From NCBI GenBank assembly GCA_947574215.1, contig CANPIX010000003.1, positions 15,770 through 79,769 of the forward strand: a stretch of 64,000 nt of DNA, in the 5' to 3' direction. The notes beneath the pieces were generated by a model. The model was not told the origin of the DNA. It was given only the letters and a program-made list of their open reading frames with translations, and ran no database searches. Of the stretch, positions 1 through 64,000 are shown piece by piece. Both the position numbers and the translations under genes were made by a program. This stretch comes from an uncultured Mycoplasmatota bacterium (GTDB taxonomy: Bacteria; Bacillota_I; Bacilli_A; RF39; UBA660). How positions within the stretch are numbered: the first letter of the stretch is position 1; the number at the start of each line of letters is the position of its first letter.

Positions 1-602
1 TCAACTGGCGTTGAAGTTGCATTTATTTCTGAATTAATAGGTGCTACTTCGATTTCTTTATTTTCAACTGGATCTGGTATGGTAGTACTTTCTAAAATTT
101 CTGTTGGTTGCGTATTTATAGTTCCATTTGCCTCTTCTGTCTCGTTATGGATATTCTTGATTGGCTCGATTCTATTTTGTTCAAATGTTTCTATAGGTGT
201 AGTACTCTCTATTTCCATTGGTTCTTCTTTTAACATATTGCTTGGAATTGAAGCAATATTTGGAGAATAATTCTCCCAACTAGAATCTACTAACGTTTCC
301 GTTTTATTTTCTACAGAACTATTTTGATAAAAATTTTCCGAAGGTTTTTGATTCACGTCATTTCCATTTAAAATAGAATCCAAAGTTGGAGAATTTATTG
401 TATTCATCGTTCCTACTTGGTTAGTTGATTCACCAATTCCTTGCTGTTGTAAAATCGTAGTGTTTAAATCATTATGAATTGTATTTTGATTCAATTGACT
501 TGACGTTTGTTTGTTTTCATTATTCTCGAAAACACCATTAGCGTTTTGATTGTTTTGATTGTTTTGATTGTTTTGATTGTTTTGATTGTTTTGATTGTCC
601 AT
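1..602 (-). CDS. Partial CDS (N-terminus only, runs off window start): N/Q-rich low-complexity protein beginning MDNQNNQNNQN...
   Basis: ATG at 602 on the minus strand, preceded by RBS AAAGGGGA. The frame stays open to position 1. The N-terminal NQN repeats are encoded by a 9-bp tandem repeat. Not in the ORF track because no stop is reached. Confidence 0.5.
   Translation of the reverse strand, partial: MDNQNNQNNQNNQNNQNNQNANGVFENNENKQTSSQLNQNTIHNDLNTTILQQQGIGESTNQVGTMNTINSPTLDSILNGNDVNQKPSENFYQNSSVENKTETLVDSSWENYSPNIASIPSNMLKEEPMEIESTTPIETFEQNRIEPIKNIHNETEEANGTINTQPTEILESTTIPDPVENKEIEVAPINSEINATSTPV
544..597 (-). repeat. Perfect 9-bp tandem repeat (TTTTGATTG)x6, coding (NQN)n at the N-terminus of the partial CDS
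   Basis: Six identical units read directly from the sequence. Confidence 0.9.
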
Positions 603-703
603 AGTATCAATCCCCTTTATCATAATCACAATTATAACTAGAATACAATAAAAACGCAAGAAAAAAGAAAAGTGCTACTTTACACTTTTCTTTTTTCTCA
701 ACA

Positions 704-1447
704 TTAACTATTCTTTATTTTTTTCATATAATAACGAATTTGAGTTGACCAAGTCTTACTTTCCGCATATTTTTTTCCGATTGACTCTGGTGTTTTTAAT
801 CCCTTTTTATAATAATTGTTGGATAAATTTTTAAAGAAAGCTTCAATACCAGAATTTAAAGAACTAAATCTTGCATAGGAACTGCCTCCACAAGTATTGC
901 TTCCTTTCATTCCACCAACATTATTACAATGTTTTACAAGAGAACTACAAGTCCCTGATGAACAACCTGTCTCATGCAAAACGATTGCTAACGCTAAATA
1001 AGGATCTACACCATATTGAATTGATAACTTGGCAAAAAGCGTTCCATATCCTTTTAATGTTGATTTTAAATTTTTATCTAATTTTTTAGCTAACTGTTCA
1101 AGTGTCATTCCATTGTAAACGATTTTTGGTTCGTTTTCAATCTCGACGGTTTTACTTGCATTCGTTTTGTTAGCGTATTCATTTATTGCTAATATTTCAT
1201 TAGCGTTTTTTCGATCTAGTAACGTTTGGTTACTAATACTACTTACCAATGTGGTTTTGTTTGGAAGAATAGCAAAACTATTTTCCACACTTTTTGTTCC
1301 ATCTAACGTTTTTACAGTACAGATGTTAACAAGAAGGATCGTGGTTATGGCCATTATGGCCTTAACCGACGGTAATTTTTTCATTTTTACTCTACCTCTT
1401 TTTTGCGGAACGGTATTTATATTATCATATTCTAACTTAAGTGTCAA
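704..1447 (-). CDS. Secreted peptidoglycan hydrolase, glucosaminidase/lysozyme-like domain (YGVDPYLALAIVLHETG...)
   Basis: N-terminal hydrophobic signal/anchor. The C-terminal domain matches the mannosyl-glycoprotein endo-N-acetylglucosaminidase / FlgJ-type muramidase signature, judged from memory. Confidence 0.5.
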   Translation of the reverse strand: MTLKLEYDNINTVPQKRGRVKMKKLPSVKAIMAITTILLVNICTVKTLDGTKSVENSFAILPNKTTLVSSISNQTLLDRKNANEILAINEYANKTNASKTVEIENEPKIVYNGMTLEQLAKKLDKNLKSTLKGYGTLFAKLSIQYGVDPYLALAIVLHETGCSSGTCSSLVKHCNNVGGMKGSNTCGGSSYARFSSLNSGIEAFFKNLSNNYYKKGLKTPESIGKKYAESKTWSTQIRYYMKKIKNS

Positions 1448-1530
1448 ATTGCAGGCGTTTTCTAAATGAGAAAAAAGAGATTTTGTAAGTCATGCATTTG
1501 TATATTTCCTAAGAGAAAGTAAGTTTATAT

Positions 1531-2505
1531 TTAGATAGGAGAAAAACTTATAAATTGTCTTCCCATCGAATTAAAACTTTCTTCTAACTGTTCTTTAGGA
1601 ACTTTATAATTTTTCTCCTCTTTTAAAGGATCATTTATATAATAATATTCTTCATCCATTCCTGTTAATAAAACTGTATGGGAATTTTTAGGATACGTAT
1701 AGGTATATTTTTCATCGTAACTAAACCACTCATAAATATTCTCAGCTTTTTGATAATCCATTGTAATCCATATTATACTTGGGTATTCATTCGCAGCAAG
1801 AACGTATAAAGGAGATTTATTCGCTTCTCCAAGCATCAAAACCAATTCCTTTTGTAAATGGTAATCTTCAAGTATTTTGATCATCGATTTTGCGATTACA
1901 GGTTCAAAGGCTCCCCACCCTCTATTTCTGCTTGAAGGATCTCCAGCATAGATTTTTGAAGGATCAGGGCCGAATCTTTTCCCTTCTTTTTCGTAGACAT
2001 TGTCTTTTTCTAAATAGTCATTTATAAATTCTTTTAAAGTGACATCTACCCCAATATAATTTAAGAGCATAACCGCACTTGCAGATTCACAACCATTGGG
2101 ATAATCTGGATTTTGCAAAATAAGAGATACATTTTTTTGGTTTGCCTTTTCTTTTCTAAAATCTTCGTATTCTTCTTTCGTATTAAAATAGAGATTGTAA
2201 GGAATTTCTTGTCCAAGTTTTAATTCAAAAATAGGATTAAATAAATGGATTTGATAATTTTCTCTTTTCATTTGGTAGGTAGCTAAGATTTTTTGCGTTG
2301 TAAAATAGTCCTTCTCTAAAGATGGAATTAAAGCATATTTTAATTCATTATGTTTTCGAATGTAAAGATTCAACCAAATAATATTAGATAAAATTAAAAT
2401 TATTATTAAGCCGAGTCCTATCCATTTTTTATGTCTTCTCATCTTTTCGAAGTCTCCTCTTTTTTCTATTTTGGTTATATCATAGATATAGAATAATGAC
2501 AACAA
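1531..2505 (-). CDS. Membrane-anchored peptidase C39-like (BtrH/C39_2-type) domain protein
   Basis: N-terminal TM helix. Motif NPDYPNGCESASAVMLLNY carries the catalytic Cys of C39-like domains. Confidence 0.45.
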   Translation of the reverse strand: MLSLFYIYDITKIEKRGDFEKMRRHKKWIGLGLIIILILSNIIWLNLYIRKHNELKYALIPSLEKDYFTTQKILATYQMKRENYQIHLFNPIFELKLGQEIPYNLYFNTKEEYEDFRKEKANQKNVSLILQNPDYPNGCESASAVMLLNYIGVDVTLKEFINDYLEKDNVYEKEGKRFGPDPSKIYAGDPSSRNRGWGAFEPVIAKSMIKILEDYHLQKELVLMLGEANKSPLYVLAANEYPSIIWITMDYQKAENIYEWFSYDEKYTYTYPKNSHTVLLTGMDEEYYYINDPLKEEKNYKVPKEQLEESFNSMGRQFISFSPI

Positions 2506-2659
2506 ATACTTTTTTGAATTGATAGATAAAAAATATTTTTACTTAAAGAGTGAAAATTTATAGAGAATATACATTTTACAAAAGCATTTATTTAAAAGAT
2601 TACACATTTTTAATTAGAAATATATAAAAATCCAAAACAAATGTTCCTCGTTCTAGGTT

Positions 2660-3178
2660 TTAAAAAAGGAAACTTACCACTAAAAAACTGGCTACAATTC
2701 CAATAAAATCAGCAAATAAACCAGTTGATAAAGCGTACCTTGTTTTATTAATTTTAATGCTTCCAAAATAAAGTGCTAAAACATAAATCGTTGTATCTGT
2801 ACAACCTTGAATTGTACTAGCAAGTCTTCCAACAAAAGAATCTGGACCGAAATTAGCAAATATATCGTTCATGATAGCTAAAGAGGCCGTTCCTGAAATT
2901 GGTCTTACAAATGCCATAGGCAAAATTTGAATGGGTAAATGTATTTTGGTTAAAATGGGAGCAATGATTCCAAAAACAGTTTCCAAAAGTTGACTTTTTA
3001 AAAATATATTAATGGCAAAAACCATAGCAATTATGGATGGAAAAATATGAAATACCGTAATTAAACCTTCTTTTGCTCCTTCTAAAAAAGTATCGTAAAT
3101 CATTACTTTTTTTCGAAAAGCATAAAAAATAACAATCAGTACAAATAGCGGAATAATTAATTTGGATATGGTATTCAT
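2660..3178 (-). CDS. spmB: Spore maturation protein B (nucleoside-transporter/GATE-domain membrane protein)
   Basis: Polytopic membrane protein immediately downstream of spmA and dacB. The likely true start is MNTISKL at 3178, which abuts the spmA stop. This matches the classical dacB-spmA-spmB operon. Confidence 0.7.
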   Translation of the reverse strand: MNTISKLIIPLFVLIVIFYAFRKKVMIYDTFLEGAKEGLITVFHIFPSIIAMVFAINIFLKSQLLETVFGIIAPILTKIHLPIQILPMAFVRPISGTASLAIMNDIFANFGPDSFVGRLASTIQGCTDTTIYVLALYFGSIKINKTRYALSTGLFADFIGIVASFLVVSFLF

Positions 3179-3756
3179 CTTTTTTTCCTCTTTCTTCTTA
3201 TATAATCTAAAGTTAAACCGGCTACACTTGCACAAATTGTTGCTAAAATCGAAGTCAGAATAATTTCTTCAGGATTCGTACTGCCATGCATCATACGAAG
3301 AGCAATTACGGTAGTTGGAACGATAGTAACTCCACTTGTATTCAATACCAAGAAAGTAATCATAGCATCACTTGCTACGTCTTTTTGATCGTTTTCTTTT
3401 TGCATTTCTTCCATCGCTTTTAAGCCGAATGGTGTAGCTGCACTTCCAAGACCCATGGCATTGGCAACTATATTAGAAGTAATATAGCCTAAAGCTTTAC
3501 TATCTTTTTTTAAAGATGGAAATAATTTGCTTAAAACGGGTTTTACAAAATTGCCTACTTTTGTAAGCATTCCACTCTTTTCTGCAATTTTCATAATTCC
3601 AGACCACAATACAATAATAGGGAGTAAATCCAAAATCATTTGGACTCCATTAGAAGCACTATTTAAAATCGTATCGTTCAAATCATTTATACTTCCAAAA
3701 AAACAAGTAAAAAGTATTCCTATAATGATGAAAAAACCCCATATTTTATTTATCAT
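3175..3756 (-). CDS. spmA: Spore maturation protein A
   Basis: GATE-domain membrane protein in the conserved position between dacB and spmB. Confidence 0.7.
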   Translation of the reverse strand: MINKIWGFFIIIGILFTCFFGSINDLNDTILNSASNGVQMILDLLPIIVLWSGIMKIAEKSGMLTKVGNFVKPVLSKLFPSLKKDSKALGYITSNIVANAMGLGSAATPFGLKAMEEMQKENDQKDVASDAMITFLVLNTSGVTIVPTTVIALRMMHGSTNPEEIILTSILATICASVAGLTLDYIRRKRKKR

Positions 3757-4855
3757 GTGTAAACCATCCTATAATTTTTTGAAATAAATTTTTCTTTTTT
3801 TCTTCTACTTTTTCTTGTTTTTGAACATAAATTTTCTCTTCTTTTAAAACTTCTTCTTTTAATTTTATCTTTATGGAACCCACTACACTTCCATTTTCGT
3901 ATTCTTTTTGTTTTTCTAAATGAATATCTAAAGAGATATTTTCTTTTTCGCTTTTTTTGACCATTAAGTAAATGTCTTCTTTTATATATAAAGTGTTATT
4001 TTTATAATAATTTTCATTCTCTACTTTAAAATTATTTTTATCAACCACTTTTACGCTTTCGTATTCTTGAAATAAAGTTTCGTATAAATATTTATGATCA
4101 TCCCAATCATCGGGATCGTTTAAAGAAACTATGGTAATATTTTTGTTTTCTTTCGAAGCCGTTGAAACCAGTGTTCTACGAGCACGCTCTGTAAATCCCG
4201 TTTTTCCTCCTGTTGTAAATTCGTATAGAGTTAACATTTTATTTTTATTTGTCCAACTGTATGTTTTTCTATCGCTTTTTGCCACATGATTTTTGGTACT
4301 GACAATTTCTTTATAGACATCATTTTTCATAGCATAACTAGATAACAAAGCCATATCGTAGGCTGTTGATTTATTTCCTTCTCCTTTATTATTTTCTAAA
4401 CCGTGTGGATTTATAAAAGTAGTATGATTCATTCCAATTTCTTTTGCTTTTTGGTTCATGAACTCAACAAATGTATCCACATCTCCACCTACAAATTCTG
4501 CTATTGCTAAAGCCGCATCATTTCCACTTCGAAGCATTAAGCCATAAAGCAAATCTTTTAATTTCATGGTTTCTCCTACTTCAATATAAATTCCACTTCC
4601 AAAAGATTTTAAAATGGTATTGGTGGCGGTTACATCGCTATTTATATCTTTAAGTTCAATTGCAACTACAGCCGTCATAATTTTAGTTATACTTGCTATT
4701 AAATGTTCGTCATAAGCGTTCTTTTCAAAAAGAACACGATGTGTATCCATATCCATAGCAATAATATTACGGGCACTAATTGCTTGTGTTTTTATTGGTC
4801 CCCAAAAGAAAAAGAAAAGTATCAAACCTAGCCATAGTTTTTTCATATCGTTCAC
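3746..4855 (-). CDS. dacB: D-alanyl-D-alanine carboxypeptidase (S11 family, PBP5*-like), sporulation-specific
   Basis: Signal peptide. SxxK motif in IASITKIMT. Sits upstream of spmA and spmB. Confidence 0.75.
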   Translation of the reverse strand: MNDMKKLWLGLILFFFFWGPIKTQAISARNIIAMDMDTHRVLFEKNAYDEHLIASITKIMTAVVAIELKDINSDVTATNTILKSFGSGIYIEVGETMKLKDLLYGLMLRSGNDAALAIAEFVGGDVDTFVEFMNQKAKEIGMNHTTFINPHGLENNKGEGNKSTAYDMALLSSYAMKNDVYKEIVSTKNHVAKSDRKTYSWTNKNKMLTLYEFTTGGKTGFTERARRTLVSTASKENKNITIVSLNDPDDWDDHKYLYETLFQEYESVKVVDKNNFKVENENYYKNNTLYIKEDIYLMVKKSEKENISLDIHLEKQKEYENGSVVGSIKIKLKEEVLKEEKIYVQKQEKVEEKKKNLFQKIIGWFTHDK

Positions 4856-4891
4856 CTAAAAAATAGTATGAAAAAAAGGACTTTTTTAGTC

Positions 4892-5470
4892 CTAGTCATT
4901 GGTATAATTATAAATTCCGTGAATTTTTTCTAACATTTCCGTACTTACCGTGTCTAAAACCCATTTGCCATCCTTTTTTAAAACCTTAAAATCTATAGTG
5001 TATTCAACTGTTTTGGTTGTTTTTTTCATTTGATCCAATTTGTAATTTAAAAATTTTTTGGCCTCATAATTTCCATCAACATCCATAAATTCATTTTTAT
5101 GATTGTTTTTGTATTCCTCGGCTTCTTTTTGGGCACTATATAAATCGTATACTGTAATCTTAGTCTTTACAGTTGCTTCTTCACCATTATAATTTTCTTC
5201 TACGATTTTGTAACTTAAATCTTTGTATTGTTTGGTCATAACATTTTTGTATTTCTCACTGGTATCCTCATCAAACTCTTCATCTTTGATCACATTGTCT
5301 AATTCTGCTAAAACTTTTTCATGTTGATTGTTGTATTTGTTTAAATATTCCTTAACCGCATCACTAGCTTTATCTTTTGTGCAAGCACATCCCACTACCA
5401 TACATAAAGTAATTAAAAATAAAACAGTTTTTTTCATACTCTTTTTCTCCTTTATTCTTAGCATTACCAA
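4892..5470 (-). CDS. Lipoprotein, unknown function
   Basis: Signal peptide with lipobox VVGC after MKKTVLFLITLCM. K/E-rich hydrophilic body. Confidence 0.5.
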   Translation of the reverse strand: MVMLRIKEKKSMKKTVLFLITLCMVVGCACTKDKASDAVKEYLNKYNNQHEKVLAELDNVIKDEEFDEDTSEKYKNVMTKQYKDLSYKIVEENYNGEEATVKTKITVYDLYSAQKEAEEYKNNHKNEFMDVDGNYEAKKFLNYKLDQMKKTTKTVEYTIDFKVLKKDGKWVLDTVSTEMLEKIHGIYNYTND

Positions 5471-5519
5471 AAGGTATTCAAATTATACTTCTTGTGATAA
5501 AATACTATTGGGTGAAACA

Positions 5520-6503
5520 ATGAAAAGATTATTAACCGGTTTAAAACCAAGTGGAGAATTAACTCTTGGAAGTTTAATAGGTGGAATTAAACAAAGTGTA
5601 GAGTTTCAAAATAATTATGATTCTTTTATTTTTGTTCCAGATTTGCACGCGATTACTGTACCTCAAGAAGCCTATCTTTTAAAAGAAAGAATTCGAAAAA
5701 ATGTAGCTCTTTATTTGGCATGTGGGATTGATCCCCAAAAAAATACCATTTATTTACAGTCTGAAAATGTGTACCACACCAATCTTTCGTGGATTTTGGA
5801 ATGTCATACCTATATGGGAGAAGCAAATCGCATGACACAATATAAAGATAAAGCCAGTAAAAAAGAACAAGTGAGTGTTGGATTGTTTACCTATCCTATA
5901 CTAATGGCTGCAGATATTCTTCTTTATAGTGCAAATTTTGTTCCTGTTGGAATCGATCAAAAGCAACATGTCGAATTAACTCGTAATATTGCTGAAAGAT
6001 TTAATCATAAATATGGAGATACGTTTACTATACCAGAACCAATAATTCCCAAAATTGGAGCCAAAATTATGGATTTACAAAATCCGACGAAAAAAATGAG
6101 CAAATCTAGCGGGGATACTAAAGGCTCTATTCTTCTTTTGGATTCTGAAGAAGTTATTCGAAAAAAAATAATGTCTGCGGTTACAGACAGTGATAATAAA
6201 GTATATTTCGATATTGAAAAAAAACCTGGGATCTCTAATCTACTTACCATCTATTCTTCTTTAAGTAATAAATCACTTCAAGAGGTTGAAGAAATTTTTA
6301 AAGATTCAAATTATGGTTATTTAAAAAAAGAAGTTGCTGATTTAGTAGTAATCACTTTACTAGAAATACAAAAAAAATATCAAGAATATGTGCAATCTGG
6401 TATTGTTGATGAAGTTTTAGATCATGGAAGAAAAACTGTTGAAAAAATTGCAAAAGAAAAATATGAAGAAGTTTTAAAAAAATTAGGCCTAGGGCGATTC
6501 TAG
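5520..6503 (+). CDS. trpS: Tryptophanyl-tRNA synthetase
   Basis: Class I synthetase with KMSKS motif in KKMSKSSGD. Start chosen at MKRLLTGLKPSGELTLG at 5520, giving about 327 aa. The upstream extension in the ORF track overlaps the divergent lipoprotein gene. Confidence 0.85.
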   Translation: MKRLLTGLKPSGELTLGSLIGGIKQSVEFQNNYDSFIFVPDLHAITVPQEAYLLKERIRKNVALYLACGIDPQKNTIYLQSENVYHTNLSWILECHTYMGEANRMTQYKDKASKKEQVSVGLFTYPILMAADILLYSANFVPVGIDQKQHVELTRNIAERFNHKYGDTFTIPEPIIPKIGAKIMDLQNPTKKMSKSSGDTKGSILLLDSEEVIRKKIMSAVTDSDNKVYFDIEKKPGISNLLTIYSSLSNKSLQEVEEIFKDSNYGYLKKEVADLVVITLLEIQKKYQEYVQSGIVDEVLDHGRKTVEKIAKEKYEEVLKKLGLGRF

Positions 6504-7144
6504 CGAATGTTATTATAAGAGAGTTTAATAAAATCATAAACTCTTTTTAAATTGTCATCGTAATCTTTTTGTAAACAATTTGTCATTTCTTTGTAAATTT
6601 TTTCTAAGTCGCCACCATTTTTGTTCAGCCATTCATAATACAAATATTTTAACTTACTACTATTTTTTTCTTGATACAAAGTATCAATTTCACATTGAAT
6701 TAGTTTTTTCATTTCTCTTACTTGACGAATTCCATTATTTTTTGCATATTTCTTGATTTTTTCATATTCTAAAGTACTTTCCTTCATTGTAAACATAACT
6801 TCACTTAAATTTAATTCATCACTAGGAAGAAGTTTACTTCTACTTATTACTTGACCATTTTCATTAATTTCTAAGGCCAAAGCGTTTTTGGTATCACTAA
6901 TTAAAAATGTATATTCACAAGTTTTGCTACTTGATTTTAATATAGTTTTATCTTTAATTTGTATAAGTAAGGATTCTGGAAATTTTGTTTTGTATTTTAA
7001 ATTGTCTTTTAAACATTCCGTTGAAACTCGAAATATAGGAATTTTTTTTACAAAATCAACTTGATCTTTTTCTTCCCATTCATAAAATTCATATAGATTT
7101 TCATCTTCTCCAAAATTTAGAAGAACGTCGTAGTAATAATACAT
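6500..7144 (-). CDS. Hypothetical cytoplasmic protein
   Basis: Long ORF with no recognisable motif. Convergent with trpS, sharing a CTAG stop overlap. Confidence 0.4.
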   Translation of the reverse strand: MYYYYDVLLNFGEDENLYEFYEWEEKDQVDFVKKIPIFRVSTECLKDNLKYKTKFPESLLIQIKDKTILKSSSKTCEYTFLISDTKNALALEINENGQVISRSKLLPSDELNLSEVMFTMKESTLEYEKIKKYAKNNGIRQVREMKKLIQCEIDTLYQEKNSSKLKYLYYEWLNKNGGDLEKIYKEMTNCLQKDYDDNLKRVYDFIKLSYNNIR

Positions 7145-7340
7145 TTTTTAAGCTCCTTTCAAAAGATAATAAGATGATTATTATCCCAAATAAAAACAAC
7201 AAACATTCAAATCGTTTACTAATAAATTTAACAAAATCTAAAAAACTATACCCCATTGTAAACAAGTTTGTATAAAGTATAATAAACATGAGGCCAATAC
7301 TAGATAGTAGGGTTCCAAAAATTGTTCCTAATACATTCAT
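7101..7340 (-). CDS. Small membrane protein, 2 TM
   Basis: 79-aa hydrophobic ORF upstream of the previous gene. Confidence 0.35.
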   Translation of the reverse strand: MNVLGTIFGTLLSSIGLMFIILYTNLFTMGYSFLDFVKFISKRFECLLFLFGIIIILLSFERSLKNVLLLRRSSKFWRR

Positions 7341-7405
7341 AAATCACCTATTTTAATTTTATTTCTTATTTTTAAAATTTATTATATAATTAAATAGGTG
7401 ATCGA

Positions 7406-8215
7406 ATGAAATATGTAATTTATATTCTTTTAGGAATTTTACAGGGTTTTACAGAACCTCTTCCTATATCTTCTAGTGGCCACTTGTTTTTATTCAAAAA
7501 TATCTTTAATACGGATATGCTCAATGATTTGAACTTTGAAATTTTTGTGAATTTTGGTTCTTTTTTAGCTATACTTTTTATTTTTTTGCCTGATATTATT
7601 AAATTATTAAAATCTTTTTTTACTTATCTTTTTAAAAAAGAAAAAAGAAATTTAGTTAAACATGATTTTAAATATTGTTTATTAATTCTTGTTGGAAGCA
7701 TACCTGTTGGGATTTTAGGAGTATTGTTGAAGGATAAATTAGAAAATGCATTAAATATTAAATTATTAGGAATTGCTTTTTTAATCACAGCGATTTCTTT
7801 GTTTCTAGTAAAAAATATAAAGGGTGAAAAAGAAGATAAAGATTTAACTGTGAAAGATGCAATTATTATAGGACTTTTACAAATGGTTGCATTGTGTCCA
7901 GGAATAAGTCGTAGTGGTATCGTTTTAGTAGGCTGTCTTCTTTGCAGATTAAAAAAAGACGCGGCTTTAAAATATACATTTATGCTTTATTTTCCTGTTA
8001 GCATCGCATCGATGGGACTTGGTGTATTGGACTTTTTTGAGAACCCAGCTAGCAGTAGTTTACTTCCAAGTTATGTAATTGGGATGATTTTTGCTGGAAT
8101 CGTTACTTATTTTTCTTACAGATGGTTATCCAATCTTGTAAAAAAAGGAAAGTTATGGAAATTCTCTATTTACTGTTTATGCCTAGCCTTTTTCATCTTT
8201 ATTTATTTTAGATAA
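7406..8215 (+). CDS. uppP: Undecaprenyl-diphosphatase
   Basis: Signature motifs PISSSGHL and GISRSG. RBS AGGTGA lies 6 nt upstream of the ATG. Confidence 0.9.
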   Translation: MKYVIYILLGILQGFTEPLPISSSGHLFLFKNIFNTDMLNDLNFEIFVNFGSFLAILFIFLPDIIKLLKSFFTYLFKKEKRNLVKHDFKYCLLILVGSIPVGILGVLLKDKLENALNIKLLGIAFLITAISLFLVKNIKGEKEDKDLTVKDAIIIGLLQMVALCPGISRSGIVLVGCLLCRLKKDAALKYTFMLYFPVSIASMGLGVLDFFENPASSSLLPSYVIGMIFAGIVTYFSYRWLSNLVKKGKLWKFSIYCLCLAFFIFIYFR

Positions 8216-8400
8216 GATTGAAAAAGAAAATTAGCTTTTAATTAAAAAATTGTCACCTGTATTCTAAGTAGACAATTTTTTTATTTTCTTCTACAAAAAA
8301 TGGATACTTAACATTCCACTAGCTTTTATCCTTGTTTCCTAAAAAAAACTTGTCTCTTTTATTTGGTTTGAAACAAGTTTAAAAATCATTTTATCCATTT

Positions 8401-9666
8401 TTATTTCTTTTTTAAATGTAGTTCTATATCATCATTTAAAAATTCTTCATCAAAACAAGGACCTATGTGAATAATCTTATCGTTTAAAGCTCTACTATTG
8501 TTTTTATGAATTGAAATCACTAAATACTGCATGGCATTCTTTTTTAGTTCAATAGAAGAAAATAGATTGTTTTTAGTAGACTGATTTAGTTTTTGTAAAT
8601 TCACTACTTCAGAACTCGCTAATTTTTTACTATTTTCTAATTGTTCTAATATACTTTCTAATTCATCTTTAAACGTTGCGGTTAAAGATGAATTCTCCTC
8701 TTCAAGTGATTCTTTTGAAGTGTTAACTCTTGATGAAACTAAAGTATCTTTTTCAACGGTATAAATATAATAATCTTTATTCTGCGCCCTTTCAAATAGA
8801 ATATTTCTCAATTTATCTTCGTAGTCTTTTATCAGTATTCTCTTACTTTCTAATAATTCTTCAGAGTATTCTTTTGCGTAACTAGGAATATTAAATTTTA
8901 TTGAATTTAATTCTTTTTCAATGAATTGGAAATTATCATTTAGAATACTATACAAAATTTTAATTGTAGATTCTAACTCTTCGTATTTTTTATTGAGTTG
9001 TTTTGCAGAATGAATTACATGCTTTATATATGCGTACTTTTGAGGCAAATAAATCGAATTTACATCTAACTGATATGTAAAAACCAACTCATACAAAAAT
9101 GATTCTGAGAAAGGACAAATTATATAATTTTCTAATTCTTTATTTTCTTCTTTTGTTAAAGAAAGAAATTTTTGGAATCTTTTCCTTGATTCTTGAAAAA
9201 AATGATGTTTCTTAAATTTTTCTATATAAATCGTTTTAAAAAATTCGATTGGAATAATCATAAAATCGAATTGGTTACACAGATAACCTATGGAAGAAAG
9301 ATTTGTGGTTAAAAAAGAAGAAGAAAGTTCGATTCTATAATCTGCAATTATTTTTATTGGATATTGTTGTGAAAGAAAAAAACCAACAATTTCAACGGGA
9401 AGATTTTCTAGATCTTTTTCTGTAATTTCTTTTAAATAAAGAAACTTTCCTTGGTACTCTATTCCTATTTTTTGATTTAATTCCTTTTCTGTGTCCAAAA
9501 TACAATTAGGAACATTTCCATAATTTATCCAACAACGTTCGCATGCTTCTCTTAACACTGTACGAATATTATCATAAAAATATATTTGATTACTTTTTTG
9601 AATATGATCACATAAATCCTGTATTATTTTATAATCCTTCTTTTTTTGCCATTCAATAGTATCCAT
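8401..9666 (-). CDS. Hypothetical protein (421 aa, soluble)
   Basis: ORF only; no motif recognised. Confidence 0.4.
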   Translation of the reverse strand: MDTIEWQKKKDYKIIQDLCDHIQKSNQIYFYDNIRTVLREACERCWINYGNVPNCILDTEKELNQKIGIEYQGKFLYLKEITEKDLENLPVEIVGFFLSQQYPIKIIADYRIELSSSFLTTNLSSIGYLCNQFDFMIIPIEFFKTIYIEKFKKHHFFQESRKRFQKFLSLTKEENKELENYIICPFSESFLYELVFTYQLDVNSIYLPQKYAYIKHVIHSAKQLNKKYEELESTIKILYSILNDNFQFIEKELNSIKFNIPSYAKEYSEELLESKRILIKDYEDKLRNILFERAQNKDYYIYTVEKDTLVSSRVNTSKESLEEENSSLTATFKDELESILEQLENSKKLASSEVVNLQKLNQSTKNNLFSSIELKKNAMQYLVISIHKNNSRALNDKIIHIGPCFDEEFLNDDIELHLKKK

Positions 9667-9723
9667 ATTTAAACCTTCTTTTAAATGATTTTTATTTTAA
9701 TAATTTTTCTTATTTCTGTCAAA

Positions 9724-10812
9724 TTAATTTTCTATTTCTTTTATATTAGAATGCTGTTCTAACTCTTCTACGTTTACATTATTGATAGAATGAAAACGTT
9801 TGGTAATTTTATCAGTGGTAACATTGATTTCTTTTACATCTTTTGTAACGGTATCAATACTTCTTGACAATTTGTCCCAACGTTCTTTGTATCTAGCAAA
9901 TTCAAAAGACAATCTGTTTAGTTCTTCATGGATTACTTTCGTATATTTATCTCTTTCCATATTCTTTAAGATCATTCCAATTGTAGTTAAAGTACTCATT
10001 AATGTAGTAGGACTCGTTATCCACACTTTTTTGTTGTAGGCGTCTTTTATTAAGTCTACGTGATAAGCATTAAGTTCAGCAAATATAGCTTCTGCTGGTA
10101 AAAAAAGAATGGCTTCCCCTGCTGTTTCTCCAGGTACAATATATTTACTACTTATAGCATCAATGTGTTTTTTTACATCCATTTTAAATTGTTTGGTTGC
10201 TATTTCTCTTTGTTCTTTTGTTAAATTTCGATCGGTCATTCTTTGATAGTTTTCCAAAGGAAATTTGGAATCAATACAGATAGTTCCTAAAGGACTCGGT
10301 GCATAAAGAATTGCATCGGCAATAAAGCCATTCGAAAGTTTGTGTTGAATAGCATAAATGCCTTTTTGATTTTCTCCAAATACACTTGTTAAGATATAAT
10401 TTAAGTTTACTTCTCCAAAAATGCCTCTTGTTTTTTTATCCGTTAAAACACTTTGTAAAGAGACAATTTCCGTTGATAGTCCATCAATTTTCTTTTGAGC
10501 TTCGTCAATTTTAGACAAGCGTTCTAAAATACTTGTAAATGTCTTGTTGGATTTTTGAAAGTTTTCTTCTAATCTTTCGTTTACCTTTTCATTCATATAA
10601 TTGATTTTGTTTTGCATTTGCTCATTTAAATGTTCAAAATCTTTTCTTAGGTCATTAGAAAAACCAAGTTTAAACTCACCTATTTCTTTTGTAATGTTGG
10701 TTTCAAACCTTCCTAATCTTTCCGTTACTCCACTGTCTTCTTTTCCCTTTACTAAAATTAAAATAAGCAATAAAACAATAAAAATTAGGATACCTAAAAT
10801 TACATACTCCAT
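9724..10812 (-). CDS. rmuC: DNA recombination protein RmuC
   Basis: N-terminal TM helix, a long coiled-coil, and a C-terminal RmuC nuclease-like region (YIVPGETAGEAILFLPAEAIFAE). Confidence 0.65.
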   Translation of the reverse strand: MEYVILGILIFIVLLLILILVKGKEDSGVTERLGRFETNITKEIGEFKLGFSNDLRKDFEHLNEQMQNKINYMNEKVNERLEENFQKSNKTFTSILERLSKIDEAQKKIDGLSTEIVSLQSVLTDKKTRGIFGEVNLNYILTSVFGENQKGIYAIQHKLSNGFIADAILYAPSPLGTICIDSKFPLENYQRMTDRNLTKEQREIATKQFKMDVKKHIDAISSKYIVPGETAGEAILFLPAEAIFAELNAYHVDLIKDAYNKKVWITSPTTLMSTLTTIGMILKNMERDKYTKVIHEELNRLSFEFARYKERWDKLSRSIDTVTKDVKEINVTTDKITKRFHSINNVNVEELEQHSNIKEIEN

Positions 10813-10820
10813 ACAAACCT

Positions 10821-11414
10821 CTAATCCAATTCAAATTTTTTATTTATAAACTTACTTGTAATAAATGCAAGTAAAACTAATACAACTACTTTTAAAAAAG
10901 CAATAGGATGCGTTAGACTTTGTACTAGGCTTGTCCCAACAAATCCCCAAAACAAAACCAAAAATACTTTTCCGATGCATAAAGCTATTAAAAACTTTTT
11001 AAATGACATTTTTGATAATCCAGCTGCAATATTTACTAAAAAAGCGGGAGTAAATGGCACTGCAATAATAGAAGTTAATTGTTCCAATTTTACTTTGTTT
11101 ACTGTGTTCATGATTTTTTTTACTCTTGTTTTTTCTTTCATTTTTTTATCAAACCAATTCTTTATTTTTTTTCGAAATAAAAAGAAAGACATTAAACAAC
11201 CCAAAACGGTGAATAGCCAAGAGATAAGAAATCCAAAAATGTTTCCAAAAACCAAAAAATTAATTGTTATAAATACGAACAAAGGAAGAATGGGAACTAT
11301 AGATTCAATTAAAATACAAAAACAACCTAAAATAGGACCATAAATTCCAATATTTAATAAAAAAGTATTAATAATTCCATCTAAGTTTTTTATAAAATCC
11401 ATCATATGTATCAC
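10821..11414 (-). CDS. TVP38/TMEM64 (DedA-related) family membrane protein
   Basis: Polytopic protein with a VPFTPAFLVNIAAG-type motif. Confidence 0.5.
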   Translation of the reverse strand: MIHMMDFIKNLDGIINTFLLNIGIYGPILGCFCILIESIVPILPLFVFITINFLVFGNIFGFLISWLFTVLGCLMSFFLFRKKIKNWFDKKMKEKTRVKKIMNTVNKVKLEQLTSIIAVPFTPAFLVNIAAGLSKMSFKKFLIALCIGKVFLVLFWGFVGTSLVQSLTHPIAFLKVVVLVLLAFITSKFINKKFELD

Positions 11415-11566
11415 TTTTTTTATTATACCACATGAATAGGAAATTATTTTGATTAGATTCCTTTTTATGTTAAATTTATGAAAAGTTTTTTCTTTTATTA
11501 AATTGAACTTTTTTTCGAATGAGTTCCTCTTTTTGATTTATAGAATCTTCTTGAGTAGGCATTTCA

Positions 11567-12112
11567 TCATACATCAACGGAATCGATTTGGCCATTCTTC
11601 TTTCGATAGTAATAACCCAATTCTTTTCTCTTTCTAAAATAATTTATTTTTTGATCATCTAGAATATAAAGGATAGAGCTTCTGTCTTCTAAAGTAGGAC
11701 GTAAAGAAAAACGATTAACCATATTTTTATCTATTGGACGTTGTGCATATTTTTGAAAATCTTGTATTTTTCTTTGCTCTATATATTCTTCAAATTGAGA
11801 AAAAACCTCTAAAGCTTTGGAAGTAAAATAGATACTTAATTGATTTTCTTCCTCATTTTGTAATTTTAAGCCATAATATTCTTCCTTTTTTTTGTATGTA
11901 TCATAACCTACCGAAATCAGTTTTTTTTGTAAAAATTGTTGAAACAATCTTTCAAAAACACCTTTTGTAGTTTCGTTTGTTTTTTTATCTACCTCATAAC
12001 GAATTAGTTTTCTATTTTCTTTGGTAAAAAAACGAAAATAAAATGTGTCTGTGGAAATTAAACTATTTCCACTATGTTTACCAACTAATACAACCAATTC
12101 TTTTTTTTCCAT
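11567..12112 (-). CDS. Hypothetical protein
   Basis: ORF only. Confidence 0.35.
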   Translation of the reverse strand: MEKKELVVLVGKHSGNSLISTDTFYFRFFTKENRKLIRYEVDKKTNETTKGVFERLFQQFLQKKLISVGYDTYKKKEEYYGLKLQNEEENQLSIYFTSKALEVFSQFEEYIEQRKIQDFQKYAQRPIDKNMVNRFSLRPTLEDRSSILYILDDQKINYFRKRKELGYYYRKKNGQIDSVDV

Positions 12113-12191
12113 AGTAAAAGCCTCCCTTAAGCATTTTCTATATTTATTTTAATATACTTTTTCTTCTACGTCAATTTGGAGGCTTAATTTA

Positions 12192-12509
12192 TTATCTTTG
12201 TAAAGATTCGTTTGTACGCATCACTTGTGTTACATCGTATCCATAAAATTCTAAAATACTCACGACTTTACGACTATGAATCCCTTTTAAACACATAATA
12301 TAATATTTATTATTTTTATTTAACAATTCTTTATAATTTAATAGCAATTTTTGATAAGGTATATTGACACTTCCTGGATAAGGATTCTCTTTATATGTTA
12401 GTTCATCACTTACATCAATTAAAGTTCCCATGGTAGAGTTGTATACATTTAAATCTATTCTTTTCATTTGTTTCACCACTATATTATATGAAACTGTTAA
12501 AAAATACAA
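12192..12509 (-). CDS. Single-domain rhodanese (sulfurtransferase)
   Basis: Active-site loop IMCLKGIHSRK with a catalytic Cys. Probable start MKRIDLN. Confidence 0.55.
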   Translation of the reverse strand: MYFLTVSYNIVVKQMKRIDLNVYNSTMGTLIDVSDELTYKENPYPGSVNIPYQKLLLNYKELLNKNNKYYIMCLKGIHSRKVVSILEFYGYDVTQVMRTNESLQR

Positions 12510-12557
12510 AGGATATAAAACTAATTTTTTATTCTCTTATTTTTTAGTTATTTTATA

Positions 12558-12590
12558 AAAGAAAAAAAGCCTTTATTTTTTAAGGCTTCT
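12558..12590 (-). terminator. Rho-independent terminator ending the 24-kb minus-strand cluster
   Basis: Perfect 7-bp stem AAGCCTT/AAGGCTT with an 8-nt loop. A U-run follows on the minus-strand transcript, directly after the coupling-protein stop. Confidence 0.6.
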
Positions 12591-12597
12591 ATAAGTA

Positions 12598-14850
12598 TTA
12601 CTCATCACTAAAAAAATCATCAAAGAATTCATCGTCTGTAATAATATTATCATCAACAATCACACTATCTACATCTACATTAATTTTGGGTTTATCAGGA
12701 AGTTTATTATCTTCTTTCTTTTGATTCTTTTTTTGCGTTGTTTTCTTGGGAGAATTTACATTTTGTACCTTAGATACAGGTGCTTCTTTTTTTGCTTCTT
12801 TTGTTTCTTTACTTTTTTCTTGTTGTTTAGATTCTTCTAGTTCTTTCTTTTGTCTTTCCTCTTCTTCATCAAGTTCTTTTAATTTTTTATCAATATCCGC
12901 AATCATTTTATCTATATCTTCATTTGTCATAGGAGTGTCTTTTAAAAATGGATTTGAAGATTTGAAAGGATCCATGCCATTCATATCTTTCATAAAAGGA
13001 TTAGACCCACCAAAGGGAGACATTCCATTCATATTTGGCATTCCACTTGAGTTACCGAAAGGAGACATTCCAGGAAGTCCCATATTAAGGTTGTCTTTAT
13101 TATTTTCCATATCTTCCAACATTTTTTTACGTTTTTCTTCTGAAACAAATTTTTTTACATCAAACAAAGAAATGTTTTTTTCTTTACGAGAAGGAAGTTC
13201 GGCTTTTTTTCGTTCGATTCCCCAATCCATTTTAAAATCAGGCTCTAATTTTGTTTTAAATGGATATTTACGTAAACGTATAATTATAGCTTCAAATAAT
13301 TTTAATTTTTGTAAATCAGTTACCGTTACAAGTGGTGTGGATGCCGTCTTGTCCTTTTCTTTTGATTTTACTTCTCCACACATTTTACTGATTTCTTCTA
13401 AGGCAGCCATTTCTGTACTAATCAAATAAATCCAATTTCCACAGTTTCCTTTAATAACTTCAGCAACTTCTTTTCCATATACATCATTTAACTGCGCAAA
13501 GTTTTGGATAATGAATGTAAAACGTATATCACGACTACGAGCAGCGGAAACCATGCTGTCTACATCTTTTAAAGGTGGCATATTGGCAAATTCGTCTAAG
13601 ATAAAATTGGTTCGAAATTGTAATTTTCCTCCATTTTCTTTAGCCACATCAATTAAAGTTTCGTAACATTGCTTAATAAAGATGGTTAACAAACTGTGGT
13701 ACGTGGTTTTTTCATCGTGAATAATCATAAAGACTGCTGTTTTTTCTTTACCAATATCACGCATATCGAAATCGCTATACGAAAGCATTTCACTTAATAT
13801 CTCTCGAGAAGCAAAAGTACGAATCTTTTGGCGGAATGTAGAAGTAATTCCACCAGCTGTATCTTTGGGAGCGTTAATTGTTCCGGATGCAAAAATATAG
13901 GCGCTTGAATCTTGTCCTTTTAAGTTAAAGTATTCTTTAATATAAGTACTAGCAGCAAAACGTTCTTCTCCCACACTACTCATATAATTAATGGAATTCA
14001 TGTTGACTTCTTCTTCTTTGGCATCCATAAATAACCCTAAAGCAAGACCTGAGAAGTAATCAGCAGCACTGTTTTCCCAAAAAGGTTCACTTTTATTATT
14101 GGGATCTCTTATAATATTTAAAGCGACATCGTCTAATAATTCTGTTGATTTATCAACATTACCATTTTGATAATTTTGATAAGGTAATGTAAGAGGATTC
14201 CAAGCGTTTCCATTTTTTGGATCCCTAAAGTTTAAAACAATGATCTTATACCCTTGTTCTTTTAAATATTCTGCACTATATTCGTAAATTTCTCCTTTAG
14301 GATCAGTAATAATCATAGATTCCCCTTTTTTGGACAATAAATTAATCATAGGTTTTACAACAGTTTGGGTTTTTCCAGAACCTGTAGATCCTATAACTAA
14401 GTTATGATATTCTCCATTGTCAACCCAAATGTCTTTTCCGTTATTTATTAGAGGAATTCCTGCTGCGTTTACTTTTTTTTCACTTGCTAGTACATGCTCG
14501 ATATTTTTATCTTCTTTAATTTCATTGTCTTTGCTCCATCTTGAATAACCCTTTTCTTCTTTTTCCTTTAGCGTTATTCCAATTCCATGTCCTTTTTCTC
14601 GATCAAAAATATAAGAAGATACAGAAGTAAATATAATAATCAAAGCAGTAAAAAACATAAGCATGGTAAGAATTAAATTATCTCCAACAAAGGCTGGAAA
14701 TGGATTTAAGCCAAAAAATTCGCCTTCGTTAAAAAACGAGGTGAAATTTAATACCGCTATTGCACATAAATACAACAAAAAGATACAAAAGATTAGAAAC
14801 ATAACGAAATCTTTTGATGACACTCTAAATTTCATAAAACATACCTCCAA
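12598..14850 (-). CDS. Type IV coupling protein, TraG/VirD4 family
   Basis: N-terminal TM helices. Walker A GSTGSGKT within LVIGSTGSGKTQTVVKPMINLLSKKGESMIITDPKGE, the TraG/TrwB signature. The C-terminus carries M/P/F/G-rich PFG repeats, a K/E coiled-coil and an acidic tail DDEFFDDFFSDE. Confidence 0.75.
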   Translation of the reverse strand: MEVCFMKFRVSSKDFVMFLIFCIFLLYLCAIAVLNFTSFFNEGEFFGLNPFPAFVGDNLILTMLMFFTALIIIFTSVSSYIFDREKGHGIGITLKEKEEKGYSRWSKDNEIKEDKNIEHVLASEKKVNAAGIPLINNGKDIWVDNGEYHNLVIGSTGSGKTQTVVKPMINLLSKKGESMIITDPKGEIYEYSAEYLKEQGYKIIVLNFRDPKNGNAWNPLTLPYQNYQNGNVDKSTELLDDVALNIIRDPNNKSEPFWENSAADYFSGLALGLFMDAKEEEVNMNSINYMSSVGEERFAASTYIKEYFNLKGQDSSAYIFASGTINAPKDTAGGITSTFRQKIRTFASREILSEMLSYSDFDMRDIGKEKTAVFMIIHDEKTTYHSLLTIFIKQCYETLIDVAKENGGKLQFRTNFILDEFANMPPLKDVDSMVSAARSRDIRFTFIIQNFAQLNDVYGKEVAEVIKGNCGNWIYLISTEMAALEEISKMCGEVKSKEKDKTASTPLVTVTDLQKLKLFEAIIIRLRKYPFKTKLEPDFKMDWGIERKKAELPSRKEKNISLFDVKKFVSEEKRKKMLEDMENNKDNLNMGLPGMSPFGNSSGMPNMNGMSPFGGSNPFMKDMNGMDPFKSSNPFLKDTPMTNEDIDKMIADIDKKLKELDEEEERQKKELEESKQQEKSKETKEAKKEAPVSKVQNVNSPKKTTQKKNQKKEDNKLPDKPKINVDVDSVIVDDNIITDDEFFDDFFSDE

Positions 14851-14911
14851 TAAGTAAACTTGTACTTCAATTTCTTTCTTATTTTACTATACTATTTTCG
14901 TTTTCGCAATT

Positions 14912-15703
14912 CTAATTTATTCCTTTAACAATGCTTTGCATATTATTTTTATCACAATTATATATATAAGTTGTTGGAACACCTACATTACTAAAATAGC
15001 CTTTTAAAAGAATTAAAAAATCTTCTTTTTGATTAAAAATATTTATAATTCCTTTTATTTTATAAGTAGGAACTTGATAGTTTTCATTTTTATTATAAAT
15101 ATCTAAATGTATAATCGATGATTTATTATTAATTACACTTATAACGATTGAAAACAGTTTTTCATCTTTCGTTTCATCGTTTAAATTAGAAGCCAATAAA
15201 ATCTTTTCATTTTTTCCATTTTTATTGAAATCGTATTCTAAAACTTCGTTTTGCTCTAAATTTGAATAAAAATCTATATTATTTTCTTTTAAATATTTTT
15301 CTAAAATAGTTAACTCTTCTGTGTTTAATTTTCGAATATTAAAATTTTGAACCTTTAAATCCAATGATTTGCTTCCAGCAATAAAATTTTCAGAAATATT
15401 TACCCAATTGTTATAATTATCAAAAAAATTCCATTTGTTAATATATTTTATTTTATAGTTCCCTCTATGATTAAAGCTTTCAAAAACAGTAAAGTTATCT
15501 ATTGAATCTTTTTCATTAATTTTTTCTTTTTCAATTGATTTACATTCTTTTTTATCACAGCGATAAGAGGATATATTCGATAATAATAAATATCCCTCTT
15601 TCTTATCTTTTTTTAATACTGTTAAAGCTATACAACCTATCAAAAAAAGTACTAAAATCACCCAAAATGCTGGCATTTTTACTAATTCTTTTATTTTATT
15701 CAT
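14912..15703 (-). CDS. Membrane-anchored extracytoplasmic protein, possible VirB8-like channel component
   Basis: N-terminal TM helix plus a roughly 220-aa extracellular domain. Size and position between the hydrolase and the coupling protein fit TcpC/VirB8-like proteins. No diagnostic motif. Confidence 0.3.
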   Translation of the reverse strand: MNKIKELVKMPAFWVILVLFLIGCIALTVLKKDKKEGYLLLSNISSYRCDKKECKSIEKEKINEKDSIDNFTVFESFNHRGNYKIKYINKWNFFDNYNNWVNISENFIAGSKSLDLKVQNFNIRKLNTEELTILEKYLKENNIDFYSNLEQNEVLEYDFNKNGKNEKILLASNLNDETKDEKLFSIVISVINNKSSIIHLDIYNKNENYQVPTYKIKGIINIFNQKEDFLILLKGYFSNVGVPTTYIYNCDKNNMQSIVKGIN

Positions 15704-15712
15704 TTGTTCTCC

Positions 15713-17938
15713 TTAATATTTATACATTACATATCCTACTAAATCGTCAGCACTGTAAGTATTTATTTTACCGTTTCCTGGATCATATACAGTAAAATTA
15801 CTACCTGACATCGATTTTAAAACAACATAATGTCCACTTAAATGCTGTTCATTTTTAAAGTGTAAAAGAATGCTTGTATTAACGTCTATATTCGATTGTA
15901 TTTCACCGATCTTTTGACTGGTATCCCAATCCGTCATTCTTATTTGTTTAATAAATCTAAATGAAGGGGCAAAGGAAGAAATAGCACTATTATTCCAATA
16001 AATACGTGCACCATCAAAACCTCCACTTGCATTCATTTTCTGTACAAGAGTCCCCGGATTAAATGAAGCCACATTATTGATTTGAACTCCAGAACATGAT
16101 ATCGCGATTGCAACAGACGTTACAGCACACCCTGAAGAACTTATATCTTGTGAAGAAGAGCCAAGTTTTATATTCCCCCATCTTTGGTCGCCTTGTCTAT
16201 AAATAGTACACGCTCCTTGTCCAGGTTCACCAATTTCTGCTGATGGTACACAAATATCTGCATCTAAGCCGAATATTTTTTTTCGAGCACTTACCATAGA
16301 TTGAGATTGAAAAACCAAATATGCTTGTTTATCCTCATCAGTTGTAGGAACACAGTCATCACCACCCGCAGTAGTACAAACCTTTCCAGAGGCACAAGCA
16401 TTTCTTACACGATCAGGAATGTTATTTCCATAAATTGCACTAGCGTATACACATCCACCTACTCCCCAACTCCCAGGGTTATACCAGTAATCTCCTAAAT
16501 AAGCATATTTCCCCATTAAATCTGTTAATGAGTCATATTTTGATATAAAACTTAAAAATCCAGCGACCCCATCTGATAAACTACTATAGGAAATACAAGC
16601 ATCATAGCCTCCTGTGTTTGTACATCCTAACCCCCAATAATTATTTTTAGAAGGTCCTGGAGAATAACCTTCAACATCTGCTCTAACAAAAACAAGTTCT
16701 GGATTTATACCATTTGATGTTGCCATATCATAAATCATTCCTGCACTGTCAGCTAAAATTTTTGCATTTCCACTAGTTCCATAGTTTTCTGCCCATTGAA
16801 TAAATTCCTCTCTTGATAAAGTTGTACTAGACATTGAAATTGGACTACAACCACTAAAATTATAATCATACAAGAATGATGAATCTATTGTGTAGTACTC
16901 AATATCTCTTCCATAATAATATTCTAATATGCGATACAAATCATATTGAGTGTCTACTTGTTCAAGCAAATATTTAGCACCATACAAGCTCATTGATTCT
17001 AATTTTTCGATTTTCTCTTTTTTCAATTTTAAAATTATTTTTCCTTTTTTGGCTTCTAAATTATCTACCCAATCGGCTGGAATAACTTGTTGTCTTTCTT
17101 CATTTTTATGTGTCATTTGATAGTAATATTTATTTTTAAAATTTTCATCTTCTTCTTTTCTTTTTGATATATATGTAAATGCATCATATTTTGCAGAAAT
17201 AGGTTTTTGATTTTGTCCTATTATAATTCCTTTGGTTAGTCTAACCGCATCGTTTATTTCAGTATACTTTTCTTCATCACCAGTAAGTTCTATAAAGCTT
17301 TTTGCTTGGTCATTATAATTTTTTAATACTACACAGGTATCAGGAAGATTGGCAATTAAACGACTTCTAGCAGCAATTGCCATAGCTTGATAAACGATTT
17401 CGTTATCTACATCCAATGCATTACGATTATCCGTCCAAATAATTCCTGCAATGTATGTGTCATAATCGTATTCTTTATAAGAATAACGTTTCCCAAACTC
17501 ATCTTCTTCTTCTAAATCTACAACTAAAGCTGGATCTGCCAAAGGTAGATATTCAGGTTCTTTTTTTTGGCGAGCTTTTGTATAAGCTGCATTTTCCCAT
17601 GTTAAAAAAACTTTTCCGCATATTGGCGCTTGATAATATTTTGGATTCGTATTTCCTGTACCTTTTATATCTATATCCATATGAAAATTTACAAAAGCAA
17701 CAAAAAGAAGAAGTGCAATCCCTATTATACTTCCAATTGCTACTCCTTTTAATAATTTAGAAAAATCATCTTTATTAATTGTAGCTTTTGCATCTTTAAC
17801 AGAACCATTTGCATTTTCTATTTCTTTTTTTTCAATTTCTTCTTGTAGTTGATTTTCTAATTCATTTTCTTTAGCTTCTTTAAGAATTTTTTCTTTTACA
17901 TTTTGGTTATTGTTTTCTTCTCCATGTTCATTATTCAA
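15713..17938 (-). CDS. Multi-domain cell-wall hydrolase of the secretion apparatus (VirB1/CwlT functional analogue)
   Basis: Charged N-terminal tail, one TM helix, a central Gly/Cys-rich glycosidase-like region, and a C-terminal C39-like/CHAP-like peptidase motif (QGDQRW...SGCAVTSVAIA...GHYVVL). Confidence 0.55.
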   Translation of the reverse strand: MNNEHGEENNNQNVKEKILKEAKENELENQLQEEIEKKEIENANGSVKDAKATINKDDFSKLLKGVAIGSIIGIALLLFVAFVNFHMDIDIKGTGNTNPKYYQAPICGKVFLTWENAAYTKARQKKEPEYLPLADPALVVDLEEEDEFGKRYSYKEYDYDTYIAGIIWTDNRNALDVDNEIVYQAMAIAARSRLIANLPDTCVVLKNYNDQAKSFIELTGDEEKYTEINDAVRLTKGIIIGQNQKPISAKYDAFTYISKRKEEDENFKNKYYYQMTHKNEERQQVIPADWVDNLEAKKGKIILKLKKEKIEKLESMSLYGAKYLLEQVDTQYDLYRILEYYYGRDIEYYTIDSSFLYDYNFSGCSPISMSSTTLSREEFIQWAENYGTSGNAKILADSAGMIYDMATSNGINPELVFVRADVEGYSPGPSKNNYWGLGCTNTGGYDACISYSSLSDGVAGFLSFISKYDSLTDLMGKYAYLGDYWYNPGSWGVGGCVYASAIYGNNIPDRVRNACASGKVCTTAGGDDCVPTTDEDKQAYLVFQSQSMVSARKKIFGLDADICVPSAEIGEPGQGACTIYRQGDQRWGNIKLGSSSQDISSSGCAVTSVAIAISCSGVQINNVASFNPGTLVQKMNASGGFDGARIYWNNSAISSFAPSFRFIKQIRMTDWDTSQKIGEIQSNIDVNTSILLHFKNEQHLSGHYVVLKSMSGSNFTVYDPGNGKINTYSADDLVGYVMYKY

Positions 17939-17961
17939 TGGTAATCACCTACTAACTTTTA

Positions 17962-19746
17962 TTACAGTCCTCCTCCTGAACCAAATGAATCCAATTCCTC
18001 TTGAGTTACTATAACATTAATCCGCATTCTCCTATTACCACATATAAACAGTCCTTCCCCTTGATTGTAATATTTAATACTTTCCATTTCGGCTTCATTT
18101 AAATCAATTAATTTTCCTAAATCTTCAGTGGCTTGCTTACGAAGTCCCATAATTAAATAATAAGAGGCATTATCAAAAATTGCTTTTCCATGTACAAGAA
18201 CATTTGGTGCTGCAAAGTCTGTTGGCTGTTGGGTAATAATAATAGTACCTGTATTGTATTTACGACTACGTCTTTGTATTTGGGCTAAAAATTCTGCTCC
18301 TAATTCATTACGTGTTGATAAAAGGACATGAGCTTCATCTACACACATGACAGTATCTAAATCTTTATCCAAACACAATCCCCATGCGTATTTTAAAATA
18401 TTAAAGAACAAAGCATTTTTAATATTTTCATCACTATTCATAAGTTCACGAATATTAAATACTATGAAATCGCTTTCAATACTTAATGTAGTATGCCCTG
18501 TAAAATAGTATTTCAATTCTTTAACAAGTGGTCTTACTTTTAATTCTAAGCGTTCCATAACGTCTTTTTCATGCGTTTTATCTGGCATGGAAAGTAGTCT
18601 ACCTTTAATCGTTGCATAAACATCATCAAATGTTGGATAATCGTTAGCCGTTAATTTTGTAAAATCGGTATCATAATCAATTTTGTAACGTTTGTATGTA
18701 TCTTGTACTACTTCACTAAACATCGTTAATACATCTTCTTCAATAGAAGGAGAGTAATACTTCATAAATGCTTTTAATTGCTGTAAAGTTCTGGTTAGAA
18801 CTGTATAACCAAGGCCACTCTCAATTTCTTCTTCATCGGCATCCACAACAATTTCAAGCGGATTAATCATTCCAAATTCTCCACCTTTACCAAGGTCTAA
18901 GAAATCGCCACCAATATTTTTGGTCATTTCAGCAAGTTCGCCTTCTGGATCGATACAAACAACTTTATAATTATTTCGCAAATGACCACGAACAAGTAAT
19001 TTTGCTGCAGTTGATTTTCCACTTCCACTGGTTCCTAAAATAATCATATTGGCATTGTTACGATTGTTCTCTTTTTTTATTTTATAAAGAAATTGATTAA
19101 ATAAAACAACTCCACCAGAGAAATCTACACCAAATAAAATACTATTCCCTGGATCCTTAATACTATCAAAAATAAATGGATACATAGCGGCAACAGTGAT
19201 AGATGGAATCGGAGTTCCAACTCGATTTTCCACATCTTGTTTTGGAAAAATTGGTAAAATGGATTTTAATACTTTCTCTTGTTCGAACATCATAGGAATT
19301 CCACGCATTCCCATACCTTCTAAATAATTTCGAACTTGCATTTTTTTCATTTCTAATTCTTCTTTATTATCTGCAGAGATGAATAAATGCATTTGAAAAT
19401 CAAAAATTCTTGCTTGAGTTGCGGCAAGCATTTGAATAAATTGTTCTAATGATTCATAATCCTGACGAATTCGTTCTTGAAATGTTTTATCATTTTCTGT
19501 TTGGTATCTTTGCTTTAAATCAGCAATCTCTTTGTTTAACATTTTTTGCAAAGTTGAAAAAGCTATAGGAATATGCTTAATAGCTACTTTTACACCAGAA
19601 ATATTTGTAATATTTGCTAAATATCCCTCTGAAATATATTTAGGAAATGTTACAATCGTTAAAATAGTGCAATATTTTCCACTTATCAACATTTCCGTAG
19701 GTTTAAATTCTATTCCTTTTGGAGCTAATTGTGCTTTTATATTCAT
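17962..19746 (-). CDS. VirB4/TrsE-family type IV secretion ATPase (short form, 594 aa)
   Basis: Gram-positive VirB4 N-terminal YCTILTIVTFP motif. Walker A GTSGSGKST, Walker B MCVDEAHVLL and the RRSRKYNTGTIIITQ motif. Confidence 0.75.
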   Translation of the reverse strand: MNIKAQLAPKGIEFKPTEMLISGKYCTILTIVTFPKYISEGYLANITNISGVKVAIKHIPIAFSTLQKMLNKEIADLKQRYQTENDKTFQERIRQDYESLEQFIQMLAATQARIFDFQMHLFISADNKEELEMKKMQVRNYLEGMGMRGIPMMFEQEKVLKSILPIFPKQDVENRVGTPIPSITVAAMYPFIFDSIKDPGNSILFGVDFSGGVVLFNQFLYKIKKENNRNNANMIILGTSGSGKSTAAKLLVRGHLRNNYKVVCIDPEGELAEMTKNIGGDFLDLGKGGEFGMINPLEIVVDADEEEIESGLGYTVLTRTLQQLKAFMKYYSPSIEEDVLTMFSEVVQDTYKRYKIDYDTDFTKLTANDYPTFDDVYATIKGRLLSMPDKTHEKDVMERLELKVRPLVKELKYYFTGHTTLSIESDFIVFNIRELMNSDENIKNALFFNILKYAWGLCLDKDLDTVMCVDEAHVLLSTRNELGAEFLAQIQRRSRKYNTGTIIITQQPTDFAAPNVLVHGKAIFDNASYYLIMGLRKQATEDLGKLIDLNEAEMESIKYYNQGEGLFICGNRRMRINVIVTQEELDSFGSGGGL

Positions 19747-20348
19747 TCTGGCATCACCGTTCCTAACGTAGTAGCTTGTCCCCCATTAAAGAAATTATCG
19801 ATTAGCATTCTTAAATCATTATTAGACACTTGCATTGAATGCAAACCACATGTAGATAAATTACTAATTAAATTATGAATACGTTTTTGAACAATCTCTA
19901 ACTTTTTCTCTTTAAATAATATAAAATATTCTGTATCAACAACATTGTATTCTGCACTCATAAACATATTCGCTTTGTTAATATCTTGCATAATTAATTT
20001 GCGAATAGCTGAACTTGTGGAGCTGTTATATAAAACTTGTAATTGTGATAAATGAACATTTATATCCACTGGACGATCAGCAACAATAAGCCAAAATTCA
20101 TAATCCATTGTATTGTAAAAATTTCTCAAATTGTAAATAACATTACTCTGCGTGTCTTGATCTAAAATAAATATATTTTTAGGAGCTATTTTTACTCCTG
20201 TTACATATTCTCCAGAATCTAATTGAATCATTCCATTCATTATTTGCTTGATTGGTACCCAATCCTCCGTATATTTACTTATTGCTTTATTCTTTGCCAT
20301 CAGTAATACACCAGCCTTTCCAATATAACCTTTTTCTGCCAAAGACAT
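19743..20348 (-). CDS. Hypothetical protein translationally coupled to VirB4 (possible detached VirB4 N-terminal domain)
   Basis: Its stop overlaps the VirB4 ATG (ATGA overlap). No TM helix. Together, 201 + 594 aa is about the length of a canonical VirB4. Confidence 0.4.
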   Translation of the reverse strand: MSLAEKGYIGKAGVLLMAKNKAISKYTEDWVPIKQIMNGMIQLDSGEYVTGVKIAPKNIFILDQDTQSNVIYNLRNFYNTMDYEFWLIVADRPVDINVHLSQLQVLYNSSTSSAIRKLIMQDINKANMFMSAEYNVVDTEYFILFKEKKLEIVQKRIHNLISNLSTCGLHSMQVSNNDLRMLIDNFFNGGQATTLGTVMPE

Positions 20349-20601
20349 ACGTAACTATATTTGTTAATAATTGCAATACATTATGATAATTTGGAACAGG
20401 CATTACAAGAAAGGCTGAAATGAGTGCTGGTGATAAAATTAATAACAACGCCCCCATTTCAACTTTATTGTTAAACATGAAAAGTAATATTAAAGTAATA
20501 GTACAACCTAATCCAAATAGAACTAAATCAATTGGAGTAAAAAATCCTAATATTAACATTGATTTCTTTGAATTAGCTGGTATTAAATAATTATGATTCA
20601 T
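20287..20601 (-). CDS. VirB3-like small membrane protein (2 TM)
   Basis: 104 aa with two hydrophobic helices, immediately upstream of the VirB4 module, as with PrgI/TcpE-type proteins. Confidence 0.35.
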   Translation of the reverse strand: MNHNYLIPANSKKSMLILGFFTPIDLVLFGLGCTITLILLFMFNNKVEMGALLLILSPALISAFLVMPVPNYHNVLQLLTNIVTYVFGRKRLYWKGWCITDGKE

Positions 20602-20618
20602 CCCTTTTTATTCCTCCT

Positions 20619-22697
20619 TTATGATTTTTTAGAATTTGAATTATCTGATCCCCCACCAGTTGTTCCTCCAAAGCCAGCAATGCTTCCGCCTTTTGATACG
20701 CTTTTAAAAGCGTTTTCATACATAGTTTCCATTTTAATTGCTTCTGCAGGATTTTCTTCACGCCATTTTTTTGCTTCTTTTTCTGCTTGCCTTTGAACAA
20801 CGTATTTATTACTAGCTTTATAGTTAGCATTTGAATCCATAAATTCTTTTTTCGTTGCATTCAATATAGCTTCTTCATCAATTGCTAAATTACTCATTTG
20901 TGATTTTAAATTATCAATTGTAGAATTAGATGTTCTATTTTGCTCAATAGATATTTGTTGTTTTAATTCTGGATTAGAATAAGTAGAATTTTTTAAATTT
21001 TCAAGTTGGTTCAAAAGTTTTGTTTGATTTACGATATCGTGTTCATTACGTGCTTTTTCTAAATCCAATTGTAGTTTACGAATTTTTGCTTGTTTATTCA
21101 TTTCAAAACTTTCTTTTTCTTGTTGCATTTTAGCCATTAATTCTCTAATTTTAGTCATTTTAGAGTTTTCTAATTTTCTAATTTCATCAGTGATTTTTTG
21201 AGATAAATCGTTTCGTTGTAAATTTAATTCTTGTTGAGCATCAGCACGTAACTCATTTTGTCTTTGTTTAAATTCTGCAGATGTTTCTACTTTATTAATT
21301 TTTGCTGTTTCGCTTTCCAAATAAGTATCTTTTAACTTATCTTTACTTTTTTCTTGTTGAGCATCAAAAAATGCTCTTCCACCAAACCAGCCAGCTTTTC
21401 CCTTTTGATCTAAAACATTAGAATAAATCCCTTTTCTTTGTTGATTAAATTGGCCTTTTTTTCCTTTCCAGCCATTTAAAGCTCCATAAAGAAATCCAGA
21501 TTTAGTTGAAGCTCCCATCATAGCTGAGCCATACATTCCACCTAAACCGCCACTAATAGCACCAATTGTTCCTTTACCAACATAATTTATTGCCTTTCCT
21601 AATGGTCCGCTTGCATCTAATTTCCCAGCAATTCCTAATTTTAAATTTCCAGAGTCAATTCCTATAACATTACTTATTAGTTTAGGAGCTTGTTTTGCAA
21701 AGGCAAATAATCCCAAAACAATAATTATAAATCCAAAGAAACCAACATCTACAATATCGGAAGATAACATTTCTCCTTTAAAAATAGAAGAAGCTATAAA
21801 AACGGTTAAAAGCATAACAAATATGCGTATAAACACTTCTAAATAAGTTGCTAAAGTTGCTTTCACCCAGTTATCAAATACACTCTTTTTATTTGGAACT
21901 ATACGCAGCAGGATTGGGATAGGAGCTATAATTTGGTAAAAACCTAATTTAAAAACTCTTATACCTAAATCTAAACAAAAAGAAAGCAAACAATATAATA
22001 AAAAGCCACCACAAATTGTAGATATAATAGGAATATAATGCGCATTTTCACTATCTACTACCGTTTCAGCCCAATAGCCTATTTTCAAGAAATTACCATA
22101 TTTTCCTGCTGAAATTTCAGAAGTTAATTCTCCCCATGTTGGAGTATTACGAAATATAGAAAAAATCAAGTTTACTGTTTGAATACTATTTACTACTGGA
22201 TCTGGAGTAACTAACCAAGGTGCGTTTTTTTCTCCTTGAGCGTCTTCAGGAATTGTCAAAAATGATTCTAATATCATTAATGAAATTTCTGTCCCTTCTT
22301 TTGTAAAAGCAACTTTTTCATCTTTTAAAATAATTTGTCCAATTATATTATCTTTTACAATAAAAGTTTGCAATTCTCGTGCATAATAAAATATAGTAGG
22401 AACAATACTTAACAATACTAAGGAAATAATAATATTTATAGCTAACTTACTAGAATCTTTTATATTATCTGGATTTACTAGTGATTTTAAAAGAGAATAG
22501 GTTACAAAAAACAACATGCATATTCCAATTACAATATAAAAACGATTCGCTACTTTTTCAATAAAATCATTTTGTAATATTTGTGATGTTGCTAGAGCAT
22601 TATAAATAGTAAACAATTGAGCTACAAAAAAATAAACAATGCCATCAATTAAAAGAAAAAGTCCAGTTAACCCATATTTAAAAATAGCTCCTAACAT
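20619..22697 (-). CDS. VirB6-like polytopic channel protein (TcpH/TrbL-like)
   Basis: At least 7 TM helices in the N-terminal half, a Gly-rich linker, and a long C-terminal coiled-coil ending in a Gly/Ser-rich tail. Confidence 0.5.
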   Translation of the reverse strand: MLGAIFKYGLTGLFLLIDGIVYFFVAQLFTIYNALATSQILQNDFIEKVANRFYIVIGICMLFFVTYSLLKSLVNPDNIKDSSKLAINIIISLVLLSIVPTIFYYARELQTFIVKDNIIGQIILKDEKVAFTKEGTEISLMILESFLTIPEDAQGEKNAPWLVTPDPVVNSIQTVNLIFSIFRNTPTWGELTSEISAGKYGNFLKIGYWAETVVDSENAHYIPIISTICGGFLLYCLLSFCLDLGIRVFKLGFYQIIAPIPILLRIVPNKKSVFDNWVKATLATYLEVFIRIFVMLLTVFIASSIFKGEMLSSDIVDVGFFGFIIIVLGLFAFAKQAPKLISNVIGIDSGNLKLGIAGKLDASGPLGKAINYVGKGTIGAISGGLGGMYGSAMMGASTKSGFLYGALNGWKGKKGQFNQQRKGIYSNVLDQKGKAGWFGGRAFFDAQQEKSKDKLKDTYLESETAKINKVETSAEFKQRQNELRADAQQELNLQRNDLSQKITDEIRKLENSKMTKIRELMAKMQQEKESFEMNKQAKIRKLQLDLEKARNEHDIVNQTKLLNQLENLKNSTYSNPELKQQISIEQNRTSNSTIDNLKSQMSNLAIDEEAILNATKKEFMDSNANYKASNKYVVQRQAEKEAKKWREENPAEAIKMETMYENAFKSVSKGGSIAGFGGTTGGGSDNSNSKKS

Positions 22698-22719
22698 AAT
22701 TGTTGACTTCCTTTCTTTT

Positions 22720-23205
22720 TTACCATCCGCAAATTTGAGAATTTATTTCTGCAATTTTCAATAAAAAATCTATTAATGTTGGTAAAACAAATATAATCAT
22801 TCCTATTATTATTCTTTTCATTAATTTCGATGAGGCTTTTTTTATTTCGTCTTGACTTTGTGCAGTCATTGCCTTAATAAAATCCATAATTCCTAATCCA
22901 ATTATTAAAATTGGAACTGCAAATTTCACTAAATGAAAAATATCTTTTAAAAAGTTCCCTAATCTACCTGAACACAGAACAGAATTATTCATTTGATCTA
23001 GCTTTTGATTTTCAACTAAATGATTCCCATCTACGCTAGCCAACTTTTTATATTCACTTTTTTGAATAAACGATATATTATTTATAGAAAAATTTAATGT
23101 TACAGATTCTTGAATTGGATTGATAAAAATTTTGCCACATACTTTTGAAGAGAACACAAGAACAACAAAGCACAAAAAAAATATATATTTTAATTTTTTT
23201 TTCAT
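22720..23205 (-). CDS. Secreted protein with C-terminal two-TM hairpin domain (paralog family, VirB2/TrbC-like candidate)
   Basis: Signal peptide. C-terminal ILIIGLGIMDFIKAMTAQSQDEIKKASSKLMKRIIIGMIIFVLPTLIDFLL...C is shared with the proteins at 23320..24498 and 25691..26101. Confidence 0.45.
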   Translation of the reverse strand: MKKKLKYIFFLCFVVLVFSSKVCGKIFINPIQESVTLNFSINNISFIQKSEYKKLASVDGNHLVENQKLDQMNNSVLCSGRLGNFLKDIFHLVKFAVPILIIGLGIMDFIKAMTAQSQDEIKKASSKLMKRIIIGMIIFVLPTLIDFLLKIAEINSQICGW

Positions 23206-23319
23206 TGAGAAAACTCCTCACCAGCAGTTAAAAAATTTAACTACACTCATTATATCAATAATTTAGTTTATTTACCAGTTAAAAATAAACTAAATGAAAT
23301 TTTCAAAATTCCCATTATT

Positions 23320-24498
23320 TTAACAATTTCTATTAAAAATACAGCGACGACACTGATTATAATCTGATCCTTCTTTTACAATACTTGAAAATATAAAATT
23401 TATTAATGTTGGTAAAATAAAAATTATTATTGCAGAAATTATTTTTAATATAAAACTTTTTGTTGCTTTTGATATAGCATCATTATCCGCTGAAGTCAGT
23501 GCTTTGGTAAATTCTATAATACCAAAAATAATTAATATAATTGGAATTATAATCTTTGCGATTAATAATAAATTTCCTATTAATTTTAGCGTACCTTTTA
23601 CCCCTTTATTATCGCAAAAACTTATATGAACCTCACTTTTTTTTTCATCCAGAATACCCAATTCCTCTTGAATTTCTTTGTTTTTCTCTTCTAGCTCTTT
23701 TTCAGATTGTTCCAAAAAAAATTCTGCATTATTTACCGCTCTACGATAATCTTTAATTATAGTATCCTCTTCATTAAAATACCCTTGATTAATATAATTA
23801 TGAACATTTACATCCCACGTTGAAATATTACTTTTTAAATTAGAAACTATTTCTTTGCATTCTTCATATCTTGTAATTGTATTTTCTTCCTTTGCACAAG
23901 ATTGAATAGAATAAGAACGAATTTGACTATTAATCATTTCAGTATATTTTTTTATATTTTCCTCTGCCTTTTTCTTATTTTCATTTGAAATTTGCATCCC
24001 TTTAAGAGTTGCAGGATATCTCTGGTTAGATAATTTTTTATTTAACTCTATTAAAGATTCTAAATTTTCTGCCATATATATTTCATACCCACCAATATTA
24101 AAAATCGCTCCATTTTCTAATCGTATAGATAAATAGCTGGGGCATCCATTATTATCTTTTACGTATTCTTTTGCTTGCCAATCATTTTCAACACTGGTAT
24201 TCCAATTTAATACACTTTCTTTATTTGAATTTCTTGTTGCACTTTCGCTTCCTACTTCCATATAACACTGATGTGTATAATCATCATATACATCGCACAA
24301 AACTCCCACTTGTTGATTTCCAGGGTAAGGGCTTAAAGTATCTGCAGCTTTATAATATTCACAAGTAAGTATCGTTTCTTCTGCTGATACCCACGATACA
24401 CAAAATACACTCAATAATAACATAAATATTAATTTTTTTAAGTTATGCATAAATATCCCTACTTTTTCTTTTTTATTATAGTATTTTTTTAATTCCAT
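23320..24498 (-). CDS. Secreted coiled-coil protein with the same C-terminal two-TM hairpin plus CRRC motif (paralog)
   Basis: Signal peptide; probable start MHNLKK. Extracellular Cys-containing domain. C-terminal IIPIILIIFGIIEFTKALTSADNDAISKATKSFILKIISAIIIFILPTLINF...CRRCI. Confidence 0.45.
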   Translation of the reverse strand: MELKKYYNKKEKVGIFMHNLKKLIFMLLLSVFCVSWVSAEETILTCEYYKAADTLSPYPGNQQVGVLCDVYDDYTHQCYMEVGSESATRNSNKESVLNWNTSVENDWQAKEYVKDNNGCPSYLSIRLENGAIFNIGGYEIYMAENLESLIELNKKLSNQRYPATLKGMQISNENKKKAEENIKKYTEMINSQIRSYSIQSCAKEENTITRYEECKEIVSNLKSNISTWDVNVHNYINQGYFNEEDTIIKDYRRAVNNAEFFLEQSEKELEEKNKEIQEELGILDEKKSEVHISFCDNKGVKGTLKLIGNLLLIAKIIIPIILIIFGIIEFTKALTSADNDAISKATKSFILKIISAIIIFILPTLINFIFSSIVKEGSDYNQCRRCIFNRNC

Positions 24499-24519
24499 TA
24501 CTAGAAAAATTCTGCAACT

Positions 24520-25632
24520 CTATCTAATATTATAAGGAGAATCAAAAGTTCCATTTCCATTAGCGTATAATACATCTCTATTTAAGGCTATAACGTATTT
24601 ATTATCCGCAGATGAATTAGCTTCTTCTGAAATAATTTCTCCTTTGTAAGAAATTGAAAATACATTATAAGTATTTGACATATCAGCTGTCATTGTCCAC
24701 CATTTATCTTCTGCATCTGCTAAATAATTATAATTTTGGCACTCATTACTAACTGTTGTCTGACAAAGACCATCCAAACTTGCATTCATATAATCATGTA
24801 TAGGCAAAAGACCAATATTTTGATCCTTTATTATTTCATTACATTCTGTATTACCACTTTTATCAGTGGTTTCCTCTAAACGTTTTCCTACACATAAATC
24901 GTATGGACTTAGAAATGTTTCGTATTCTTTTAAATCGTTATCATAAATCAATTTTAAATTACTAAAAGCTCTACTCAATAAAAAATTATTTATTCCTGAA
25001 TCACTTTCCTTTTCCGTATTATAACGATCGTCCCAAATGTCATAAATTTCTTCTTCTTTAGTCGACTGAGTTAAAATCATATTTATCGAGCCATTTTTAT
25101 TAATTTTAACAACTCTCCAAATTCTATCCGCAAACTGTACATAATTATTTGGATTTTGACCTCTAAAAATAAGTTCATTATTCATTTCATAAAGTCCTTC
25201 TCCCGTTTGTGTTAATTTATTATTGTTTTTTAAAACATCTAAAAATTTTTCTGTTTTAAATGAGTTACATGTTAAATAAGCTTGGTATTTGTATTCTTTA
25301 TTTATATAATCCACCAAAATATTTGCTGTACAAGAAGGATCTTTAACATATTTTTTTAATTCTTTGATATACTTGTTTTCTATTAATGTATCAGCATTTA
25401 TCACAATTGTTGGTTTTGTATCATTAGGAAGTTCACTGGGATTTTCTGTTAAAAATTTTAAAGCAGCGTTTTCTAAACGCTCTTCTAATTTTTCATAGGT
25501 TATTTTAATTCCCACAATTTTTACTGCTATAGCAATTGTAATTATAATAAACAACATTACAAATGCAACGCTACCAAAAAGAGTTACTTTTGCTTTATTG
25601 TTGCTATAAAAGCTTTTTAGTTTTTCTATCAA
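24520..25632 (-). CDS. N-terminally anchored extracellular protein (pilin-/pseudopilin-like architecture)
   Basis: Positively charged N-terminus, one TM helix, and a roughly 330-aa extracellular domain with several Cys. Confidence 0.35.
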   Translation of the reverse strand: MIEKLKSFYSNNKAKVTLFGSVAFVMLFIIITIAIAVKIVGIKITYEKLEERLENAALKFLTENPSELPNDTKPTIVINADTLIENKYIKELKKYVKDPSCTANILVDYINKEYKYQAYLTCNSFKTEKFLDVLKNNNKLTQTGEGLYEMNNELIFRGQNPNNYVQFADRIWRVVKINKNGSINMILTQSTKEEEIYDIWDDRYNTEKESDSGINNFLLSRAFSNLKLIYDNDLKEYETFLSPYDLCVGKRLEETTDKSGNTECNEIIKDQNIGLLPIHDYMNASLDGLCQTTVSNECQNYNYLADAEDKWWTMTADMSNTYNVFSISYKGEIISEEANSSADNKYVIALNRDVLYANGNGTFDSPYNIR

Positions 25633-25690
25633 TTTGCATCACCTGTATTAAAATAGTATCATATGACATAAAAAAAAGCAATTTAATTGC

Positions 25691-26101
25691 TTATTTTTTC
25701 CATAATGCATCTGCTCGACCACGACAGCCACTATCTCGTGGATTTACAATACATGTTCTACATAACTCATAATCCGCTTGGGCTTGTTCATTAAATCCAC
25801 CAATAATTCCAACTAAAAAGGAAACGATTGTAGGAAGCAAGAAAATAATAACTGCTGCAATGGCTCTTCTAACTAAAGAACTAGTTGCTTTTTTAATTTC
25901 ATCTTCTTTACTTGCGATAACAGCTTTTCCAAGATCAATCATCCCAAAAATAATTAATAAAAGCGGAATTACTATTTTAAAAACTAATAAAACATATCCT
26001 GCTATTTGCCAAATATTTGCTGTTTGAGAACAAAAACCACTTTTTGTTCCAATTTCAACCCCACTTTTTGCGGCGATTAAAAATAAATTTGTTAAATTCA
26101 T
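25691..26101 (-). CDS. Small two-TM hairpin protein with CRTC motif (third paralog; VirB2/TrbC-like candidate)
   Basis: IVIPLLLIIFGMIDLGKAVIASKEDEIKKATSSLVRRAIAAVIIFLLPTIVSFLVG...CRTCI. Has its own promoter and an RBS AAAGAGAGG. Confidence 0.45.
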   Translation of the reverse strand: MNLTNLFLIAAKSGVEIGTKSGFCSQTANIWQIAGYVLLVFKIVIPLLLIIFGMIDLGKAVIASKEDEIKKATSSLVRRAIAAVIIFLLPTIVSFLVGIIGGFNEQAQADYELCRTCIVNPRDSGCRGRADALWKK

Positions 26102-26133
26102 AACTTTATACCTCTCTTTTCAATATCTAAACT

Positions 26134-26162
26134 CATTTTATATGTTATTTTTTTTATTGTCA
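26134..26162 (-). promoter_or_regulatory. Sigma-A-type promoter (TTGACA-17-TAAAAT) in front of the 136-aa hairpin-protein gene
   Basis: The minus-strand sequence reads cTTGACAataaaaaaaataacataTAAAATgag, followed by RBS AAAGAGAGG and the ATG at 26101. Confidence 0.4.
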
Positions 26163-26225
26163 AGTTTATCGCATTAAAATATGTAAATTTGACATTTTTC
26201 TTCTTGTGTTTTTCTTTTATTTACA

Positions 26226-27221
26226 CTAAGACTTAAAGATATTAAACAATTTACTGTTTTTTGTATCTTCCACTCCGGTTTCTTCAAAACGAGAAAATCC
26301 CAATTTAATTAAGAATTCTTCAATAATTTTTTGATTGTCCAACTTATCATCTAAATTCGGTATATTGAAAAATACTTTGCTTTTGGATTCGTATTCAAAG
26401 TCTTTTATGTCTCTTGCATTCAAGATACTTCGATTTAAAACAATTTTTTTATCACGTAGTTTTTCAAAAGTACGCTTATCTTTACGAATCAATTTATTTA
26501 GTTTAATTAAACCTGGCTCAATTAAGTAAATGACTTCTGTGCAAGCACTAATGCTTCCTCGATCGTTTAAATCGACAAGCAAAACTTCAGCATCACTATT
26601 GGTAGCAATAAAGGCTGGTAAATCTAAACTAGACGTAGTTTTCAAACTCTTGTCGTTAAAATAAATAAAATCATGTTCATCGACTTCTACAGCTATTACG
26701 TTGTATTTTTTTGATAACTCTTTCTTTAAAAGATAAGTTAAGGTTGTAGATCCCGCATGATTGGTAACATTTTTTATTCCAATTACACGAAGATTTAATT
26801 TAGTATAATCTCCACCTTCATCACTTGTTGTATTTGCATTATTTAATTGATGATATTGAGCAACATCTTTATATGTATTAGGATTATTAATTAAAAATTT
26901 TACTGCGTCAATATTTCGGGTAAAATTATAAATTCCCATTGAAATTAAACTCGATAAATATTTGGGTGAATTTACAATTTCTGAATCGTCAAGTAAAATG
27001 ATAATATTACTTACATCCATACTTACTGATAAGTTTTGAATTGTTGCTATGTCTTGATAATTTTTTAAAGCTGTAATGTCTAAAATCATTTTGTTATAGT
27101 AAAAGTTTGTAAATTGATTTACTAAGTCTTCTACTTCAAATTCTCCATTAATATTTTTTATAATATCAATATCTAATGTTGCTAATAAAGATTGATATTT
27201 ATTGGATACAATTACGTTCAC
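26226..27221 (-). CDS. TadZ/CpaE-like protein: receiver-like N-domain plus ParA/MinD-like domain with degenerate P-loop
   Basis: Architecture matches TadZ/CpaE. The segment RVIGIKNVTNHAGSTTLTYLL aligns to the deviant Walker A KGGxGKTT but has lost the lysine and glycines. Confidence 0.4.
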   Translation of the reverse strand: MNVIVSNKYQSLLATLDIDIIKNINGEFEVEDLVNQFTNFYYNKMILDITALKNYQDIATIQNLSVSMDVSNIIILLDDSEIVNSPKYLSSLISMGIYNFTRNIDAVKFLINNPNTYKDVAQYHQLNNANTTSDEGGDYTKLNLRVIGIKNVTNHAGSTTLTYLLKKELSKKYNVIAVEVDEHDFIYFNDKSLKTTSSLDLPAFIATNSDAEVLLVDLNDRGSISACTEVIYLIEPGLIKLNKLIRKDKRTFEKLRDKKIVLNRSILNARDIKDFEYESKSKVFFNIPNLDDKLDNQKIIEEFLIKLGFSRFEETGVEDTKNSKLFNIFKS

Positions 27222-27224
27222 AAT

Positions 27225-27713
27225 TTATTCCTCCTTTGCAATTAAATTATCCGCTGAATTTACAATATCTCCAGTTGTCCCATTAATATCAAAAGTAAAT
27301 AAATCTCCTACTACTGGTAAGTTAAAATAGAAAAATGTATTTACTTTATAATATACTTTTCCCTCATTGTTACTGGAAGGCGCTTTTATTTTTGTAATAC
27401 AATAATGATATTTTTTACTTTTATTAGTAACCAATTCTATTGTGGGACGATTTAAGTCTGATACTCCATAACTTCCCAAAGTGCAAGGTTTAGTAACACT
27501 GTAATTATTGCTTTTCAAATAAGTATTCATAATAGCAATACTTCCTTCTTCTCCAGAAGTTATTCCTTCTCTTTTTTCAATAATTGATAGCATTTCATTT
27601 TTTACTTTAAACGCTTTAGTATAATTTAAAGATAACGCTAAAAAGGCTACAAATATAAGCATAAATACAATAATCAATTGGGTTAACCAAGTTCCACCTA
27701 TTGCTTCTCTCAT
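27225..27713 (-). CDS. TadE/TadF-like pseudopilin (minor pilin)
   Basis: N-terminal MREAIGGTW followed by a hydrophobic helix and a roughly 130-aa extracellular domain. Paralog of the next gene. Confidence 0.5.
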   Translation of the reverse strand: MREAIGGTWLTQLIIVFMLIFVAFLALSLNYTKAFKVKNEMLSIIEKREGITSGEEGSIAIMNTYLKSNNYSVTKPCTLGSYGVSDLNRPTIELVTNKSKKYHYCITKIKAPSSNNEGKVYYKVNTFFYFNLPVVGDLFTFDINGTTGDIVNSADNLIAKEE

Positions 27714-28210
27714 CTCGACAGCCCTCCTGAGTGACTCATAATTTTCGTATCTCCAGAAACTTGAAAATTAAACACACTTCTAAAAATTGGCAAATCTAGT
27801 TGGTAGAAAACTTTAATACGATAGTAATTCATTATCGGCATATCACTACTACTTCTAACCGATTGTTCTGCAATACAGAAGGCCGAATTTCGGCTATCTA
27901 GTTTTCCTTCTCTGTTGAATCCATAATAGCGAGTAATGATTCTACCAGATTTGTCTCGAATATCGTTTGGACAAGTTCCCGTTGTACGATAGGAAGTCTG
28001 CTTTAAATACTCAACTATTTTTTGAATCGCTGGATCATTTTCTGGATTTTGTAAATCCACACCTTCTTCTCTTTCGATTGCCTTTACAATTGTATTTTTA
28101 ACATTAAATGCTTTGGAATGGTTAATTGATAAACACATATATCCTGTGAAAAGTAAAATAAAAAATATAACAATTTGAAAAATCCATGTACCCCCAATCG
28201 CTTCTCTCAT
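27710..28210 (-). CDS. TadE/TadF-like pseudopilin (minor pilin), paralog
   Basis: Identical N-terminal MREAIGGTW motif plus a TM helix. Overlaps the downstream paralog by 4 nt. Confidence 0.5.
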   Translation of the reverse strand: MREAIGGTWIFQIVIFFILLFTGYMCLSINHSKAFNVKNTIVKAIEREEGVDLQNPENDPAIQKIVEYLKQTSYRTTGTCPNDIRDKSGRIITRYYGFNREGKLDSRNSAFCIAEQSVRSSSDMPIMNYYRIKVFYQLDLPIFRSVFNFQVSGDTKIMSHSGGLSR

Positions 28211-28223
28211 GTTACCACCTCAA

Positions 28224-28463
28224 CTAGCCTTTCCAAACGCATTTAAATTCTGCGCCCTCTTGTTTACCATTTTTATAATATTTACAGGTAACAAATCCAT
28301 CATTTAAAGTTCTTTTATCACAAATGGCATCGCTACATTTATTGTTCGCAATAAATGTGTTTTTTATATTCGGCCATAAAATACCAAAGAAAAAGACCGA
28401 TAGGATTGCTACCGCTACAACAATTACAACCGTCATATTTAGTTCTCCTGTGGCCTCTTTCAT
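28224..28463 (-). CDS. Flp-type prepilin-like protein with Cys-rich C-terminal domain (paralog 3 of 3)
   Basis: MKEATGELNMTVV leader, a hydrophobic helix, and a C-terminus with 6 Cys. Confidence 0.5.
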   Translation of the reverse strand: MKEATGELNMTVVIVVAVAILSVFFFGILWPNIKNTFIANNKCSDAICDKRTLNDGFVTCKYYKNGKQEGAEFKCVWKG

Positions 28464-28478
28464 AAGATTACTCCTTAA

Positions 28479-28745
28479 TTATTTTTTTATATTATTATTT
28501 GGACAAGTAATTTCTTGCATTTTGTTATTTCCGCTAAGATACATGCATTTACAGGTTTTCCCTGTACAAACACAATTCGTTGTCGCAAAACATTTCGTAC
28601 TATTTACAATGTTTGTTTTTATACTGGGCCATACAAACACATTAAAAAATAATGCGATTGCTCCTATTGCAGCAACGGTTACTACTGTGGTATTTAATTG
28701 TCCTGTTGCTACTGTCATACCAGAATTTTTTGTGGCCTCATTCAT
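28479..28745 (-). CDS. Flp-type prepilin-like protein with Cys-rich C-terminal domain (paralog 2 of 3)
   Basis: MNEATKNSGMTVATGQLNTTVV leader, helix, and a Cys-rich tail ending CPNNN. Confidence 0.5.
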   Translation of the reverse strand: MNEATKNSGMTVATGQLNTTVVTVAAIGAIALFFNVFVWPSIKTNIVNSTKCFATTNCVCTGKTCKCMYLSGNNKMQEITCPNNNIKK

Positions 28746-28763
28746 ATGTACAACTCCTATGCT

Positions 28764-29006
28764 CTATTTTTTAGTGTCATTATTGTTTGGACAAGTAATT
28801 TCTTGTGGTGTATTATTTTCATCTAAATACGTACATTTACAAGTCTTTCCTGTACATCTACAATCGGTTGTAGCAGAACATTTTGTACTATTCAAAATAT
28901 TTACTTTAATACTAGGCCATACAAATGCATAGAAAAATGCTGCTACGGCTGCTATTGCAACTACAGTTACTACTGTCATATTTAATTCTCCTGTTGCTTC
29001 TTTCAT
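28764..29006 (-). CDS. Flp-type prepilin-like protein with Cys-rich C-terminal domain (paralog 1 of 3)
   Basis: MKEATGELNMTVVTVVAIAAVAAFF, then CSATTDCRCTGKTCKCTYL...CPNNN. Confidence 0.5.
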   Translation of the reverse strand: MKEATGELNMTVVTVVAIAAVAAFFYAFVWPSIKVNILNSTKCSATTDCRCTGKTCKCTYLDENNTPQEITCPNNNDTKK

Positions 29007-29081
29007 TTATTATATACCTCCTCTATTATATTTTTTATTATATCTTTTTTTAAAAATAATATCAATATTTTCTATTAAAGG

Positions 29082-29870
29082 TTACATTCCCATTAACATT
29101 AAAACAGCAAAAATCAATAAAATCATAACACCTAACCCAGTAGTTATTAACATACTCATCGTTTTGGATTCCATTTTTTCTAAACGTTCTTTGTATCTTG
29201 TTTCTCTTGCTTTTTGTTGTAGATTGGATATTGTTTTGGAAAATGCTAGTAACTGTTCTTGTTTATGCTCTTGTCTTCCTAAACTTAAACGATACAAAAG
29301 TCTCATCATACGCATTGAATCTCTTACAGGATATTCTTTCGCAAAATTAATGTAAGGATCTATTTTGTCATTCCCCGCATTAATTTCATTTATTAACTCT
29401 TGTAATCCTTCTCTAAAAATTTCTGGTGCATCGTTAATTGATTTACCGATTGCTACTGGTACTGTATAATGTTGAATTAATATTTCTAAGCTTTTTAAAT
29501 AATGTGGTAACATTGAATTAATTTCGTGTAAATGTGCTTTATAATACTTTTTTATATTGAAGTAATCTAATTTAAATACTAAATAACCTCCAATAAAACA
29601 AAATAAAATTGTAACATAATTAAGTTTTGAAATAAAACAAAAAACAAGTACAATAATTGTAATTAAACCATTGCGTATTCTTTTGTTAAATAGAATATCA
29701 CTATTTACACCCTCTCCAAATTTGGCTTTTACATAAAAATCCCAATCATCTTCTTTTAGCTTTCGAAAATATACTTCATTGTCGGCGATAAAGCGGTTTG
29801 CACTAATTCTTCCTGTATAATTCATAACGTAAAGTATTATAACTCCTATAATTAAAATTTCAATGGCCAT
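29082..29870 (-). CDS. TadC-like platform protein (type II secretion system F-domain family)
   Basis: Topology matches TadB/TadC: an N-terminal TM, a cytoplasmic helical domain, and C-terminal TMs. Sits beside the TadA ATPase. Confidence 0.45.
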   Translation of the reverse strand: MAIEILIIGVIILYVMNYTGRISANRFIADNEVYFRKLKEDDWDFYVKAKFGEGVNSDILFNKRIRNGLITIIVLVFCFISKLNYVTILFCFIGGYLVFKLDYFNIKKYYKAHLHEINSMLPHYLKSLEILIQHYTVPVAIGKSINDAPEIFREGLQELINEINAGNDKIDPYINFAKEYPVRDSMRMMRLLYRLSLGRQEHKQEQLLAFSKTISNLQQKARETRYKERLEKMESKTMSMLITTGLGVMILLIFAVLMLMGM

Positions 29871-29871
29871 A

Positions 29872-30765
29872 CTATTCTACCCCCACATCTTGATTGTAAT
29901 ATTTTTCTCCACTTAGTAAGAAATAACAATTGATGAGAATGATGGCGTGTAAAATAAGCTTTACGTACCATATTTCCAATAATTCAATATAACTATCCGT
30001 TCCTAATAAAAATTGCATTGCCATTACAAGTAAGAACAAAGCAAGTCCAAAGGTAATAAAACGTTTGTGAAAATTTTTACGGTCTGCTTGGTCACGGTAA
30101 ACACCTTCTACCAAAGCATCGATATCTTGCGACATATTCTCTAAAGCTTCTCCTGAATCTTTTGCTCCTTCTTTCGTAATTTGTAAGAATAGTTGATTCA
30201 TATTTTTAACCATATAAAATGGATATTTTTCGTTAAAATAATCAATGGATTCGTCAATTGTTCCATTTTGATAAGACATTTCAATCATAGTTCTTACATC
30301 TTGTAAAACAGGATCTTCTAAAATACCTGAATCTCTTACACCTTCTAAAGATTTTACAAAACTCTGTGTTGTTGTAAATTCCATAATGACATTGGTTGTG
30401 TAAATTTGAATTTGTTCAAAAATAAATTCACTGTATATTTTTTGATAACGTAGATAAGATAAGTAAGGAATAAATGCAATGGCCACTATAGCGTATAAAA
30501 TCATTATCACTATATTATAAAAATAAAGATAAGAAATTCCGCCTGCTATAGCGGCAAACATAACAATTTGGCTAGTGTATTGTCGAACAGTAAATTCTTG
30601 CCCCAAATTTTTTACTTTTTCTCTTACTTCTTTATAACTATAAGGAGCAAACTTATCATATGTATCTTTTACTTGTGTAATAAAGAAACGATACACATTT
30701 TCTCCATTGTTTTGACGATAAGAAACTACATAGATTCCTATAATCCATAAAAGTATTAATTCCAT
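29872..30765 (-). CDS. TadB-like platform protein (type II secretion system F-domain family)
   Basis: Same topology as the neighbouring paralog; 2-nt gap between the two genes. Confidence 0.45.
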   Translation of the reverse strand: MELILLWIIGIYVVSYRQNNGENVYRFFITQVKDTYDKFAPYSYKEVREKVKNLGQEFTVRQYTSQIVMFAAIAGGISYLYFYNIVIMILYAIVAIAFIPYLSYLRYQKIYSEFIFEQIQIYTTNVIMEFTTTQSFVKSLEGVRDSGILEDPVLQDVRTMIEMSYQNGTIDESIDYFNEKYPFYMVKNMNQLFLQITKEGAKDSGEALENMSQDIDALVEGVYRDQADRKNFHKRFITFGLALFLLVMAMQFLLGTDSYIELLEIWYVKLILHAIILINCYFLLSGEKYYNQDVGVE

Positions 30766-30779
30766 ATTGCTCCTACTTT

Positions 30780-31901
30780 CTATATTGTACTTGCTACATT
30801 TCGATTTATAAAAGTAGCATTACTTGTATTTGAGGAAGAGATCGTTCCTGTTTTAAATATATTTTCTGGTAAAATAACACCTTGCACAGATAGATAATCT
30901 CTTAAATGTTTGGTTGGATTGTTTAAAGACAATTTTCCATCCATTGATTTTTGATAAATCGTATTCACTTGAGGTTTGTTATCTTCATCAACATAAAATT
31001 CACAAATTTCCATAATTTCTCTTTGAAAACGTCCAAGTTCTTTACTCATGTATCCTTTTACATATACGCCAATTTGTACATAACGATGAATTGTTGCTAA
31101 AAACTGTTCAACTTCTTGATTGGTTTCTAATAAACTATACATACGCATTGGAATAGAAGACGCTTTATCTGAGTGAATTGTTGATAAAATATGATGCCCT
31201 GATGAAATTGAATTACGAACGGCAAGGACAGCTTCTGCACTACGCACTTCGGATAATAATATCCAAATGGGATTTTGACGCATACAAGTCACCAAAACAT
31301 CTGTATAAGAGGCAATATTGTTGGTTTTCATCGCCACTATATCTCGATGAGGAAAAATACGATCCAAATGAAGTTCCAATGTATCTTCTATTGTAATGAT
31401 TTTTTCATCTTCTTTTGTAGTACTTGCCAGATATTTTACAAGTTCTGTTTTTCCTGAACCTGTTTCTCCACTTACAATAATGTTTGCATGTCCTTGTACA
31501 CATTGTAATAAAAATTCAAGTAAATCAGAGGAAACGTAGCGTTCATTTATTAATTTTTCTTTGTTTAGACGGATTTTTGCTGGAGTTTTACGAATTAAAC
31601 AAGCAATACCGTTTGTAGCTATAGAATCATGAATAAAATTCAAACGCAATTCAGTAGACTCTGCGTCCAAAAAAGGATGAGCCATATTAAAGGTTTTTCC
31701 CATAACATTTGAACATTGAAACGCTAATTTTTCCATTAAAGCGTTGTTAATCTCTGGGCGTTCAACTTTATAAACACCTTTTGAAAGCGTTTTTACCCAA
31801 ACTTGTCCACCATTACTGTAAGAGATATCTGTTACGTCGTCCACCCTTAAAAACTCTTCAATTGGACCAAAATCCAATTGGGAAAAGATAGCATCATCCA
31901 T
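30780..31901 (-). CDS. TadA/CpaF-family secretion ATPase (VirB11/GspE superfamily)
   Basis: Walker A IIVSGETGSGKTE. CpaF-type motif RQNPIWILLSEVRSAEA. His box STIHS. Confidence 0.75.
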   Translation of the reverse strand: MDDAIFSQLDFGPIEEFLRVDDVTDISYSNGGQVWVKTLSKGVYKVERPEINNALMEKLAFQCSNVMGKTFNMAHPFLDAESTELRLNFIHDSIATNGIACLIRKTPAKIRLNKEKLINERYVSSDLLEFLLQCVQGHANIIVSGETGSGKTELVKYLASTTKEDEKIITIEDTLELHLDRIFPHRDIVAMKTNNIASYTDVLVTCMRQNPIWILLSEVRSAEAVLAVRNSISSGHHILSTIHSDKASSIPMRMYSLLETNQEVEQFLATIHRYVQIGVYVKGYMSKELGRFQREIMEICEFYVDEDNKPQVNTIYQKSMDGKLSLNNPTKHLRDYLSVQGVILPENIFKTGTISSSNTSNATFINRNVASTI

Positions 31902-31936
31902 GGTGCAAACACCCTCTTTCCTATTCTTTTATTCTT

Positions 31937-32803
31937 TTATTGATTGTTTGTTGTATTGTCATTATTGTTATTATCATTATTATTGTTATTAGTATTATTG
32001 TTATTATTTGAATTTGTTATATTTTGCGGAATTGTTGCACTCTTCGCTAAAATGAAGCTTTTAATATAGTCACTTGAAACATTTGTTTCTCCAGGGTTCG
32101 CACTATAAGAAGCATTTCTTGGAATTGGGTTGATTTCAATAGAAGATCCAGTAATATATCCCGCTTTCATAAGTAATTCATACATTTCATTCGGTACAGC
32201 AAATAATAATTCTGCTGGTGTACGCGTTTCTACAGTCGTTTCAAAAACATGATTTCCTTGGCTGTCTTTAACAGCTAATACTTCAATACTTTCAATAAAT
32301 TTTCCATACATAACTAGTCCTGTATCGTCTACACCTTTAAAATACAAATCAATATAATTTCCAGGATAAATAGAGTTTCCATAAGTTGTATGTAAATCAA
32401 CACTCAAACTATAAATTGTGTATCCATCAGGAATATTAGCAAAAGCACTATCTGGCATTTCATTTTTGGTTAATATTTGTGATTTATAAAACATGCTATT
32501 TGCTGGTACAGTTGTTCCAAAAGCAATATAGTTGTTAATTAGTTCACTTGCGTTGGTAATTAAATTAGAACTATTTTTAACTACGCTACTTGAAACTTCC
32601 ATATATCCTATCATATCGCTAGTTATTAATGTACGACTAGATAATTCCTCTTTGGCATAAGGAACAGTAATTGGTGTTGTTGCTTGTTTCACACGATAAT
32701 TGTATCCTATATATATAACCAATATACCAAGTAACACCCCTAAAATTGTTACAGTATTTTTATTTGCTAAAAATCTTTTTACTGTTGTTAATACATTTCC
32801 CAT
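31937..32803 (-). CDS. CpaB/RcpC-like Flp pilus assembly protein (SAF domain) with poly-Asn tail
   Basis: N-terminal TM helix. SAF-like segment TTPITVPYAKEELSSRTLITSDMIGYMEV. Beta-clip-like segment IEVLAVKD...LLFAVPNEMYELLMKAGYITGSSIE. C-terminus NNNNNTNNNNNDNNNNDNTTNNQ. Confidence 0.55.
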   Translation of the reverse strand: MGNVLTTVKRFLANKNTVTILGVLLGILVIYIGYNYRVKQATTPITVPYAKEELSSRTLITSDMIGYMEVSSSVVKNSSNLITNASELINNYIAFGTTVPANSMFYKSQILTKNEMPDSAFANIPDGYTIYSLSVDLHTTYGNSIYPGNYIDLYFKGVDDTGLVMYGKFIESIEVLAVKDSQGNHVFETTVETRTPAELLFAVPNEMYELLMKAGYITGSSIEINPIPRNASYSANPGETNVSSDYIKSFILAKSATIPQNITNSNNNNNTNNNNNDNNNNDNTTNNQ

Positions 32804-32931
32804 TTTTTTCCTCCTAATATGTATTTTTACAAATTTAGATTTTTTAAGATATCTATAAACTTATTTTTATATTAAACCAAATCTTTAGTTTAATTCTCAT
32901 TTACTTATACACTTCTTGGCATATTCAAATA

Positions 32932-33336
32932 TTATTGTGCATTTAATTCTAAAATAGCATCCACTTTATTCACAATATCAAATGTAGTCTGATCCCCTGC
33001 TACAATAAAACTTCTTGTTTTACTAGCGACTTTCACACTTACCTTTGGTGGGGCTTCATAAATTCCATAAAAGGAAATTTCATAGGTATTTAGACTTACG
33101 TTTTCGGCAAATCTTCTTAGAAAAGATTCAATAAATTTCTCACGATCTATTTTTAATTCACCATATTCACGATAATATCCATAATTTACAGCATCCACCA
33201 TGGCGGCTTCTGTTACTTCTTTTATTAAATAATAATCTTCTGTATTTTGTGTGGTAATGTTTGAGATTAACATCATAATTACAACCACAAATACACCTAA
33301 CATAATTAACCAATAACCCCAGTAAGATTCTTTCAC
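32932..33336 (-). CDS. Small N-terminally anchored protein (minor pilin-like)
   Basis: N-terminal TM helix followed by a roughly 100-aa extracytoplasmic domain. Sits between the adhesin and cpaB. Confidence 0.35.
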   Translation of the reverse strand: MKESYWGYWLIMLGVFVVVIMMLISNITTQNTEDYYLIKEVTEAAMVDAVNYGYYREYGELKIDREKFIESFLRRFAENVSLNTYEISFYGIYEAPPKVSVKVASKTRSFIVAGDQTTFDIVNKVDAILELNAQ

Positions 33337-33352
33337 TAGTTAATCACCTCTT

Positions 33353-36160
33353 CTATTTCCAAGCAGGTCCTGTATTACTGTTTTTTTCTCCTGACCATAA
33401 GGTCCAAGTTTTATTTCTTTTGATTTCTTCAAAAAAGCCTTTTCGTTTTCCTTCATCTAAGAAAGTGCTTGTTCCATAGGCATTTGGAACATTTTCCATA
33501 TCATGATATTGTAAATCCTCTGCAACATACGTTCCTGTTTCTTTATTGTAATCTCGAATTGCTTTCATTGTTGTTGCATCAAGCCTGTAAACGTACTGTG
33601 CTTCTTTATATACATTTTCACCAGTTTCTTCTATTTCTTTTATAGTTTCCTTACCTTTTTCATTGGTTAAATTATTTCCTAATGGTCGTCCACTTGGATT
33701 TACTTCACTTCCAATAATTCTCCAGAAGAAAGTGCTTTCATCTCCATCAAATATACAGTTTGTACAATAAACGTCACAATCTGGACATTGTGGTTTTGGA
33801 TCTGGAATAATACAATTATTACCACTTGGATCCAAACATTCATAATCACAATCTGGACAGTCTACTACATACACACAAACGTATTGAAGGCCTGCAGTTG
33901 TAGATTTGCCTAGTGCTTTAGCAACATCATCTAATCGACCGTTATTGCAACCAACATTTTGATTGTATTGTCCTAATTTAGAAAAATTCAAATTCCAATT
34001 GTACACTCCTGTAGGTGTATTTAAAGCAATTGGGAATACAGTTCCTAAATAAGAATAATTGTAACGGATATTGCTTGGATCGGAAACAGTATCAATGGTT
34101 CCATGTGGGTAATTCGTTTGAAATTGTTGTTGATTGTTATAAGCTGCTTCTCCAGTAGATTCTTTTTTCATATGGTATACATGATTTACCAAAGTCGATA
34201 TTTTTTCTGCTGCTGTTACTTCATTTGAAGTATTGCATCCATTTTCATCACAATAAGCGTAGTTATGATTTTCTAAATTTCCACCAGCTGTTGTAGTGTA
34301 CGCATTATCGATGGTTTTATTTTGTGAATACCCTGTTGATACATCCTTTGAAATATTACTATAAATTTGTTCGTAATTGATACTGCCTGTGTATTGTTCA
34401 TCGTATTGGAAGAAAACATCTGGATTTAAACACAACTCGTTTTTCCATCCATAACATTCTTCCATATGTTTAATCATTTGAATCAAATTGTTTCTGGCTG
34501 CAATCATATTATTTTTGGCTGTTGCAACGGCCGCTTCAAAATCATAATTATTTGTAGATGTTTTGTTGGATTCTGACCAATCTGGGAAGCAATCTAAACC
34601 ACCATTACCATTATCCGAAATGTGTCCACTACACGTTCTTTCACAAGAGCCTGTTGTTCCCCAAACACGTCCTTCTGTTGTTCCCGTTTTTGCATTTGGT
34701 GTACAAACTCCTGTTTTGGTGTTACAAGTAGCAGCCCATCCATTATAAGATGAAGATTTAATTTCATAATGAGGCCCTATTTTTGTTCCATTGCAACCAC
34801 TATCGTATTGTGGTGTTGCATTCGCTGCTAGTTCTTTTTCTTTAATTGCTTTTTGATAAGCATCAGCAGCGTTTATCATATTTTTTTGTGCTTCGGTTAC
34901 ATCTGCAATAAATTTTTCTATATTGATGTTTGTCGTTTCTGTATCTCCAGTTGGATTTCCCGTGTAGCAAGTTCTTTTTGCGTTAACCACTGTGTTTGTA
35001 AGATTAAAGTATCTACCACTATCGGAATATCTTGCTCCTGGCATTGTGATTTCATAATCTTCTTTACAGAATACTGCGCAATACGGATTATTTTCACTAA
35101 CTTGTCCATCTAGCATTTGATAAGTATTTCCTGCTTCATCGGAATGATTTAATATACAATATTTAACATCTTTTGGAGCAGTAATGGTTATTTTTTCCTC
35201 TCCTGCATCGTCGCAATAAGAAGGAACTTGAATATCCGTTTTTTGTGTACATTTATCTTCTTTGTTTCCATCACAATACTTTTTATAATAATTTCCACCT
35301 GTAGAGGCATCAATCGTTCCTTTAAAGGTTTGAGTAACTTTATTGCCTGTAACAGAAGTTCCTGAATTATTTCCAGAAGTGGCTCCATTTGATTCTGCAG
35401 TTCCATTAATTGTAAATACAGTACCTTGAATATTTCCACTTCCAGAACAATAAATTACTTTAGAAGTTGTCACATTGTTATCTTGAACGTTGTTACCGTT
35501 TCCATCGTATTTCGCTATGATTGTAAAATCACAACCATTTGTAACGGTTACGCTTATAGATCCTGTTGTTCCATTCCAATTTTGAGAATTAATTTGACAA
35601 TTTGAGCATTCAAAAGTTACATTTTGTAAAGCAACTGGGGAATATAAACTGTAATTTACGGTATTTTCACGTCCACCAGCTTTTGTAAAAGTTATTTTTC
35701 CTCCAGCTCCTCCAGCGTAGTTGTTAGCATTTGTTAATAACGCATTTACTTGATCCATCGTTCCATTTGAAGAAACAACTTGATGATTGGTTTGAGCAAT
35801 TCCAATTTGCTGTGCAATTACACGAGACGCTAATTGTTTTACTTTGTGGCTTGCGTTCGGATCATTTAATACATAACTTAAAGCGGGAGAAGATATTTCT
35901 TGACATGTAACGGACGCTACATCATTTCCTCCACCCATAGTCATTCCAAAATCGACACAATACGCTTCATTGTCTTTATTATTGTATCTAACGTTAATAT
36001 GATAATCTTGATAATGTTTTCCATTATCGTATTCTATAGTGTTATCGGGTTTCCCATTTTGGCTTACCCAAGCTACACCATTGCTTGCACTTGCTTGCAC
36101 TGGAAATGCAACAATTGCTAAAGCCATAATAAATACTAATTTCAGCTTATTTTTTTTCAT
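33353..36160 (-). CDS. Large secreted Cys/Thr/Gly/Asn-rich protein (935 aa), candidate pilus-associated adhesin
   Basis: Clear signal peptide ending AFPVQASA. More than 40 Cys spread through the protein. No TM helix or LPXTG motif. Confidence 0.5.
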   Translation of the reverse strand: MKKNKLKLVFIMALAIVAFPVQASASNGVAWVSQNGKPDNTIEYDNGKHYQDYHINVRYNNKDNEAYCVDFGMTMGGGNDVASVTCQEISSPALSYVLNDPNASHKVKQLASRVIAQQIGIAQTNHQVVSSNGTMDQVNALLTNANNYAGGAGGKITFTKAGGRENTVNYSLYSPVALQNVTFECSNCQINSQNWNGTTGSISVTVTNGCDFTIIAKYDGNGNNVQDNNVTTSKVIYCSGSGNIQGTVFTINGTAESNGATSGNNSGTSVTGNKVTQTFKGTIDASTGGNYYKKYCDGNKEDKCTQKTDIQVPSYCDDAGEEKITITAPKDVKYCILNHSDEAGNTYQMLDGQVSENNPYCAVFCKEDYEITMPGARYSDSGRYFNLTNTVVNAKRTCYTGNPTGDTETTNINIEKFIADVTEAQKNMINAADAYQKAIKEKELAANATPQYDSGCNGTKIGPHYEIKSSSYNGWAATCNTKTGVCTPNAKTGTTEGRVWGTTGSCERTCSGHISDNGNGGLDCFPDWSESNKTSTNNYDFEAAVATAKNNMIAARNNLIQMIKHMEECYGWKNELCLNPDVFFQYDEQYTGSINYEQIYSNISKDVSTGYSQNKTIDNAYTTTAGGNLENHNYAYCDENGCNTSNEVTAAEKISTLVNHVYHMKKESTGEAAYNNQQQFQTNYPHGTIDTVSDPSNIRYNYSYLGTVFPIALNTPTGVYNWNLNFSKLGQYNQNVGCNNGRLDDVAKALGKSTTAGLQYVCVYVVDCPDCDYECLDPSGNNCIIPDPKPQCPDCDVYCTNCIFDGDESTFFWRIIGSEVNPSGRPLGNNLTNEKGKETIKEIEETGENVYKEAQYVYRLDATTMKAIRDYNKETGTYVAEDLQYHDMENVPNAYGTSTFLDEGKRKGFFEEIKRNKTWTLWSGEKNSNTGPAWK

Positions 36161-36915
36161 AGTACTCTACTCCTTTTTCTTTTTATAAGTATCGTACTAG
36201 TAATACCCCCTATTATTAGCACAGTTCCAATACCTGAAATGTTAATTATCATTGCATTTCGTTCATAGAACTCTTTTATTTTTTTCCAAAAACTTTTATT
36301 TTCATGTTCAGCTTGTTCTTCTTTTTCTTTTTCCTTTTTGTAATCTTTTACTTTTGTAAGGAATTCATCTATATCTATATTTTCAGATGAAATATATTCT
36401 TGACAGTAGTAGAAACCAGGATTTTCTTGACACGCTGTCATTTTGGAATATGAGTTGTAAATTGGTGTTACAATTGTAAATTTCCGAAACATCTCACCTA
36501 CACAAGAATATTTATTTGAATAGATTTCAATCGTATACGTAACTAAATTGCTTACTCCTTTAACCTGAAAATTAGCAGTCCCCTCAACTGTATCTTTATA
36601 ATAATACGTGTGAGTATCTTTATTTATATTGTTGCTTACTTTGACATAAATGGCATCCGTTATATTTAATACGCTAATTTTAAAGCCTTTCGAATAATTA
36701 TCAATTTCTGGAATATTCCCTTTTTCATCTGGATTATCAATGTCAAGTACTTTTCCTTCATAAATATCGACTGCTTCATAGGTTGCTTTTACATTGGCAA
36801 CTATATCGTTTATTTTCGCTTGTTCTGAATAACTACAAGCGCTTTGCGCTTTTACAAAATTTGGAATGCAAAATATAATCGCTAGTAAAAACAATTTTTT
36901 AAAATTTGTTTTCAT
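36157..36915 (-). CDS. Secreted protein with C-terminal TM anchor, first gene of the cluster
   Basis: Signal peptide, a roughly 200-aa domain, and a C-terminal hydrophobic helix followed by the tail KRKRSRVL. RBS GGTGG before the ATG. Confidence 0.45.
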   Translation of the reverse strand: MKTNFKKLFLLAIIFCIPNFVKAQSACSYSEQAKINDIVANVKATYEAVDIYEGKVLDIDNPDEKGNIPEIDNYSKGFKISVLNITDAIYVKVSNNINKDTHTYYYKDTVEGTANFQVKGVSNLVTYTIEIYSNKYSCVGEMFRKFTIVTPIYNSYSKMTACQENPGFYYCQEYISSENIDIDEFLTKVKDYKKEKEKEEQAEHENKSFWKKIKEFYERNAMIINISGIGTVLIIGGITSTILIKRKRSRVL

Positions 36916-36945
36916 CTAATCCACCCAACCTAAATAATCTGCACC

Positions 36946-36974
36946 TATTGTAACATAGAGTTTTTGTAAATACA
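36946..36974 (-). promoter_or_regulatory. Candidate promoter for the minus-strand cluster (TTGTAT-17-TACAAT)
   Basis: Read from the reverse complement of the 36916..37135 divergent intergenic region. Confidence 0.3.
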
Positions 36975-37135
36975 AGGCTAAATTAAAGGGTAAAAAGAAA
37001 TGTTTTATAATTAAAAAACTTGAAAAATTTAACCTATAAATTTGAATAGATCCTTAATTTTTATCCTACGTTTTTTTAGAATACAAATTGCCATTTTTAT
37101 TTTAATATGATATATTTTAAAAGGTGATATAATAT

Positions 37136-37576
37136 ATGAAAAATAAAAAATTTGTTTTCTTATTTCTTGTTCTTCTTATTACAGTTAGTTTTTTAGGATA
37201 CTTCTTCTTATTTCATACAAAAAAGCAAGAATCTAAACTCATATCCATTACAGCAAATGAACTTGAAAATAAGATACAAAATAAAGATACGTTTGTATTG
37301 GTAGTTAGTCAAACTGGATGTAGCCATTGTCAACAATATTTACCAGAGCTAGAGATCGCTTTACAAGAGGTTCATTTAAATGCTTATGTTTTAAATCTTT
37401 CAAATCTTGACAAAGAAGGGAATGCTTTATTCTCAAAATATATTAATATTTCTGGTACGCCAACGACTGTATTTTTTTCAGAGGGAGTAGAAACAACAGC
37501 ATTAAATCGAATCGTAGGCTATGCTTCTAAAGCAAAAATTATAGAAAGATTTAAAAGTTTAGGGTACGTGAAATAA
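37136..37576 (+). CDS. Membrane-anchored thioredoxin-like protein (CxxC)
   Basis: N-terminal TM helix and a CSHC motif in VVSQTGCSHCQQYLPEL. RBS AAAGGTGA. Confidence 0.55.
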   Translation: MKNKKFVFLFLVLLITVSFLGYFFLFHTKKQESKLISITANELENKIQNKDTFVLVVSQTGCSHCQQYLPELEIALQEVHLNAYVLNLSNLDKEGNALFSKYINISGTPTTVFFSEGVETTALNRIVGYASKAKIIERFKSLGYVK

Positions 37577-37577
37577 T

Positions 37578-38294
37578 ATGGAAAGAATTATAAAATTTGT
37601 TAAGTGGGCGTCATACGCTATTGGTATGTTTTTTCTTTACTATACTATCTGCCCTAATTTATTCGCTTTTCTCTTACATAAACCTTTAACTAGTCAAAAC
37701 TTTTGGGCTTATAATTTTGCTTATCTAGGTATTTATTTTTTTACTTTTCTTACGATCATGATAATAATTCATAAAGATATCTTTAAACAATTTAAAGAAT
37801 TCATTAAAGAACCTAAAAAATTTTTAAAGAAAGGTTTTTCTTATTGGGGATATGGCATTGTTTTTATGATGTTTTCTAATTTACTTGTTTCTTCTTTAGT
37901 TGGCAACATAGCGGTCAATGAACAAGTGACCAGACAAACGCTCTTAGTTTCCCCTCTATATGCAATTCCCACAATCATTTTTTTCGGACCATTTTTGGAA
38001 GAAATTGTTTTTCGTTATTGTTTAAGAAAAGGATTTCGTAATAAACTGTTTTATGCATTTTTTTCAGCTTTCAGTTTTGGAATCCTCCATGTTTTTACTG
38101 CATTTGATAGTTTAACTTTTACCAATATTATGGCAAATTTTAAAGAATTTTTATTTATTGTTCCTTACGGTTCTTTAGGTTTTTTCTTCGCAAAAGCTTA
38201 TTTTGAAACGGATAATATTTTCACTTCTATTGTGCCTCACATGCTTCACAATTCTATTTCAATTGCCCTCATTCTGATTTCAAGTTTTTTATAG
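37578..38294 (+). CDS. CPBP-family (CAAX/Abi) intramembrane metalloprotease
   Basis: EEIVFR motif and a second conserved motif FGILHVF, within a polytopic protein. Confidence 0.6.
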   Translation: MERIIKFVKWASYAIGMFFLYYTICPNLFAFLLHKPLTSQNFWAYNFAYLGIYFFTFLTIMIIIHKDIFKQFKEFIKEPKKFLKKGFSYWGYGIVFMMFSNLLVSSLVGNIAVNEQVTRQTLLVSPLYAIPTIIFFGPFLEEIVFRYCLRKGFRNKLFYAFFSAFSFGILHVFTAFDSLTFTNIMANFKEFLFIVPYGSLGFFFAKAYFETDNIFTSIVPHMLHNSISIALILISSFL

Positions 38295-38297
38295 GAG

Positions 38298-39185
38298 TTG
38301 TATATGCAAGAACAACAAAATATGATTTTCAAAGATAAAAAAAAAGGTATTTTAAAAAAAATAGTCTTTTTAATTTGTTTTATGTTACTCTTTTTCTATT
38401 TATTTATTCGTTATGGAGAACCTAATTTTTTTATTATAAAAGAATTCAATATTATAGATAACTCACTTCCTTATTCTTTTCATGGAACCAAAATTGTTCA
38501 TTTTTCAGATATTTTATATGGATCTACAATTAATGAAAAAAATTTAAATCGAATTGTTAATCAGATTAATGAATTAAAGCCTGATGTTTTGATTTATACG
38601 GGCGATTTATTTAATGATAATTTTCATTTAGATGAAACAACAATAGATACTATAAAAAATATTCTTTCTAAGACAAAAGCAACCTATAAAAAATACGCTG
38701 TTGTTGGAGATAACGATTATATTGATAAAAATAAATACATTGAAATTATGGAAAAAGCGGATTTTAAAGTTTTAAACAACAAAAATGATTTTCTTTATTT
38801 TGGAGGAAATGAACCTTTAGTTTTTATTGGAACCAATTCTCTATTAAAAAAGGAAAATGGAATTGAACTTGCGATGCAAAGCACAGAAGATCTTTCTAAC
38901 GCTTATAAAATTTGGTTAAATCATGAACCTACCATTATGGATGAACTTATAAAAAAAGATATAAATCCTAATTTGATTTTTACAGGGCATACCTTAAAAG
39001 GACTTATTTCATTCCCTTTTCAAGGCTATTTATTAAAACAAGAAGGTGTTTTAAACTATACAGATTCTTTTTACCAAGAAAATAATACTAAAATGTATAT
39101 ATCCAATGGTCTTGGTACTTATAAACATAAAATTCGTTTTTTGAATACACCTTCTATTCATTTGTATCGTTTGTATCAATACTAA
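38298..39185 (+). CDS. Membrane-anchored metallophosphoesterase (calcineurin-like)
   Basis: Motifs VHFSDILYG, YTGDLFND and VVGDNDY, after an N-terminal TM helix. Confidence 0.55.
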   Translation: MYMQEQQNMIFKDKKKGILKKIVFLICFMLLFFYLFIRYGEPNFFIIKEFNIIDNSLPYSFHGTKIVHFSDILYGSTINEKNLNRIVNQINELKPDVLIYTGDLFNDNFHLDETTIDTIKNILSKTKATYKKYAVVGDNDYIDKNKYIEIMEKADFKVLNNKNDFLYFGGNEPLVFIGTNSLLKKENGIELAMQSTEDLSNAYKIWLNHEPTIMDELIKKDINPNLIFTGHTLKGLISFPFQGYLLKQEGVLNYTDSFYQENNTKMYISNGLGTYKHKIRFLNTPSIHLYRLYQY

Positions 39186-39255
39186 AAAAGAATATAAAAA
39201 TTATATTCTTTTCTTGACTACTATTATAAAGATAATAAAAAAGACCCTTAAGGTC

Positions 39256-39723
39256 TTATACGCAGTCTACGAATGTATCCGTTAAACATCTAATTGCACA
39301 AATGCAGTCTAGACTAATTGTAAAAAATGAACTAGTAGCAACGTATGGATTTAAACTTGTTGGATCCGGATTGTCGGCAAGTACACGACAAGTACAGCAA
39401 TTTCCATCTACTTTTTCTACTCTAAATACATTTGAACATGTAGCGCTTGCTTCACGACAAGTGGCTGTTGAATCTTTGCTAGTTGGCATACTCCAAGGAG
39501 TTCCATTTCCACAGCATGTATAAAGCATTATTGGTCGAGTGTTACAAATTAGACAATTTGGTCCTCCACCTAACATAGGTCTATCACAAGAGTCTAAACA
39601 ACTATCTGGACAAGCATTTTGTTGAAGAACTAGTATAACATTTAATATTTCAGCGATACAACTTGCATTATCGTGATTGTTTTCTTTATTACACATATCT
39701 TTCACCCTTTCCTGTATTCTCAT
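39256..39723 (-). CDS. CotZ/CotY/ExsY-family cysteine-rich spore coat/exosporium protein
   Basis: FRVEKVDGNCCTCRVL and SLDCICAIRCL closely match the B. subtilis CotZ motifs FRVERVHGSC and DLDCFCAINCL, as recalled from memory. Confidence 0.6.
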   Translation of the reverse strand: MRIQERVKDMCNKENNHDNASCIAEILNVILVLQQNACPDSCLDSCDRPMLGGGPNCLICNTRPIMLYTCCGNGTPWSMPTSKDSTATCREASATCSNVFRVEKVDGNCCTCRVLADNPDPTSLNPYVATSSFFTISLDCICAIRCLTDTFVDCV

Positions 39724-39817
39724 TAATAATTTATGATAATTTAAAAAAATAGTTCATAAATTCAAAAAGGTTTTAAAAAATCTTAATTTGTTGTATAATT
39801 TTAATAGGTGATTTATT

Positions 39818-40135
39818 ATGGATACATGGATTCAATATTTACTTATAGTTCTTGTATTGGTCATTATCTCATTAGTTGTTATTAAATTAATGAAGAAAGA
39901 CTTTAGTGCAGAAGCAAATAAGTTGATCAATTATTTAGGTGGTAAAGACAATGTTGTCAATGCTGAATGCAATATGTCGCGTTTTAAAGTAATCCTAAAA
40001 GATGTTTCTCTTGTAGATAAAGATAGTATACAAAAATTAGGTGCCAAAGGAATTGTGGAAATTGACAATCAATTAAAGATTATTTTTGGTAAAGACGCAA
40101 GGCAATTAAAAAAATATATAGATGAAATTTTATAG
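39818..40135 (+). CDS. Membrane-anchored orphan PTS EIIB-like (glucose-family) domain protein
   Basis: NYLGGKDNV...AECNMSRFKV...LGAKGIVEIDNQLKIIFG matches the EIIB(Glc) fold signature with its phospho-Cys. No EIIC partner is adjacent. Confidence 0.45.
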   Translation: MDTWIQYLLIVLVLVIISLVVIKLMKKDFSAEANKLINYLGGKDNVVNAECNMSRFKVILKDVSLVDKDSIQKLGAKGIVEIDNQLKIIFGKDARQLKKYIDEIL

Positions 40136-40143
40136 TGTAACTT

Positions 40144-40446
40144 TTACACTTTTTTTATGTCTAAAATGTCATCTATTTCAATTGTTTTTCCAGATAAAGT
40201 TAGCAATGCATTTTGAGTAAGACCTACAATATCTACTTCTTCTGATCCTTTTTTTGTCGTTACTTTTACTCTTGTTTTGTATACATGTGTTTTATCGCTA
40301 AATATTTTGTTGATTTCTTGACTACTTATGGAAGCACTTCGTAAACTATCGTCTTCTGAACTTTTAAATGTTTCTTTGTTGTTGCTTATTTTCTTTGTAA
40401 TGGGAACTGCATACACATTTGGTAATTTTTTATTCATATAGAACAC
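40144..40446 (-). CDS. Hypothetical protein (100 aa)
   Basis: ORF only. Confidence 0.3.
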   Translation of the reverse strand: MFYMNKKLPNVYAVPITKKISNNKETFKSSEDDSLRSASISSQEINKIFSDKTHVYKTRVKVTTKKGSEEVDIVGLTQNALLTLSGKTIEIDDILDIKKV

Positions 40447-40476
40447 CTCGTTACATTTTATGATTTTTTATTTATT

Positions 40477-41610
40477 TTGTTGCATACTAAAAATATGAAA
40501 AAGATTTTAACGAAATACAATCTGCTTCTTTATATTCCACTTGGACTCTTAATGATTGCTAGTTTTTTTTGCATGTACGAATCAAGGTTTGTAAAAGAAA
40601 TTTACTCTAATTATTTGATAAAACAAGTCCTTTGGTATAGTATAGGATTTTTACTTATTTTATTTTTAAAAAAAATAAAATTGAATTTTTTGTTTCGTTA
40701 TAGTTTTTATTTTTATCTTTTAGGAAATTTTTTATTGGTTCTTGTTTTGTTTTTCGGCAAAGATATAAATGGCTCAAAAGCTTGGTTTCATTTTAAACTT
40801 TTTAGTTTTCAACCTAGCGAATTTATGAAAATTGCTCTTCTTCTTTATTTAAGCAATGTGACCAATGCATTTAAAAAAAATGATAAAAAAAATGAATTCC
40901 TTTATCTTATAAAATGTGCTTTTATTGTCTTTATTCCTAGTTTACTTGTATTTCTAGAACCAGATACGGGTGCTATCATTATTTATTTGTTGCTTTTATT
41001 ATCAGTACTTTTTATTTCTGGATTAAAAAAACGTTGGTTTGTTATTGCTTTCTTACTTATTTTTTTAATTTTTGGAAGTTTCTTCTATCTTTATTTTTTT
41101 AAACAAGACACGTTAATTCAATTGATTGGTACTAGTTTCTTCTACCGAATGGATCGAATTATTCATTTTAAAGATGGAAGTAGTATGCAACTAGCTAATG
41201 CTCTAACTACAATCGGAAATGCAGGACTTTTTGGCCATGGAATTCAAAAAGAACTTCTTTACGTTCCAGAATTTCCTACGGATTTTGCTTTTACATTATT
41301 TCTATCTATTTTTGGTTTTATTGGTGGATTTCTATTATTGCTTCTTTTCTTTATATTAAATTGTTTTTTTATCAGCAAATACTTTTCAGTGAAAAATTTT
41401 GAAAAAAAATGTTTTATTCATGGTTTCGTATTTATATTTTTATTTCAACAAATCCAAAATATTTTAATGAATGTAGGACTTATGCCAATCATGGGTATAC
41501 CTCTTCCTTTTTTATCTTATGGAGGTTCTAATATGATTGTATACTTTATTTTTATAGGAATTCTATTAAATATTACAAGTAAGAAAATCCAAAATAAAAA
41601 AGCTGACTAG
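40477..41610 (+). CDS. SEDS-family peptidoglycan glycosyltransferase (FtsW/RodA/SpoVE)
   Basis: Polytopic protein with the FQPSEFMKIALLLYLS motif. Confidence 0.7.
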   Translation: MLHTKNMKKILTKYNLLLYIPLGLLMIASFFCMYESRFVKEIYSNYLIKQVLWYSIGFLLILFLKKIKLNFLFRYSFYFYLLGNFLLVLVLFFGKDINGSKAWFHFKLFSFQPSEFMKIALLLYLSNVTNAFKKNDKKNEFLYLIKCAFIVFIPSLLVFLEPDTGAIIIYLLLLLSVLFISGLKKRWFVIAFLLIFLIFGSFFYLYFFKQDTLIQLIGTSFFYRMDRIIHFKDGSSMQLANALTTIGNAGLFGHGIQKELLYVPEFPTDFAFTLFLSIFGFIGGFLLLLLFFILNCFFISKYFSVKNFEKKCFIHGFVFIFLFQQIQNILMNVGLMPIMGIPLPFLSYGGSNMIVYFIFIGILLNITSKKIQNKKAD

Positions 41611-41635
41611 TATTTTTATTAGACAGCTTTCTTTT

Positions 41636-41863
41636 TTATCTTCCATAAGGAATTGGATAATAGTAACTATAAGAATAGTTTCCATAAGGTCCAGGTCCCA
41701 TTGGTGGGTAATAAGGCCTATTTGGTGCAACGTTATAAATTGGTCTTGGTCTTGTTAGTCCTACTGCAGCACCTCCAACCAAGGCACCAGTTAAAAAAGG
41801 AAAGAAAAATTGGCGATCCCCACTATTGTTTATAGGTTTCAGACCATAAGTGTTTTGATACAT
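41636..41863 (-). CDS. Small Tyr/Pro/Gly-rich protein (possible spore-coat component)
   Basis: 75 aa ending YGNYSYSYYYPIPYGR. Compositionally resembles Tyr-rich coat proteins. Confidence 0.3.
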   Translation of the reverse strand: MYQNTYGLKPINNSGDRQFFFPFLTGALVGGAAVGLTRPRPIYNVAPNRPYYPPMGPGPYGNYSYSYYYPIPYGR

Positions 41864-41910
41864 TTAAAAAGTCCTCCTCTCAATGTAATTTATGAGAAAG
41901 AAGGATTTTG

Positions 41911-43137
41911 TTATTTATAAAAGCCTAGATAATACTTTTTCTTTCCTTTTTTAATAATTATAATTTTATTTTCTATGAAATCTTCTTTAGTAATACTTTT
42001 TTCTAAATTGGTTTCTTTTTTATTATTAATAGAAATCGCTCCGTTGCTTATCATTTCTCTTGCTTCTCTTTTACTTGTGCAAATTTGGCCATTTACAAGT
42101 AAGTCAACCAATAATTCATTTTCTTTTATTTCAAATGTGGGAATATCTTTTAAGCTCGCAATTATATCTTTAGCTGATAATTTCGTTATATCTTCATTAA
42201 ATAATGATTCACTCATACTTTTTGCTTTTTCGAATTCTTCTTTACCATGTAAATCCGTAATGATTTCTTCTGCCAAACGTTTATGCGCTTCACGTAATTC
42301 AGGATTTTGTTTATGACGTTGTTCAATACTTTCAATATCTTCTTTAGATAAAAAAGTTAATTTTTTTAAGTAATCAATAATCATATTGTCTTCTAAATTA
42401 ATTAAATATTGATACAACTCATAACTTGAGGTTTTATTTTTATCCAACCACAACGCATTTCCTTCCGTTTTTCCGAATTTAACACCTGCTGAATCAGTAA
42501 CAAGTGGCATTACCATACCATATGCGGTTTGATCCATTTTTTTACGAATTAATTCAATACCCGCTGTAATATTCCCCCATTGATCACTACCTGCTACTTG
42601 TAATATACAATTTTTAGTTTTAAATAAATGTAAAAAATCTAATGCTTGTAAAATCATATAAGAAAATTCAGCAAAAGTAATCCCCGTTTCTATTCTTGAT
42701 TTCACTTTATCTTTGGCAAGCATGTAATTAATATTAAAATATTTACCATAATCCCTCAAAAAGTCTATCACATTAATTTCTTTCGTCCATTCATAATTAT
42801 CCACAACTTCAAATCCAAAGATACTTTCGGCTTGTTTTTTCAAACCAATAATATTTTTGGCAACTTCTTCTTTTGAAATCATTGGTCTTTCACTTGTTGG
42901 CTTAGGATCTCCAATTAGTCCAGTGGCTCCTCCTATTAAAAGAATTGGATGATGACCAGCACGTGCAAGTCTTTTAGAAATTAAGAAAGAACTGTAATGT
43001 CCAATGTGCATAGAATCCGCTGTAGGATCTGTTCCTATGTAAAACGTAATTCCTCCTTTATTCAATTTTTCAATTAATTCATTATCACTAATGTCTTGTA
43101 CAAGCCCTCTCCAAACTAAATCTTCATAAACTGTCAT
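41911..43137 (-). CDS. tyrS: Tyrosyl-tRNA synthetase
   Basis: HIGH motif (SMHIGHY), KMSKS variant KFGKT, and a C-terminal S4-like domain. RBS AAGGAGG. Confidence 0.9.
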   Translation of the reverse strand: MTVYEDLVWRGLVQDISDNELIEKLNKGGITFYIGTDPTADSMHIGHYSSFLISKRLARAGHHPILLIGGATGLIGDPKPTSERPMISKEEVAKNIIGLKKQAESIFGFEVVDNYEWTKEINVIDFLRDYGKYFNINYMLAKDKVKSRIETGITFAEFSYMILQALDFLHLFKTKNCILQVAGSDQWGNITAGIELIRKKMDQTAYGMVMPLVTDSAGVKFGKTEGNALWLDKNKTSSYELYQYLINLEDNMIIDYLKKLTFLSKEDIESIEQRHKQNPELREAHKRLAEEIITDLHGKEEFEKAKSMSESLFNEDITKLSAKDIIASLKDIPTFEIKENELLVDLLVNGQICTSKREAREMISNGAISINNKKETNLEKSITKEDFIENKIIIIKKGKKKYYLGFYK

Positions 43138-43440
43138 TGTCTTTTCCTCCTTAAAAATAAAAACACGACAAATAAATCACTAAGGACGAATTTGCCGTGG
43201 TACCACCTTAATTCATGAAATCATTCATGCTCTTTATAACTATAACGCGTTACCATAATTAATTCAAAATGGATATTTCATTCCTTTTTCTTGATTTGTT
43301 TTCATCAACCACAAATTTTCTTATTACCTTAAAAAGCAACTACTAAACATTTATCAATATTAATTTTAATTATATTTACTTTATCATATATATTATTTTT
43401 TAACAATATTTTTTATAAATTAGAATGATTTAAAAAATAG
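43138..43440 (-). promoter_or_regulatory. T-box riboswitch leader of tyrS
   Basis: The minus-strand transcript contains AAUUAAGGUGGUACCACGGC (T-box consensus AAUUAGGGUGGUACCGCG). It overlaps a 10-bp terminator stem CACGGCAAAU/AUUUGUCGUG, followed by a U-run. Confidence 0.8.
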
Positions 43441-43455
43441 TATAGGTAAAAACGA

Positions 43456-43917
43456 CTAAGCTGTTTTTTTCTTAGTCGTTTTGGGTTTATTTTTAGTTAT
43501 TGTTTTTGGTTCATTCTTTTCAATTTTATCAATTGCACTTTTTAAAATTGTAACGGTTTTGTCTTTAATTTCATTTGCAGCTTTTTCTACAACCGGTGTA
43601 CTTTTTTCTTTAGCAATATCAATTAAATCATCGGCTTTTTTTAATAGCGCTTGCCCTTTTTCTTTAATCATTTCTATAGCGGTTTCTTTATTTAAATTTT
43701 CTAAATCTTTTTTTAATTCTTGTACTTTTAAATCAAATTTAGCTTTCATTTCTTTGGCGTCAATATTTTTAATATCATTTGCCATTTTTTTCGTTTTATT
43801 TTTTAATTCTTTTCTTGTTTCACTACCCTTTTTTGGAGCAAATAATACCCCTAGACCAGCACCAATTGCAGCTCCAACAATAAACTTTCCCATTCCTTTT
43901 TTACTCATAAGACTCAC
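43456..43917 (-). CDS. YtxH-like protein (N-terminal TM, Gly-zipper, coiled-coil)
   Basis: GKFIVGAAIGAGLGVLFAPKKGSETRKELK matches the start of the YtxH/DUF948-neighbour family. Confidence 0.5.
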   Translation of the reverse strand: MSLMSKKGMGKFIVGAAIGAGLGVLFAPKKGSETRKELKNKTKKMANDIKNIDAKEMKAKFDLKVQELKKDLENLNKETAIEMIKEKGQALLKKADDLIDIAKEKSTPVVEKAANEIKDKTVTILKSAIDKIEKNEPKTITKNKPKTTKKKTA

Positions 43918-44207
43918 TCACTTTCCTTTTCTATTTTTTTCTTTTTTCGATTAAATCTTATTTTATGAAATATGGATGCAATTCCATCAACCACTTTATC
44001 CGTTACAAGGGCAATTTTATCCGTTGTATAATCTATGATATGAAAGAAACCATTTAATGTTTGCACCTTATCGTTTACATCTTTTACTACTTTTTCAATT
44101 TTATCTAATGTTATTATGAACTTTACACCTAATATTATGCCAATTATTAAGAAAATTATTAATAAAATATAAATAATTAATGGCAAAAAGTCTAACCAAA
44201 AATTCAT
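43914..44207 (-). CDS. DUF948-like small membrane protein
   Basis: N-terminal TM helix followed by a coiled segment. Forms a ytxG/ytxH-like gene pair. Confidence 0.4.
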   Translation of the reverse strand: MNFWLDFLPLIIYILLIIFLIIGIILGVKFIITLDKIEKVVKDVNDKVQTLNGFFHIIDYTTDKIALVTDKVVDGIASIFHKIRFNRKKKKIEKESE

Positions 44208-45151
44208 TCTTCTTCTTCCTCTCTGTTATCATACATCGAATCAATTAAATCAAATAAATCATTTTCTAAAGTATCTTCTTCAAAATGCTCTTTTTCACTT
44301 TTACTAGATTCTTTATCTAATACTTGCAAATCTTCTACATGATTTACTTCTGGTTCTATGCGATATTCTTCCTCTTCTTGTTCTTCTTCAAAATGTCTAC
44401 TGCTACGTCTAGTGGTGTCGATTTCTTCCACTCGAGTTCGCATAGGTTTTGCATTACGGCTTTCACGACTATTACTACGTGTTTCATAAGAAATATCAAT
44501 TTGTTCATTTGCTGATTCACTCAATAACTCGTCAATATTTTGGTCTGTTTTTCCAAAAAAATTTTCTTTTGGTGTTTCGAAAGAACGCTCAATGTCTTCT
44601 TCTAAAGTTCCAAATGCTTTTCTACGAATAGCATCCACATCATAAACTTTTTTTGGTTTTTCTTCTTTTACTGTAATAATGTCTTCTTTTTTATAATTTT
44701 TATCTAAAACACCATAAACAGGAGAAATAACAGGAGAAGGTTTAAATGTTTTCTTTTGGTTTTCTTCTTTATTTTCTTTCTTAGTATTCTCTTTTCTTGA
44801 TAATTTTATTTTTTTATCGTAATCAAAAGTAATAGGTTTTACACGATCAAAATTTTCTTTCGGTGTAATAACTGGCTCTTTTTTTTCTTCTTTTTCAATT
44901 GGAGGTTTATAACTTGTTTTAAATTCTTCTTCATCAAATTCTGGAAACTTAAAAGTATTTTCTACTTTAAATAGATTTTTTTCATTTTCAGAAGAAACTG
45001 TTTCTAAATTTTTCTTTTCAATTTCAGGCTTTTTTTCTACTACTTCTTCTCTCGTTATTTTTATTGGTTTTACTTCTGGAGTTTCTTTTAAAGGTATTTC
45101 AATTTCTTCTTCCTCAAATAAGGCATTTTTTAATTTGTTAAATAATCCCAT
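44204..45151 (-). CDS. Glu/Lys-rich low-complexity protein
   Basis: 315-aa ORF, highly charged, with no TM helix. Confidence 0.35.
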   Translation of the reverse strand: MGLFNKLKNALFEEEEIEIPLKETPEVKPIKITREEVVEKKPEIEKKNLETVSSENEKNLFKVENTFKFPEFDEEEFKTSYKPPIEKEEKKEPVITPKENFDRVKPITFDYDKKIKLSRKENTKKENKEENQKKTFKPSPVISPVYGVLDKNYKKEDIITVKEEKPKKVYDVDAIRRKAFGTLEEDIERSFETPKENFFGKTDQNIDELLSESANEQIDISYETRSNSRESRNAKPMRTRVEEIDTTRRSSRHFEEEQEEEEYRIEPEVNHVEDLQVLDKESSKSEKEHFEEDTLENDLFDLIDSMYDNREEEEE

Positions 45152-45158
45152 TTTATCT

Positions 45159-45812
45159 TCACCTCTTAATTATCAAATCCGTGTCTGGTAATTGACTTTC
45201 ATTCGTATCACTATTTTGATTGCCTTTATCGTTTCCTAAATGATTATCACTACTTATTGTTTCAAATATGTTGTATTCATTTTCATTGTAATTCAAAATG
45301 TCTTCTCCAATCATATTTTCTATTATTTTGTCATTGTAGGAGATAGAACTTAATAAAGATATAGCGTAACTGAGCATTTCTTTAATGTCCTTATTATTTA
45401 CTATCACTTCTATTTTAGCATAATTATACATAATTTCAATTAAATATTTTTCATTTTCTCTTAAATTAATTTCTACATAGCCAAAAAAATCTCCATTGCT
45501 AATTGTTTTTGAATAATAAGATGTATTATTTTCTACATAAACATTTTTTATTTTATTTTGATAACTAATCAAATCAACATACAAATACATATTGTATTTT
45601 TCACTTTTTATAGTCACATTGCTATTTTGATCTTCTAACACCATCAATCCTTTTGGCAAATAATAACTATAGCCAAAAGAAGAATGATTTTTAAAATTAA
45701 TTTTTTGATTGTTTAAAGAAAATGATATTATTTCCTCGTAACTACTTTTGTTTATAGGCATACATCCAGTTAAAAGAAAAAGTAAAGTTAAAAGTAACAC
45801 ACACTTTTTCAT
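45159..45812 (-). CDS. Lipoprotein, unknown function
   Basis: Signal peptide with lipobox LLTGC. Confidence 0.5.
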   Translation of the reverse strand: MKKCVLLLTLLFLLTGCMPINKSSYEEIISFSLNNQKINFKNHSSFGYSYYLPKGLMVLEDQNSNVTIKSEKYNMYLYVDLISYQNKIKNVYVENNTSYYSKTISNGDFFGYVEINLRENEKYLIEIMYNYAKIEVIVNNKDIKEMLSYAISLLSSISYNDKIIENMIGEDILNYNENEYNIFETISSDNHLGNDKGNQNSDTNESQLPDTDLIIKR

Positions 45813-45869
45813 AAGTTGCCTCCTATCGTAATTTCTATTATAGCAAACAATTGGCTTTTTTGAAATACT

Positions 45870-47732
45870 CTATTTTTTCCAAATTTGATTTAATTTTTCT
45901 TGCAATTCTTTTTTGTTAAAAGGTTTCGATAAATAATCACTAAAACCTAGATTTAAATACTTTTCTCGCGCTCCGTCCACTGCGTCTGCGGTTAGGGCAA
46001 TCGTAGGAATAATGAATCCTGGTTTTTCTTTTAGTTTTTGCATTGTTTCTTCTCCACCCATTACTGGCATCATAATATCCAAAAGAATTAAATCGTATTC
46101 ATTTCCGATCAATACTTTTTCTAATACCTCTACTCCATTATTACATTCTGTAATATCAAAATCATAGCCATCTAATGCGCGTCTAGCCACTTTTATATTT
46201 AATTTATTATCATCCACCAAAAGTATTTTTTTATTTCCATAAACGGGATTTACTTCTAAAAGTTCAATCTCTTCTTTTTGTGGTGCATTTAAAATACTAA
46301 TCTTTTGCGGAATTTGTGCTAGAAACAAAGACCCTTTTCCATAGGTACTTTGTACATTTATTTTTCCGCCCATCATTTCCACTAGATTTTTGGTAATAGC
46401 AAGTCCCAATCCAGTTCCTTCAATCGTAGTATTTCTTTCCACATCAAGTCGATCAAACTTAGAAAACAAACGTCCTATACTTTCTTGCTTAATTCCTTTT
46501 CCAGTATCTTGAATACTAATCATTAAAAGGCAAATATCTTCTTTATTAATCGCACGAATATTTAATGTAATACTTCCCTTATCTGTATATTTTATCGCAT
46601 TAGAAAGCAAGTTGTTGATTACTTCTTTAATATGGACTTTATCTCCTAAAAGTTCGTAAGGAATATCAGAAGCCAAATTCATTTGAAATTCTATTGGTTT
46701 ATCGCCAATACGAGTGGTTGTAACGCTTACTAATTTTTCTACTTCCTCTACCAAATGATAAGGACTACTCACAATTTCCATCTTTCCACTTTCAATTTTA
46801 TTAATATCCAAAATATTCCCTACAATTTCAAGTAATGTTGCTGAAGCGTTATTAATATCTTCTATGTCTTCTAGCACTTGTTTTGGAACACTTTCTTTAA
46901 AAGAGGCTATGTCTTCTGATAAACCCACAATAGCATTTAAAGGAGTTCTTATTTCATGAGACATACTGGATAAAAAATCACTCTTAGCATGATTGGCTTT
47001 GTCTGCCGCCTCTTTAGCTATATTTAATTGTTCTATCATTTTCAAATCTGGATTTTCTATCGTATTATACATAAATACAACTATAAAACCAGTTAAAGAG
47101 CTTACTAATAATAGCTCCGGAAAAAGCATTTGTAAACTAATAATGGGAATACATGAAATTATAAATGTTAAAATTGGACCAATTTTTCTTTTAGAAATCA
47201 CCTTAAAATTTTTAAAAATATAAATTAACCATCCAAAAATAGCAACCCCCGCTATAGAATATAAATAATTGGCATTAGCACCATAGATATAAACAATGTT
47301 TGCATCTTTAAAATAATTAAAAGGCATACACATATTTAAAATTGCTAAAAATCCATAGATTAATAAATATCTCTTTGCTCTTGCATTCTTTAAAAGGGTT
47401 AATGAATTTTCTTCTTTTACTTCTATCTTTTCTTTTAAACAAATAATATAAATTGTAATTAAGAAAATAAATGTTAATAAGTAAAGCATATAAAATTTCA
47501 CAATTGTCCATCTTATAAGACTATCTTCACTTAAGCATAGATGGGCATATATTCCTGCAATATCTAATATAATTCCAAGTATGGTTACTATAAGTAATAA
47601 AAAATAGATTCTATTTTCAATTGTGTTTATTTTTGGTTTACTAAAAAATTGCCAACTAGTTATTAACAAATATATTAAACTTAAAATTAACAAAGGGATA
47701 CTAAAATGCATATGATTTCCTCCACATAACAA
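45870..47732 (-). CDS. Hybrid sensor histidine kinase with C-terminal receiver domain
   Basis: At least 6 N-terminal TM helices, H-box SHEIRTPLNAI, G-box GTGLGLAI, and a receiver KILLVDDNKLN...DLILLDIMMP. Confidence 0.8.
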   Translation of the reverse strand: MLCGGNHMHFSIPLLILSLIYLLITSWQFFSKPKINTIENRIYFLLLIVTILGIILDIAGIYAHLCLSEDSLIRWTIVKFYMLYLLTFIFLITIYIICLKEKIEVKEENSLTLLKNARAKRYLLIYGFLAILNMCMPFNYFKDANIVYIYGANANYLYSIAGVAIFGWLIYIFKNFKVISKRKIGPILTFIISCIPIISLQMLFPELLLVSSLTGFIVVFMYNTIENPDLKMIEQLNIAKEAADKANHAKSDFLSSMSHEIRTPLNAIVGLSEDIASFKESVPKQVLEDIEDINNASATLLEIVGNILDINKIESGKMEIVSSPYHLVEEVEKLVSVTTTRIGDKPIEFQMNLASDIPYELLGDKVHIKEVINNLLSNAIKYTDKGSITLNIRAINKEDICLLMISIQDTGKGIKQESIGRLFSKFDRLDVERNTTIEGTGLGLAITKNLVEMMGGKINVQSTYGKGSLFLAQIPQKISILNAPQKEEIELLEVNPVYGNKKILLVDDNKLNIKVARRALDGYDFDITECNNGVEVLEKVLIGNEYDLILLDIMMPVMGGEETMQKLKEKPGFIIPTIALTADAVDGAREKYLNLGFSDYLSKPFNKKELQEKLNQIWKK

Positions 47733-47772
47733 AAAATAAAAAAATAGAAGATTTTTTTATTTTGCTTCTATC

Positions 47773-49146
47773 TTATTTTAACACTTTTTTTAATTCTGTC
47801 GATAAATTTTTACTTTCTTCTAATAATTCCTTTTGTACTTCTAAAAAATGGCGAAAAGCTTCATTTATATTTTTACATTCAATTTTAAATGGTTTTCCAA
47901 AATTAATAATCAGCTTATGTTTCAAATTTTCGTCTTTTATCCAAAAAATGGTTATTGGCTGAACTATAGCGCCAGTATTTTTAGCAAGCGTTAAAAATGA
48001 AGGATCAAAATTTCCAAAATCCTGGCCATTGCTTCTTCTTGTTGTTCCTTCTGCAAAAATTCCCACCTTACCATTTATTTTTAAAAAATTATTCATTTCT
48101 TTTAAAGAATTAAAATTATTTGCATTTGGATTATCACTTATACGTTCAATAGGAAAATAAGAAAGTTTTTTAAAGCATTCTGAAGTTATTTTGCATAATA
48201 TTTTATTTTTACTGTTGTTAAATATGCTATCTTCTCCATCAAAAAATCTTTTTAAAGCGGCCCAATGTATATTCTCATCTATATAAGCATTTACAACTAA
48301 TGGATCTAGTGTACTTCTATGATTAGGTGCATAAATAACTGGTTCATCATAAGTATGAATTAAATTATTTTCGTTTAGAACTATTGGTTGAAAAATTTGC
48401 ATTATAGTAGGAATACTTAATCTAATGATATTATAAAAATTTTTTGATTCAATTTCTCTAGTGTAAAAATCTAATCTTTTTTCTAATAATTTATCCATTT
48501 TCTCAATTACATCGTTTTCTTCAAATGTTTCAATTTTTGCTGTTAATTTAGTATCCTTGATTTCGAAATTATGTTTTCCAGAAACACATATAGTTTTGAT
48601 TTTATTCTCATTTAAAGAATTAATTATTTCTGGTTTGTCTTCAAAAACTATTTGAGGATTTTGTTTAATAATTCCTTTTATTTTTTCTGAATCATTTTCA
48701 TAAAAATAATAATTTTCTTCTGGTAAATAAATTCCATTCATTCGATATTGCCAAATTGTAAATTTTCTTGCAATTTCCCCAATAATATTGTTTTCAGTTG
48801 TTTTAGCCCGCGATGTATGAACTTGAATTTCATGTCCTTGTTTAATAAATTTATTTACTAATTTTGAAACGCCTTCTCTAAATCTTGAAAATAAAGAAAA
48901 TTTTATAAATCTTATACTAATCCAAAATTTATCTAAGATCATTTTCATTTCTTTTTCAGCTTCTTCTGCTGTTAAGCCTTTTTCAGCCATTAATCTTTTT
49001 TTTAAATCTAACATATCTTCTATTTCTAATTCATCAGGATAAACTACTGTGTAACCATAATTTTTTTCAAAATAAGGAATTGCGTATTTTTGTATCCATT
49101 CGTTAAAATCAGTTAAGGTACCATCGGTATCGAAAATAATTTTCAT
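47773..49146 (-). CDS. Bifunctional HAD-family hydrolase / lysophospholipid acyltransferase (PlsC-like)
   Basis: N-terminal HAD motif I (IIFDTDGTLTD) and a C-terminal acyltransferase HxxxxD motif (NHRSTLDP). Confidence 0.55.
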   Translation of the reverse strand: MKIIFDTDGTLTDFNEWIQKYAIPYFEKNYGYTVVYPDELEIEDMLDLKKRLMAEKGLTAEEAEKEMKMILDKFWISIRFIKFSLFSRFREGVSKLVNKFIKQGHEIQVHTSRAKTTENNIIGEIARKFTIWQYRMNGIYLPEENYYFYENDSEKIKGIIKQNPQIVFEDKPEIINSLNENKIKTICVSGKHNFEIKDTKLTAKIETFEENDVIEKMDKLLEKRLDFYTREIESKNFYNIIRLSIPTIMQIFQPIVLNENNLIHTYDEPVIYAPNHRSTLDPLVVNAYIDENIHWAALKRFFDGEDSIFNNSKNKILCKITSECFKKLSYFPIERISDNPNANNFNSLKEMNNFLKINGKVGIFAEGTTRRSNGQDFGNFDPSFLTLAKNTGAIVQPITIFWIKDENLKHKLIINFGKPFKIECKNINEAFRHFLEVQKELLEESKNLSTELKKVLK

Positions 49147-49331
49147 AAAAACACCCCTCTTTAAGTTTGCTAATATAAAACAAATTTTTTTAAAATAAGC
49201 AAAAATCTGTTTAAAAATATATTTTTTTGTCTAAAATGCTCTTTTAATCACCTTTTTACTTTTTTTCATTATATTTCTTTCTAAAAAACTTCGCAATAAA
49301 AAAGAAATATTTTGTAACAAATTTGGTACAA

Positions 49332-49967
49332 TTATTTCTTACTAACTTTTAAATAATTAATTTTGATTCCTTCTTTTTTAAACTTCATTTCGTATTCGGT
49401 TTCGACATTTGGAATATCTGTGCTTGCTAAGTCTAGAGATATTTCTTCAAATTGATAACCATAATTATTTAAATTTTTTAAACTACTAGCAAATAAAATA
49501 AGATTGTCTGTTTTTTGAATAATTCTTCTCTCACTTACAAATAAATTTTCATAAATATTTAAGAAAATAGGACTTGTAAGTCGCCTTCTAGCATGACGAT
49601 TTTTCGGCCAAGGGTCAGAAAAATTTAAATAAATACAAGAAATTTCATGGTCAAAAACATCTACCAAATTCTTAGCATCGATGCAAAGCAATTTTAAATT
49701 AGGAAGCATTTCTTCTATCTTTTCTACAGCACGTACTAAAACACTTTCGTATTTTTCAATTCCAATGAAATTAATTTTTGGATTTTGTCTTGCCATTTCA
49801 TAAATAAACTTCCCTTTTCCCATACCAATTTCAATATGGATTGGATGGTTATTGTGGAAAATACTTTGGAATTTACCTTTTAACGTTTGGGGATCTTTTA
49901 TTACGTATTTGGAATTTTCTATTATTTCTTTGGCATTCTTTACATTTCTTAATCTCAACTTTATCAC
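49332..49967 (-). CDS. trmB: tRNA (guanine46-N7)-methyltransferase
   Basis: HIEIGMGKGKF SAM-binding motif; about 210 aa. Confidence 0.75.
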   Translation of the reverse strand: MIKLRLRNVKNAKEIIENSKYVIKDPQTLKGKFQSIFHNNHPIHIEIGMGKGKFIYEMARQNPKINFIGIEKYESVLVRAVEKIEEMLPNLKLLCIDAKNLVDVFDHEISCIYLNFSDPWPKNRHARRRLTSPIFLNIYENLFVSERRIIQKTDNLILFASSLKNLNNYGYQFEEISLDLASTDIPNVETEYEMKFKKEGIKINYLKVSKK

Positions 49968-50006
49968 TACTTTCTAACTTTTAACATATAATAGGAACAT
50001 AAGGAA

Positions 50007-50342
50007 GTGTTTTTTATGAAAAAAGACCGTAATGCCTTTTTTAATGAGGCGAATTTCTCACAATCTAGTTATATGGGAACACCTAATATGCCTATGAACC
50101 AAGGATTTCAAGGCCCTATGCCTGCTTATGGTTCTCAAGCCAGTCAAAGTTTTTATTCAGGACCTGTACCTACACCTAATTATGCACCAAATATGAATGG
50201 AGATATGAGCGATTTAGAATCCCGACTTGCAAAAATCGAACGTCAAATCAATCGTTTGGATGCTCGCGTTAGTAAATTAGAATCTAAAGGAATGGTCACT
50301 ACCGAAAACTTTGATAACACAACCAATATGTATATGCTTTAA
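50007..50342 (+). CDS. Hypothetical protein: Q/P/N/M-rich N-terminus with C-terminal coiled-coil
   Basis: ORF followed by a strong terminator. Confidence 0.4.
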   Translation: MFFMKKDRNAFFNEANFSQSSYMGTPNMPMNQGFQGPMPAYGSQASQSFYSGPVPTPNYAPNMNGDMSDLESRLAKIERQINRLDARVSKLESKGMVTTENFDNTTNMYML

Positions 50343-51985
50343 TCTATTCTTACCTTGCCGAAGGTAAGTTTTTTTATTATTTTGTTTATCATAGAATTTC
50401 CAAACACTTTGGTTAAAATCCCCATTTTATAAGTGATAGTTAAATACACAAAAGCTCCAACTATACTTATACTACTTATATATAAAATACAAGAAATTCT
50501 ACTATAATAATGAGTAGGAAGAATTAACTTTAATAAAAGAACGACAAGAAATAAAGAAAGTGTTGGAAAACATAATTTTTTGGTAAGGTTTATGGTATCT
50601 TTGTACGACAAACCATGAGCTTTTTTTAAATGCTTTAAAGACAAAAGAAACGCTAGAACATAGCCAGTAACGGTTGCAAGTATTGCCCCTAGATAAGGAG
50701 ATATGCCCAACTTATAAAACAACACCATAAAAGGAATATTTAATAAAACGTTGGTGGTAAGCCCTATAATTACACTTTTATAAACCACTTTTGATTTGTT
50801 AAGACCATGTAAAGCCGAATTAGTAACTAAGAACAAATTGTAAAATAACGACACAAGAATTTGTACTGAAAAAATTAAAGCTCCCATTTCGTTATATCCA
50901 TAAAACACACTCCAAACGGATTTTGAAAGCATGGACAAACCAATGCACATAGGAAGACAAATAACCAAAATAAGTTGCAATGCTTTATTAAAATTATAGT
51001 TGACCGCATCCCATTTTTTTAAGGTATATGCCCCAACAATAGTTGGAATTAAGCTGGTTACCATTCCAGTGGCAATCGAATTTACGATCATACTAATTTT
51101 TGTAGACCATGTGGTGATAGCGGTTGTGGCAAATTCTATCTGTGTGGTTTCTAGTCCCAAATGTTCTAATGTACGTAAAATCATAACCATATCTAAAAAA
51201 TTATTGATGGAAAAAGCAATTGTAATAATGATAAAAGGAATGGCATAAATACCTATTTTCTTCCCTATCTCTTTATTGGTTATAGTATCCTTTTCTTTAT
51301 GTTTAACAAGTCCAAGTTCAATTTTACTTTTAGACATTTTTCTAAATAGATAAAGAATTGCAACTGCCCCTCCAACACTTGCTCCAAAAACAGCTACGCC
51401 AATCGCATATTTCATAGGAATTTTTAAGATATAAAGTGCGAAATAAACTCCACCTAAAATGGTAAAAATACGAAATATTTGTTCCAATACTTGACTAATA
51501 CTGGATATCCCAATAATATTGTGCCCTTGTAAATAACCTCTTGTAATACTTAAAAAAGGAACTATTAATAAGGCAATAGATGTGATACGAATTACAAAAG
51601 TGACTTCTTCTATTGTTGTTCCACCACTTAAATTTCCTAAAATCAGAGTGGCAATTGGTTTGGCAAATAAAATAAGAAGGAAAAAAATAAATACAGAAAT
51701 TACACTTACCATTTGTAATCCAATTTTGAAAGCACGTTTTTTAGCGTCTTCCATTTTTAAAGTGTTATACTCTTTTATGATTTTGCTTAAAGCAAGGGGT
51801 AAACCAGCTGTTGAAATATCTAAAAATATAGCGTAAATATTATATCCATATGCGTACAAAGCACTTCCAGATTCTCCTACCATTGCATAAAAAGGAATGA
51901 CGTAAAGCATTCCTAAAATCTTTGTTATAACAATTGCAAAAGTAGCAATAATTGTTCCTTCTATAAATGAACTTTTTTTCATAGA
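50339..51985 (-). CDS. MOP-superfamily flippase (MurJ/SpoVB/Wzx-like polysaccharide biosynthesis protein)
   Basis: About 14 TM helices in the typical MOP architecture. Probable start MKKSSFIEG, since the ORF-track extension overlaps the upstream gene. Confidence 0.55.
   Translation of the reverse strand, partial: SMKKSSFIEGTIIATFAIVITKILGMLYVIPFYAMVGESGSALYAYGYNIYAIFLDISTAGLPLALSKIIKEYNTLKMEDAKKRAFKIGLQMVSVISVFIFFLLILFAKPIATLILGNLSGGTTIEEVTFVIRITSIALLIVPFLSITRGYLQGHNIIGISSISQVLEQIFRIFTILGGVYFALYILKIPMKYAIGVAVFGASVGGAVAILYLFRKMSKSKIELGLVKHKEKDTITNKEIGKKIGIYAIPFIIITIAFSINNFLDMVMILRTLEHLGLETTQIEFATTAITTWSTKISMIVNSIATGMVTSLIPTIVGAYTLKKWDAVNYNFNKALQLILVICLPMCIGLSMLSKSVWSVFYGYNEMGALIFSVQILVSLFYNLFLVTNSALHGLNKSKVVYKSVIIGLTTNVLLNIPFMVLFYKLGISPYLGAILATVTGYVLAFLLSLKHLKKAHGLSYKDTINLTKKLCFPTLSLFLVVLLLKLILPTHYYSRISCILYISSISIVGAFVYLTITYKMGILTKVFGNSMINKIIKKLTFGKVRID
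50349..50376 (+). terminator. Rho-independent terminator
   Basis: Stem TTACCTT/AAGGTAA with loop GCCG, followed by an 8-nt T-run. Confidence 0.7.
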
Positions 51986-51990
51986 ACCAC

Positions 51991-52182
51991 TCATTCTTTT
52001 GGACTGTAAACAACTAAAGCCGAAAAACAATAAATTTGCTCTTCTCCACAGACGGCTACAGCCACGTTGTACTTGATATCAATTATATCACTACTAGTAC
52101 TTGCTAGAAAAGCATTTATTGCTTTTTCTAAATCTTTTTCATGTGACTCATCAAATACTTTTACTCGCAAAAGAAACACCAC
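51991..52182 (-). CDS. Cse60-like small sporulation protein
   Basis: 63 aa. VKVFDESHEKDLE...GEEQIYCFSAL resembles B. subtilis Cse60 (YteV), recalled from memory. Confidence 0.4.
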   Translation of the reverse strand: MVFLLRVKVFDESHEKDLEKAINAFLASTSSDIIDIKYNVAVAVCGEEQIYCFSALVVYSPKE

Positions 52183-52212
52183 CTTTTTATTAATTTAACA
52201 TAAAAAAAGTGC

Positions 52213-52240
52213 AAAAAAAGACGATTACCCGTCTTAAATA
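52213..52240 (-). terminator. Rho-independent terminator for the upstream minus-strand genes
   Basis: Stem AAGACG/CGTCTT with loop ATTACC, followed by a U-run on the minus-strand transcript. Confidence 0.45.
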
Positions 52241-52600
52241 CAATAAATGTTTACAAACTCATTAAATTTTTCTATTTCTTTTTCAACTTTACTATACCAA
52301 ATCTCGTTACACCTTCCCTATTGTATTCCACAATTAAAACTTCTTTAACATACTTCTTTTTTGCTTTTATCTTCTATATAATACTTTCTTACTATTTTTT
52401 GTATACTTTCTTTTGTATTCTTCTCCTACTAAAGTATAATGAGAATAGGTATCACTTAAATAAGACAGTCTCCATGCAATAATAGCACCAACTTATTTTA
52501 ACAATCTGAAAAGAGTGATCTTTGGCACAATACTAGTTATCTTGGCCAACTTAATAGTGTGTTTACTAATTTGAATAATTGTATACTTCACCAAATGGAT

Positions 52601-52819
52601 TTATATATATTTTCTACTTTTTAAATATTTCCAAAGTACTGGGCAAATATTTTTAATATCTAGTTCTGTATGATTAAGTGCATAATTTAATATATCTAAC
52701 ATTTTACATGAATTATCTACGTAGCACATTTTTATTTTGTCTGTACTAACACCATGTTCTGTAAAGGTATGTAAATTCCATTTGTCCATTGTTATAGATT
52801 CTAAATTAGAATATTTCAA
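52601..52819 (-). CDS. Hypothetical small protein (72 aa)
   Basis: ORF overlapping the upstream 165-aa gene by 14 nt. Confidence 0.3.
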   Translation of the reverse strand: MKYSNLESITMDKWNLHTFTEHGVSTDKIKMCYVDNSCKMLDILNYALNHTELDIKNICPVLWKYLKSRKYI

Positions 52820-53303
52820 AGAAATATCCTGCTTTTATTAAATACTCTTTATCATATTTTTTTGCTTTTATTTGATCAATATCGTCAAAACTAAAGTCAA
52901 TACTCTCTTTAATATTTAAATTTAATAAGATATATTTTTTTAAAAACCAATCAAAATATTTATATGCAATAAATTTATGTAACTTATTAATTTCGGTCCA
53001 TTTAAAATATATATTAATAAATATTTTAGAAAATTTATTTTTTCCTCTAATTTTTGTTCCTAGTTTAAATACGTCTGGAATATGAGGATATTTTTCGCAA
53101 ACATTTATCCAACAATTAAATAAAATCAATAAGTTATCAAGTCCTTGGACAAAAAATACTTTTTTGGTATCTTCTAACGATTGAGCATGAAATGAGATTT
53201 TGGGTAATAATCCCTTTTCTTCAATTGAACATAAATTACTTTCTCTAGTAAAATGAAAATAATTGGAGTTTAAATCTTTTAAGTCTAGTTTATAATTTTT
53301 CAT
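52806..53303 (-). CDS. Hypothetical protein (165 aa)
   Basis: ORF only. Confidence 0.35.
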   Translation of the reverse strand: MKNYKLDLKDLNSNYFHFTRESNLCSIEEKGLLPKISFHAQSLEDTKKVFFVQGLDNLLILFNCWINVCEKYPHIPDVFKLGTKIRGKNKFSKIFINIYFKWTEINKLHKFIAYKYFDWFLKKYILLNLNIKESIDFSFDDIDQIKAKKYDKEYLIKAGYFFEIF

Positions 53304-53518
53304 TAAATATCACCTTATATCTAATATAATTATAACAAATTTTCACTTATTTTTTTATAGTACATGTTAGACTATCTTTTTGTACCGAATTCAATTCAAT
53401 ATCAATGATTCTTTCACTGGTATCCCATAATAATCTAAGTTTTTGCTTCTTATATATACTCTTAAACTAATTTCCAATATCTTTTTTATGAATTAAAAAA
53501 ATTAAAGCTTATTCCACT

Positions 53519-56335
53519 TTAATTTTTATCTTTTACTACAATATTAACAATTTTATTTGGAATTACAATTGTTTTGATAATCTCTTTTCCTTCTAAATAC
53601 TTTTTAACATTTTCTTCACTTAAAGCTTTTTCTTTAATTGCTTCTTCTTGATCTTCTATAGAAATCGTAATGGTTGCTCGAACCTTTCCATTTACTTGGA
53701 CCGCTATAGTTTTTTCACTATCAATGGTTTTTTCTTCATCGTATTGTGGCCAAGAAGATTCACAAATGGGAGCAAACCCTAAAGATTCATTTAATTCTTC
53801 GGTTGTATGAGGAGCAATTGGATTTAAAAGGGATAATAAGACTCTATATTCATCTTTGGTAATACTTTCTTTATCTTCGTAAGCGTTTGCAAGTATCATC
53901 AACGTAGAAACAGCGGTATTGTATGCCATTGTTTTTAAATCGTTAGTTACTTTTTTAATACTTTTATGAATTAAGGATTCTAAATCTTTTTGATAGCCTA
54001 TTTCTTCTCTTACTTTTTCTTTTAAACGAATCACTTTGTCAATAAAACGTTTACAACCACGTAAACTATCTGTACTCCAAGGAGCATCCATTTCATAATC
54101 TCCCATAAACATTTCGTATATGCGTAATGTATCTGCTCCATACTCACGCACAATATCATCTGGATTAATTACATTGCCACGAGACTTACTCATTTTTTCA
54201 TTATTAGAACCTAGTACCATACCATGGCTTACTCGAGTCCAAATCATTTCACTTTTTGGAACCAAACCTATATTGTGTAAAAATTGGACCCAAAATCTTG
54301 CGTAAAGTAAGTGTCGTGCGGTGTGTTCCATTCCACCATTGTACCAATCAACTCTTCCCCAGTAGTTCATGGCTTCTACTCCCGCAAATTCTTGAGTATT
54401 TTTAGGATCCATAAAACGTAAGAAATACCAAGACGAACCAGCCCAATTTGGCATGGTATCGGTTTCTCGTTTTGCTGGAGTACCACAATGTGGACAAGTG
54501 GTATTTACCCAATCACTTATTTTAGCCAATGGGCTTTCTCCATTATCTGTTGGCTCGTATTCTGCAACATCTGGAAGAAGTAGTGGCAAATCGTTTTCGT
54601 TCATTGGAACCCAACCACATTTTGGGCAATCCACCATAGGAATCGGTTCTCCCCAAAATCTTTGTCTTGAAAAAATCCAATCACGCATTTTATAATTGAC
54701 TTGCTTTTTACCACAACCTGTTTCTTCTAACCATGAAATCATTTTATCTATCGCTTCATCTTTATTTAATCCATCTAAAAAGTCAGAATGTATGTGAATG
54801 CCATCTCCTACCATAGCCCCTTCTTTTTTTGCATATTCAAAAGTTTTTAAATGAAGTTCATCTTTGATTTCGTTAAGAACCACTTTTTCTTCTACCCATT
54901 CCACATCGAAAACTTCATCTTGATCTAAGTGTTGTACATCTTTGTCATGATTTTTTAGTTTAAAAAATAAACCTGTGCATTCAATGGTAAAGTACTTATC
55001 TTTATTATGAGCGTAATAGTGATGATTGATTTTAGGAAGTTCACAAATAAATTCTACGTTTTTATAACCCGTTTCTTCAGCTATTTCACGGGTGGCACAA
55101 GTAAGTGCGTCTTCATTTTCTTTTCGAGTTCCACCAATAAATAAACGTCCCCCTAAACCATGCCAATTGATGGTTAAATATTTATCGTTTTCTTCATCAT
55201 AAACAATAGCCACGATAGAATCTTTTTTGGTTTCGTTTTCATGTGGAGTGCCTGTTACTTCTTCCAAAACTTGTTTGATAGTGATTCCAAACTTTTTGGC
55301 AAATTCATAATCTCTTTCATCGTGAGCGGGAACCGCCATAATTGCTCCTGTTCCATAAGAAGATAAAACATAATCACTTATATAAATAGGAATTCTTTCT
55401 TCATTTACAGGATTAATTGCATAGGATCCAATAAAGACTCCTGTTTTTTCTTTATTCAATTCCGTTCTTTCTAAATCATTTTTAAGAGAACAGGCATCAA
55501 TATAAGATTTTACTTCTTCTCTTTTTTCATCCGTAGTAATTTCGGCTACTAAAGTATGTTCTGGTGCAAGTACGCAATACGTTACACCAAATAGTGTATC
55601 AGGTCTTGTGGTGTAGACAGTAAACTCTTTATCCGTACCTTCTACTTTAAAACGAACTTCTGCTCCTGTAGATTTTCCAATCCAATTGATTTGTCCTAGT
55701 TTTACTTTAGAGGCAAAATTTGTATTTTCAAGTCCTTTAAGTAATTCTTCTGAATACTGACTCATACGAAGCATCCATTGTGATTTTTCTTTTTGTACGA
55801 CTTTAGTACCGCATCTTTCACAAACTCCACCCGCAGCGTCTTCATTGGATAGTACACTTTTACAGAGTGAACACCAATTTACAGGAATTTTTTCTTTATA
55901 CGCCATTCCATGTTTATAAAACTGTAAAAATTGCCACTGTGTCCATTTGTAATATTCTGGATCCGTTGTTGAAAATTCCCTAGACCAATCAAAAGAAAAA
56001 CCTAAAGATTCCATTTGTCCTTTAAAAGTTTTAATATTTTCTTTTACAGCGTCTTTTGGATGAATATGATTTTTTATAGCGTATTGTTCTGCTGGTGCCC
56101 CAAAAGCATCCCAGCCCATCGGAAACAATACGTTATATCCTTGCATACGCATCATTCTAGCCATTGCATCGTTGGCGGTATAACTCCTTACATGCCCAAC
56201 ATGAAGCCCAGCTCCTGAAGGATACGGAAATTCTACTAATATGTAATACGGATTTTTTCCTTCATTTTTTGTTTCAAACGTTTTGTGCTCTTTCCAATAC
56301 GTTTGCCATTTTTGTTCAATATTTTTAAAATTCAT
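53519..56335 (-). CDS. leuS: Leucyl-tRNA synthetase carrying an inserted Nudix-hydrolase domain
   Basis: Class I synthetase with HIGH (HVGH), the CP1 editing domain (TTRPDT, GTGAIMAVPAHDERD) and KMSKS. A segment of about 140 aa at residues ~358-500 contains a perfect Nudix box GGTRKENEDALTCATREIAEETGY. Confidence 0.85.
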   Translation of the reverse strand: MNFKNIEQKWQTYWKEHKTFETKNEGKNPYYILVEFPYPSGAGLHVGHVRSYTANDAMARMMRMQGYNVLFPMGWDAFGAPAEQYAIKNHIHPKDAVKENIKTFKGQMESLGFSFDWSREFSTTDPEYYKWTQWQFLQFYKHGMAYKEKIPVNWCSLCKSVLSNEDAAGGVCERCGTKVVQKEKSQWMLRMSQYSEELLKGLENTNFASKVKLGQINWIGKSTGAEVRFKVEGTDKEFTVYTTRPDTLFGVTYCVLAPEHTLVAEITTDEKREEVKSYIDACSLKNDLERTELNKEKTGVFIGSYAINPVNEERIPIYISDYVLSSYGTGAIMAVPAHDERDYEFAKKFGITIKQVLEEVTGTPHENETKKDSIVAIVYDEENDKYLTINWHGLGGRLFIGGTRKENEDALTCATREIAEETGYKNVEFICELPKINHHYYAHNKDKYFTIECTGLFFKLKNHDKDVQHLDQDEVFDVEWVEEKVVLNEIKDELHLKTFEYAKKEGAMVGDGIHIHSDFLDGLNKDEAIDKMISWLEETGCGKKQVNYKMRDWIFSRQRFWGEPIPMVDCPKCGWVPMNENDLPLLLPDVAEYEPTDNGESPLAKISDWVNTTCPHCGTPAKRETDTMPNWAGSSWYFLRFMDPKNTQEFAGVEAMNYWGRVDWYNGGMEHTARHLLYARFWVQFLHNIGLVPKSEMIWTRVSHGMVLGSNNEKMSKSRGNVINPDDIVREYGADTLRIYEMFMGDYEMDAPWSTDSLRGCKRFIDKVIRLKEKVREEIGYQKDLESLIHKSIKKVTNDLKTMAYNTAVSTLMILANAYEDKESITKDEYRVLLSLLNPIAPHTTEELNESLGFAPICESSWPQYDEEKTIDSEKTIAVQVNGKVRATITISIEDQEEAIKEKALSEENVKKYLEGKEIIKTIVIPNKIVNIVVKDKN

Positions 56336-56709
56336 TGTTCTTCTCTCCTTATCTTATTTACTAAATGTCTACCGTATATTTCATAAAGTGCATAAATGAG
56401 TAAAAACAGTAATACAAAACCAAGCCCCAATTGCACAAATAGGTAAGTATCGATACAACTTACAACGGTTCCAACACTTGATATAATAAAACTATTTATA
56501 AGCGTCATCCATTTCAATTCTTTTTTATAATTGATTTTTTTCTTTGAAATTTTAAATTTCTTTATCACGTAACTCATAAGCATAATGTTATCAAGTTTGC
56601 CTTTTTTTATCTTAATCGAATCAAAAATATAATTGATGAAAAACACAATACAAAATAGAACTAGAAAAAAATAAAGAATAAAGGATGGACTATTTATATC
56701 CATAAGCAT
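56332..56709 (-). CDS. Small 2-3 TM membrane protein co-transcribed with leuS, downstream of the T-box
   Basis: Likely start is the ATG at 56703 or 56709, with RBS AAGGTG, not the longer ORF-track start, which would overlap the T-box terminator. Confidence 0.4.
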   Translation of the reverse strand: MLMDINSPSFILYFFLVLFCIVFFINYIFDSIKIKKGKLDNIMLMSYVIKKFKISKKKINYKKELKWMTLINSFIISSVGTVVSCIDTYLFVQLGLGFVLLFLLIYALYEIYGRHLVNKIRREEQ

Positions 56710-56715
56710 CACCTT

Positions 56716-57000
56716 TCTAAAAAGAAAACACGACAACTCGCACATAAGGACGAATTTGCCGTGGTACCACCTTAATTTCTAGTAAATAACTAGCTTTAAC
56801 ATCTTTTATAGGGGATGAACCTAATACCGCTCTAAAAGCAAGTTCGTAAATTTTATTTGCTCATTTGCACCTACCATGAGCTCTCTTGAAAATAAAAATT
56901 TTACTACTACTCTTTTTTCATCGCTTGTATGTATTATAGTAAATTTTTTTATGGATTTCAATATCTATTCGAAAAATTACAAAACGATTTTTTTACTATT
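56716..57000 (-). promoter_or_regulatory. T-box riboswitch leader of the leuS operon
   Basis: AAUUAAGGUGGUACCACGGC plus terminator stem CACGGCAA.../...UUGUCGUG and a U-run. The 32-nt 3' segment is identical to the tyrS leader. Confidence 0.75.
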
Positions 57001-57046
57001 TTAATTAAGTTATCCTTTTTATATGAAAAAGTCAGATGTTCCCAAA

Positions 57047-60000
57047 TTATTCACTTCGTAAAGCGAGAACTGGATCTTCTTTCGCTGCTTTCTTAGATGG
57101 TATAATTCCTCCAATAAGAGTTAAAATTGTACTTAATACAATTAGAACAATTCCTGCAACAATTGGTAGCGATGCACTTACATTTGCTCCATCTGAAACC
57201 ATTTTAATAATTTGATTGATTGGAATTAAGAAAAGTAAAGTGATTCCAATACCAATTAAACCTGCTAATAGGCCAATGATAAAAGTTTCAGCATTAAAAA
57301 CTTGCGATACATTCTTTTTTGAAGCGCCTATGGCTCTTAAAATTCCAATTTCTTTTTTTCGTTCCAATACGCTAATGTAAGTAATAATACCTATCATAAT
57401 AGATGAAACTATTAAAGAAATTCCTACAAATGCTATTAAAACATAACTAACAACATCAACAATTGTTGTAACAGAACTCATAAGCGTTCCTACCATATCG
57501 GTATAGGAAATTACTTTATCTTCTTCATTATTTGCTTTCATTCTATCGTTGTATTCTTTTAATAATGTCGTAATTTTTTCGTTTCCTTCAAAATCTTTTG
57601 GATAAATGTTGATTCCTGCTGGATCGTTTAACTCTGCGTAATTTAACTTTTTCAAGTTGTTTTCATAAGACGTTTTTTCTTTAGACATCATTGTGGCAAA
57701 TACTTCCGCTAATTCTTCTTCACTCATATTCATTTTAAATGCTCGTGCAAAGGCTTTTTCATCGACAGTAAACGCTCCAATTAAAGAACTACTAAGTGAA
57801 GAAGTAGAATTCATTAATTCTTTTTCCAAATTTTTACTAACACTTTTTAATACTTTTTGCATATAATTGTTTAAAACTTTTGTAATTTGTTTTTGAAAAT
57901 TTTGATCAGTCATAATTTTCGTTAAGGCATTCCCAATAATCACTTTTACTTCTTCTGATTGTAAATATTCCATTAACGATTTTTCAATATCAATTTTGTC
58001 TGTATATCCATGTTTTTTAGCGTATTCTTCATAACCTTTTGAAAGACTTATTATCATTTTTTTCATTTGCTCTTGAGTCATGGTAATACTTCCATTTTGA
58101 CGAATAGCTTCTTCAATTTCTTTTTTAATAATTTCTTGTGCTTCTTTTGAATTTAAGTATTCTTCAAAATGTTCACTTACTTTATTAAAATCTGTATTTT
58201 GATTTTTCTCTAAAAAGTCCCCATATCCATCCAAAATAACTTTTAAGAGTTGTTTCATATCTGAATCCGAAATATTAAATTCTATTTCTTTTAAAAGTTC
58301 CTCTAAATCCAAAGCAGGCAACGAATTCGCATTTAATATCGCATTTAAATCATCAAAATCCACTTTTATTTTGGAAGCGTCTATTTTAAATGCTGATTGT
58401 AACGCTTTTTGATCAATTTTAATTAAAGAATTCATTTTCATAGAACTATTTTTTGTATCATCAAATTTTTTACCTGTAAAAACATTGATTTCAGGATTTT
58501 TTAATTGCTCTTTAACGATTTTACTTTTGCTTTCTTTCTCCATAATATGGTGAGTTAAAGAAGGTGTAAATCCTATTCCTTGGTTTAGCATTGTGGCGTT
58601 GACATTTTCTTTTGGTTTTACAATTCCTACAATTTTTAACTCTTCTCCGTTTTTTACTAATTTCTTCATGTATTTTTCATTTCCAGATTTATCACGCCAA
58701 ATTTTATTTGATTTATCGTATTCATAGCAATCACTATTCATAACCAATTTAAAAATTGTTCCAATAATATCTTCATAAGAATAAGTTTCATCATAATTTG
58801 CAATATCGACTTCTTCTTCGTTTAAGAATTGATCAATCATATCATCCAACTCTTGGTATTTTTTAAGTCCCAGAGTGTAAAGCATAAAATCACTAATGTC
58901 ACCGTTTGAGTTTAATACCAAAACAAGTTCATTAGCATTTCTAGGCCATGTTCCTGCTTTTACTTCATATTGACTTTCATATAAAGTAGGATCACTTGGC
59001 ATTTCAAAAAAAACATCAGTACTCATCATGCTAGACATAAAACTATTGGTACTAACACTACTTCCCATCCCCATACTAGTAAAAGATATATCGGGATTGA
59101 CTTGTCTTAAATTGTCATAATCGGTATTGTAAATTTTTGGTGTGACACTATATATATATTCTACAGTTTTAGAAAAATCTTTAATATGACTTTCTTCACT
59201 TTCCAAATAATTTTTTAAAGAAATCAAATCATTGGTTCCGATTGTAGAAAACATATTGGATAGCATGCTAGAAACATGAATATCTCCTTCTCGATCAGAT
59301 TTTTTTTCTTCTATATTTCCTATCAACATGGAACTCATGTCAATTCCTGTACTTCTGATTTGTAAAGGATATGTAGACAGTGTTTCTTCTTCAATACTTT
59401 TTATGTAAGTATTTACGCCATTTGACAAGGATAAGATAAGAGCGATACCAATAATCCCAATAGAACCAGCAAAAGCCGTCAAAATTGTTCTACCTTTTTT
59501 GGTTTTTAAATTATTAAAACTTAAAGACAAAGAAGTCAAAAAAGACATAGAGGTTTTCCCCATATTTTTGTGTTTAAATTCTTTATTCTTTACATTTACT
59601 TTATAAGGATTTGAATCCGATTTTATTACTCCATCTTTTAGGTTGACAATACGAGTGGCATAACTTTCGGCTAGTTCAGGATTATGGGTAACCATTACCA
59701 CCAAACGATTTTTCGCTACTTCTTTTAAAAGTTCCATAACTTGGACACTTGTTGTAGTATCTAATGCACCTGTTGGCTCATCCGCTAAAACGATATCTGG
59801 ATCGTTTACTAAAGCTCTAGCAATCGCAACCCTCTGCATTTGTCCGCCAGACAATTGGTTTGGCTTTTTGTGTGCTTGAGATTTCAATCCTACCTGATCA
59901 AGCGCATCAAGGGCCTTTTTCTTTCTTTTGGCTTTAGATACTCCCGAAATGGTTAAAGCCAGTTCCACGTTGGAAAGAATCGTTTGATGAGAAATTAAAT

Positions 60001-60277
60001 TATAACTTTGGAATACAAAACCAATTGTATGATTTCGATAAGAATCCCAATCTCGATCCTTATAATTTTTAGTAGAAATTTCGTTTATAATTAAATCTCC
60101 TGCATCGTAATGGTCAAGTCCTCCAATAATGTTTAAAAGTGTCGTTTTTCCGCTACCACTTGGACCTAAAATCGCTACAAATTCATTATCTCTAAAGTTT
60201 AAAGAAACGTTATCTAACGCTTTCTGAATTAAAGTTCCTGTTTTGTATTTTTTATAAACATTCTTTATTTGTAACAT
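57047..60277 (-). CDS. Fused ABC transporter ATP-binding/FtsX-family permease protein (MacB-like)
   Basis: N-terminal ATPase with Walker [10 protein letters not shown], signature LSGGQMQRV and Walker [11 protein letters not shown]. Followed by a large extracytoplasmic domain and C-terminal FtsX-type TM helices. Confidence 0.8.
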
Positions 60278-60469
60278 AAAAGCAAACCTCCCTTTTTAAA
60301 AAATCTTTACTAGAATACCACATTATAACAAATTAATCAATGAAATACTCGTGATAAATATGTGAAAATTTTATGCTATTTTAATCTATTTTAGAACTTA
60401 GTGTCGCTTTTTTGCAAAATTGCTTAAAAAAAATCGCATTTTCTGCGATAATATTTATTTACAACAATT

Positions 60470-62881
60470 TTATATTTCCTTAATGTATTCTAAAAGTTTT
60501 AAAAACATTCGAATAAATATTGGTTCTAATCCCTCTTTTTTTAGTTTACGAATTAAAATTCTTTTCTTTTTTATATCAGAGTCACTAAAGAAAATATTAG
60601 CAATTTCATCTTTTAATCTTGTTTCAATTTGTAAATCACTAATAATTGAATCTACGTCTTCATTTACAATACGAACGGCATCAATTTCAATGTCTTTTCC
60701 TTTACAATTTATAGTAAGTTGACTAGTTGTAGGCACCTCTTTTATTTCGACAATAAAATCATTGTCCTCAACATAATTATTAGTTATAATTACATCTTTT
60801 CCGATATAACTAATTACCTCATCCGCTTCCCTTGTATTCCTAAATCTTATTTTGTAATCTCTTTTTTCTGGAATAATTCCCGTTTTCCCTTCAATTGGTC
60901 GAATAATTAATGTATAGTTATTTTGCAAATAATTGTAATCAATATATGTCATAATATAGTATCCTTGTTCAAATAAAGAGGAGTACCCATCGTCTTCATA
61001 CAATTTGTACGTATTACTTTTTCCAGGAAAAACATGAATTTCCATACTTTTAGGAGGATTGGTAACATTCCTATTTTCTTCTAGATTTGCTAAAGGAATG
61101 ATACTCCCAGCTCGTGCAAATACTGGATAATCTTCATCTTTATAAAAAGTAACGTATCGTTTATTTCCTGGAAATTTTTTTCCAGTATGAAAATCATACC
61201 AGGTTCCATTTGGTAAGAATATTTTTTCAATTGCTCGATTCATGACATTATCTTTTTTAACGGTAATAGGAGCAACAAATAATTCTCCTCCAAAATAATA
61301 TTCATTTTTATATAAAGGTTCATCATATATTTCAGGGTTCTGATAATAAAGAGGTTGAATCAGTGGTAACCCTGTTTTATGGTATTTGTATCCTTCTGCA
61401 TACAAATAAGGAATCAAGCGATGCCTTAAATTACAATAATCACGAACAATATTTAACGTTTTTATGTCCCACTTCCAAGGCTCACGTTTGTAATAATGAC
61501 CATGTTTTGCACTAAAGCGAAAAATTGGTGAAAAAGTAGCTAATTCTACAGAACGAAGATATAGCTCACTATCTTCAATACCGTCTTGATATCCTCCTAC
61601 ATCATGACTCCACCAAGAAACACCAATATTACTAGCGGTTGAATTGAAAAAGGGTAAAAATCTTAAGGTATCCCAACTTACCGTTGTTTTTCCTGAATAA
61701 TGAACAGGCGTTCTATGCGGAGCGATTAATGAATTTCGTGATAAAAGCATTCCTCTTCTATTTGCGTATTTTTTGTAATCGTTGAAATGATAATAGTTAA
61801 GAGCTTTTAGTGTATTTAAGTCTTTTTTGTTATAGTAATCAATAAAATAAAAGTCGATCCCAATTTCATTTAAAGGATTAATTAATTCATGAAAATATTC
61901 CATAAGAATTCCTGTATTAAAAACATTAAAAGGAAAACTTTTATCTTCTGTAATTCCTAAGTGATTTTTAATATTATAAAAACCAGGTTCTTCTTTACTA
62001 ATTCCTTCACTTGGATCTATTGAAAGACCAACACGTACGCCTCGATCATGCATATATTTTACAAATTCTGTTGGATTTGCAAATAAGGTTTTATTAAATG
62101 TATAGCCTGTTTTTGGCAAATCGGTTTTCACATGCCAATTGTTACCTAATAATAATACAGAATAAGGTATGCGATTTCGCGCAAATTGCATAAGTAATTT
62201 CTTTAGATCTTCAAAACTATAAATTTCATCTTTATTCCACCATATTCCAAGAGCGTAACGTGGAATTAGACTCGGTTTTCCTGTTAAAAGAAAATAATCT
62301 CTTAAACATAAACCAAAATCTCTTCGATATATAAAAAGATATGTGTCTATTCTTTTTGCAGTTGGTGGTGTAAGTTCACCATTTTCATTAAGTAAAAGAG
62401 AGTTGGAATCATCTAAAGAAGCAAATCCATCCGTGGAATAAAGCCCTTTATGCAATCCCGCTTTGGCACTATTTTCATCTAAACTGATTGTCGTTCCTCT
62501 AAAATTTCTAGCTTCTGGATGATTAAAATACCATATTTTATCTGTATTTTGTAACGCTACTTTTAAATTAGCATCTGGAGCCATTTTGCTACCTATAAAT
62601 GTTTTTTCTTTGGCATAAGTTAATTTAAAATACTTCGTAGAAATCTCTAAATACTTATTGTCTTCTTTCACGTTATAATCTGGGGAAATAAAATTACGAT
62701 TTATTACTCTTTCTGTAAGCCCATCATAAAAAAGACCTTCTTCGCTGTATTCCAATCGAATTAATCTTTCGCTAAGAATAGTAATTCGATAATTTCGACC
62801 TCTAAAAATTGCGTTTTCCTTTGCTATTGCGTTTTTATAATCCACTTTAAAATGCTCATCTATATTTGCCACTAGAAACAC
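60470..62881 (-). CDS. Glycoside hydrolase family 31 (alpha-glucosidase/alpha-xylosidase-like)
   Basis: Catalytic-region motif VSWWSHDVGGY (WxHDxGG(F/Y)). About 800 aa, as for GH31 enzymes. Confidence 0.7.
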   Translation of the reverse strand: MFLVANIDEHFKVDYKNAIAKENAIFRGRNYRITILSERLIRLEYSEEGLFYDGLTERVINRNFISPDYNVKEDNKYLEISTKYFKLTYAKEKTFIGSKMAPDANLKVALQNTDKIWYFNHPEARNFRGTTISLDENSAKAGLHKGLYSTDGFASLDDSNSLLLNENGELTPPTAKRIDTYLFIYRRDFGLCLRDYFLLTGKPSLIPRYALGIWWNKDEIYSFEDLKKLLMQFARNRIPYSVLLLGNNWHVKTDLPKTGYTFNKTLFANPTEFVKYMHDRGVRVGLSIDPSEGISKEEPGFYNIKNHLGITEDKSFPFNVFNTGILMEYFHELINPLNEIGIDFYFIDYYNKKDLNTLKALNYYHFNDYKKYANRRGMLLSRNSLIAPHRTPVHYSGKTTVSWDTLRFLPFFNSTASNIGVSWWSHDVGGYQDGIEDSELYLRSVELATFSPIFRFSAKHGHYYKREPWKWDIKTLNIVRDYCNLRHRLIPYLYAEGYKYHKTGLPLIQPLYYQNPEIYDEPLYKNEYYFGGELFVAPITVKKDNVMNRAIEKIFLPNGTWYDFHTGKKFPGNKRYVTFYKDEDYPVFARAGSIIPLANLEENRNVTNPPKSMEIHVFPGKSNTYKLYEDDGYSSLFEQGYYIMTYIDYNYLQNNYTLIIRPIEGKTGIIPEKRDYKIRFRNTREADEVISYIGKDVIITNNYVEDNDFIVEIKEVPTTSQLTINCKGKDIEIDAVRIVNEDVDSIISDLQIETRLKDEIANIFFSDSDIKKKRILIRKLKKEGLEPIFIRMFLKLLEYIKEI

Positions 62882-62970
62882 ACCCTCTATTCTTTTTTAT
62901 TTTAACATAGAAAACGATACAAAACAACTTAGGATTTGCTATAATAGATTGTAGTAAAGGAAAATTTTTT

Positions 62971-63885
62971 ATGTTTCAATATACACTCGACAATAAGAGA
63001 TATCACACTTTAAACTATTATCATCACACTTTATTTCACCAAAAAGTATTCAAAGTAAATTTAAATGCTAATTTTTCTTGTCCCAATTTTAAAGAGGGCA
63101 TGGGATGTATATTTTGTTTGCGTGGTAGCAACAATTACGATATTACAAAAAATTCTGACTTAGTTCGTCAATTTTATGAAGTAAAAGAAGTTTTAGATCG
63201 CAAATGGCCTAATAGCAAATATATTGGTTATTTTCAAGCAAATACCAATACTTTTGCTCCAGTTTCTGTTTTAAAAGAAAAGTTTGAGACCATTTTAAAT
63301 TTAGACAATGTAATTGGTTTGTCTATTGCTACTCGATGTGACGCCATAACAAAAGAATGTTACGATTATTTAGAAGAATTAAATAAAAAAACTTTTCTCA
63401 CCGTTGAACTAGGTCTTCAATCTAGTAATGAAGAAACGTTAAAATTTATAAAAAGAGGACATGATGTAAAAAATTTTATTTCTGCAGTTAAAGAATTACA
63501 AAAACGAAATATCAAAGTGGTAGTTCATATAATTAATGGTCTTCCTCATGAAACCAAAGAAGATATGTTAAATACAGTTAAATTTTTAAATGATTTAAAA
63601 ATAGATGGAATTAAAATCCATATGTTACATATCTTAAAAGGGACAGAACTTGAAAAAATGTATTTAGAAAATCCATTTCCTGTTCTTTCAAAAAAGGAAT
63701 ATATAGATATTGTAATTGAACAATTAGAATGGTTAAATCCCAACATTGTAATTCATCGAATTACTGGTGATCCAAATGTAAACGATTTAATCGCCCCTAA
63801 TTGGCTTACTAAAAAATTTTGTGTCTTAAACGATATTGATAAAGAAATGGTGCGTCAAAACACTTACCAAGGTGCTAAATTATAA
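62971..63885 (+). CDS. TIGR01212-family radical SAM protein (YhcC-like)
   Basis: Cys cluster CPNFKEGMGCIFC near the N-terminus and a TIM-barrel-like length. No further motif check possible. Confidence 0.5.
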   Translation: MFQYTLDNKRYHTLNYYHHTLFHQKVFKVNLNANFSCPNFKEGMGCIFCLRGSNNYDITKNSDLVRQFYEVKEVLDRKWPNSKYIGYFQANTNTFAPVSVLKEKFETILNLDNVIGLSIATRCDAITKECYDYLEELNKKTFLTVELGLQSSNEETLKFIKRGHDVKNFISAVKELQKRNIKVVVHIINGLPHETKEDMLNTVKFLNDLKIDGIKIHMLHILKGTELEKMYLENPFPVLSKKEYIDIVIEQLEWLNPNIVIHRITGDPNVNDLIAPNWLTKKFCVLNDIDKEMVRQNTYQGAKL

Positions 63886-63892
63886 AAAGATA

Positions 63893-64000
63893 TTTAAAAA
63901 GATAAAACGATTCGAAAACTTACAGATGTAGTCGCATTACCATAACCGCGATGAGAACTAAATAAGCCTCCTCCTAAACCAACAACATGCTCGCCCCCAC
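63893..64000 (-). CDS. Partial CDS (C-terminal end only; gene start lies beyond the window)
   Basis: The reverse frame ...GGEHVVGLGGGLFSSHRGYGNATTSVSFRIVLSF* is open to the window edge. Confidence 0.25.

Follow-up and report, generated by a model that had tools for sequence, protein, structure and literature searches.

Organisation of the locus

Within the 64-kb stretch of DNA analysed here (64,000 nucleotides, the window), an unbroken run of co-directional genes extends on the minus strand from position 36915 to position 12598, exactly where the initial annotation had placed it. Counting ORFs of at least 79 aa only, the run holds 24 genes instead of the 27 claimed, all of them intact, with intergenic spacings of -62 to +128 nt and three 4-nt overlaps of the ATGA type. 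Two members, the DUF5411 protein and a 370-aa bitopic protein, were absent from that annotation. In the direction of transcription, the features are:

36157-36915, minus: 252-aa protein with signal peptide and C-terminal membrane anchor (sequence)
33353-36160, minus: 935-aa secreted Cys-rich surface protein (33 Cys), candidate adhesin
32932-33336, minus: 134-aa DUF5411 protein (PF17424, 9.6e-58)
31937-32803, minus: 288-aa CpaB/RcpC-like pilus assembly protein (PF16976, 2.9e-6, just below cutoff; TIGR03177, 3.3e-6)
30780-31901, minus: 373-aa secretion ATPase, TadA/CpaF-VirB11 clade (T2SSE, PF00437, 7.5e-27)
29872-30765, minus: 297-aa polytopic platform protein, TadB-like, T2SSF family (transitive profile-profile link)
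29082-29870, minus: 262-aa polytopic platform protein, TadC-like, T2SSF family (hhalign)
28224-29006, minus: three small Cys-rich prepilin-like proteins of 80, 88 and 79 aa (sequences, motif scan, Cys counts)
27225-28210, minus: two paralogous proteins of 166 and 162 aa, candidate minor pilins or pseudopilins (hhalign)
26226-27221, minus: 331-aa cytoplasmic protein of TadZ/CpaE architecture
25691-26101, minus: 136-aa two-helix hairpin membrane protein, VirB2-like (T4SS_pilin, PF18895, 2.2e-5)
24520-25632, minus: 370-aa bitopic protein with N-terminal anchor and extracellular domain
23320-24498, minus: 392-aa protein, secreted domain plus C-terminal VirB2-like hairpin (PF18895, 0.0079, residues 306-369)
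22720-23205, minus: 161-aa protein, secreted domain plus C-terminal VirB2-like hairpin (alignment with hairpin paralogs)
20619-22697, minus: 692-aa polytopic VirB6/TrbL-like channel protein with coiled-coil C-terminal tail (NF045889 and position)
20287-20601, minus: 104-aa two-TM protein, VirB3-like (weak Pfam TcpE match, E 0.015; position)
19743-20348, minus: 201-aa N-terminal domain of VirB4 as a separate ORF (NF045975 positions 98-276, 2.5e-14)
17962-19746, minus: 594-aa VirB4 ATPase domain (NF045975, 1e-106; CD1110 family, 4.7e-52)
15713-17938, minus: 741-aa membrane-anchored candidate cell-wall hydrolase (C-terminal papain-like Peptidase_C39_2, PF13529, 1.1e-6)
14912-15703, minus: 263-aa bitopic protein
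12598-14850, minus: VirD4/TraG-type coupling protein of about 745-750 aa (PF02534, 1.8e-55; PF10412, 1e-26; PF12696, 1.5e-23)
12565-12590, minus: terminator-like hairpin with T-run, 8 nt past the VirD4 stop codon (consensus match only)

The hairpin directly 3' of VirD4 agrees with the single terminator proposed after the last gene. The promoters proposed at the same time carry no weight, since promoter-like matches (90 observed, 92.8 expected) are no commoner than in shuffled sequence. One such site, TTGACA-17-TAAAAT at 26163-26135, lies within the 124 nt that separate the TadZ-like gene from the VirB2-like one.

The surface-protein and Tad-type genes

The upstream genes would form a surface-protein and Tad-type filament module comprising the 252-aa anchor, the 935-aa protein, the DUF5411 protein, CpaB, the ATPase, TadB and TadC, plus five further prepilin-like proteins and the TadZ/CpaE-like protein. 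Homology confirmed the identities first given to the ATPase, TadB, TadC and CpaB, as well as to VirB4 and VirD4 downstream. By hhalign, the CpaB-like protein matched bona fide CpaB (94.7%, 5.6e-8) and plasmid SAF/CpaB proteins (99.6%), and blastp aligned it to its pBMB67 counterpart (34% identity, 5e-29). The ATPase has an intact Walker A motif (GETGSGKT) and finds its best solved-structure match in CpaF (4.8e-18); it hit the NCBIfam models for VirB11 (1.9e-31) and for the conjugal-transfer-associated TadA (2.4e-28), both below cutoff, and shares 31.6% identity with pLS20 p37 (6e-40). Pfam and PDB searches gave no direct match for the TadB-like protein, which is linked by profile-profile comparison to a Firmicutes plasmid family (96.1%, 2.8e-9) that in turn matches bona fide TadB (97.4%, 1.1e-11); the merged family matches TadB at 97.0%. 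The TadC-like protein matched the plasmid family at 97.5% (6e-12); compared directly with TadB references it reached 85.8% (5.3e-6), and the merged family gave 96.1%. Among relatives, the ATPase, TadB and TadC are 79-95%, 85-94% and 87-96% identical, respectively. The 331-aa protein combines a receiver-like N-domain with a ParA/MinD-like C-domain bearing a degenerate Walker A (GIKNVTNHAGSTT); this TadZ/CpaE-like architecture, in line with the earlier TadZ-like call, is supported at fold level.

The prepilin-like proteins did not bear out the names they had received. Two of the three small Cys-rich proteins start with MKEATG as leader, then ELNMTVV and a hydrophobic helix, but these supposed Flp-like pilins show neither a Flp motif nor detectable Flp homology, and their sole Pfam signal (Archaeal Pilin_N, E 0.45) is at chance level. 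The 166- and 162-aa proteins, which begin with MREAIGGTW before a hydrophobic helix and are 57-78% identical among relatives, had been taken for TadE/F pseudopilins; hhalign showed them to be paralogs of each other (100%, 5.9e-50) with no link to TadE/TadF or to DUF4320. In the Pfam and hhalign comparisons, the pilin-like proteins of the cluster match no known pilin family. A prepilin-like N-terminus (MKESYWG, then a hydrophobic helix) is also present in the DUF5411 protein, which is 93% identical to that of the related locus L040. It matched by hhalign the plasmid family of small N-anchored proteins (92.5%, E 4.9e-7), to which pLS20 p36 itself matches at 99.3%, and, judged by these profiles, it belongs with the small N-anchored protein encoded 5' of the plasmid ATPase (pLS20 p36).

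The gene for the 252-aa protein, which at its stop shares 4 nt with the start of the 935-aa gene, always precedes the large surface protein gene in relatives and is a conserved partner. Its product gave no match in a Pfam search and is 61% identical to its counterpart in L040 and 28-47% in L022, L025 and L042. The 935-aa protein diverges fast (47% identity in L040, 24-37% elsewhere) and occupies the position of the TIE adhesin in pLS20 and of a SpaA-like protein in E. faecium p3, an equivalence of position only.

With Tad/Flp (type IVc) systems, the module shares the TadA/CpaF-clade ATPase, two T2SSF platform proteins, CpaB, the TadZ/CpaE-like two-domain protein and several proteins in which a short charged leader ending in Gly is followed by a hydrophobic helix. 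It differs from them in that the Flp motif and detectable TadE/F homology are missing, the ATPase, at 373 aa, is short and fits VirB11 models equally well, and the TadZ-like gene follows the pseudopilins instead of preceding the ATPase. There is no secretin, as expected for a monoderm, and no prepilin peptidase within the window, so that the Tad set was described too generously as complete.

The type IV secretion genes

The downstream genes would constitute a Gram-positive T4SS with three VirB2-like hairpins, VirB6-like and VirB3-like proteins, a split VirB4, a wall hydrolase and VirD4. The VirB4 ATPase ORF has an intact Walker A (GTSGSGKST), matches Pfam AAA_10, P-loop_TraG and DUF87, and is 29-30% identical to VirB4 of pBMB67 and pEYLC1.2 and 81-100% among relatives. 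The 201-aa protein, noted earlier as coupled to VirB4 and overlapping it by 4 nt, proved to be its N-domain, with a further match to PF26593 (TraC-like). Since pBMB67 has an equivalent separate ORF (28% identity, 7e-15), the split is a family trait and not a frameshift. VirD4, rightly named from the start, is 33% identical to that of pBMB67 and 25% to pLS20 p48. Its acidic-aromatic C-terminal tail (...DDEFFDDFF) is invariant across all chromosomal loci, which suggests a conserved partner or substrate receptor.

The VirB2, VirB3, VirB6 and hydrolase assignments are those of candidates, made from sub-threshold matches and position. The 136-aa protein scored 24.9 bits against PF18895 (cutoff 26.6) and 0.0022 against CagC, and its hairpin and Cys motifs are conserved; the hhalign comparison with plasmid VirB2-like proteins was not significant. 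The 392-aa protein, which diverges fast (24-45% identity among relatives), aligns with it, and together with the 161-aa protein (35-62%) they make up the three VirB2-like paralogs already proposed. No Pfam, NCBIfam or PDB match was obtained for the 370-aa bitopic protein, which is conserved in position and 47-67% identical among relatives. The VirB6-like protein (35-49%) matches NF045889, the Mycoplasma ICE Mbov_0396 TM protein, below cutoff (2.8e-6), and its gene precedes VirB3/VirB4, the place of VirB6 in plasmids, while the 104-aa protein (68-88%) fills the slot of the plasmid PrgI/DUF5592 proteins. The candidate hydrolase also has a weak SpoIID/LytB match (1.4e-3) and none in a PDB sequence search; proteins at the same position in loci L028 and L030 carry SpoIID, M23 and lysozyme, or SpoIID and NlpC/P60. 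A VirB8 label for the 263-aa protein is not supported: Pfam and NCBIfam searches gave no match, hhalign against pLS20 p53 (VirB8) reached 11.8%, and a single-sequence AF2 model (pLDDT 39) was unusable.

The NCBIfam models scoring best for VirB4 (357.7 bits), the N-domain ORF and the VirB6-like protein are those of mycoplasma ICEs (Mbov_0397 VirB4, Mbov_0396), with scores short of the equivalog cutoffs (590 and 70). The cluster differs from these elements in its walled host, in its hydrolase, which mycoplasma ICEs lack, and in the absence of a DDE transposase and ICE borders. In common with the window, mycoplasma ICEs are not known to carry a canonical relaxase. The resemblance to archaeal Ced systems suggested by the initial annotation is marginal, as CedB and CedD scored far below cutoffs.

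Plasmid counterparts, chromosomal setting and possible function

The same linkage and gene order are found in pLS20, pBMB67 (pXO2/pAW63 family), E. faecium p3 and Exiguobacterium pEYLC1.2, and related plasmids with such operons occur in Bacillus, Enterococcus, Listeria and Exiguobacterium. The common order runs from the large surface protein through the small N-anchored protein, ATPase, TadB, TadC, small proteins, VirB2-like hairpin, VirB6, VirB3, VirB4 N-domain ORF and VirB4 to the wall hydrolase and VirD4, except that VirD4 ends the operon in the cluster and precedes VirB6 in plasmids. Like the cluster, pBMB67 and pEYLC1.2 encode CpaB and a TadZ-like ATPase, and both plasmids have a prepilin-peptidase homolog. 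Identities to plasmid homologues are 25-32% (ATPase), 21-30% (VirB4), 25-33% (VirD4) and 31-34% (CpaB), the homology of TadB/C and DUF5411 being established by profile comparison; the best plasmid matches of VirB4 and of the ATPase are in each case these Firmicutes conjugative plasmids. What had been presented as an uncharacterised fusion is how a well-studied family of conjugative plasmids is normally laid out, with both modules inside one conjugation operon (PMC8557374). There the ATPase is named VirB11 (tadA is the RefSeq name of the pLS20 gene), and the TadB/TadC-like genes were left as 'unknown' (PMC8557374, PMC8092201, PMC12857230, PMC12102498). In the same sources, Gram-positive T4SSs are said to form no pili, in line with the initial annotation, and no filaments of pLS20- or pXO2-type systems are reported in the reviews and plasmid papers cited here. 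The cluster departs from the plasmids in the number of its VirB2-like paralogs (three, of which two have a fused extracellular domain) and in its Cys-rich pilin-like proteins; the plasmids carry a MobP relaxase as well as genes for replication and partition, and their conjugation has been demonstrated.

The cluster is bordered by RmuC, DedA and rhodanese genes on one side and by thioredoxin, CAAX protease, FtsW and TyrRS genes on the other, and both housekeeping flanks are conserved in relatives. No relaxase, integrase, prepilin peptidase, oriT or att-like repeat was found within the 64-kb window. Identical gene order was observed in at least 18 species-level MAGs and also in a clade further removed, where the flanks differ. 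The Tad and T4SS pairing recurs in 21 or more chromosomal loci from related gut Bacilli, which are uncultured and in some cases carry the label 'Tenericutes' or 'Mycoplasma sp. CAG:776'. Across species the motor proteins, the ATPases among them, are 85-97% identical, more than the flanking housekeeping genes (FtsW, 66% in the same genome pair), and the surface proteins 35-60%. The conserved order, the high motor identity, the intact ATPase motifs and the invariant VirD4 tail argue for a working machine. That the locus is a decaying, non-functional remnant of an integrated conjugative element is highly improbable: the relaxase and integrase supposedly lost are indeed missing from the window and VirB4 is in two ORFs, but split VirB4 is common to functional plasmids, 24 of 24 ORFs are intact, and ATPase identity, synteny and both flanks are conserved.

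The linkage noted at first is genuine and not due to chance, as the order recurs in unrelated replicons and in the chromosomal loci. Tad-only loci in close relatives (L022, L025, L042) and T4SS-only loci without VirD4 in related genomes (L046, L047) also exist, so that the modules are separable and their physical or functional coupling is not obligatory. These loci and the promoter-like site in the 124-nt gap would fit two functionally independent neighbours, one a Tad pilus that, together with its adhesin, would serve attachment to the gut or host, the other a separate T4SS. We consider this unlikely, given that no fewer than five unrelated replicon types, as well as two chromosomal contexts, share the adjacency of the modules and their order, that plasmids hold both inside one conjugation operon, and that VirB4 and the ATPase are each closest to plasmid versions that co-occur.

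A different function for the pair, namely acquisition or host interaction instead of DNA donation, would involve import of DNA, nucleotides or other molecules out of adjacent cells, or an epibiotic or parasitic association. It has parallels in the essential chromosomal T4SS and type IV pili of Patescibacteria, in ComB and in the Tad-dependent uptake of DNA reported for Liberibacter and Micrococcus (PMC4322843, PMC8513845). The Patescibacteria T4SS (e.g. Southlakia epibionticum) is likewise a chromosomal, strongly conserved monoderm-type set (VirB3, VirB4, VirB6, hydrolase, VirD4) of an uncultured lineage, with PF18895-type VirB2-like arrays and no associated relaxase seen, and works with type IV pili (PMC12102498, PMC12857230); our cluster belongs to Bacilli and has a Tad-type module physically fused to the T4SS operon. 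The strong conservation on a chromosome, the window devoid of a relaxase, the VirB2-like array, the T4SS-only relatives without VirD4 and the kind of organism all speak for such a role. We regard it as quite improbable, because the conserved VirD4 with its invariant tail points to export of a cytoplasmic substrate, and because the organism is normally walled and carries sporulation-type genes.

We believe that the cluster is probably a chromosomally fixed, vertically inherited relative of the pLS20- and pXO2/pAW63-type mating-apparatus operon, which natively joins the two modules, and most likely a domesticated apparatus for contact-dependent transfer that displays a pilus or adhesin. Prepilin-like subunits would be built by the Tad motor and platform into a short pilus or pseudopilus crossing the thick wall, and this filament would display or position the large surface protein, which would capture a partner cell; the hydrolase would then open the wall locally, and a channel powered by VirB4 and VirD4 would move a cytoplasmic substrate into the partner. 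Type IV pilus-assisted conjugation is established in Gram-negatives for R64, TP114 and PAPI-1 (PMC12102498, PMC12857230). In these systems (PMC12102498, PMC9045228, PMC12857230), type IV filament genes (the thin pilus in IncI R64) adjoin the T4SS within one element and serve mating-pair formation or stabilisation, although these are T4bP and not Tad-type, in a diderm envelope and beside an additional VirB2-type conjugative pilus. By analogy with all characterised relatives, the substrate is most probably DNA, a protein being the alternative; if it is DNA, the relaxase gene would lie elsewhere, or the enzyme would belong to a type not yet recognised. The pairing itself occurs, though unrecognised, in known conjugative plasmids, and what is new here is the setting, which the initial annotation overlooked: a chromosomal, vertically inherited copy between housekeeping genes, with no mobility genes in the window. 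In this lineage, the apparatus would be a trait of the host and not part of a mobile element.

Layout and chromosomal setting of the cluster

The cluster comprises 24 intact co-directional ORFs on the minus strand, running from 36915 to 12598, and not the 27 genes counted in the initial annotation; the ORF spacings range from -62 to +128 nt and include three 4-nt overlaps. A terminator had been proposed after the last gene, and a terminator-like hairpin is found at that place. The promoters proposed at the same time were not upheld, since promoter-like matches were no commoner than in shuffled sequence, and an Rfam search of the cluster and the sequence ahead of it disclosed no regulatory RNA. 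The window features referred to here are the following.

12598-36915 (-): cluster of 24 ORFs, Tad half upstream and T4SS half downstream
12590-12565: terminator-like hairpin after the last ORF
704-1447 (-): glucosaminidase-domain protein
1531-2505 (-): adjoining Peptidase_C39_2 protein (1.5e-14)
37136-37576 (+): thioredoxin-like protein, divergent from the cluster
37578-38294 (+): CAAX/CPBP intramembrane protease, divergent from the cluster
39256-39723 (-): CotZ-like protein
53519-56335 (-): leucyl-tRNA synthetase with an inserted NUDIX domain (residues 372-486, 8.6e-10)
56743-56930 (-): T-box leader (110 bits), ahead of the leucyl-tRNA synthetase gene and a small upstream ORF

On one side the cluster is flanked by RmuC, DedA and rhodanese genes, and on the other by genes for thioredoxin, CAAX protease, metallophosphoesterase, FtsW and TyrRS. 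Among the ORFs of 90 aa or longer in the 64-kb window, Pfam scans revealed no relaxase or integrase domain, and no replication gene was present in the window. The cluster borders carried no att-like repeat above chance, and the whole cluster had no megablast match among the PLSDB plasmids. The window is AT-rich (25-35% GC) and its source is the chromosome of an uncultured bacterium, the cluster proteins occurring exclusively on metagenome and MAG contigs. Close relatives are labelled as uncultured Bacilli, Tenericutes, Erysipelotrichaceae, Mycoplasma sp. CAG:776 or Candidatus Ventrenecus. The window organism has wall and sporulation-type genes (PBP5, FtsW, UppP, MurJ and the CotZ-like protein), and SpoVAC, SpoVAD and SpoVAEB lie downstream of VirD4 in two related loci (L028 and L030). 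The hosts are thus walled Bacilli, probably spore-forming, so that the 'Tenericutes' and 'Mycoplasma' labels of some MAGs mislead.

The thioredoxin-like and CAAX/CPBP protease pair is kept at the same place in two related loci (L040 and L041), and CPBP/CAAX proteases are also found near the same module in E. faecium p3 (L032:5551-5994) and in a Listeria plasmid (L033:25751-26452). These proteins may have a role in disulfide formation or in the processing of the Cys-rich pilin-like proteins.

Components of the Tad and T4SS halves

The assignment of a TadA/CpaF-type ATPase is confirmed here by a PF00437 (T2SSE) match of 7.5e-27 and by CpaF as the best solved relative (4.8e-18), the NCBIfam models for VirB11 (1.9e-31) and conjugal TadA (2.4e-28) scoring about equally and all under cutoff. 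Direct Pfam, NCBIfam and PDB sequence searches yielded nothing usable for TadB, TadC, the TadZ-like protein, the pilins or the 263-, 370-, 935- and 252-aa proteins, and the platform proteins in particular had no direct Pfam or PDB match. We therefore relied on hhalign, for which small reference alignments were made from the bona fide TadB/TadC proteins of six plasmid Tad loci and from the Firmicutes plasmid equivalents. The window TadB and TadC families matched the Firmicutes plasmid families (96.1% and 97.5%), these matched bona fide TadB (97.4% and 93.4%), and the merged window and plasmid families gave 97.0% and 96.1%. This transitive link supports the proposed TadB and TadC (297 and 262 aa) as T2SSF-family platform proteins. 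CpaB/RcpC, also proposed earlier, was recovered by hhalign (94.7%, 5.6e-8), with Pfam and TIGR matches near 3e-6 that were slightly under their cutoffs. For the 331-aa protein no sequence link to TadZ/CpaE was detected; its model (36-sequence alignment, pLDDT 73) combines a receiver-like N-domain with a ParA/MinD-like C-domain, so that the predicted architecture is that of TadZ/CpaE, in a generic fold.

Six proteins carry a short charged leader ending in Gly and followed by a hydrophobic helix, five of them of M[KR]E type and one longer, namely three Cys-rich proteins of 79-88 aa, two of 162 and 166 aa, and the DUF5411 protein. None matches Flp, TadE/F or DUF4320. The three small proteins had been called Flp-like pilins, a name that does not hold, as their N-termini (MKEATG followed by an ELNMTVV-type stretch) are without the Flp G/XXXXEY motif and hhalign against Flp was negative. 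The 162- and 166-aa proteins, formerly read as TadE/F pseudopilins, form a paralogous pair and showed no homology to either TadE/TadF or DUF4320. Nor was the Tad machine 'complete', because tblastn with the pEYLC1.2 peptidase and Pfam searches of ORFs of at least 90 aa found no prepilin peptidase in the 64-kb window. Polytopic prepilin-peptidase-like ORFs with D..R and GDTK motifs do occur inside the conjugation regions of pBMB67 (L001:25496-26047, missing from the PLSDB gene table) and pEYLC1.2 (L002:33596-34192, annotated hypothetical). In one relative (L042:8380-9027 and L043) the DUF5411 protein carries an added extracellular Flg_new domain (Listeria-Bacteroides repeat) and so reaches 215 aa, in keeping with a pilin-like protein that is anchored at its N-terminus and exposes its C-terminal domain.

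In the T4SS half, the calls of VirD4 (PF02534, 1.8e-55) and VirB4 stand. The nearest NCBIfam models to the latter are Mycoplasma ICE VirB4 (the best, 1e-106, under its equivalog cutoff) and the CD1110 family, also under cutoff. The N-domain of VirB4 is a separate 201-aa ORF, and the split is identical in pBMB67, pLS20 and every relative, which rules out a frameshift pseudogene. The VirB6-like and VirB3-like proteins are supported by conserved position together with sub-threshold matches to Mbov_0396 (2.8e-6) and TcpE (0.015), respectively. The 741-aa hydrolase candidate, whose position is conserved as well, gave sub-threshold matches to Peptidase_C39_2 (1.1e-6) and SpoIID (1.4e-3), and its equivalents in relatives bear clear SpoIID, M23, lysozyme or NlpC/P60 domains. 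The Peptidase_C39_2 protein at 1531-2505 has the same papain-like domain type as the C-terminus of this hydrolase; together with the adjoining glucosaminidase-domain protein, it may be a general wall-remodelling enzyme of the host.

The three VirB2-like paralogs (136, 392 and 161 aa) share a well conserved two-helix hairpin with Cys motifs. Their T4SS_pilin (PF18895) matches were below the gathering score, and hhalign of the family against plasmid VirB2-like proteins was negative. The same was true of the bitopic 263- and 370-aa families against pLS20 p53 (VirB8) and other plasmid candidates, and a single-sequence AF2 model of the 263-aa protein (pLDDT 39) was discarded.

The last ~25 residues of VirD4 (window 12598-12690; ...VDSVIVNDNIITDDEFFDDFF) are almost invariant across the chromosomal loci, including the equivalents in L004-L030, and the terminal ...DDEFFDDFF is invariant in all chromosomal copies. 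The low-complexity region before this tail varies in length, and the tail is absent from the VirD4 proteins of pLS20, pBMB67, pEYLC1.2 and E. faecium. It resembles the acidic-aromatic tail at the C-terminus of F-plasmid TraD, to which TraM binds, and by analogy may be a docking site for a conserved partner or substrate.

The same pairing on Firmicutes plasmids

The best plasmid matches of the window VirB4 were in Exiguobacterium pEYLC1.2 and in the B. thuringiensis pBMB67/pAW63/pXO2 family, and those of the window ATPase in Peribacillus, Lactococcus, E. faecium, Listeria and B. anthracis plasmids. In E. faecium p3 and in pLS20 the gene order is as in the window, and pLS20 gene 37 is 31.6% identical to the window ATPase.

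Tad-like and T4SS gene groups on Firmicutes plasmids
pBMB67/pEYLC1.2, T4SS group: MobP3 relaxase, VirD4, pilin, TrbL, PrgI, ~200-aa ORF, VirB4
pBMB67/pEYLC1.2, Tad-like group: large protein, small N-anchored protein, CpaB/SAF, AAA ATPase (TadZ-like, hhalign 95.2%), T2SS-type ATPase, two ~300-aa proteins, small protein, DUF4320
pLS20, gene order (PMC8557374): TIE adhesin (gene 34), p36, 'VirB11'/tadA (gene 37), p38, p39, p40, p41, then p45, VirD4, VirB6, DUF5592, p51, VirB4

In the papers on pLS20 and pAW63 the ATPase is named VirB11, p38-p41 are entered as unknown and pilus components are said not to be encoded (PMC8557374, PMC1196294, PMC9673590). Reviews likewise describe Gram-positive T4SSs as lacking pili and dependent on adhesins (PMC12857230, PMC8092201, PMC12102498), conjugative pili not being encoded by them (PMC12857230, PMC12102498). 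Full-text searches turned up no open-access paper tying these plasmids to Tad components. Judging from the profile comparisons, the neighbours of the pLS20-type 'VirB11' turn out to be predicted TadB/TadC platform proteins, joined in some plasmids by CpaB, a TadZ-like protein, prepilin-like proteins and a prepilin peptidase.

The Tad and T4SS pairing is thus ancient, recurrent and not unique. The observation behind the initial annotation was essentially right once corrected, and its interpretation partly so: the two modules are truly linked, as shown by the same pairing on plasmids and by synteny in related MAGs, but the supposedly uncharacterised fused unit already exists, though unrecognised, in well-known plasmids. 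What is new is the conserved chromosomal form, relaxase-less within the window. The proposed analogy with the archaeal Ced/Ted systems was not supported at sequence level, as the scores for CedD (1e-10; 41 bits, cutoff 600) and CedB (2e-6; 26.7 bits, cutoff 700) reflect generic VirB4/HerA similarity alone. On the linear actinobacterial plasmid pAP13 of Brevibacterium (L037), a fully annotated Tad set (SAF/CpaB, CpaF/VirB11, two T2SSF, TadE and TadG) adjoins genes that bear the labels 'conjugal transfer protein' and 'ATP-binding protein', which suggests that a Tad-conjugation linkage may also exist in Actinomycetota.

Conservation in related genomes and interpretation

A synteny scan with the VirB6-like protein as query, taking one genome per species, returned 18 MAGs, whose gene order and rhodanese flank agreed with those of the window wherever the contig reached. 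The opposite flank is also conserved in relatives, and in a clade further removed, with a VirB4 ~85% identical, the two modules are still joined and lie beside SpoVA genes. The sole indel seen at the rhodanese border was an extra 390-aa ORF between VirD4 and rhodanese in one related locus (L004:20254-21426), by eye a putative HipA-type kinase.

Amino acid identity among relatives
Motor and platform: VirB4 89-97%; TadA, TadB and TadC 85-96%; TadZ-like 78-91%; VirD4 73-84%
Surface-exposed: VirB6-like 35-49%; 392-aa protein 24-45%; 935-aa protein 47%
Flanking housekeeping proteins, same genome pair: FtsW 66%; thioredoxin 58%

This uneven divergence, high identity in the motor and low in the surface parts, is what long vertical descent leaves behind when purifying selection is strong and the surface parts diversify; it does not resemble recent transfer or decay. 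An ICE is rejected on the absence of an integrase, a relaxase and att-like repeats from the window, by the conserved housekeeping flanks and by the non-uniform divergence. Its variant, a decaying ICE, is unlikely, because the divergence pattern is not that of decay and the 24 ORFs are intact.

Adjacency of the two modules is not obligatory, since close relatives also carry Tad-only loci and others T4SS-only loci. Among the former, L022 has the anchor, the large protein, DUF5411, CpaB, TadA, TadB and TadC, with a VirB2-like gene immediately after them; in L025 pilins, pseudopilin-like proteins and a TadZ-like protein are present in addition; and L042 has the seven-gene core alone, with a TadC 95% identical to that of the window. 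Two chromosomal T4SS-only loci (L046 and L047) encode several VirB2-like fusion proteins, VirB6, VirB3, the VirB4 N-domain ORF and a VirB4 82-83% identical to that of the window. Within 10 kb of them there is neither a VirD4 nor a Tad gene, nor any homolog of the 741-aa hydrolase, so that they are a VirD4-less form of the system. The hairpin that follows TadC in L022 (L022:12880-13227; also in L023 and L024, an abundant related genome type) is a 115-aa protein 58% identical to the window 136-aa protein. No T4SS, Flp-like pilin or TadZ-like gene lies near it in loci of this type, which raises the question of which machine uses the hairpin proteins.

One of the two main alternatives, that two independent machines are simply neighbours, draws on this separability; against it, the pairing is recurrent on plasmids and conserved in the MAGs. 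The linkage is functionally suggestive, and on the basis of parts, synteny and selection the best-supported reading makes the cluster a relative of the pLS20/pXO2-type mating apparatus that has become domesticated. In such an apparatus, the Tad-type motor would build a short filament displaying the large surface protein and helping to span the wall, and the T4SS would then transfer a substrate. The other main alternative is an acquisition or interaction organelle like that of Patescibacteria, whose domesticated T4SS the cluster resembles in being chromosomal, in having no linked relaxase in the window and in its multiple VirB2-like paralogs (PF18895, below gathering score); strong purifying selection is the sole available indication that the cluster may be needed for growth or for an epibiotic lifestyle.

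A bolder proposal, to which we would give only a small chance, is that this is a Gram-positive T4SS that truly builds filaments, from Tad-type prepilin-like subunits and/or VirB2-like hairpins, domesticated by one uncultured gut lineage of Bacilli as a core organelle for cell-cell interaction, with which to obtain DNA, nutrients or proteins from other cells or exchange them, the 'VirB11' modules of pLS20/pXO2 being, by extension, overlooked conjugative Tad pili. If true, the cluster would be to these Bacilli what the essential T4SS/T4P pair is to Patescibacteria.

Returning to the domesticated mating apparatus, the linkage provides a testable idea for the genetically tractable pLS20, namely that a Tad-type filament or pseudopilus aids wall crossing, adhesin display and mating-pair formation. 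The conserved chromosomal form extends the recent finding in Patescibacteria that T4SSs can be domesticated as host organelles, and a lineage common in the guts of humans and animals may now be a further case.

Follow-up and report, generated by a model that had tools for sequence, protein, structure and literature searches.

The 64-kb window, by which we mean the whole stretch of DNA analysed here, carries a Tad-type pilus module and a type IV secretion system (T4SS), and where the two meet lie three genes whose products end in the same module. Are these proteins subunits of a conjugation-type pilus, anchors for secreted domains, or parts of the neighbouring Tad pilus? The initial annotation had seen in the proteins of 136, 392 and 161 amino acids (here p136, p392 and p161) paralogues with a two-helix hairpin, possibly VirB2/TrbC-like pilins.

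Results

A hairpin module is shared by three genes

The three open reading frames exist as annotated, all on the minus strand: p136 at 25691..26101, p392 at 23320..24498 and p161 at 22720..23205. Independent gene callers found the same three genes on identical public contigs. Their C-terminal module of 85-115 residues is homologous by BLASTP, with 41% identity over 73 residues between p136 and p161 (E 7e-17), 44% over 57 residues between p392 and p161 (E 7e-14), and 43% over 72 residues between p136 and p392 (E 4e-7). An HMM built from the three modules matches only these three reading frames in the window. The proposed two-helix hairpin is borne out by the AF2 model of p136, in which residues 23-63 and 66-100 are helical (pLDDT 81-87). 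The inter-helix loop has about 24 residues, is highly charged and contains the conserved DLGKAVIASK-DEIKKA...RR, and the prolines P46 and P90 are 100% conserved among 294 modules.

The CxxC motif said to close all three modules is present in p392 (CRRC) and p136 (CRTC), but p161 has a single cysteine there, in ...QICGW. All three have a cysteine immediately preceding helix 1 and another beyond helix 2. Four cysteines (CCCC) occur in 229 of the 294 modules and the outer pair only (C..C) in 43.

The first gene of the array, p136, encodes the module and little else. All four of its cysteines, C24, C114, C117 and C126, are conserved. It has 1275 homologues, and in an alignment of p136-like proteins (A2) 9-30 variable residues precede an invariant FC, while the segments expected outside the cell and the loop are nearly invariant. 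No signal peptide was found in this alignment, neither a basic n-region nor an h-region.

The two longer proteins were both reported to carry large N-terminal domains, which is true of p392 (~270 residues) and not of p161 (~55 residues). The p392 gene probably starts at the ATG at 24450 (M17), since a GGGA ribosome-binding site precedes this codon and the majority of homologues begin there. A signal peptide is followed by a Cys-rich beta domain, three long helices, a disordered linker and the C-terminal module with CRRC...C (residues about 293-392; 23320..23622, minus strand); the AF2 model (pLDDT 78.5) places the hairpin at 298-373. Only 11 homologues of p392 were found. In p161 a signal peptide and a short ectodomain precede a two-Cys module (C78 and C159; residues about 76-161; 22720..22980, minus strand). 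Pfam and NCBIfam searches found no recognisable enzyme domain in p392 or p161. The annotated interval holds a further reading frame, p370 (24520..25632, minus strand), which lacks the module and has an N-terminal membrane anchor. Pfam and NCBIfam scans gave no match for it; its 309 homologues share 34-84% identity, and in this clade it is interleaved in the array, following p136 in 27 loci.

p136 has its own transcription signals

As annotated, p136 is preceded by a sigma-A-type promoter-like site, TTGACA-17-TAAAAT (26135..26163, minus strand), and then by the ribosome-binding site AGAGAGG. Sites matching at least 10 of 12 promoter positions lie upstream of all p136-like genes examined (76/76), compared with 13% of control windows. 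Directly after the p136 stop codon is a terminator-like hairpin, GCAAT-TAA-ATTGC followed by T8 (25670..25690, minus strand). Such an element lies 3' of 65 of 80 p136-like genes, 46 of 216 other module genes and 53 of 613 other reading frames.

Tandem arrays are conserved in related genomes

The repeats are retained in homologous clusters: in 80 related loci, from uncultured, low-GC gut Bacilli, a tandem array opens with a short p136-like gene and continues with one to seven further module genes (2-8 in total). These further genes usually encode a signal peptide, a variable ectodomain and a C-terminal hairpin; in 205 of 220 a hydrophobic signal opens the protein, the module closes it, and there is no internal transmembrane segment. 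Across the clade the secretion machinery is 83-93% identical and p136 62%, and p392 and p161 align over the module only. A scan of one genome per species returned 311 matching stretches, and at 50% identity the module as a whole falls into about 8,000 clusters.

The array travels with a T4SS

Directly downstream of the array is a gene for a VirB6-like polytopic membrane protein (20619..22697, minus strand; NCBIfam Mbov_0396 ICE transmembrane protein, E 2.8e-6), a placement seen in 53 loci. A TcpE/VirB3-like protein of 104 residues follows and then a split VirB4 ATPase, with an N-terminal piece of 201 residues and an ATPase of 594 (together 17962..20601, minus strand), which match NCBIfam VirB4_plasma over model positions 98-276 (E 2.5e-14) and 294-891 (E 1e-106). 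The rest of the T4SS (12598..17938, minus strand) consists of a 741-residue C39-like wall hydrolase, a 263-residue protein and a VirD4-type coupling protein of the NCBIfam CD1115 family (304.8 bits; cut-off 250). Upstream of the array lies the Tad-type module (26226..32803, minus strand), with ParA-like, two TadE-like and three small Cys-rich pilin proteins, TadB/C-like proteins, a CpaF ATPase and RcpC. The annotated position at the Tad/T4SS junction is therefore correct for the window. Among 32 well-flanked loci, 28 have VirB6/VirB3/VirB4 genes downstream of the array and 23 have Tad genes upstream; seven have array and T4SS and no Tad genes, and in two loci (L016 and L080) housekeeping genes, for pyruvate kinase or Suf proteins, abut the p136-like gene upstream. 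The array travels with the T4SS, and the Tad module is adjacent in this clade but separable.

No relaxase, integrase or transposase was matched by Pfam or NCBIfam among the reading frames scanned, which comprised nearly every one of 100 residues or more; reading frames of 181, 252, 262, 263, 297 and 935 residues in or next to the cluster, and one of 421 further downstream, have no assignment. No ICE backbone was found at the locus, whose flanks are housekeeping genes, and there is no p136 homologue in 72,556 plasmids. By these searches the locus would not qualify as a conjugative element, either ICE or plasmid.

The module is related to PF18895

Against the Pfam family PF18895 (T4SS_pilin; 71 positions, gathering score 26.6 bits), p136 scores 24.9 bits, 1.7 below the cut-off (E 2.2e-5; profile positions 4-71). 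The scores of p392 (16.7 bits, E 0.0079) and p161 (14.5 bits) are also below it, with nearly the whole profile covered. Of 29 p136-like homologues, 28 match at E ≤ 0.01 (best 8.7e-7), many close homologues carry a precomputed match, and some members pass the gathering score, among them a fusion protein from another array (L044:10047-11939) with 27.7 bits. p136 also falls within the limits used for Patescibacteria pilins (i-E < 1e-3, profile coverage > 50%). E-values of this size are to be read with the caution that hydrophobic families such as Frizzled and 7tm likewise score 1e-4 to 1e-2. On profile evidence the link between module and PF18895 holds at the level of the family, with the proteins of the window individually just under threshold. 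Neither structure prediction nor profile searches placed the module in an unrelated family.

Similarity to VirB2, TrbC and the archaeal pilins is a different matter. The VirB2/TrbC-like reading is backed by the hairpin, the PF18895 match and the T4SS linkage, but neither hhalign nor a Foldseek search of the PDB revealed direct similarity to those proteins. In hhalign comparisons of alignment A2 or the 294 modules with nine real VirB2/TrbC proteins, probabilities stayed below 1% (E 0.07-0.23), barely better than reversed controls (E 0.3-0.5). A Pfam scan gave no PF04956 match for the window proteins or the p136-like homologues; p136 weakly matches the VirB2 homologue CagC (E 2e-3). With the AF2 model as query, Foldseek returned generic hairpins from the PDB (best E 4) and no conjugative or archaeal pilin, in a search that discriminates simple hairpins poorly. 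The annotated likeness to CedA1/TedC was absent from these results and from a PDB sequence-profile search, which returned nothing relevant. What ties the module to VirB2, TrbC, CedA1 and TedC is therefore topology and Pfam's naming.

Module fusions occur away from the T4SS

In other genomes the module is fused to hydrolase or esterase domains at its N or C end, among them Amidase_3, Peptidase_M15_4, NlpC/P60, C39-like and a T6SS VgrG3-like C-terminal domain. Since these enzymes act outside the cell and are attached at either end, both ends of the hairpin are likely to lie outside. In two loci no T4SS lies within 10 kb of the module-bearing enzyme genes. One (L094) has its module gene next to Mur ligases, among housekeeping genes; the other (L093) has three module genes, and two of these, in tandem, encode an identical N-terminal hairpin and linker (~200 residues) followed by different C-terminal domains.

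Discussion

The sequences show homologous modules with PF18895 affinity, arranged as an array, linked to a T4SS and equipped with transcription signals. On balance we lean towards reading the genes as a paralogous set of PF18895-type hairpin proteins that belongs to a chromosomal, Mycoplasma-ICE-like T4SS without a detectable relaxase, with p136 as the core protein and p392 and p161 as its head-bearing relatives. The hairpin would be inserted with both ends outside the cell and the conserved charged loop in the cytoplasm. The cysteines before helix 1 and after helix 2 may clamp the outside ends together through a disulfide, or possibly through a metal where four cysteines are present. In VirB2/TrbC pilins the ends are joined by cyclisation, and the clamp would be a functional analogue of this head-to-tail closure. 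p136, with its own strong promoter and terminator, would be the bare, abundantly transcribed core (major) pilin-like subunit. p392 and p161, with signal peptide, fast-evolving ectodomain and the same hairpin, would be less abundant subunits; through the hairpin they have in common, they might assemble with p136 at the VirB6/VirB4 machine into a pilus, or into a shorter stalk across the envelope, and so expose variable heads on the surface. Such heads would be adhesin-like in this window and peptidoglycan amidases or peptidases in other genomes.

Several observations speak against a pilus. The long charged loop would crowd the pilus lumen, p136 lacks a signal peptide, VirB2/TrbC profile and PDB fold searches gave no match, and some enzyme-bearing copies have no T4SS nearby. 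No fibre has ever been seen, the organisms being uncultured.

Among the closest counterparts are the arrays of Patescibacteria. PF18895 is the family used there to call "VirB2-like pilin arrays", in which 2-11 divergent PF18895/VirB2-like genes adjoin MPF_FATA-type T4SSs and which in one species are essential. The arrays of Ca. Southlakia epibionticum and TM7x resemble ours in matching PF18895 over the whole profile, in their tandem divergent paralogues next to an MPF_FATA-type T4SS, in a VirB4 with a separate N-terminal TrsD-like piece, and in being chromosomal, without relaxase and carried by a monoderm that has a type IV pilus system. They differ in that the host here belongs to the Bacillota (Bacilli) and that many paralogues on the Bacilli side carry large N- or C-terminal ectodomains, wall hydrolases included, and the putative Cys clamp, features that Patescibacteria pilins may have too.

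The Mycoplasma ICE module (CDS5, CDS13, CDS15, CDS16 and CDS17) shares with the locus the VirB4 (split; 357.7 bits) and the VirB6-like protein, with Mbov_0397 and Mbov_0396 as best NCBIfam matches; all scores of window proteins against Mycoplasma ICE families are below the family cut-offs. No VirB2-like component has been described in these ICEs. p136 weakly matches NCBIfam MAG4940_fam (16.3 bits; cut-off 35), where the match falls in a hairpin-like part at the C-terminal end of the model, and MMCAP2_0566_fam (15.5 bits; cut-off 90); we take the MAG4940 match as a lead only. Unlike those elements, the locus has no transposase or ICE backbone, is flanked by housekeeping genes and includes a wall hydrolase.

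Classical VirB2/TrbC pilins (Agrobacterium T-pilin, RP4 TrbC; PF04956) are likewise small, hydrophobic two-helix hairpins, encoded next to VirB3, VirB4 and VirB6, with both ends expected on the outer face. Their ends are linked by cyclisation rather than, as we suppose here, by conserved cysteines, and their loop has a few residues instead of about 24 charged ones. The absence of a Sec signal peptide from p136 (the longer paralogues have one), the ectodomain fusions and the monoderm host also set the present proteins apart. The Trw T4SS of Bartonella, with multiple variant copies of trwL (VirB2) and trwJ (VirB5), offers a parallel for tandem, sequence-variable pilin paralogues, which there are thought to diversify surface binding; it belongs to a diderm, however, has bona fide VirB2 members and varies its small pilins rather than fused ectodomains. 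CedA1 and TedC are archaeal DNA-import hairpin pilins of VirB2-like topology from single-membrane organisms. In the searches made here, only topology connects the module with them.

A possible but less probable reading is that the module is a generic anchor, a clamped two-helix tether for secreted domains, with p136 as a small integral translocon subunit and no pilus at all; copies encoded beside the T4SS would then be accessory proteins of the cell surface, for instance adhesins and wall hydrolases. It stays alive because the module anchors enzymes at either end and occurs without a T4SS, as in the genes that stand among housekeeping genes, and the long charged loop and the lack of profile or fold similarity to VirB2 pilins also fit it. 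It accounts poorly for p136, which carries no cargo and has no obvious role as a tether, yet is more widespread than any other member, is served by a conserved promoter and terminator of its own, and is nearly invariant in its outside segments and loop. The PF18895 match and the tie to VirB6/VirB4 genes in 28 of 32 loci also speak against it.

Improbable in our view, though suggested by the tandem pair with identical hairpin and linker and different C-terminal domains, is a role in effector trafficking, in which a constant hairpin would pass variable heads (amidases, peptidases, lipases or esterases, adhesins) on to the T4SS for display on or delivery to neighbouring bacteria, with p136 as a carrier scaffold. 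The fused enzyme domains and the very fast evolution of the ectodomains would suit such polymorphic, envelope-degrading effectors. However, immunity genes were not identified, no enzyme domain is recognisable in p392 or p161, some of the fusions are encoded away from a T4SS, and Gram-positive T4SSs also normally include self-directed wall hydrolases. That the three genes encode anchors or minor pilins of the Tad pilus is very improbable: the array does immediately follow the Tad genes in the same orientation, and Tad genes lie upstream in most well-flanked loci, but it also occurs with the T4SS where Tad genes are missing or housekeeping genes take their place, its proteins have no prepilin-type leader, and the promoter before p136 starts a new transcription unit.

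Two papers from 2025, one of them a review of the field, describe Gram-positive T4SSs as being without VirB2 homologues, with Patescibacteria as the sole exception. Against this stated absence, the architecture of a PF18895 pilin array is seen here in Bacillota, with the addition of large variable ectodomains, peptidoglycan hydrolases included, fused to the hairpin, and of conserved cysteines that may act as a clamp. Should the favoured reading be right and the hairpins indeed assemble, functional heads would be mounted on a conjugation-type fibre in a novel manner, and it would become testable whether monoderm T4SSs can build pili and how abundant uncultured gut Bacilli affect their neighbours. 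Without assembly, the module remains a membrane-anchor design that is widespread and undescribed. A bolder proposal, which we consider rather unlikely, is that a Patescibacteria-style T4SS, chromosomal and with no relaxase detected, is vertically conserved across this reduced-genome lineage of gut Bacilli. Its VirB2-like hairpin subunits would form what would be the first T4SS pilus or stalk known in the Bacillota and serve as a modular scaffold, presenting or delivering adhesins and wall-degrading enzymes to neighbouring cells; if true, it would suggest that these bacteria live as contact-dependent parasites or predators and that the Patescibacteria system originated in the Bacillota.

Three genes encode proteins with a common C-terminal module

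The window has a GC content of 26-35%, and almost every gene lies on the minus strand. Three of these minus-strand genes, p161 (161 aa, 22720-23205), p392 (392 aa, 23320-24498) and p136 (136 aa, 25691-26101), encode proteins that end in a common module. Pairwise BLASTP of the three proteins gave 41-44% identity over 57-73 residues (E 4e-7 to 7e-17), and an HMM built from the three modules found no fourth copy in the 64 kb. Gene callers had also predicted the 331, 136, 370, 392 and 161 aa genes on identical public contigs. The common module described in the initial annotation is therefore real, but several details of that description had to be revised. The CxxC motif ascribed to all three proteins is present in p392 and p136 and is ruled out as a common motif by p161, which has a single Cys after helix 2. 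Of the two paralogs said to carry a large ectodomain, p392 alone has one. The interval assigned to the paralogs also holds p370 (24520-25632, minus strand), a membrane-anchored protein of 370 aa that lies between p136 and p392 and has no module. p370 has 309 homologues (34-84% identity), ends in a GNGTFDSPYNI-type motif and matches no family in Pfam or NCBIfam.

The start of p392 is most likely the ATG at 24450, 16 codons inside the 392-aa ORF, since a GGGA ribosome-binding site precedes it and most homologues begin there. With this start, p392 would be a precursor of 376 aa that carries a typical signal peptide.

In a scan of one genome per species, 311 stretches encoded a p136 relative, and 80 of these loci were fetched. 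All are from uncultured gut MAGs, labelled Bacilli, 'Tenericutes', Erysipelotrichaceae or Ca. Ventrenecus, with a few Muribaculaceae. Downstream of the p136-like gene, these 80 loci carry 1-7 additional module genes (104-744 aa) in the same orientation.

Conserved features and topology of the module

In the AlphaFold2 model of p136 the module is a helical hairpin (helices 23-63 and 66-100; pLDDT 81-87), flanked by outer segments of lower confidence. The p392 model contains the same hairpin at 298-373, preceded by a signal peptide, a beta-rich domain (42-165), three long helices (172-279) and a disordered linker, in that order. Among 294 aligned modules from the related loci, one proline in each helix (P46 and P90 of p136) is present in 100%, a lysine within helix 1 (K42) in 87%, and the inter-helix pattern D-x-x-K-A...K-x-D-x-x-K-K...R is strongly conserved. 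Nearly all modules retain the Cys that precedes helix 1 and the final one that follows helix 2. Across the four Cys columns, 229 modules have all four residues (CCCC) and 43, the type to which p161 belongs, have the outer pair only (C..C); other patterns are few. Most modules are of one form or the other, and the two Cys of the CxxC are thus gained or lost together. The conserved Cys pattern suggests a link between the two outer ends of the hairpin. Candidates are a C24-C126 disulfide, with C114 and C117 forming another pair, and, for CCCC modules, coordination of a metal by the four Cys.

The orientation of the hairpin can be deduced from its fusion partners. We counted 220 module proteins, excluding those of the p136 type. 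About 205 have an N-terminal hydrophobic signal, internal transmembrane segments are absent, and the module lies at the extreme C terminus, with a median of 7 residues beyond it. Elsewhere in the family the module comes first, with an enzyme-like domain behind it. Because the hydrolase ectodomains that precede the module must act outside the cell, and enzyme-like domains follow it elsewhere, both ends of the hairpin should be outside and the charged loop inside. The p136-like proteins have just 9-30 variable residues ahead of an invariant Phe-Cys and no signal peptide, so they would have to insert themselves as a hairpin.

Relationship to VirB2-like pilins

The initial annotation had proposed that the module may be VirB2/TrbC-like. 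All three proteins match PF18895, the Pfam T4SS_pilin family, over essentially all 71 profile positions, with scores (p136, 24.9 bits, E 2.2e-5; p392, 16.7; p161, 14.5) that are all below the gathering score of 26.6. The family was also matched by 28 of 29 p136-like homologues (best E 8.7e-7), is a precomputed annotation on many of the 1275 p136 homologues, and is matched above the gathering score by one array member, L044:10047-11939, from a related locus. Quinonero-Coronel et al. called VirB2-like pilins in Patescibacteria from PF18895 matches with i-E <1e-3 and coverage >50%, and p136 lies within both limits.

Direct comparison with classical pilins gave no such link. When the module was aligned by hhalign with nine real VirB2/TrbC proteins from Ti, Ri and other plasmids, the probability was <1% (E 0.07-0.23, against 0.3-0.5 for reversed-sequence controls). 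The result was non-significant in both global and local mode, with either the p136-homologue alignment (A2) or the 294-module profile. The best local alignment, also non-significant, matched each helix to its counterpart (1 to 1, 2 to 2) and placed a 16-residue gap in the loop. A sequence-profile search of the PDB with A2 returned only spurious matches (Ebola nucleoprotein, opsins; E >=0.06). Foldseek with the p136 model found nothing in the PDB below E 4, and the top matches among those with usable TM-scores were generic transmembrane hairpins such as HtrII. p136 matched CagC weakly (E 2e-3). The proposal is thus favored by the PF18895 affinity and the gene context, but hhalign, Foldseek and the PDB profile search show no direct link to VirB2/TrbC. 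For this reason the term 'VirB2-like' rests on topology, gene context, the Pfam name and the one weak CagC match.

Module genes elsewhere and their ectodomains

We scanned 71 diverse long paralogues against Pfam for ectodomains. Matches were found to Amidase_3 (3), Peptidase_C39_2 (2), Peptidase_M15_4 (1), NlpC/P60 (1), a T6SS VgrG3-like C-terminal domain (1) and Cys-rich repeats (3). Two array members are bifunctional wall hydrolases: L044:10047-11939 combines Amidase_3 and NlpC/P60 with the PF18895-matching C-terminal hairpin, and L034:12603-14450 combines Peptidase_M15_4 and Amidase_3 with a C-terminal module. In the window, no enzyme domain was recognisable in p392 or p161 with Pfam, NCBIfam or Foldseek of the p392 model. 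We also considered the three-helix part of p392 as VirB5-like and found no evidence for this; Foldseek of the p392 model against the PDB gave nothing below E 0.35.

A profile search of 1.84 billion representatives yielded 8,151 clusters at E <=1e-3. The best 149 of these consist of 74 with the module only, 68 with an N-terminal ectodomain and 7 with a C-terminal ectodomain. Two of these seven cases were traced to their contigs, L093 and L094; in both, the surrounding 10 kb is free of T4SS genes. L094 carries a solitary module gene adjoining Mur ligases. L093, a low-GC Firmicute contig, has three module genes among housekeeping genes (10001-12413, 15493-16842). Two of them, in tandem, encode identical N-terminal regions of ~200 residues (hairpin and linker) and differing C-terminal domains, one of them GDSL-lipase-like, which is a polymorphic cassette layout.

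Such genes far from any T4SS, like the long charged loop and the absence of similarity to VirB2, would agree with a module that is a plain membrane anchor. Weighed together with the PF18895 affinity and the gene context in the window, this explanation is possible but rather unlikely. The cassette-like fusions suggest another function for the hairpin, as a trafficking domain for envelope-degrading effectors, which we regard as improbable.

The array belongs to a chromosomal T4SS operon

On the 3' side of the array is a T4SS gene group. It comprises the VirB6-like p692 (20619-22697, minus strand; NCBIfam Mbov_0396 family, E 2.8e-6), a TcpE/VirB3-like protein, a split VirB4, a C39-like wall hydrolase, a protein without assigned function and a CD1115-type coupling protein that exceeds its family cut-off. 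VirB4 is encoded by two overlapping ORFs (17962-20348, minus strand), a 201-aa N-terminal piece and a 594-aa ATPase, which match positions 98-276 and 294-891 (E 1e-106), respectively, of NCBIfam VirB4_plasma; the split is kept in 45-46 related loci. The first two helices of p692 (residues 46-105) match PF18895 weakly (E 0.067), and its ...LLSIVPTIF... resembles ...IIFLLPTIV... of the module. The module HMM reaches only ~1e-3 on two homologues, and we do not claim this marginally matching hairpin as a pilin module.

On the 5' side is a Tad-type pilus module with a CpaF-like ATPase, RcpC, TadE-like proteins and three small Cys-rich pilins. The last are tandem pilin-like proteins of 79, 88 and 80 aa (28224-29006, minus strand) that start MKEATGELNMTVV... 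and are Cys-rich in their C-terminal parts; in their leader/cleavage motif they seem to depart from Flp and type IV pilins. The two TadE-like proteins (27225-28210, minus strand) start MREAIGGTW.... Four of these small pilin-like and TadE-like proteins were scanned against Pfam without a match, and the 80-aa protein, scanned with NCBIfam only, had none. At the head of the Tad module are a DUF5411 protein (32932-33336, minus strand) and a 935-aa protein without a family match (33353-36160, minus strand), syntenic in 28 loci. The latter diverges fast (38% identity within the clade) and may be a pilus-associated surface protein. The divergent gene at 37136-37576 (plus strand), which adjoins the Tad/T4SS cluster, encodes a 146-aa thioredoxin-fold protein anchored in the membrane at its N terminus, with CSHC as its active site. 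The many Cys residues of the exported pilin-like proteins could be its substrates for oxidation or isomerisation.

Among 32 loci with long flanks, 21 have Tad genes 5' and T4SS genes 3' of the array, 7 have the T4SS only, 2 Tad only and 2 neither. In L016 and L080, two of the related loci, housekeeping genes (pyruvate kinase, NrdD, Suf) directly adjoin the p136-like gene. From these counts and neighbours we conclude that the array belongs to the T4SS operon and that its junction with Tad is specific to the window's lineage. The same synteny rules against the array as a part of the Tad system, which is very unlikely.

No relaxase, integrase or transposase was matched among the scanned ORFs, a set that covers nearly every window ORF of 100 aa or more, and tblastn found no p136 homologue in PLSDB plasmids. 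Housekeeping genes make up the flanks: two class-I aminoacyl-tRNA ligases (Tyr/Trp type), LeuRS, FtsW, PBP5, UppP and MurJ. The T4SS is therefore chromosomal and not obviously conjugative. The 938-aa leucyl-tRNA synthetase (53519-56335, minus strand) has a NUDIX match (372-486, E 8.6e-10) inserted after the editing domain.

Across the 27 loci of the window's clade, identity is 93% for the VirB4 ATPase, 83% for its N-terminal piece, ~90% for TadB/C, 89% for CpaF and 62% for p136; p392 and p161 are alignable over the module alone. p392 has just 11 homologues among 5.8 billion proteins.

p136 is a separate transcription unit

The sigma-A-like promoter that had been assigned to the 136-aa gene was borne out. 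The best promoter-like site of the region, TTGACA-17-TAAAAT (26163-26135), falls in the 124-bp gap 5' of p136 and is followed by a good ribosome-binding site. This AT-rich region shows no enrichment of promoter-like sites per se. What is conserved is the position, with a match of at least 10/12 found 5' of the p136-like gene in 76 of 76 loci, compared with 13% of control windows. Directly 3' of the p136 stop codon is a hairpin, GCAAT-TAA-ATTGC, with a T8 run behind it. Elements of this kind lie 3' of 65 of 80 p136-like genes, of 46 of the 216 other module genes and of 53 of the 613 other ORFs. Together, promoter and hairpin indicate that p136 is a separate and probably strongly expressed transcription unit, as fits a major structural subunit.

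A probable pilin-like array in a monoderm T4SS

We consider it somewhat better than an even bet that p136, p392 and p161 form a PF18895-type pilin-like array of a monoderm T4SS. p136 would be the bare, abundant core subunit, and p392 and p161 rarer subunits displaying fast-evolving heads on the surface. The common hairpin would join the latter to p136 at the VirB6/VirB4 machine. In Agrobacterium, VirB4 pulls VirB2 out of the membrane and, by analogy, the VirB4 ATPase could plausibly take hold of the conserved cytoplasmic loop.

The nearest described counterpart is the VirB2-like pilin array beside the MPF_FATA-type T4SS of Patescibacteria, where the array is essential in one species and the T4SS coexists with type IV pili. 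Most of those clusters lack a relaxase, and none was detected among the ORFs scanned in the window. In Patescibacteria a TrsD-like N-terminal piece of VirB4 is encoded separately and is reportedly the commonest T4SS component; the split VirB4 of the window resembles this arrangement. The host of the present system belongs to Bacillota. The highest scores of its T4SS proteins are with Mycoplasma ICE families. A literature search on RF39 or uncultured Bacilli with a T4SS found nothing relevant. According to the Patescibacteria study and a December 2025 review, VirB2 homologues are absent from Gram-positive T4SSs except those of Patescibacteria. What is new here is the host phylum, the fusion of ectodomains or enzymes to either end of the hairpin, and a conserved set of Cys residues that would clamp it.
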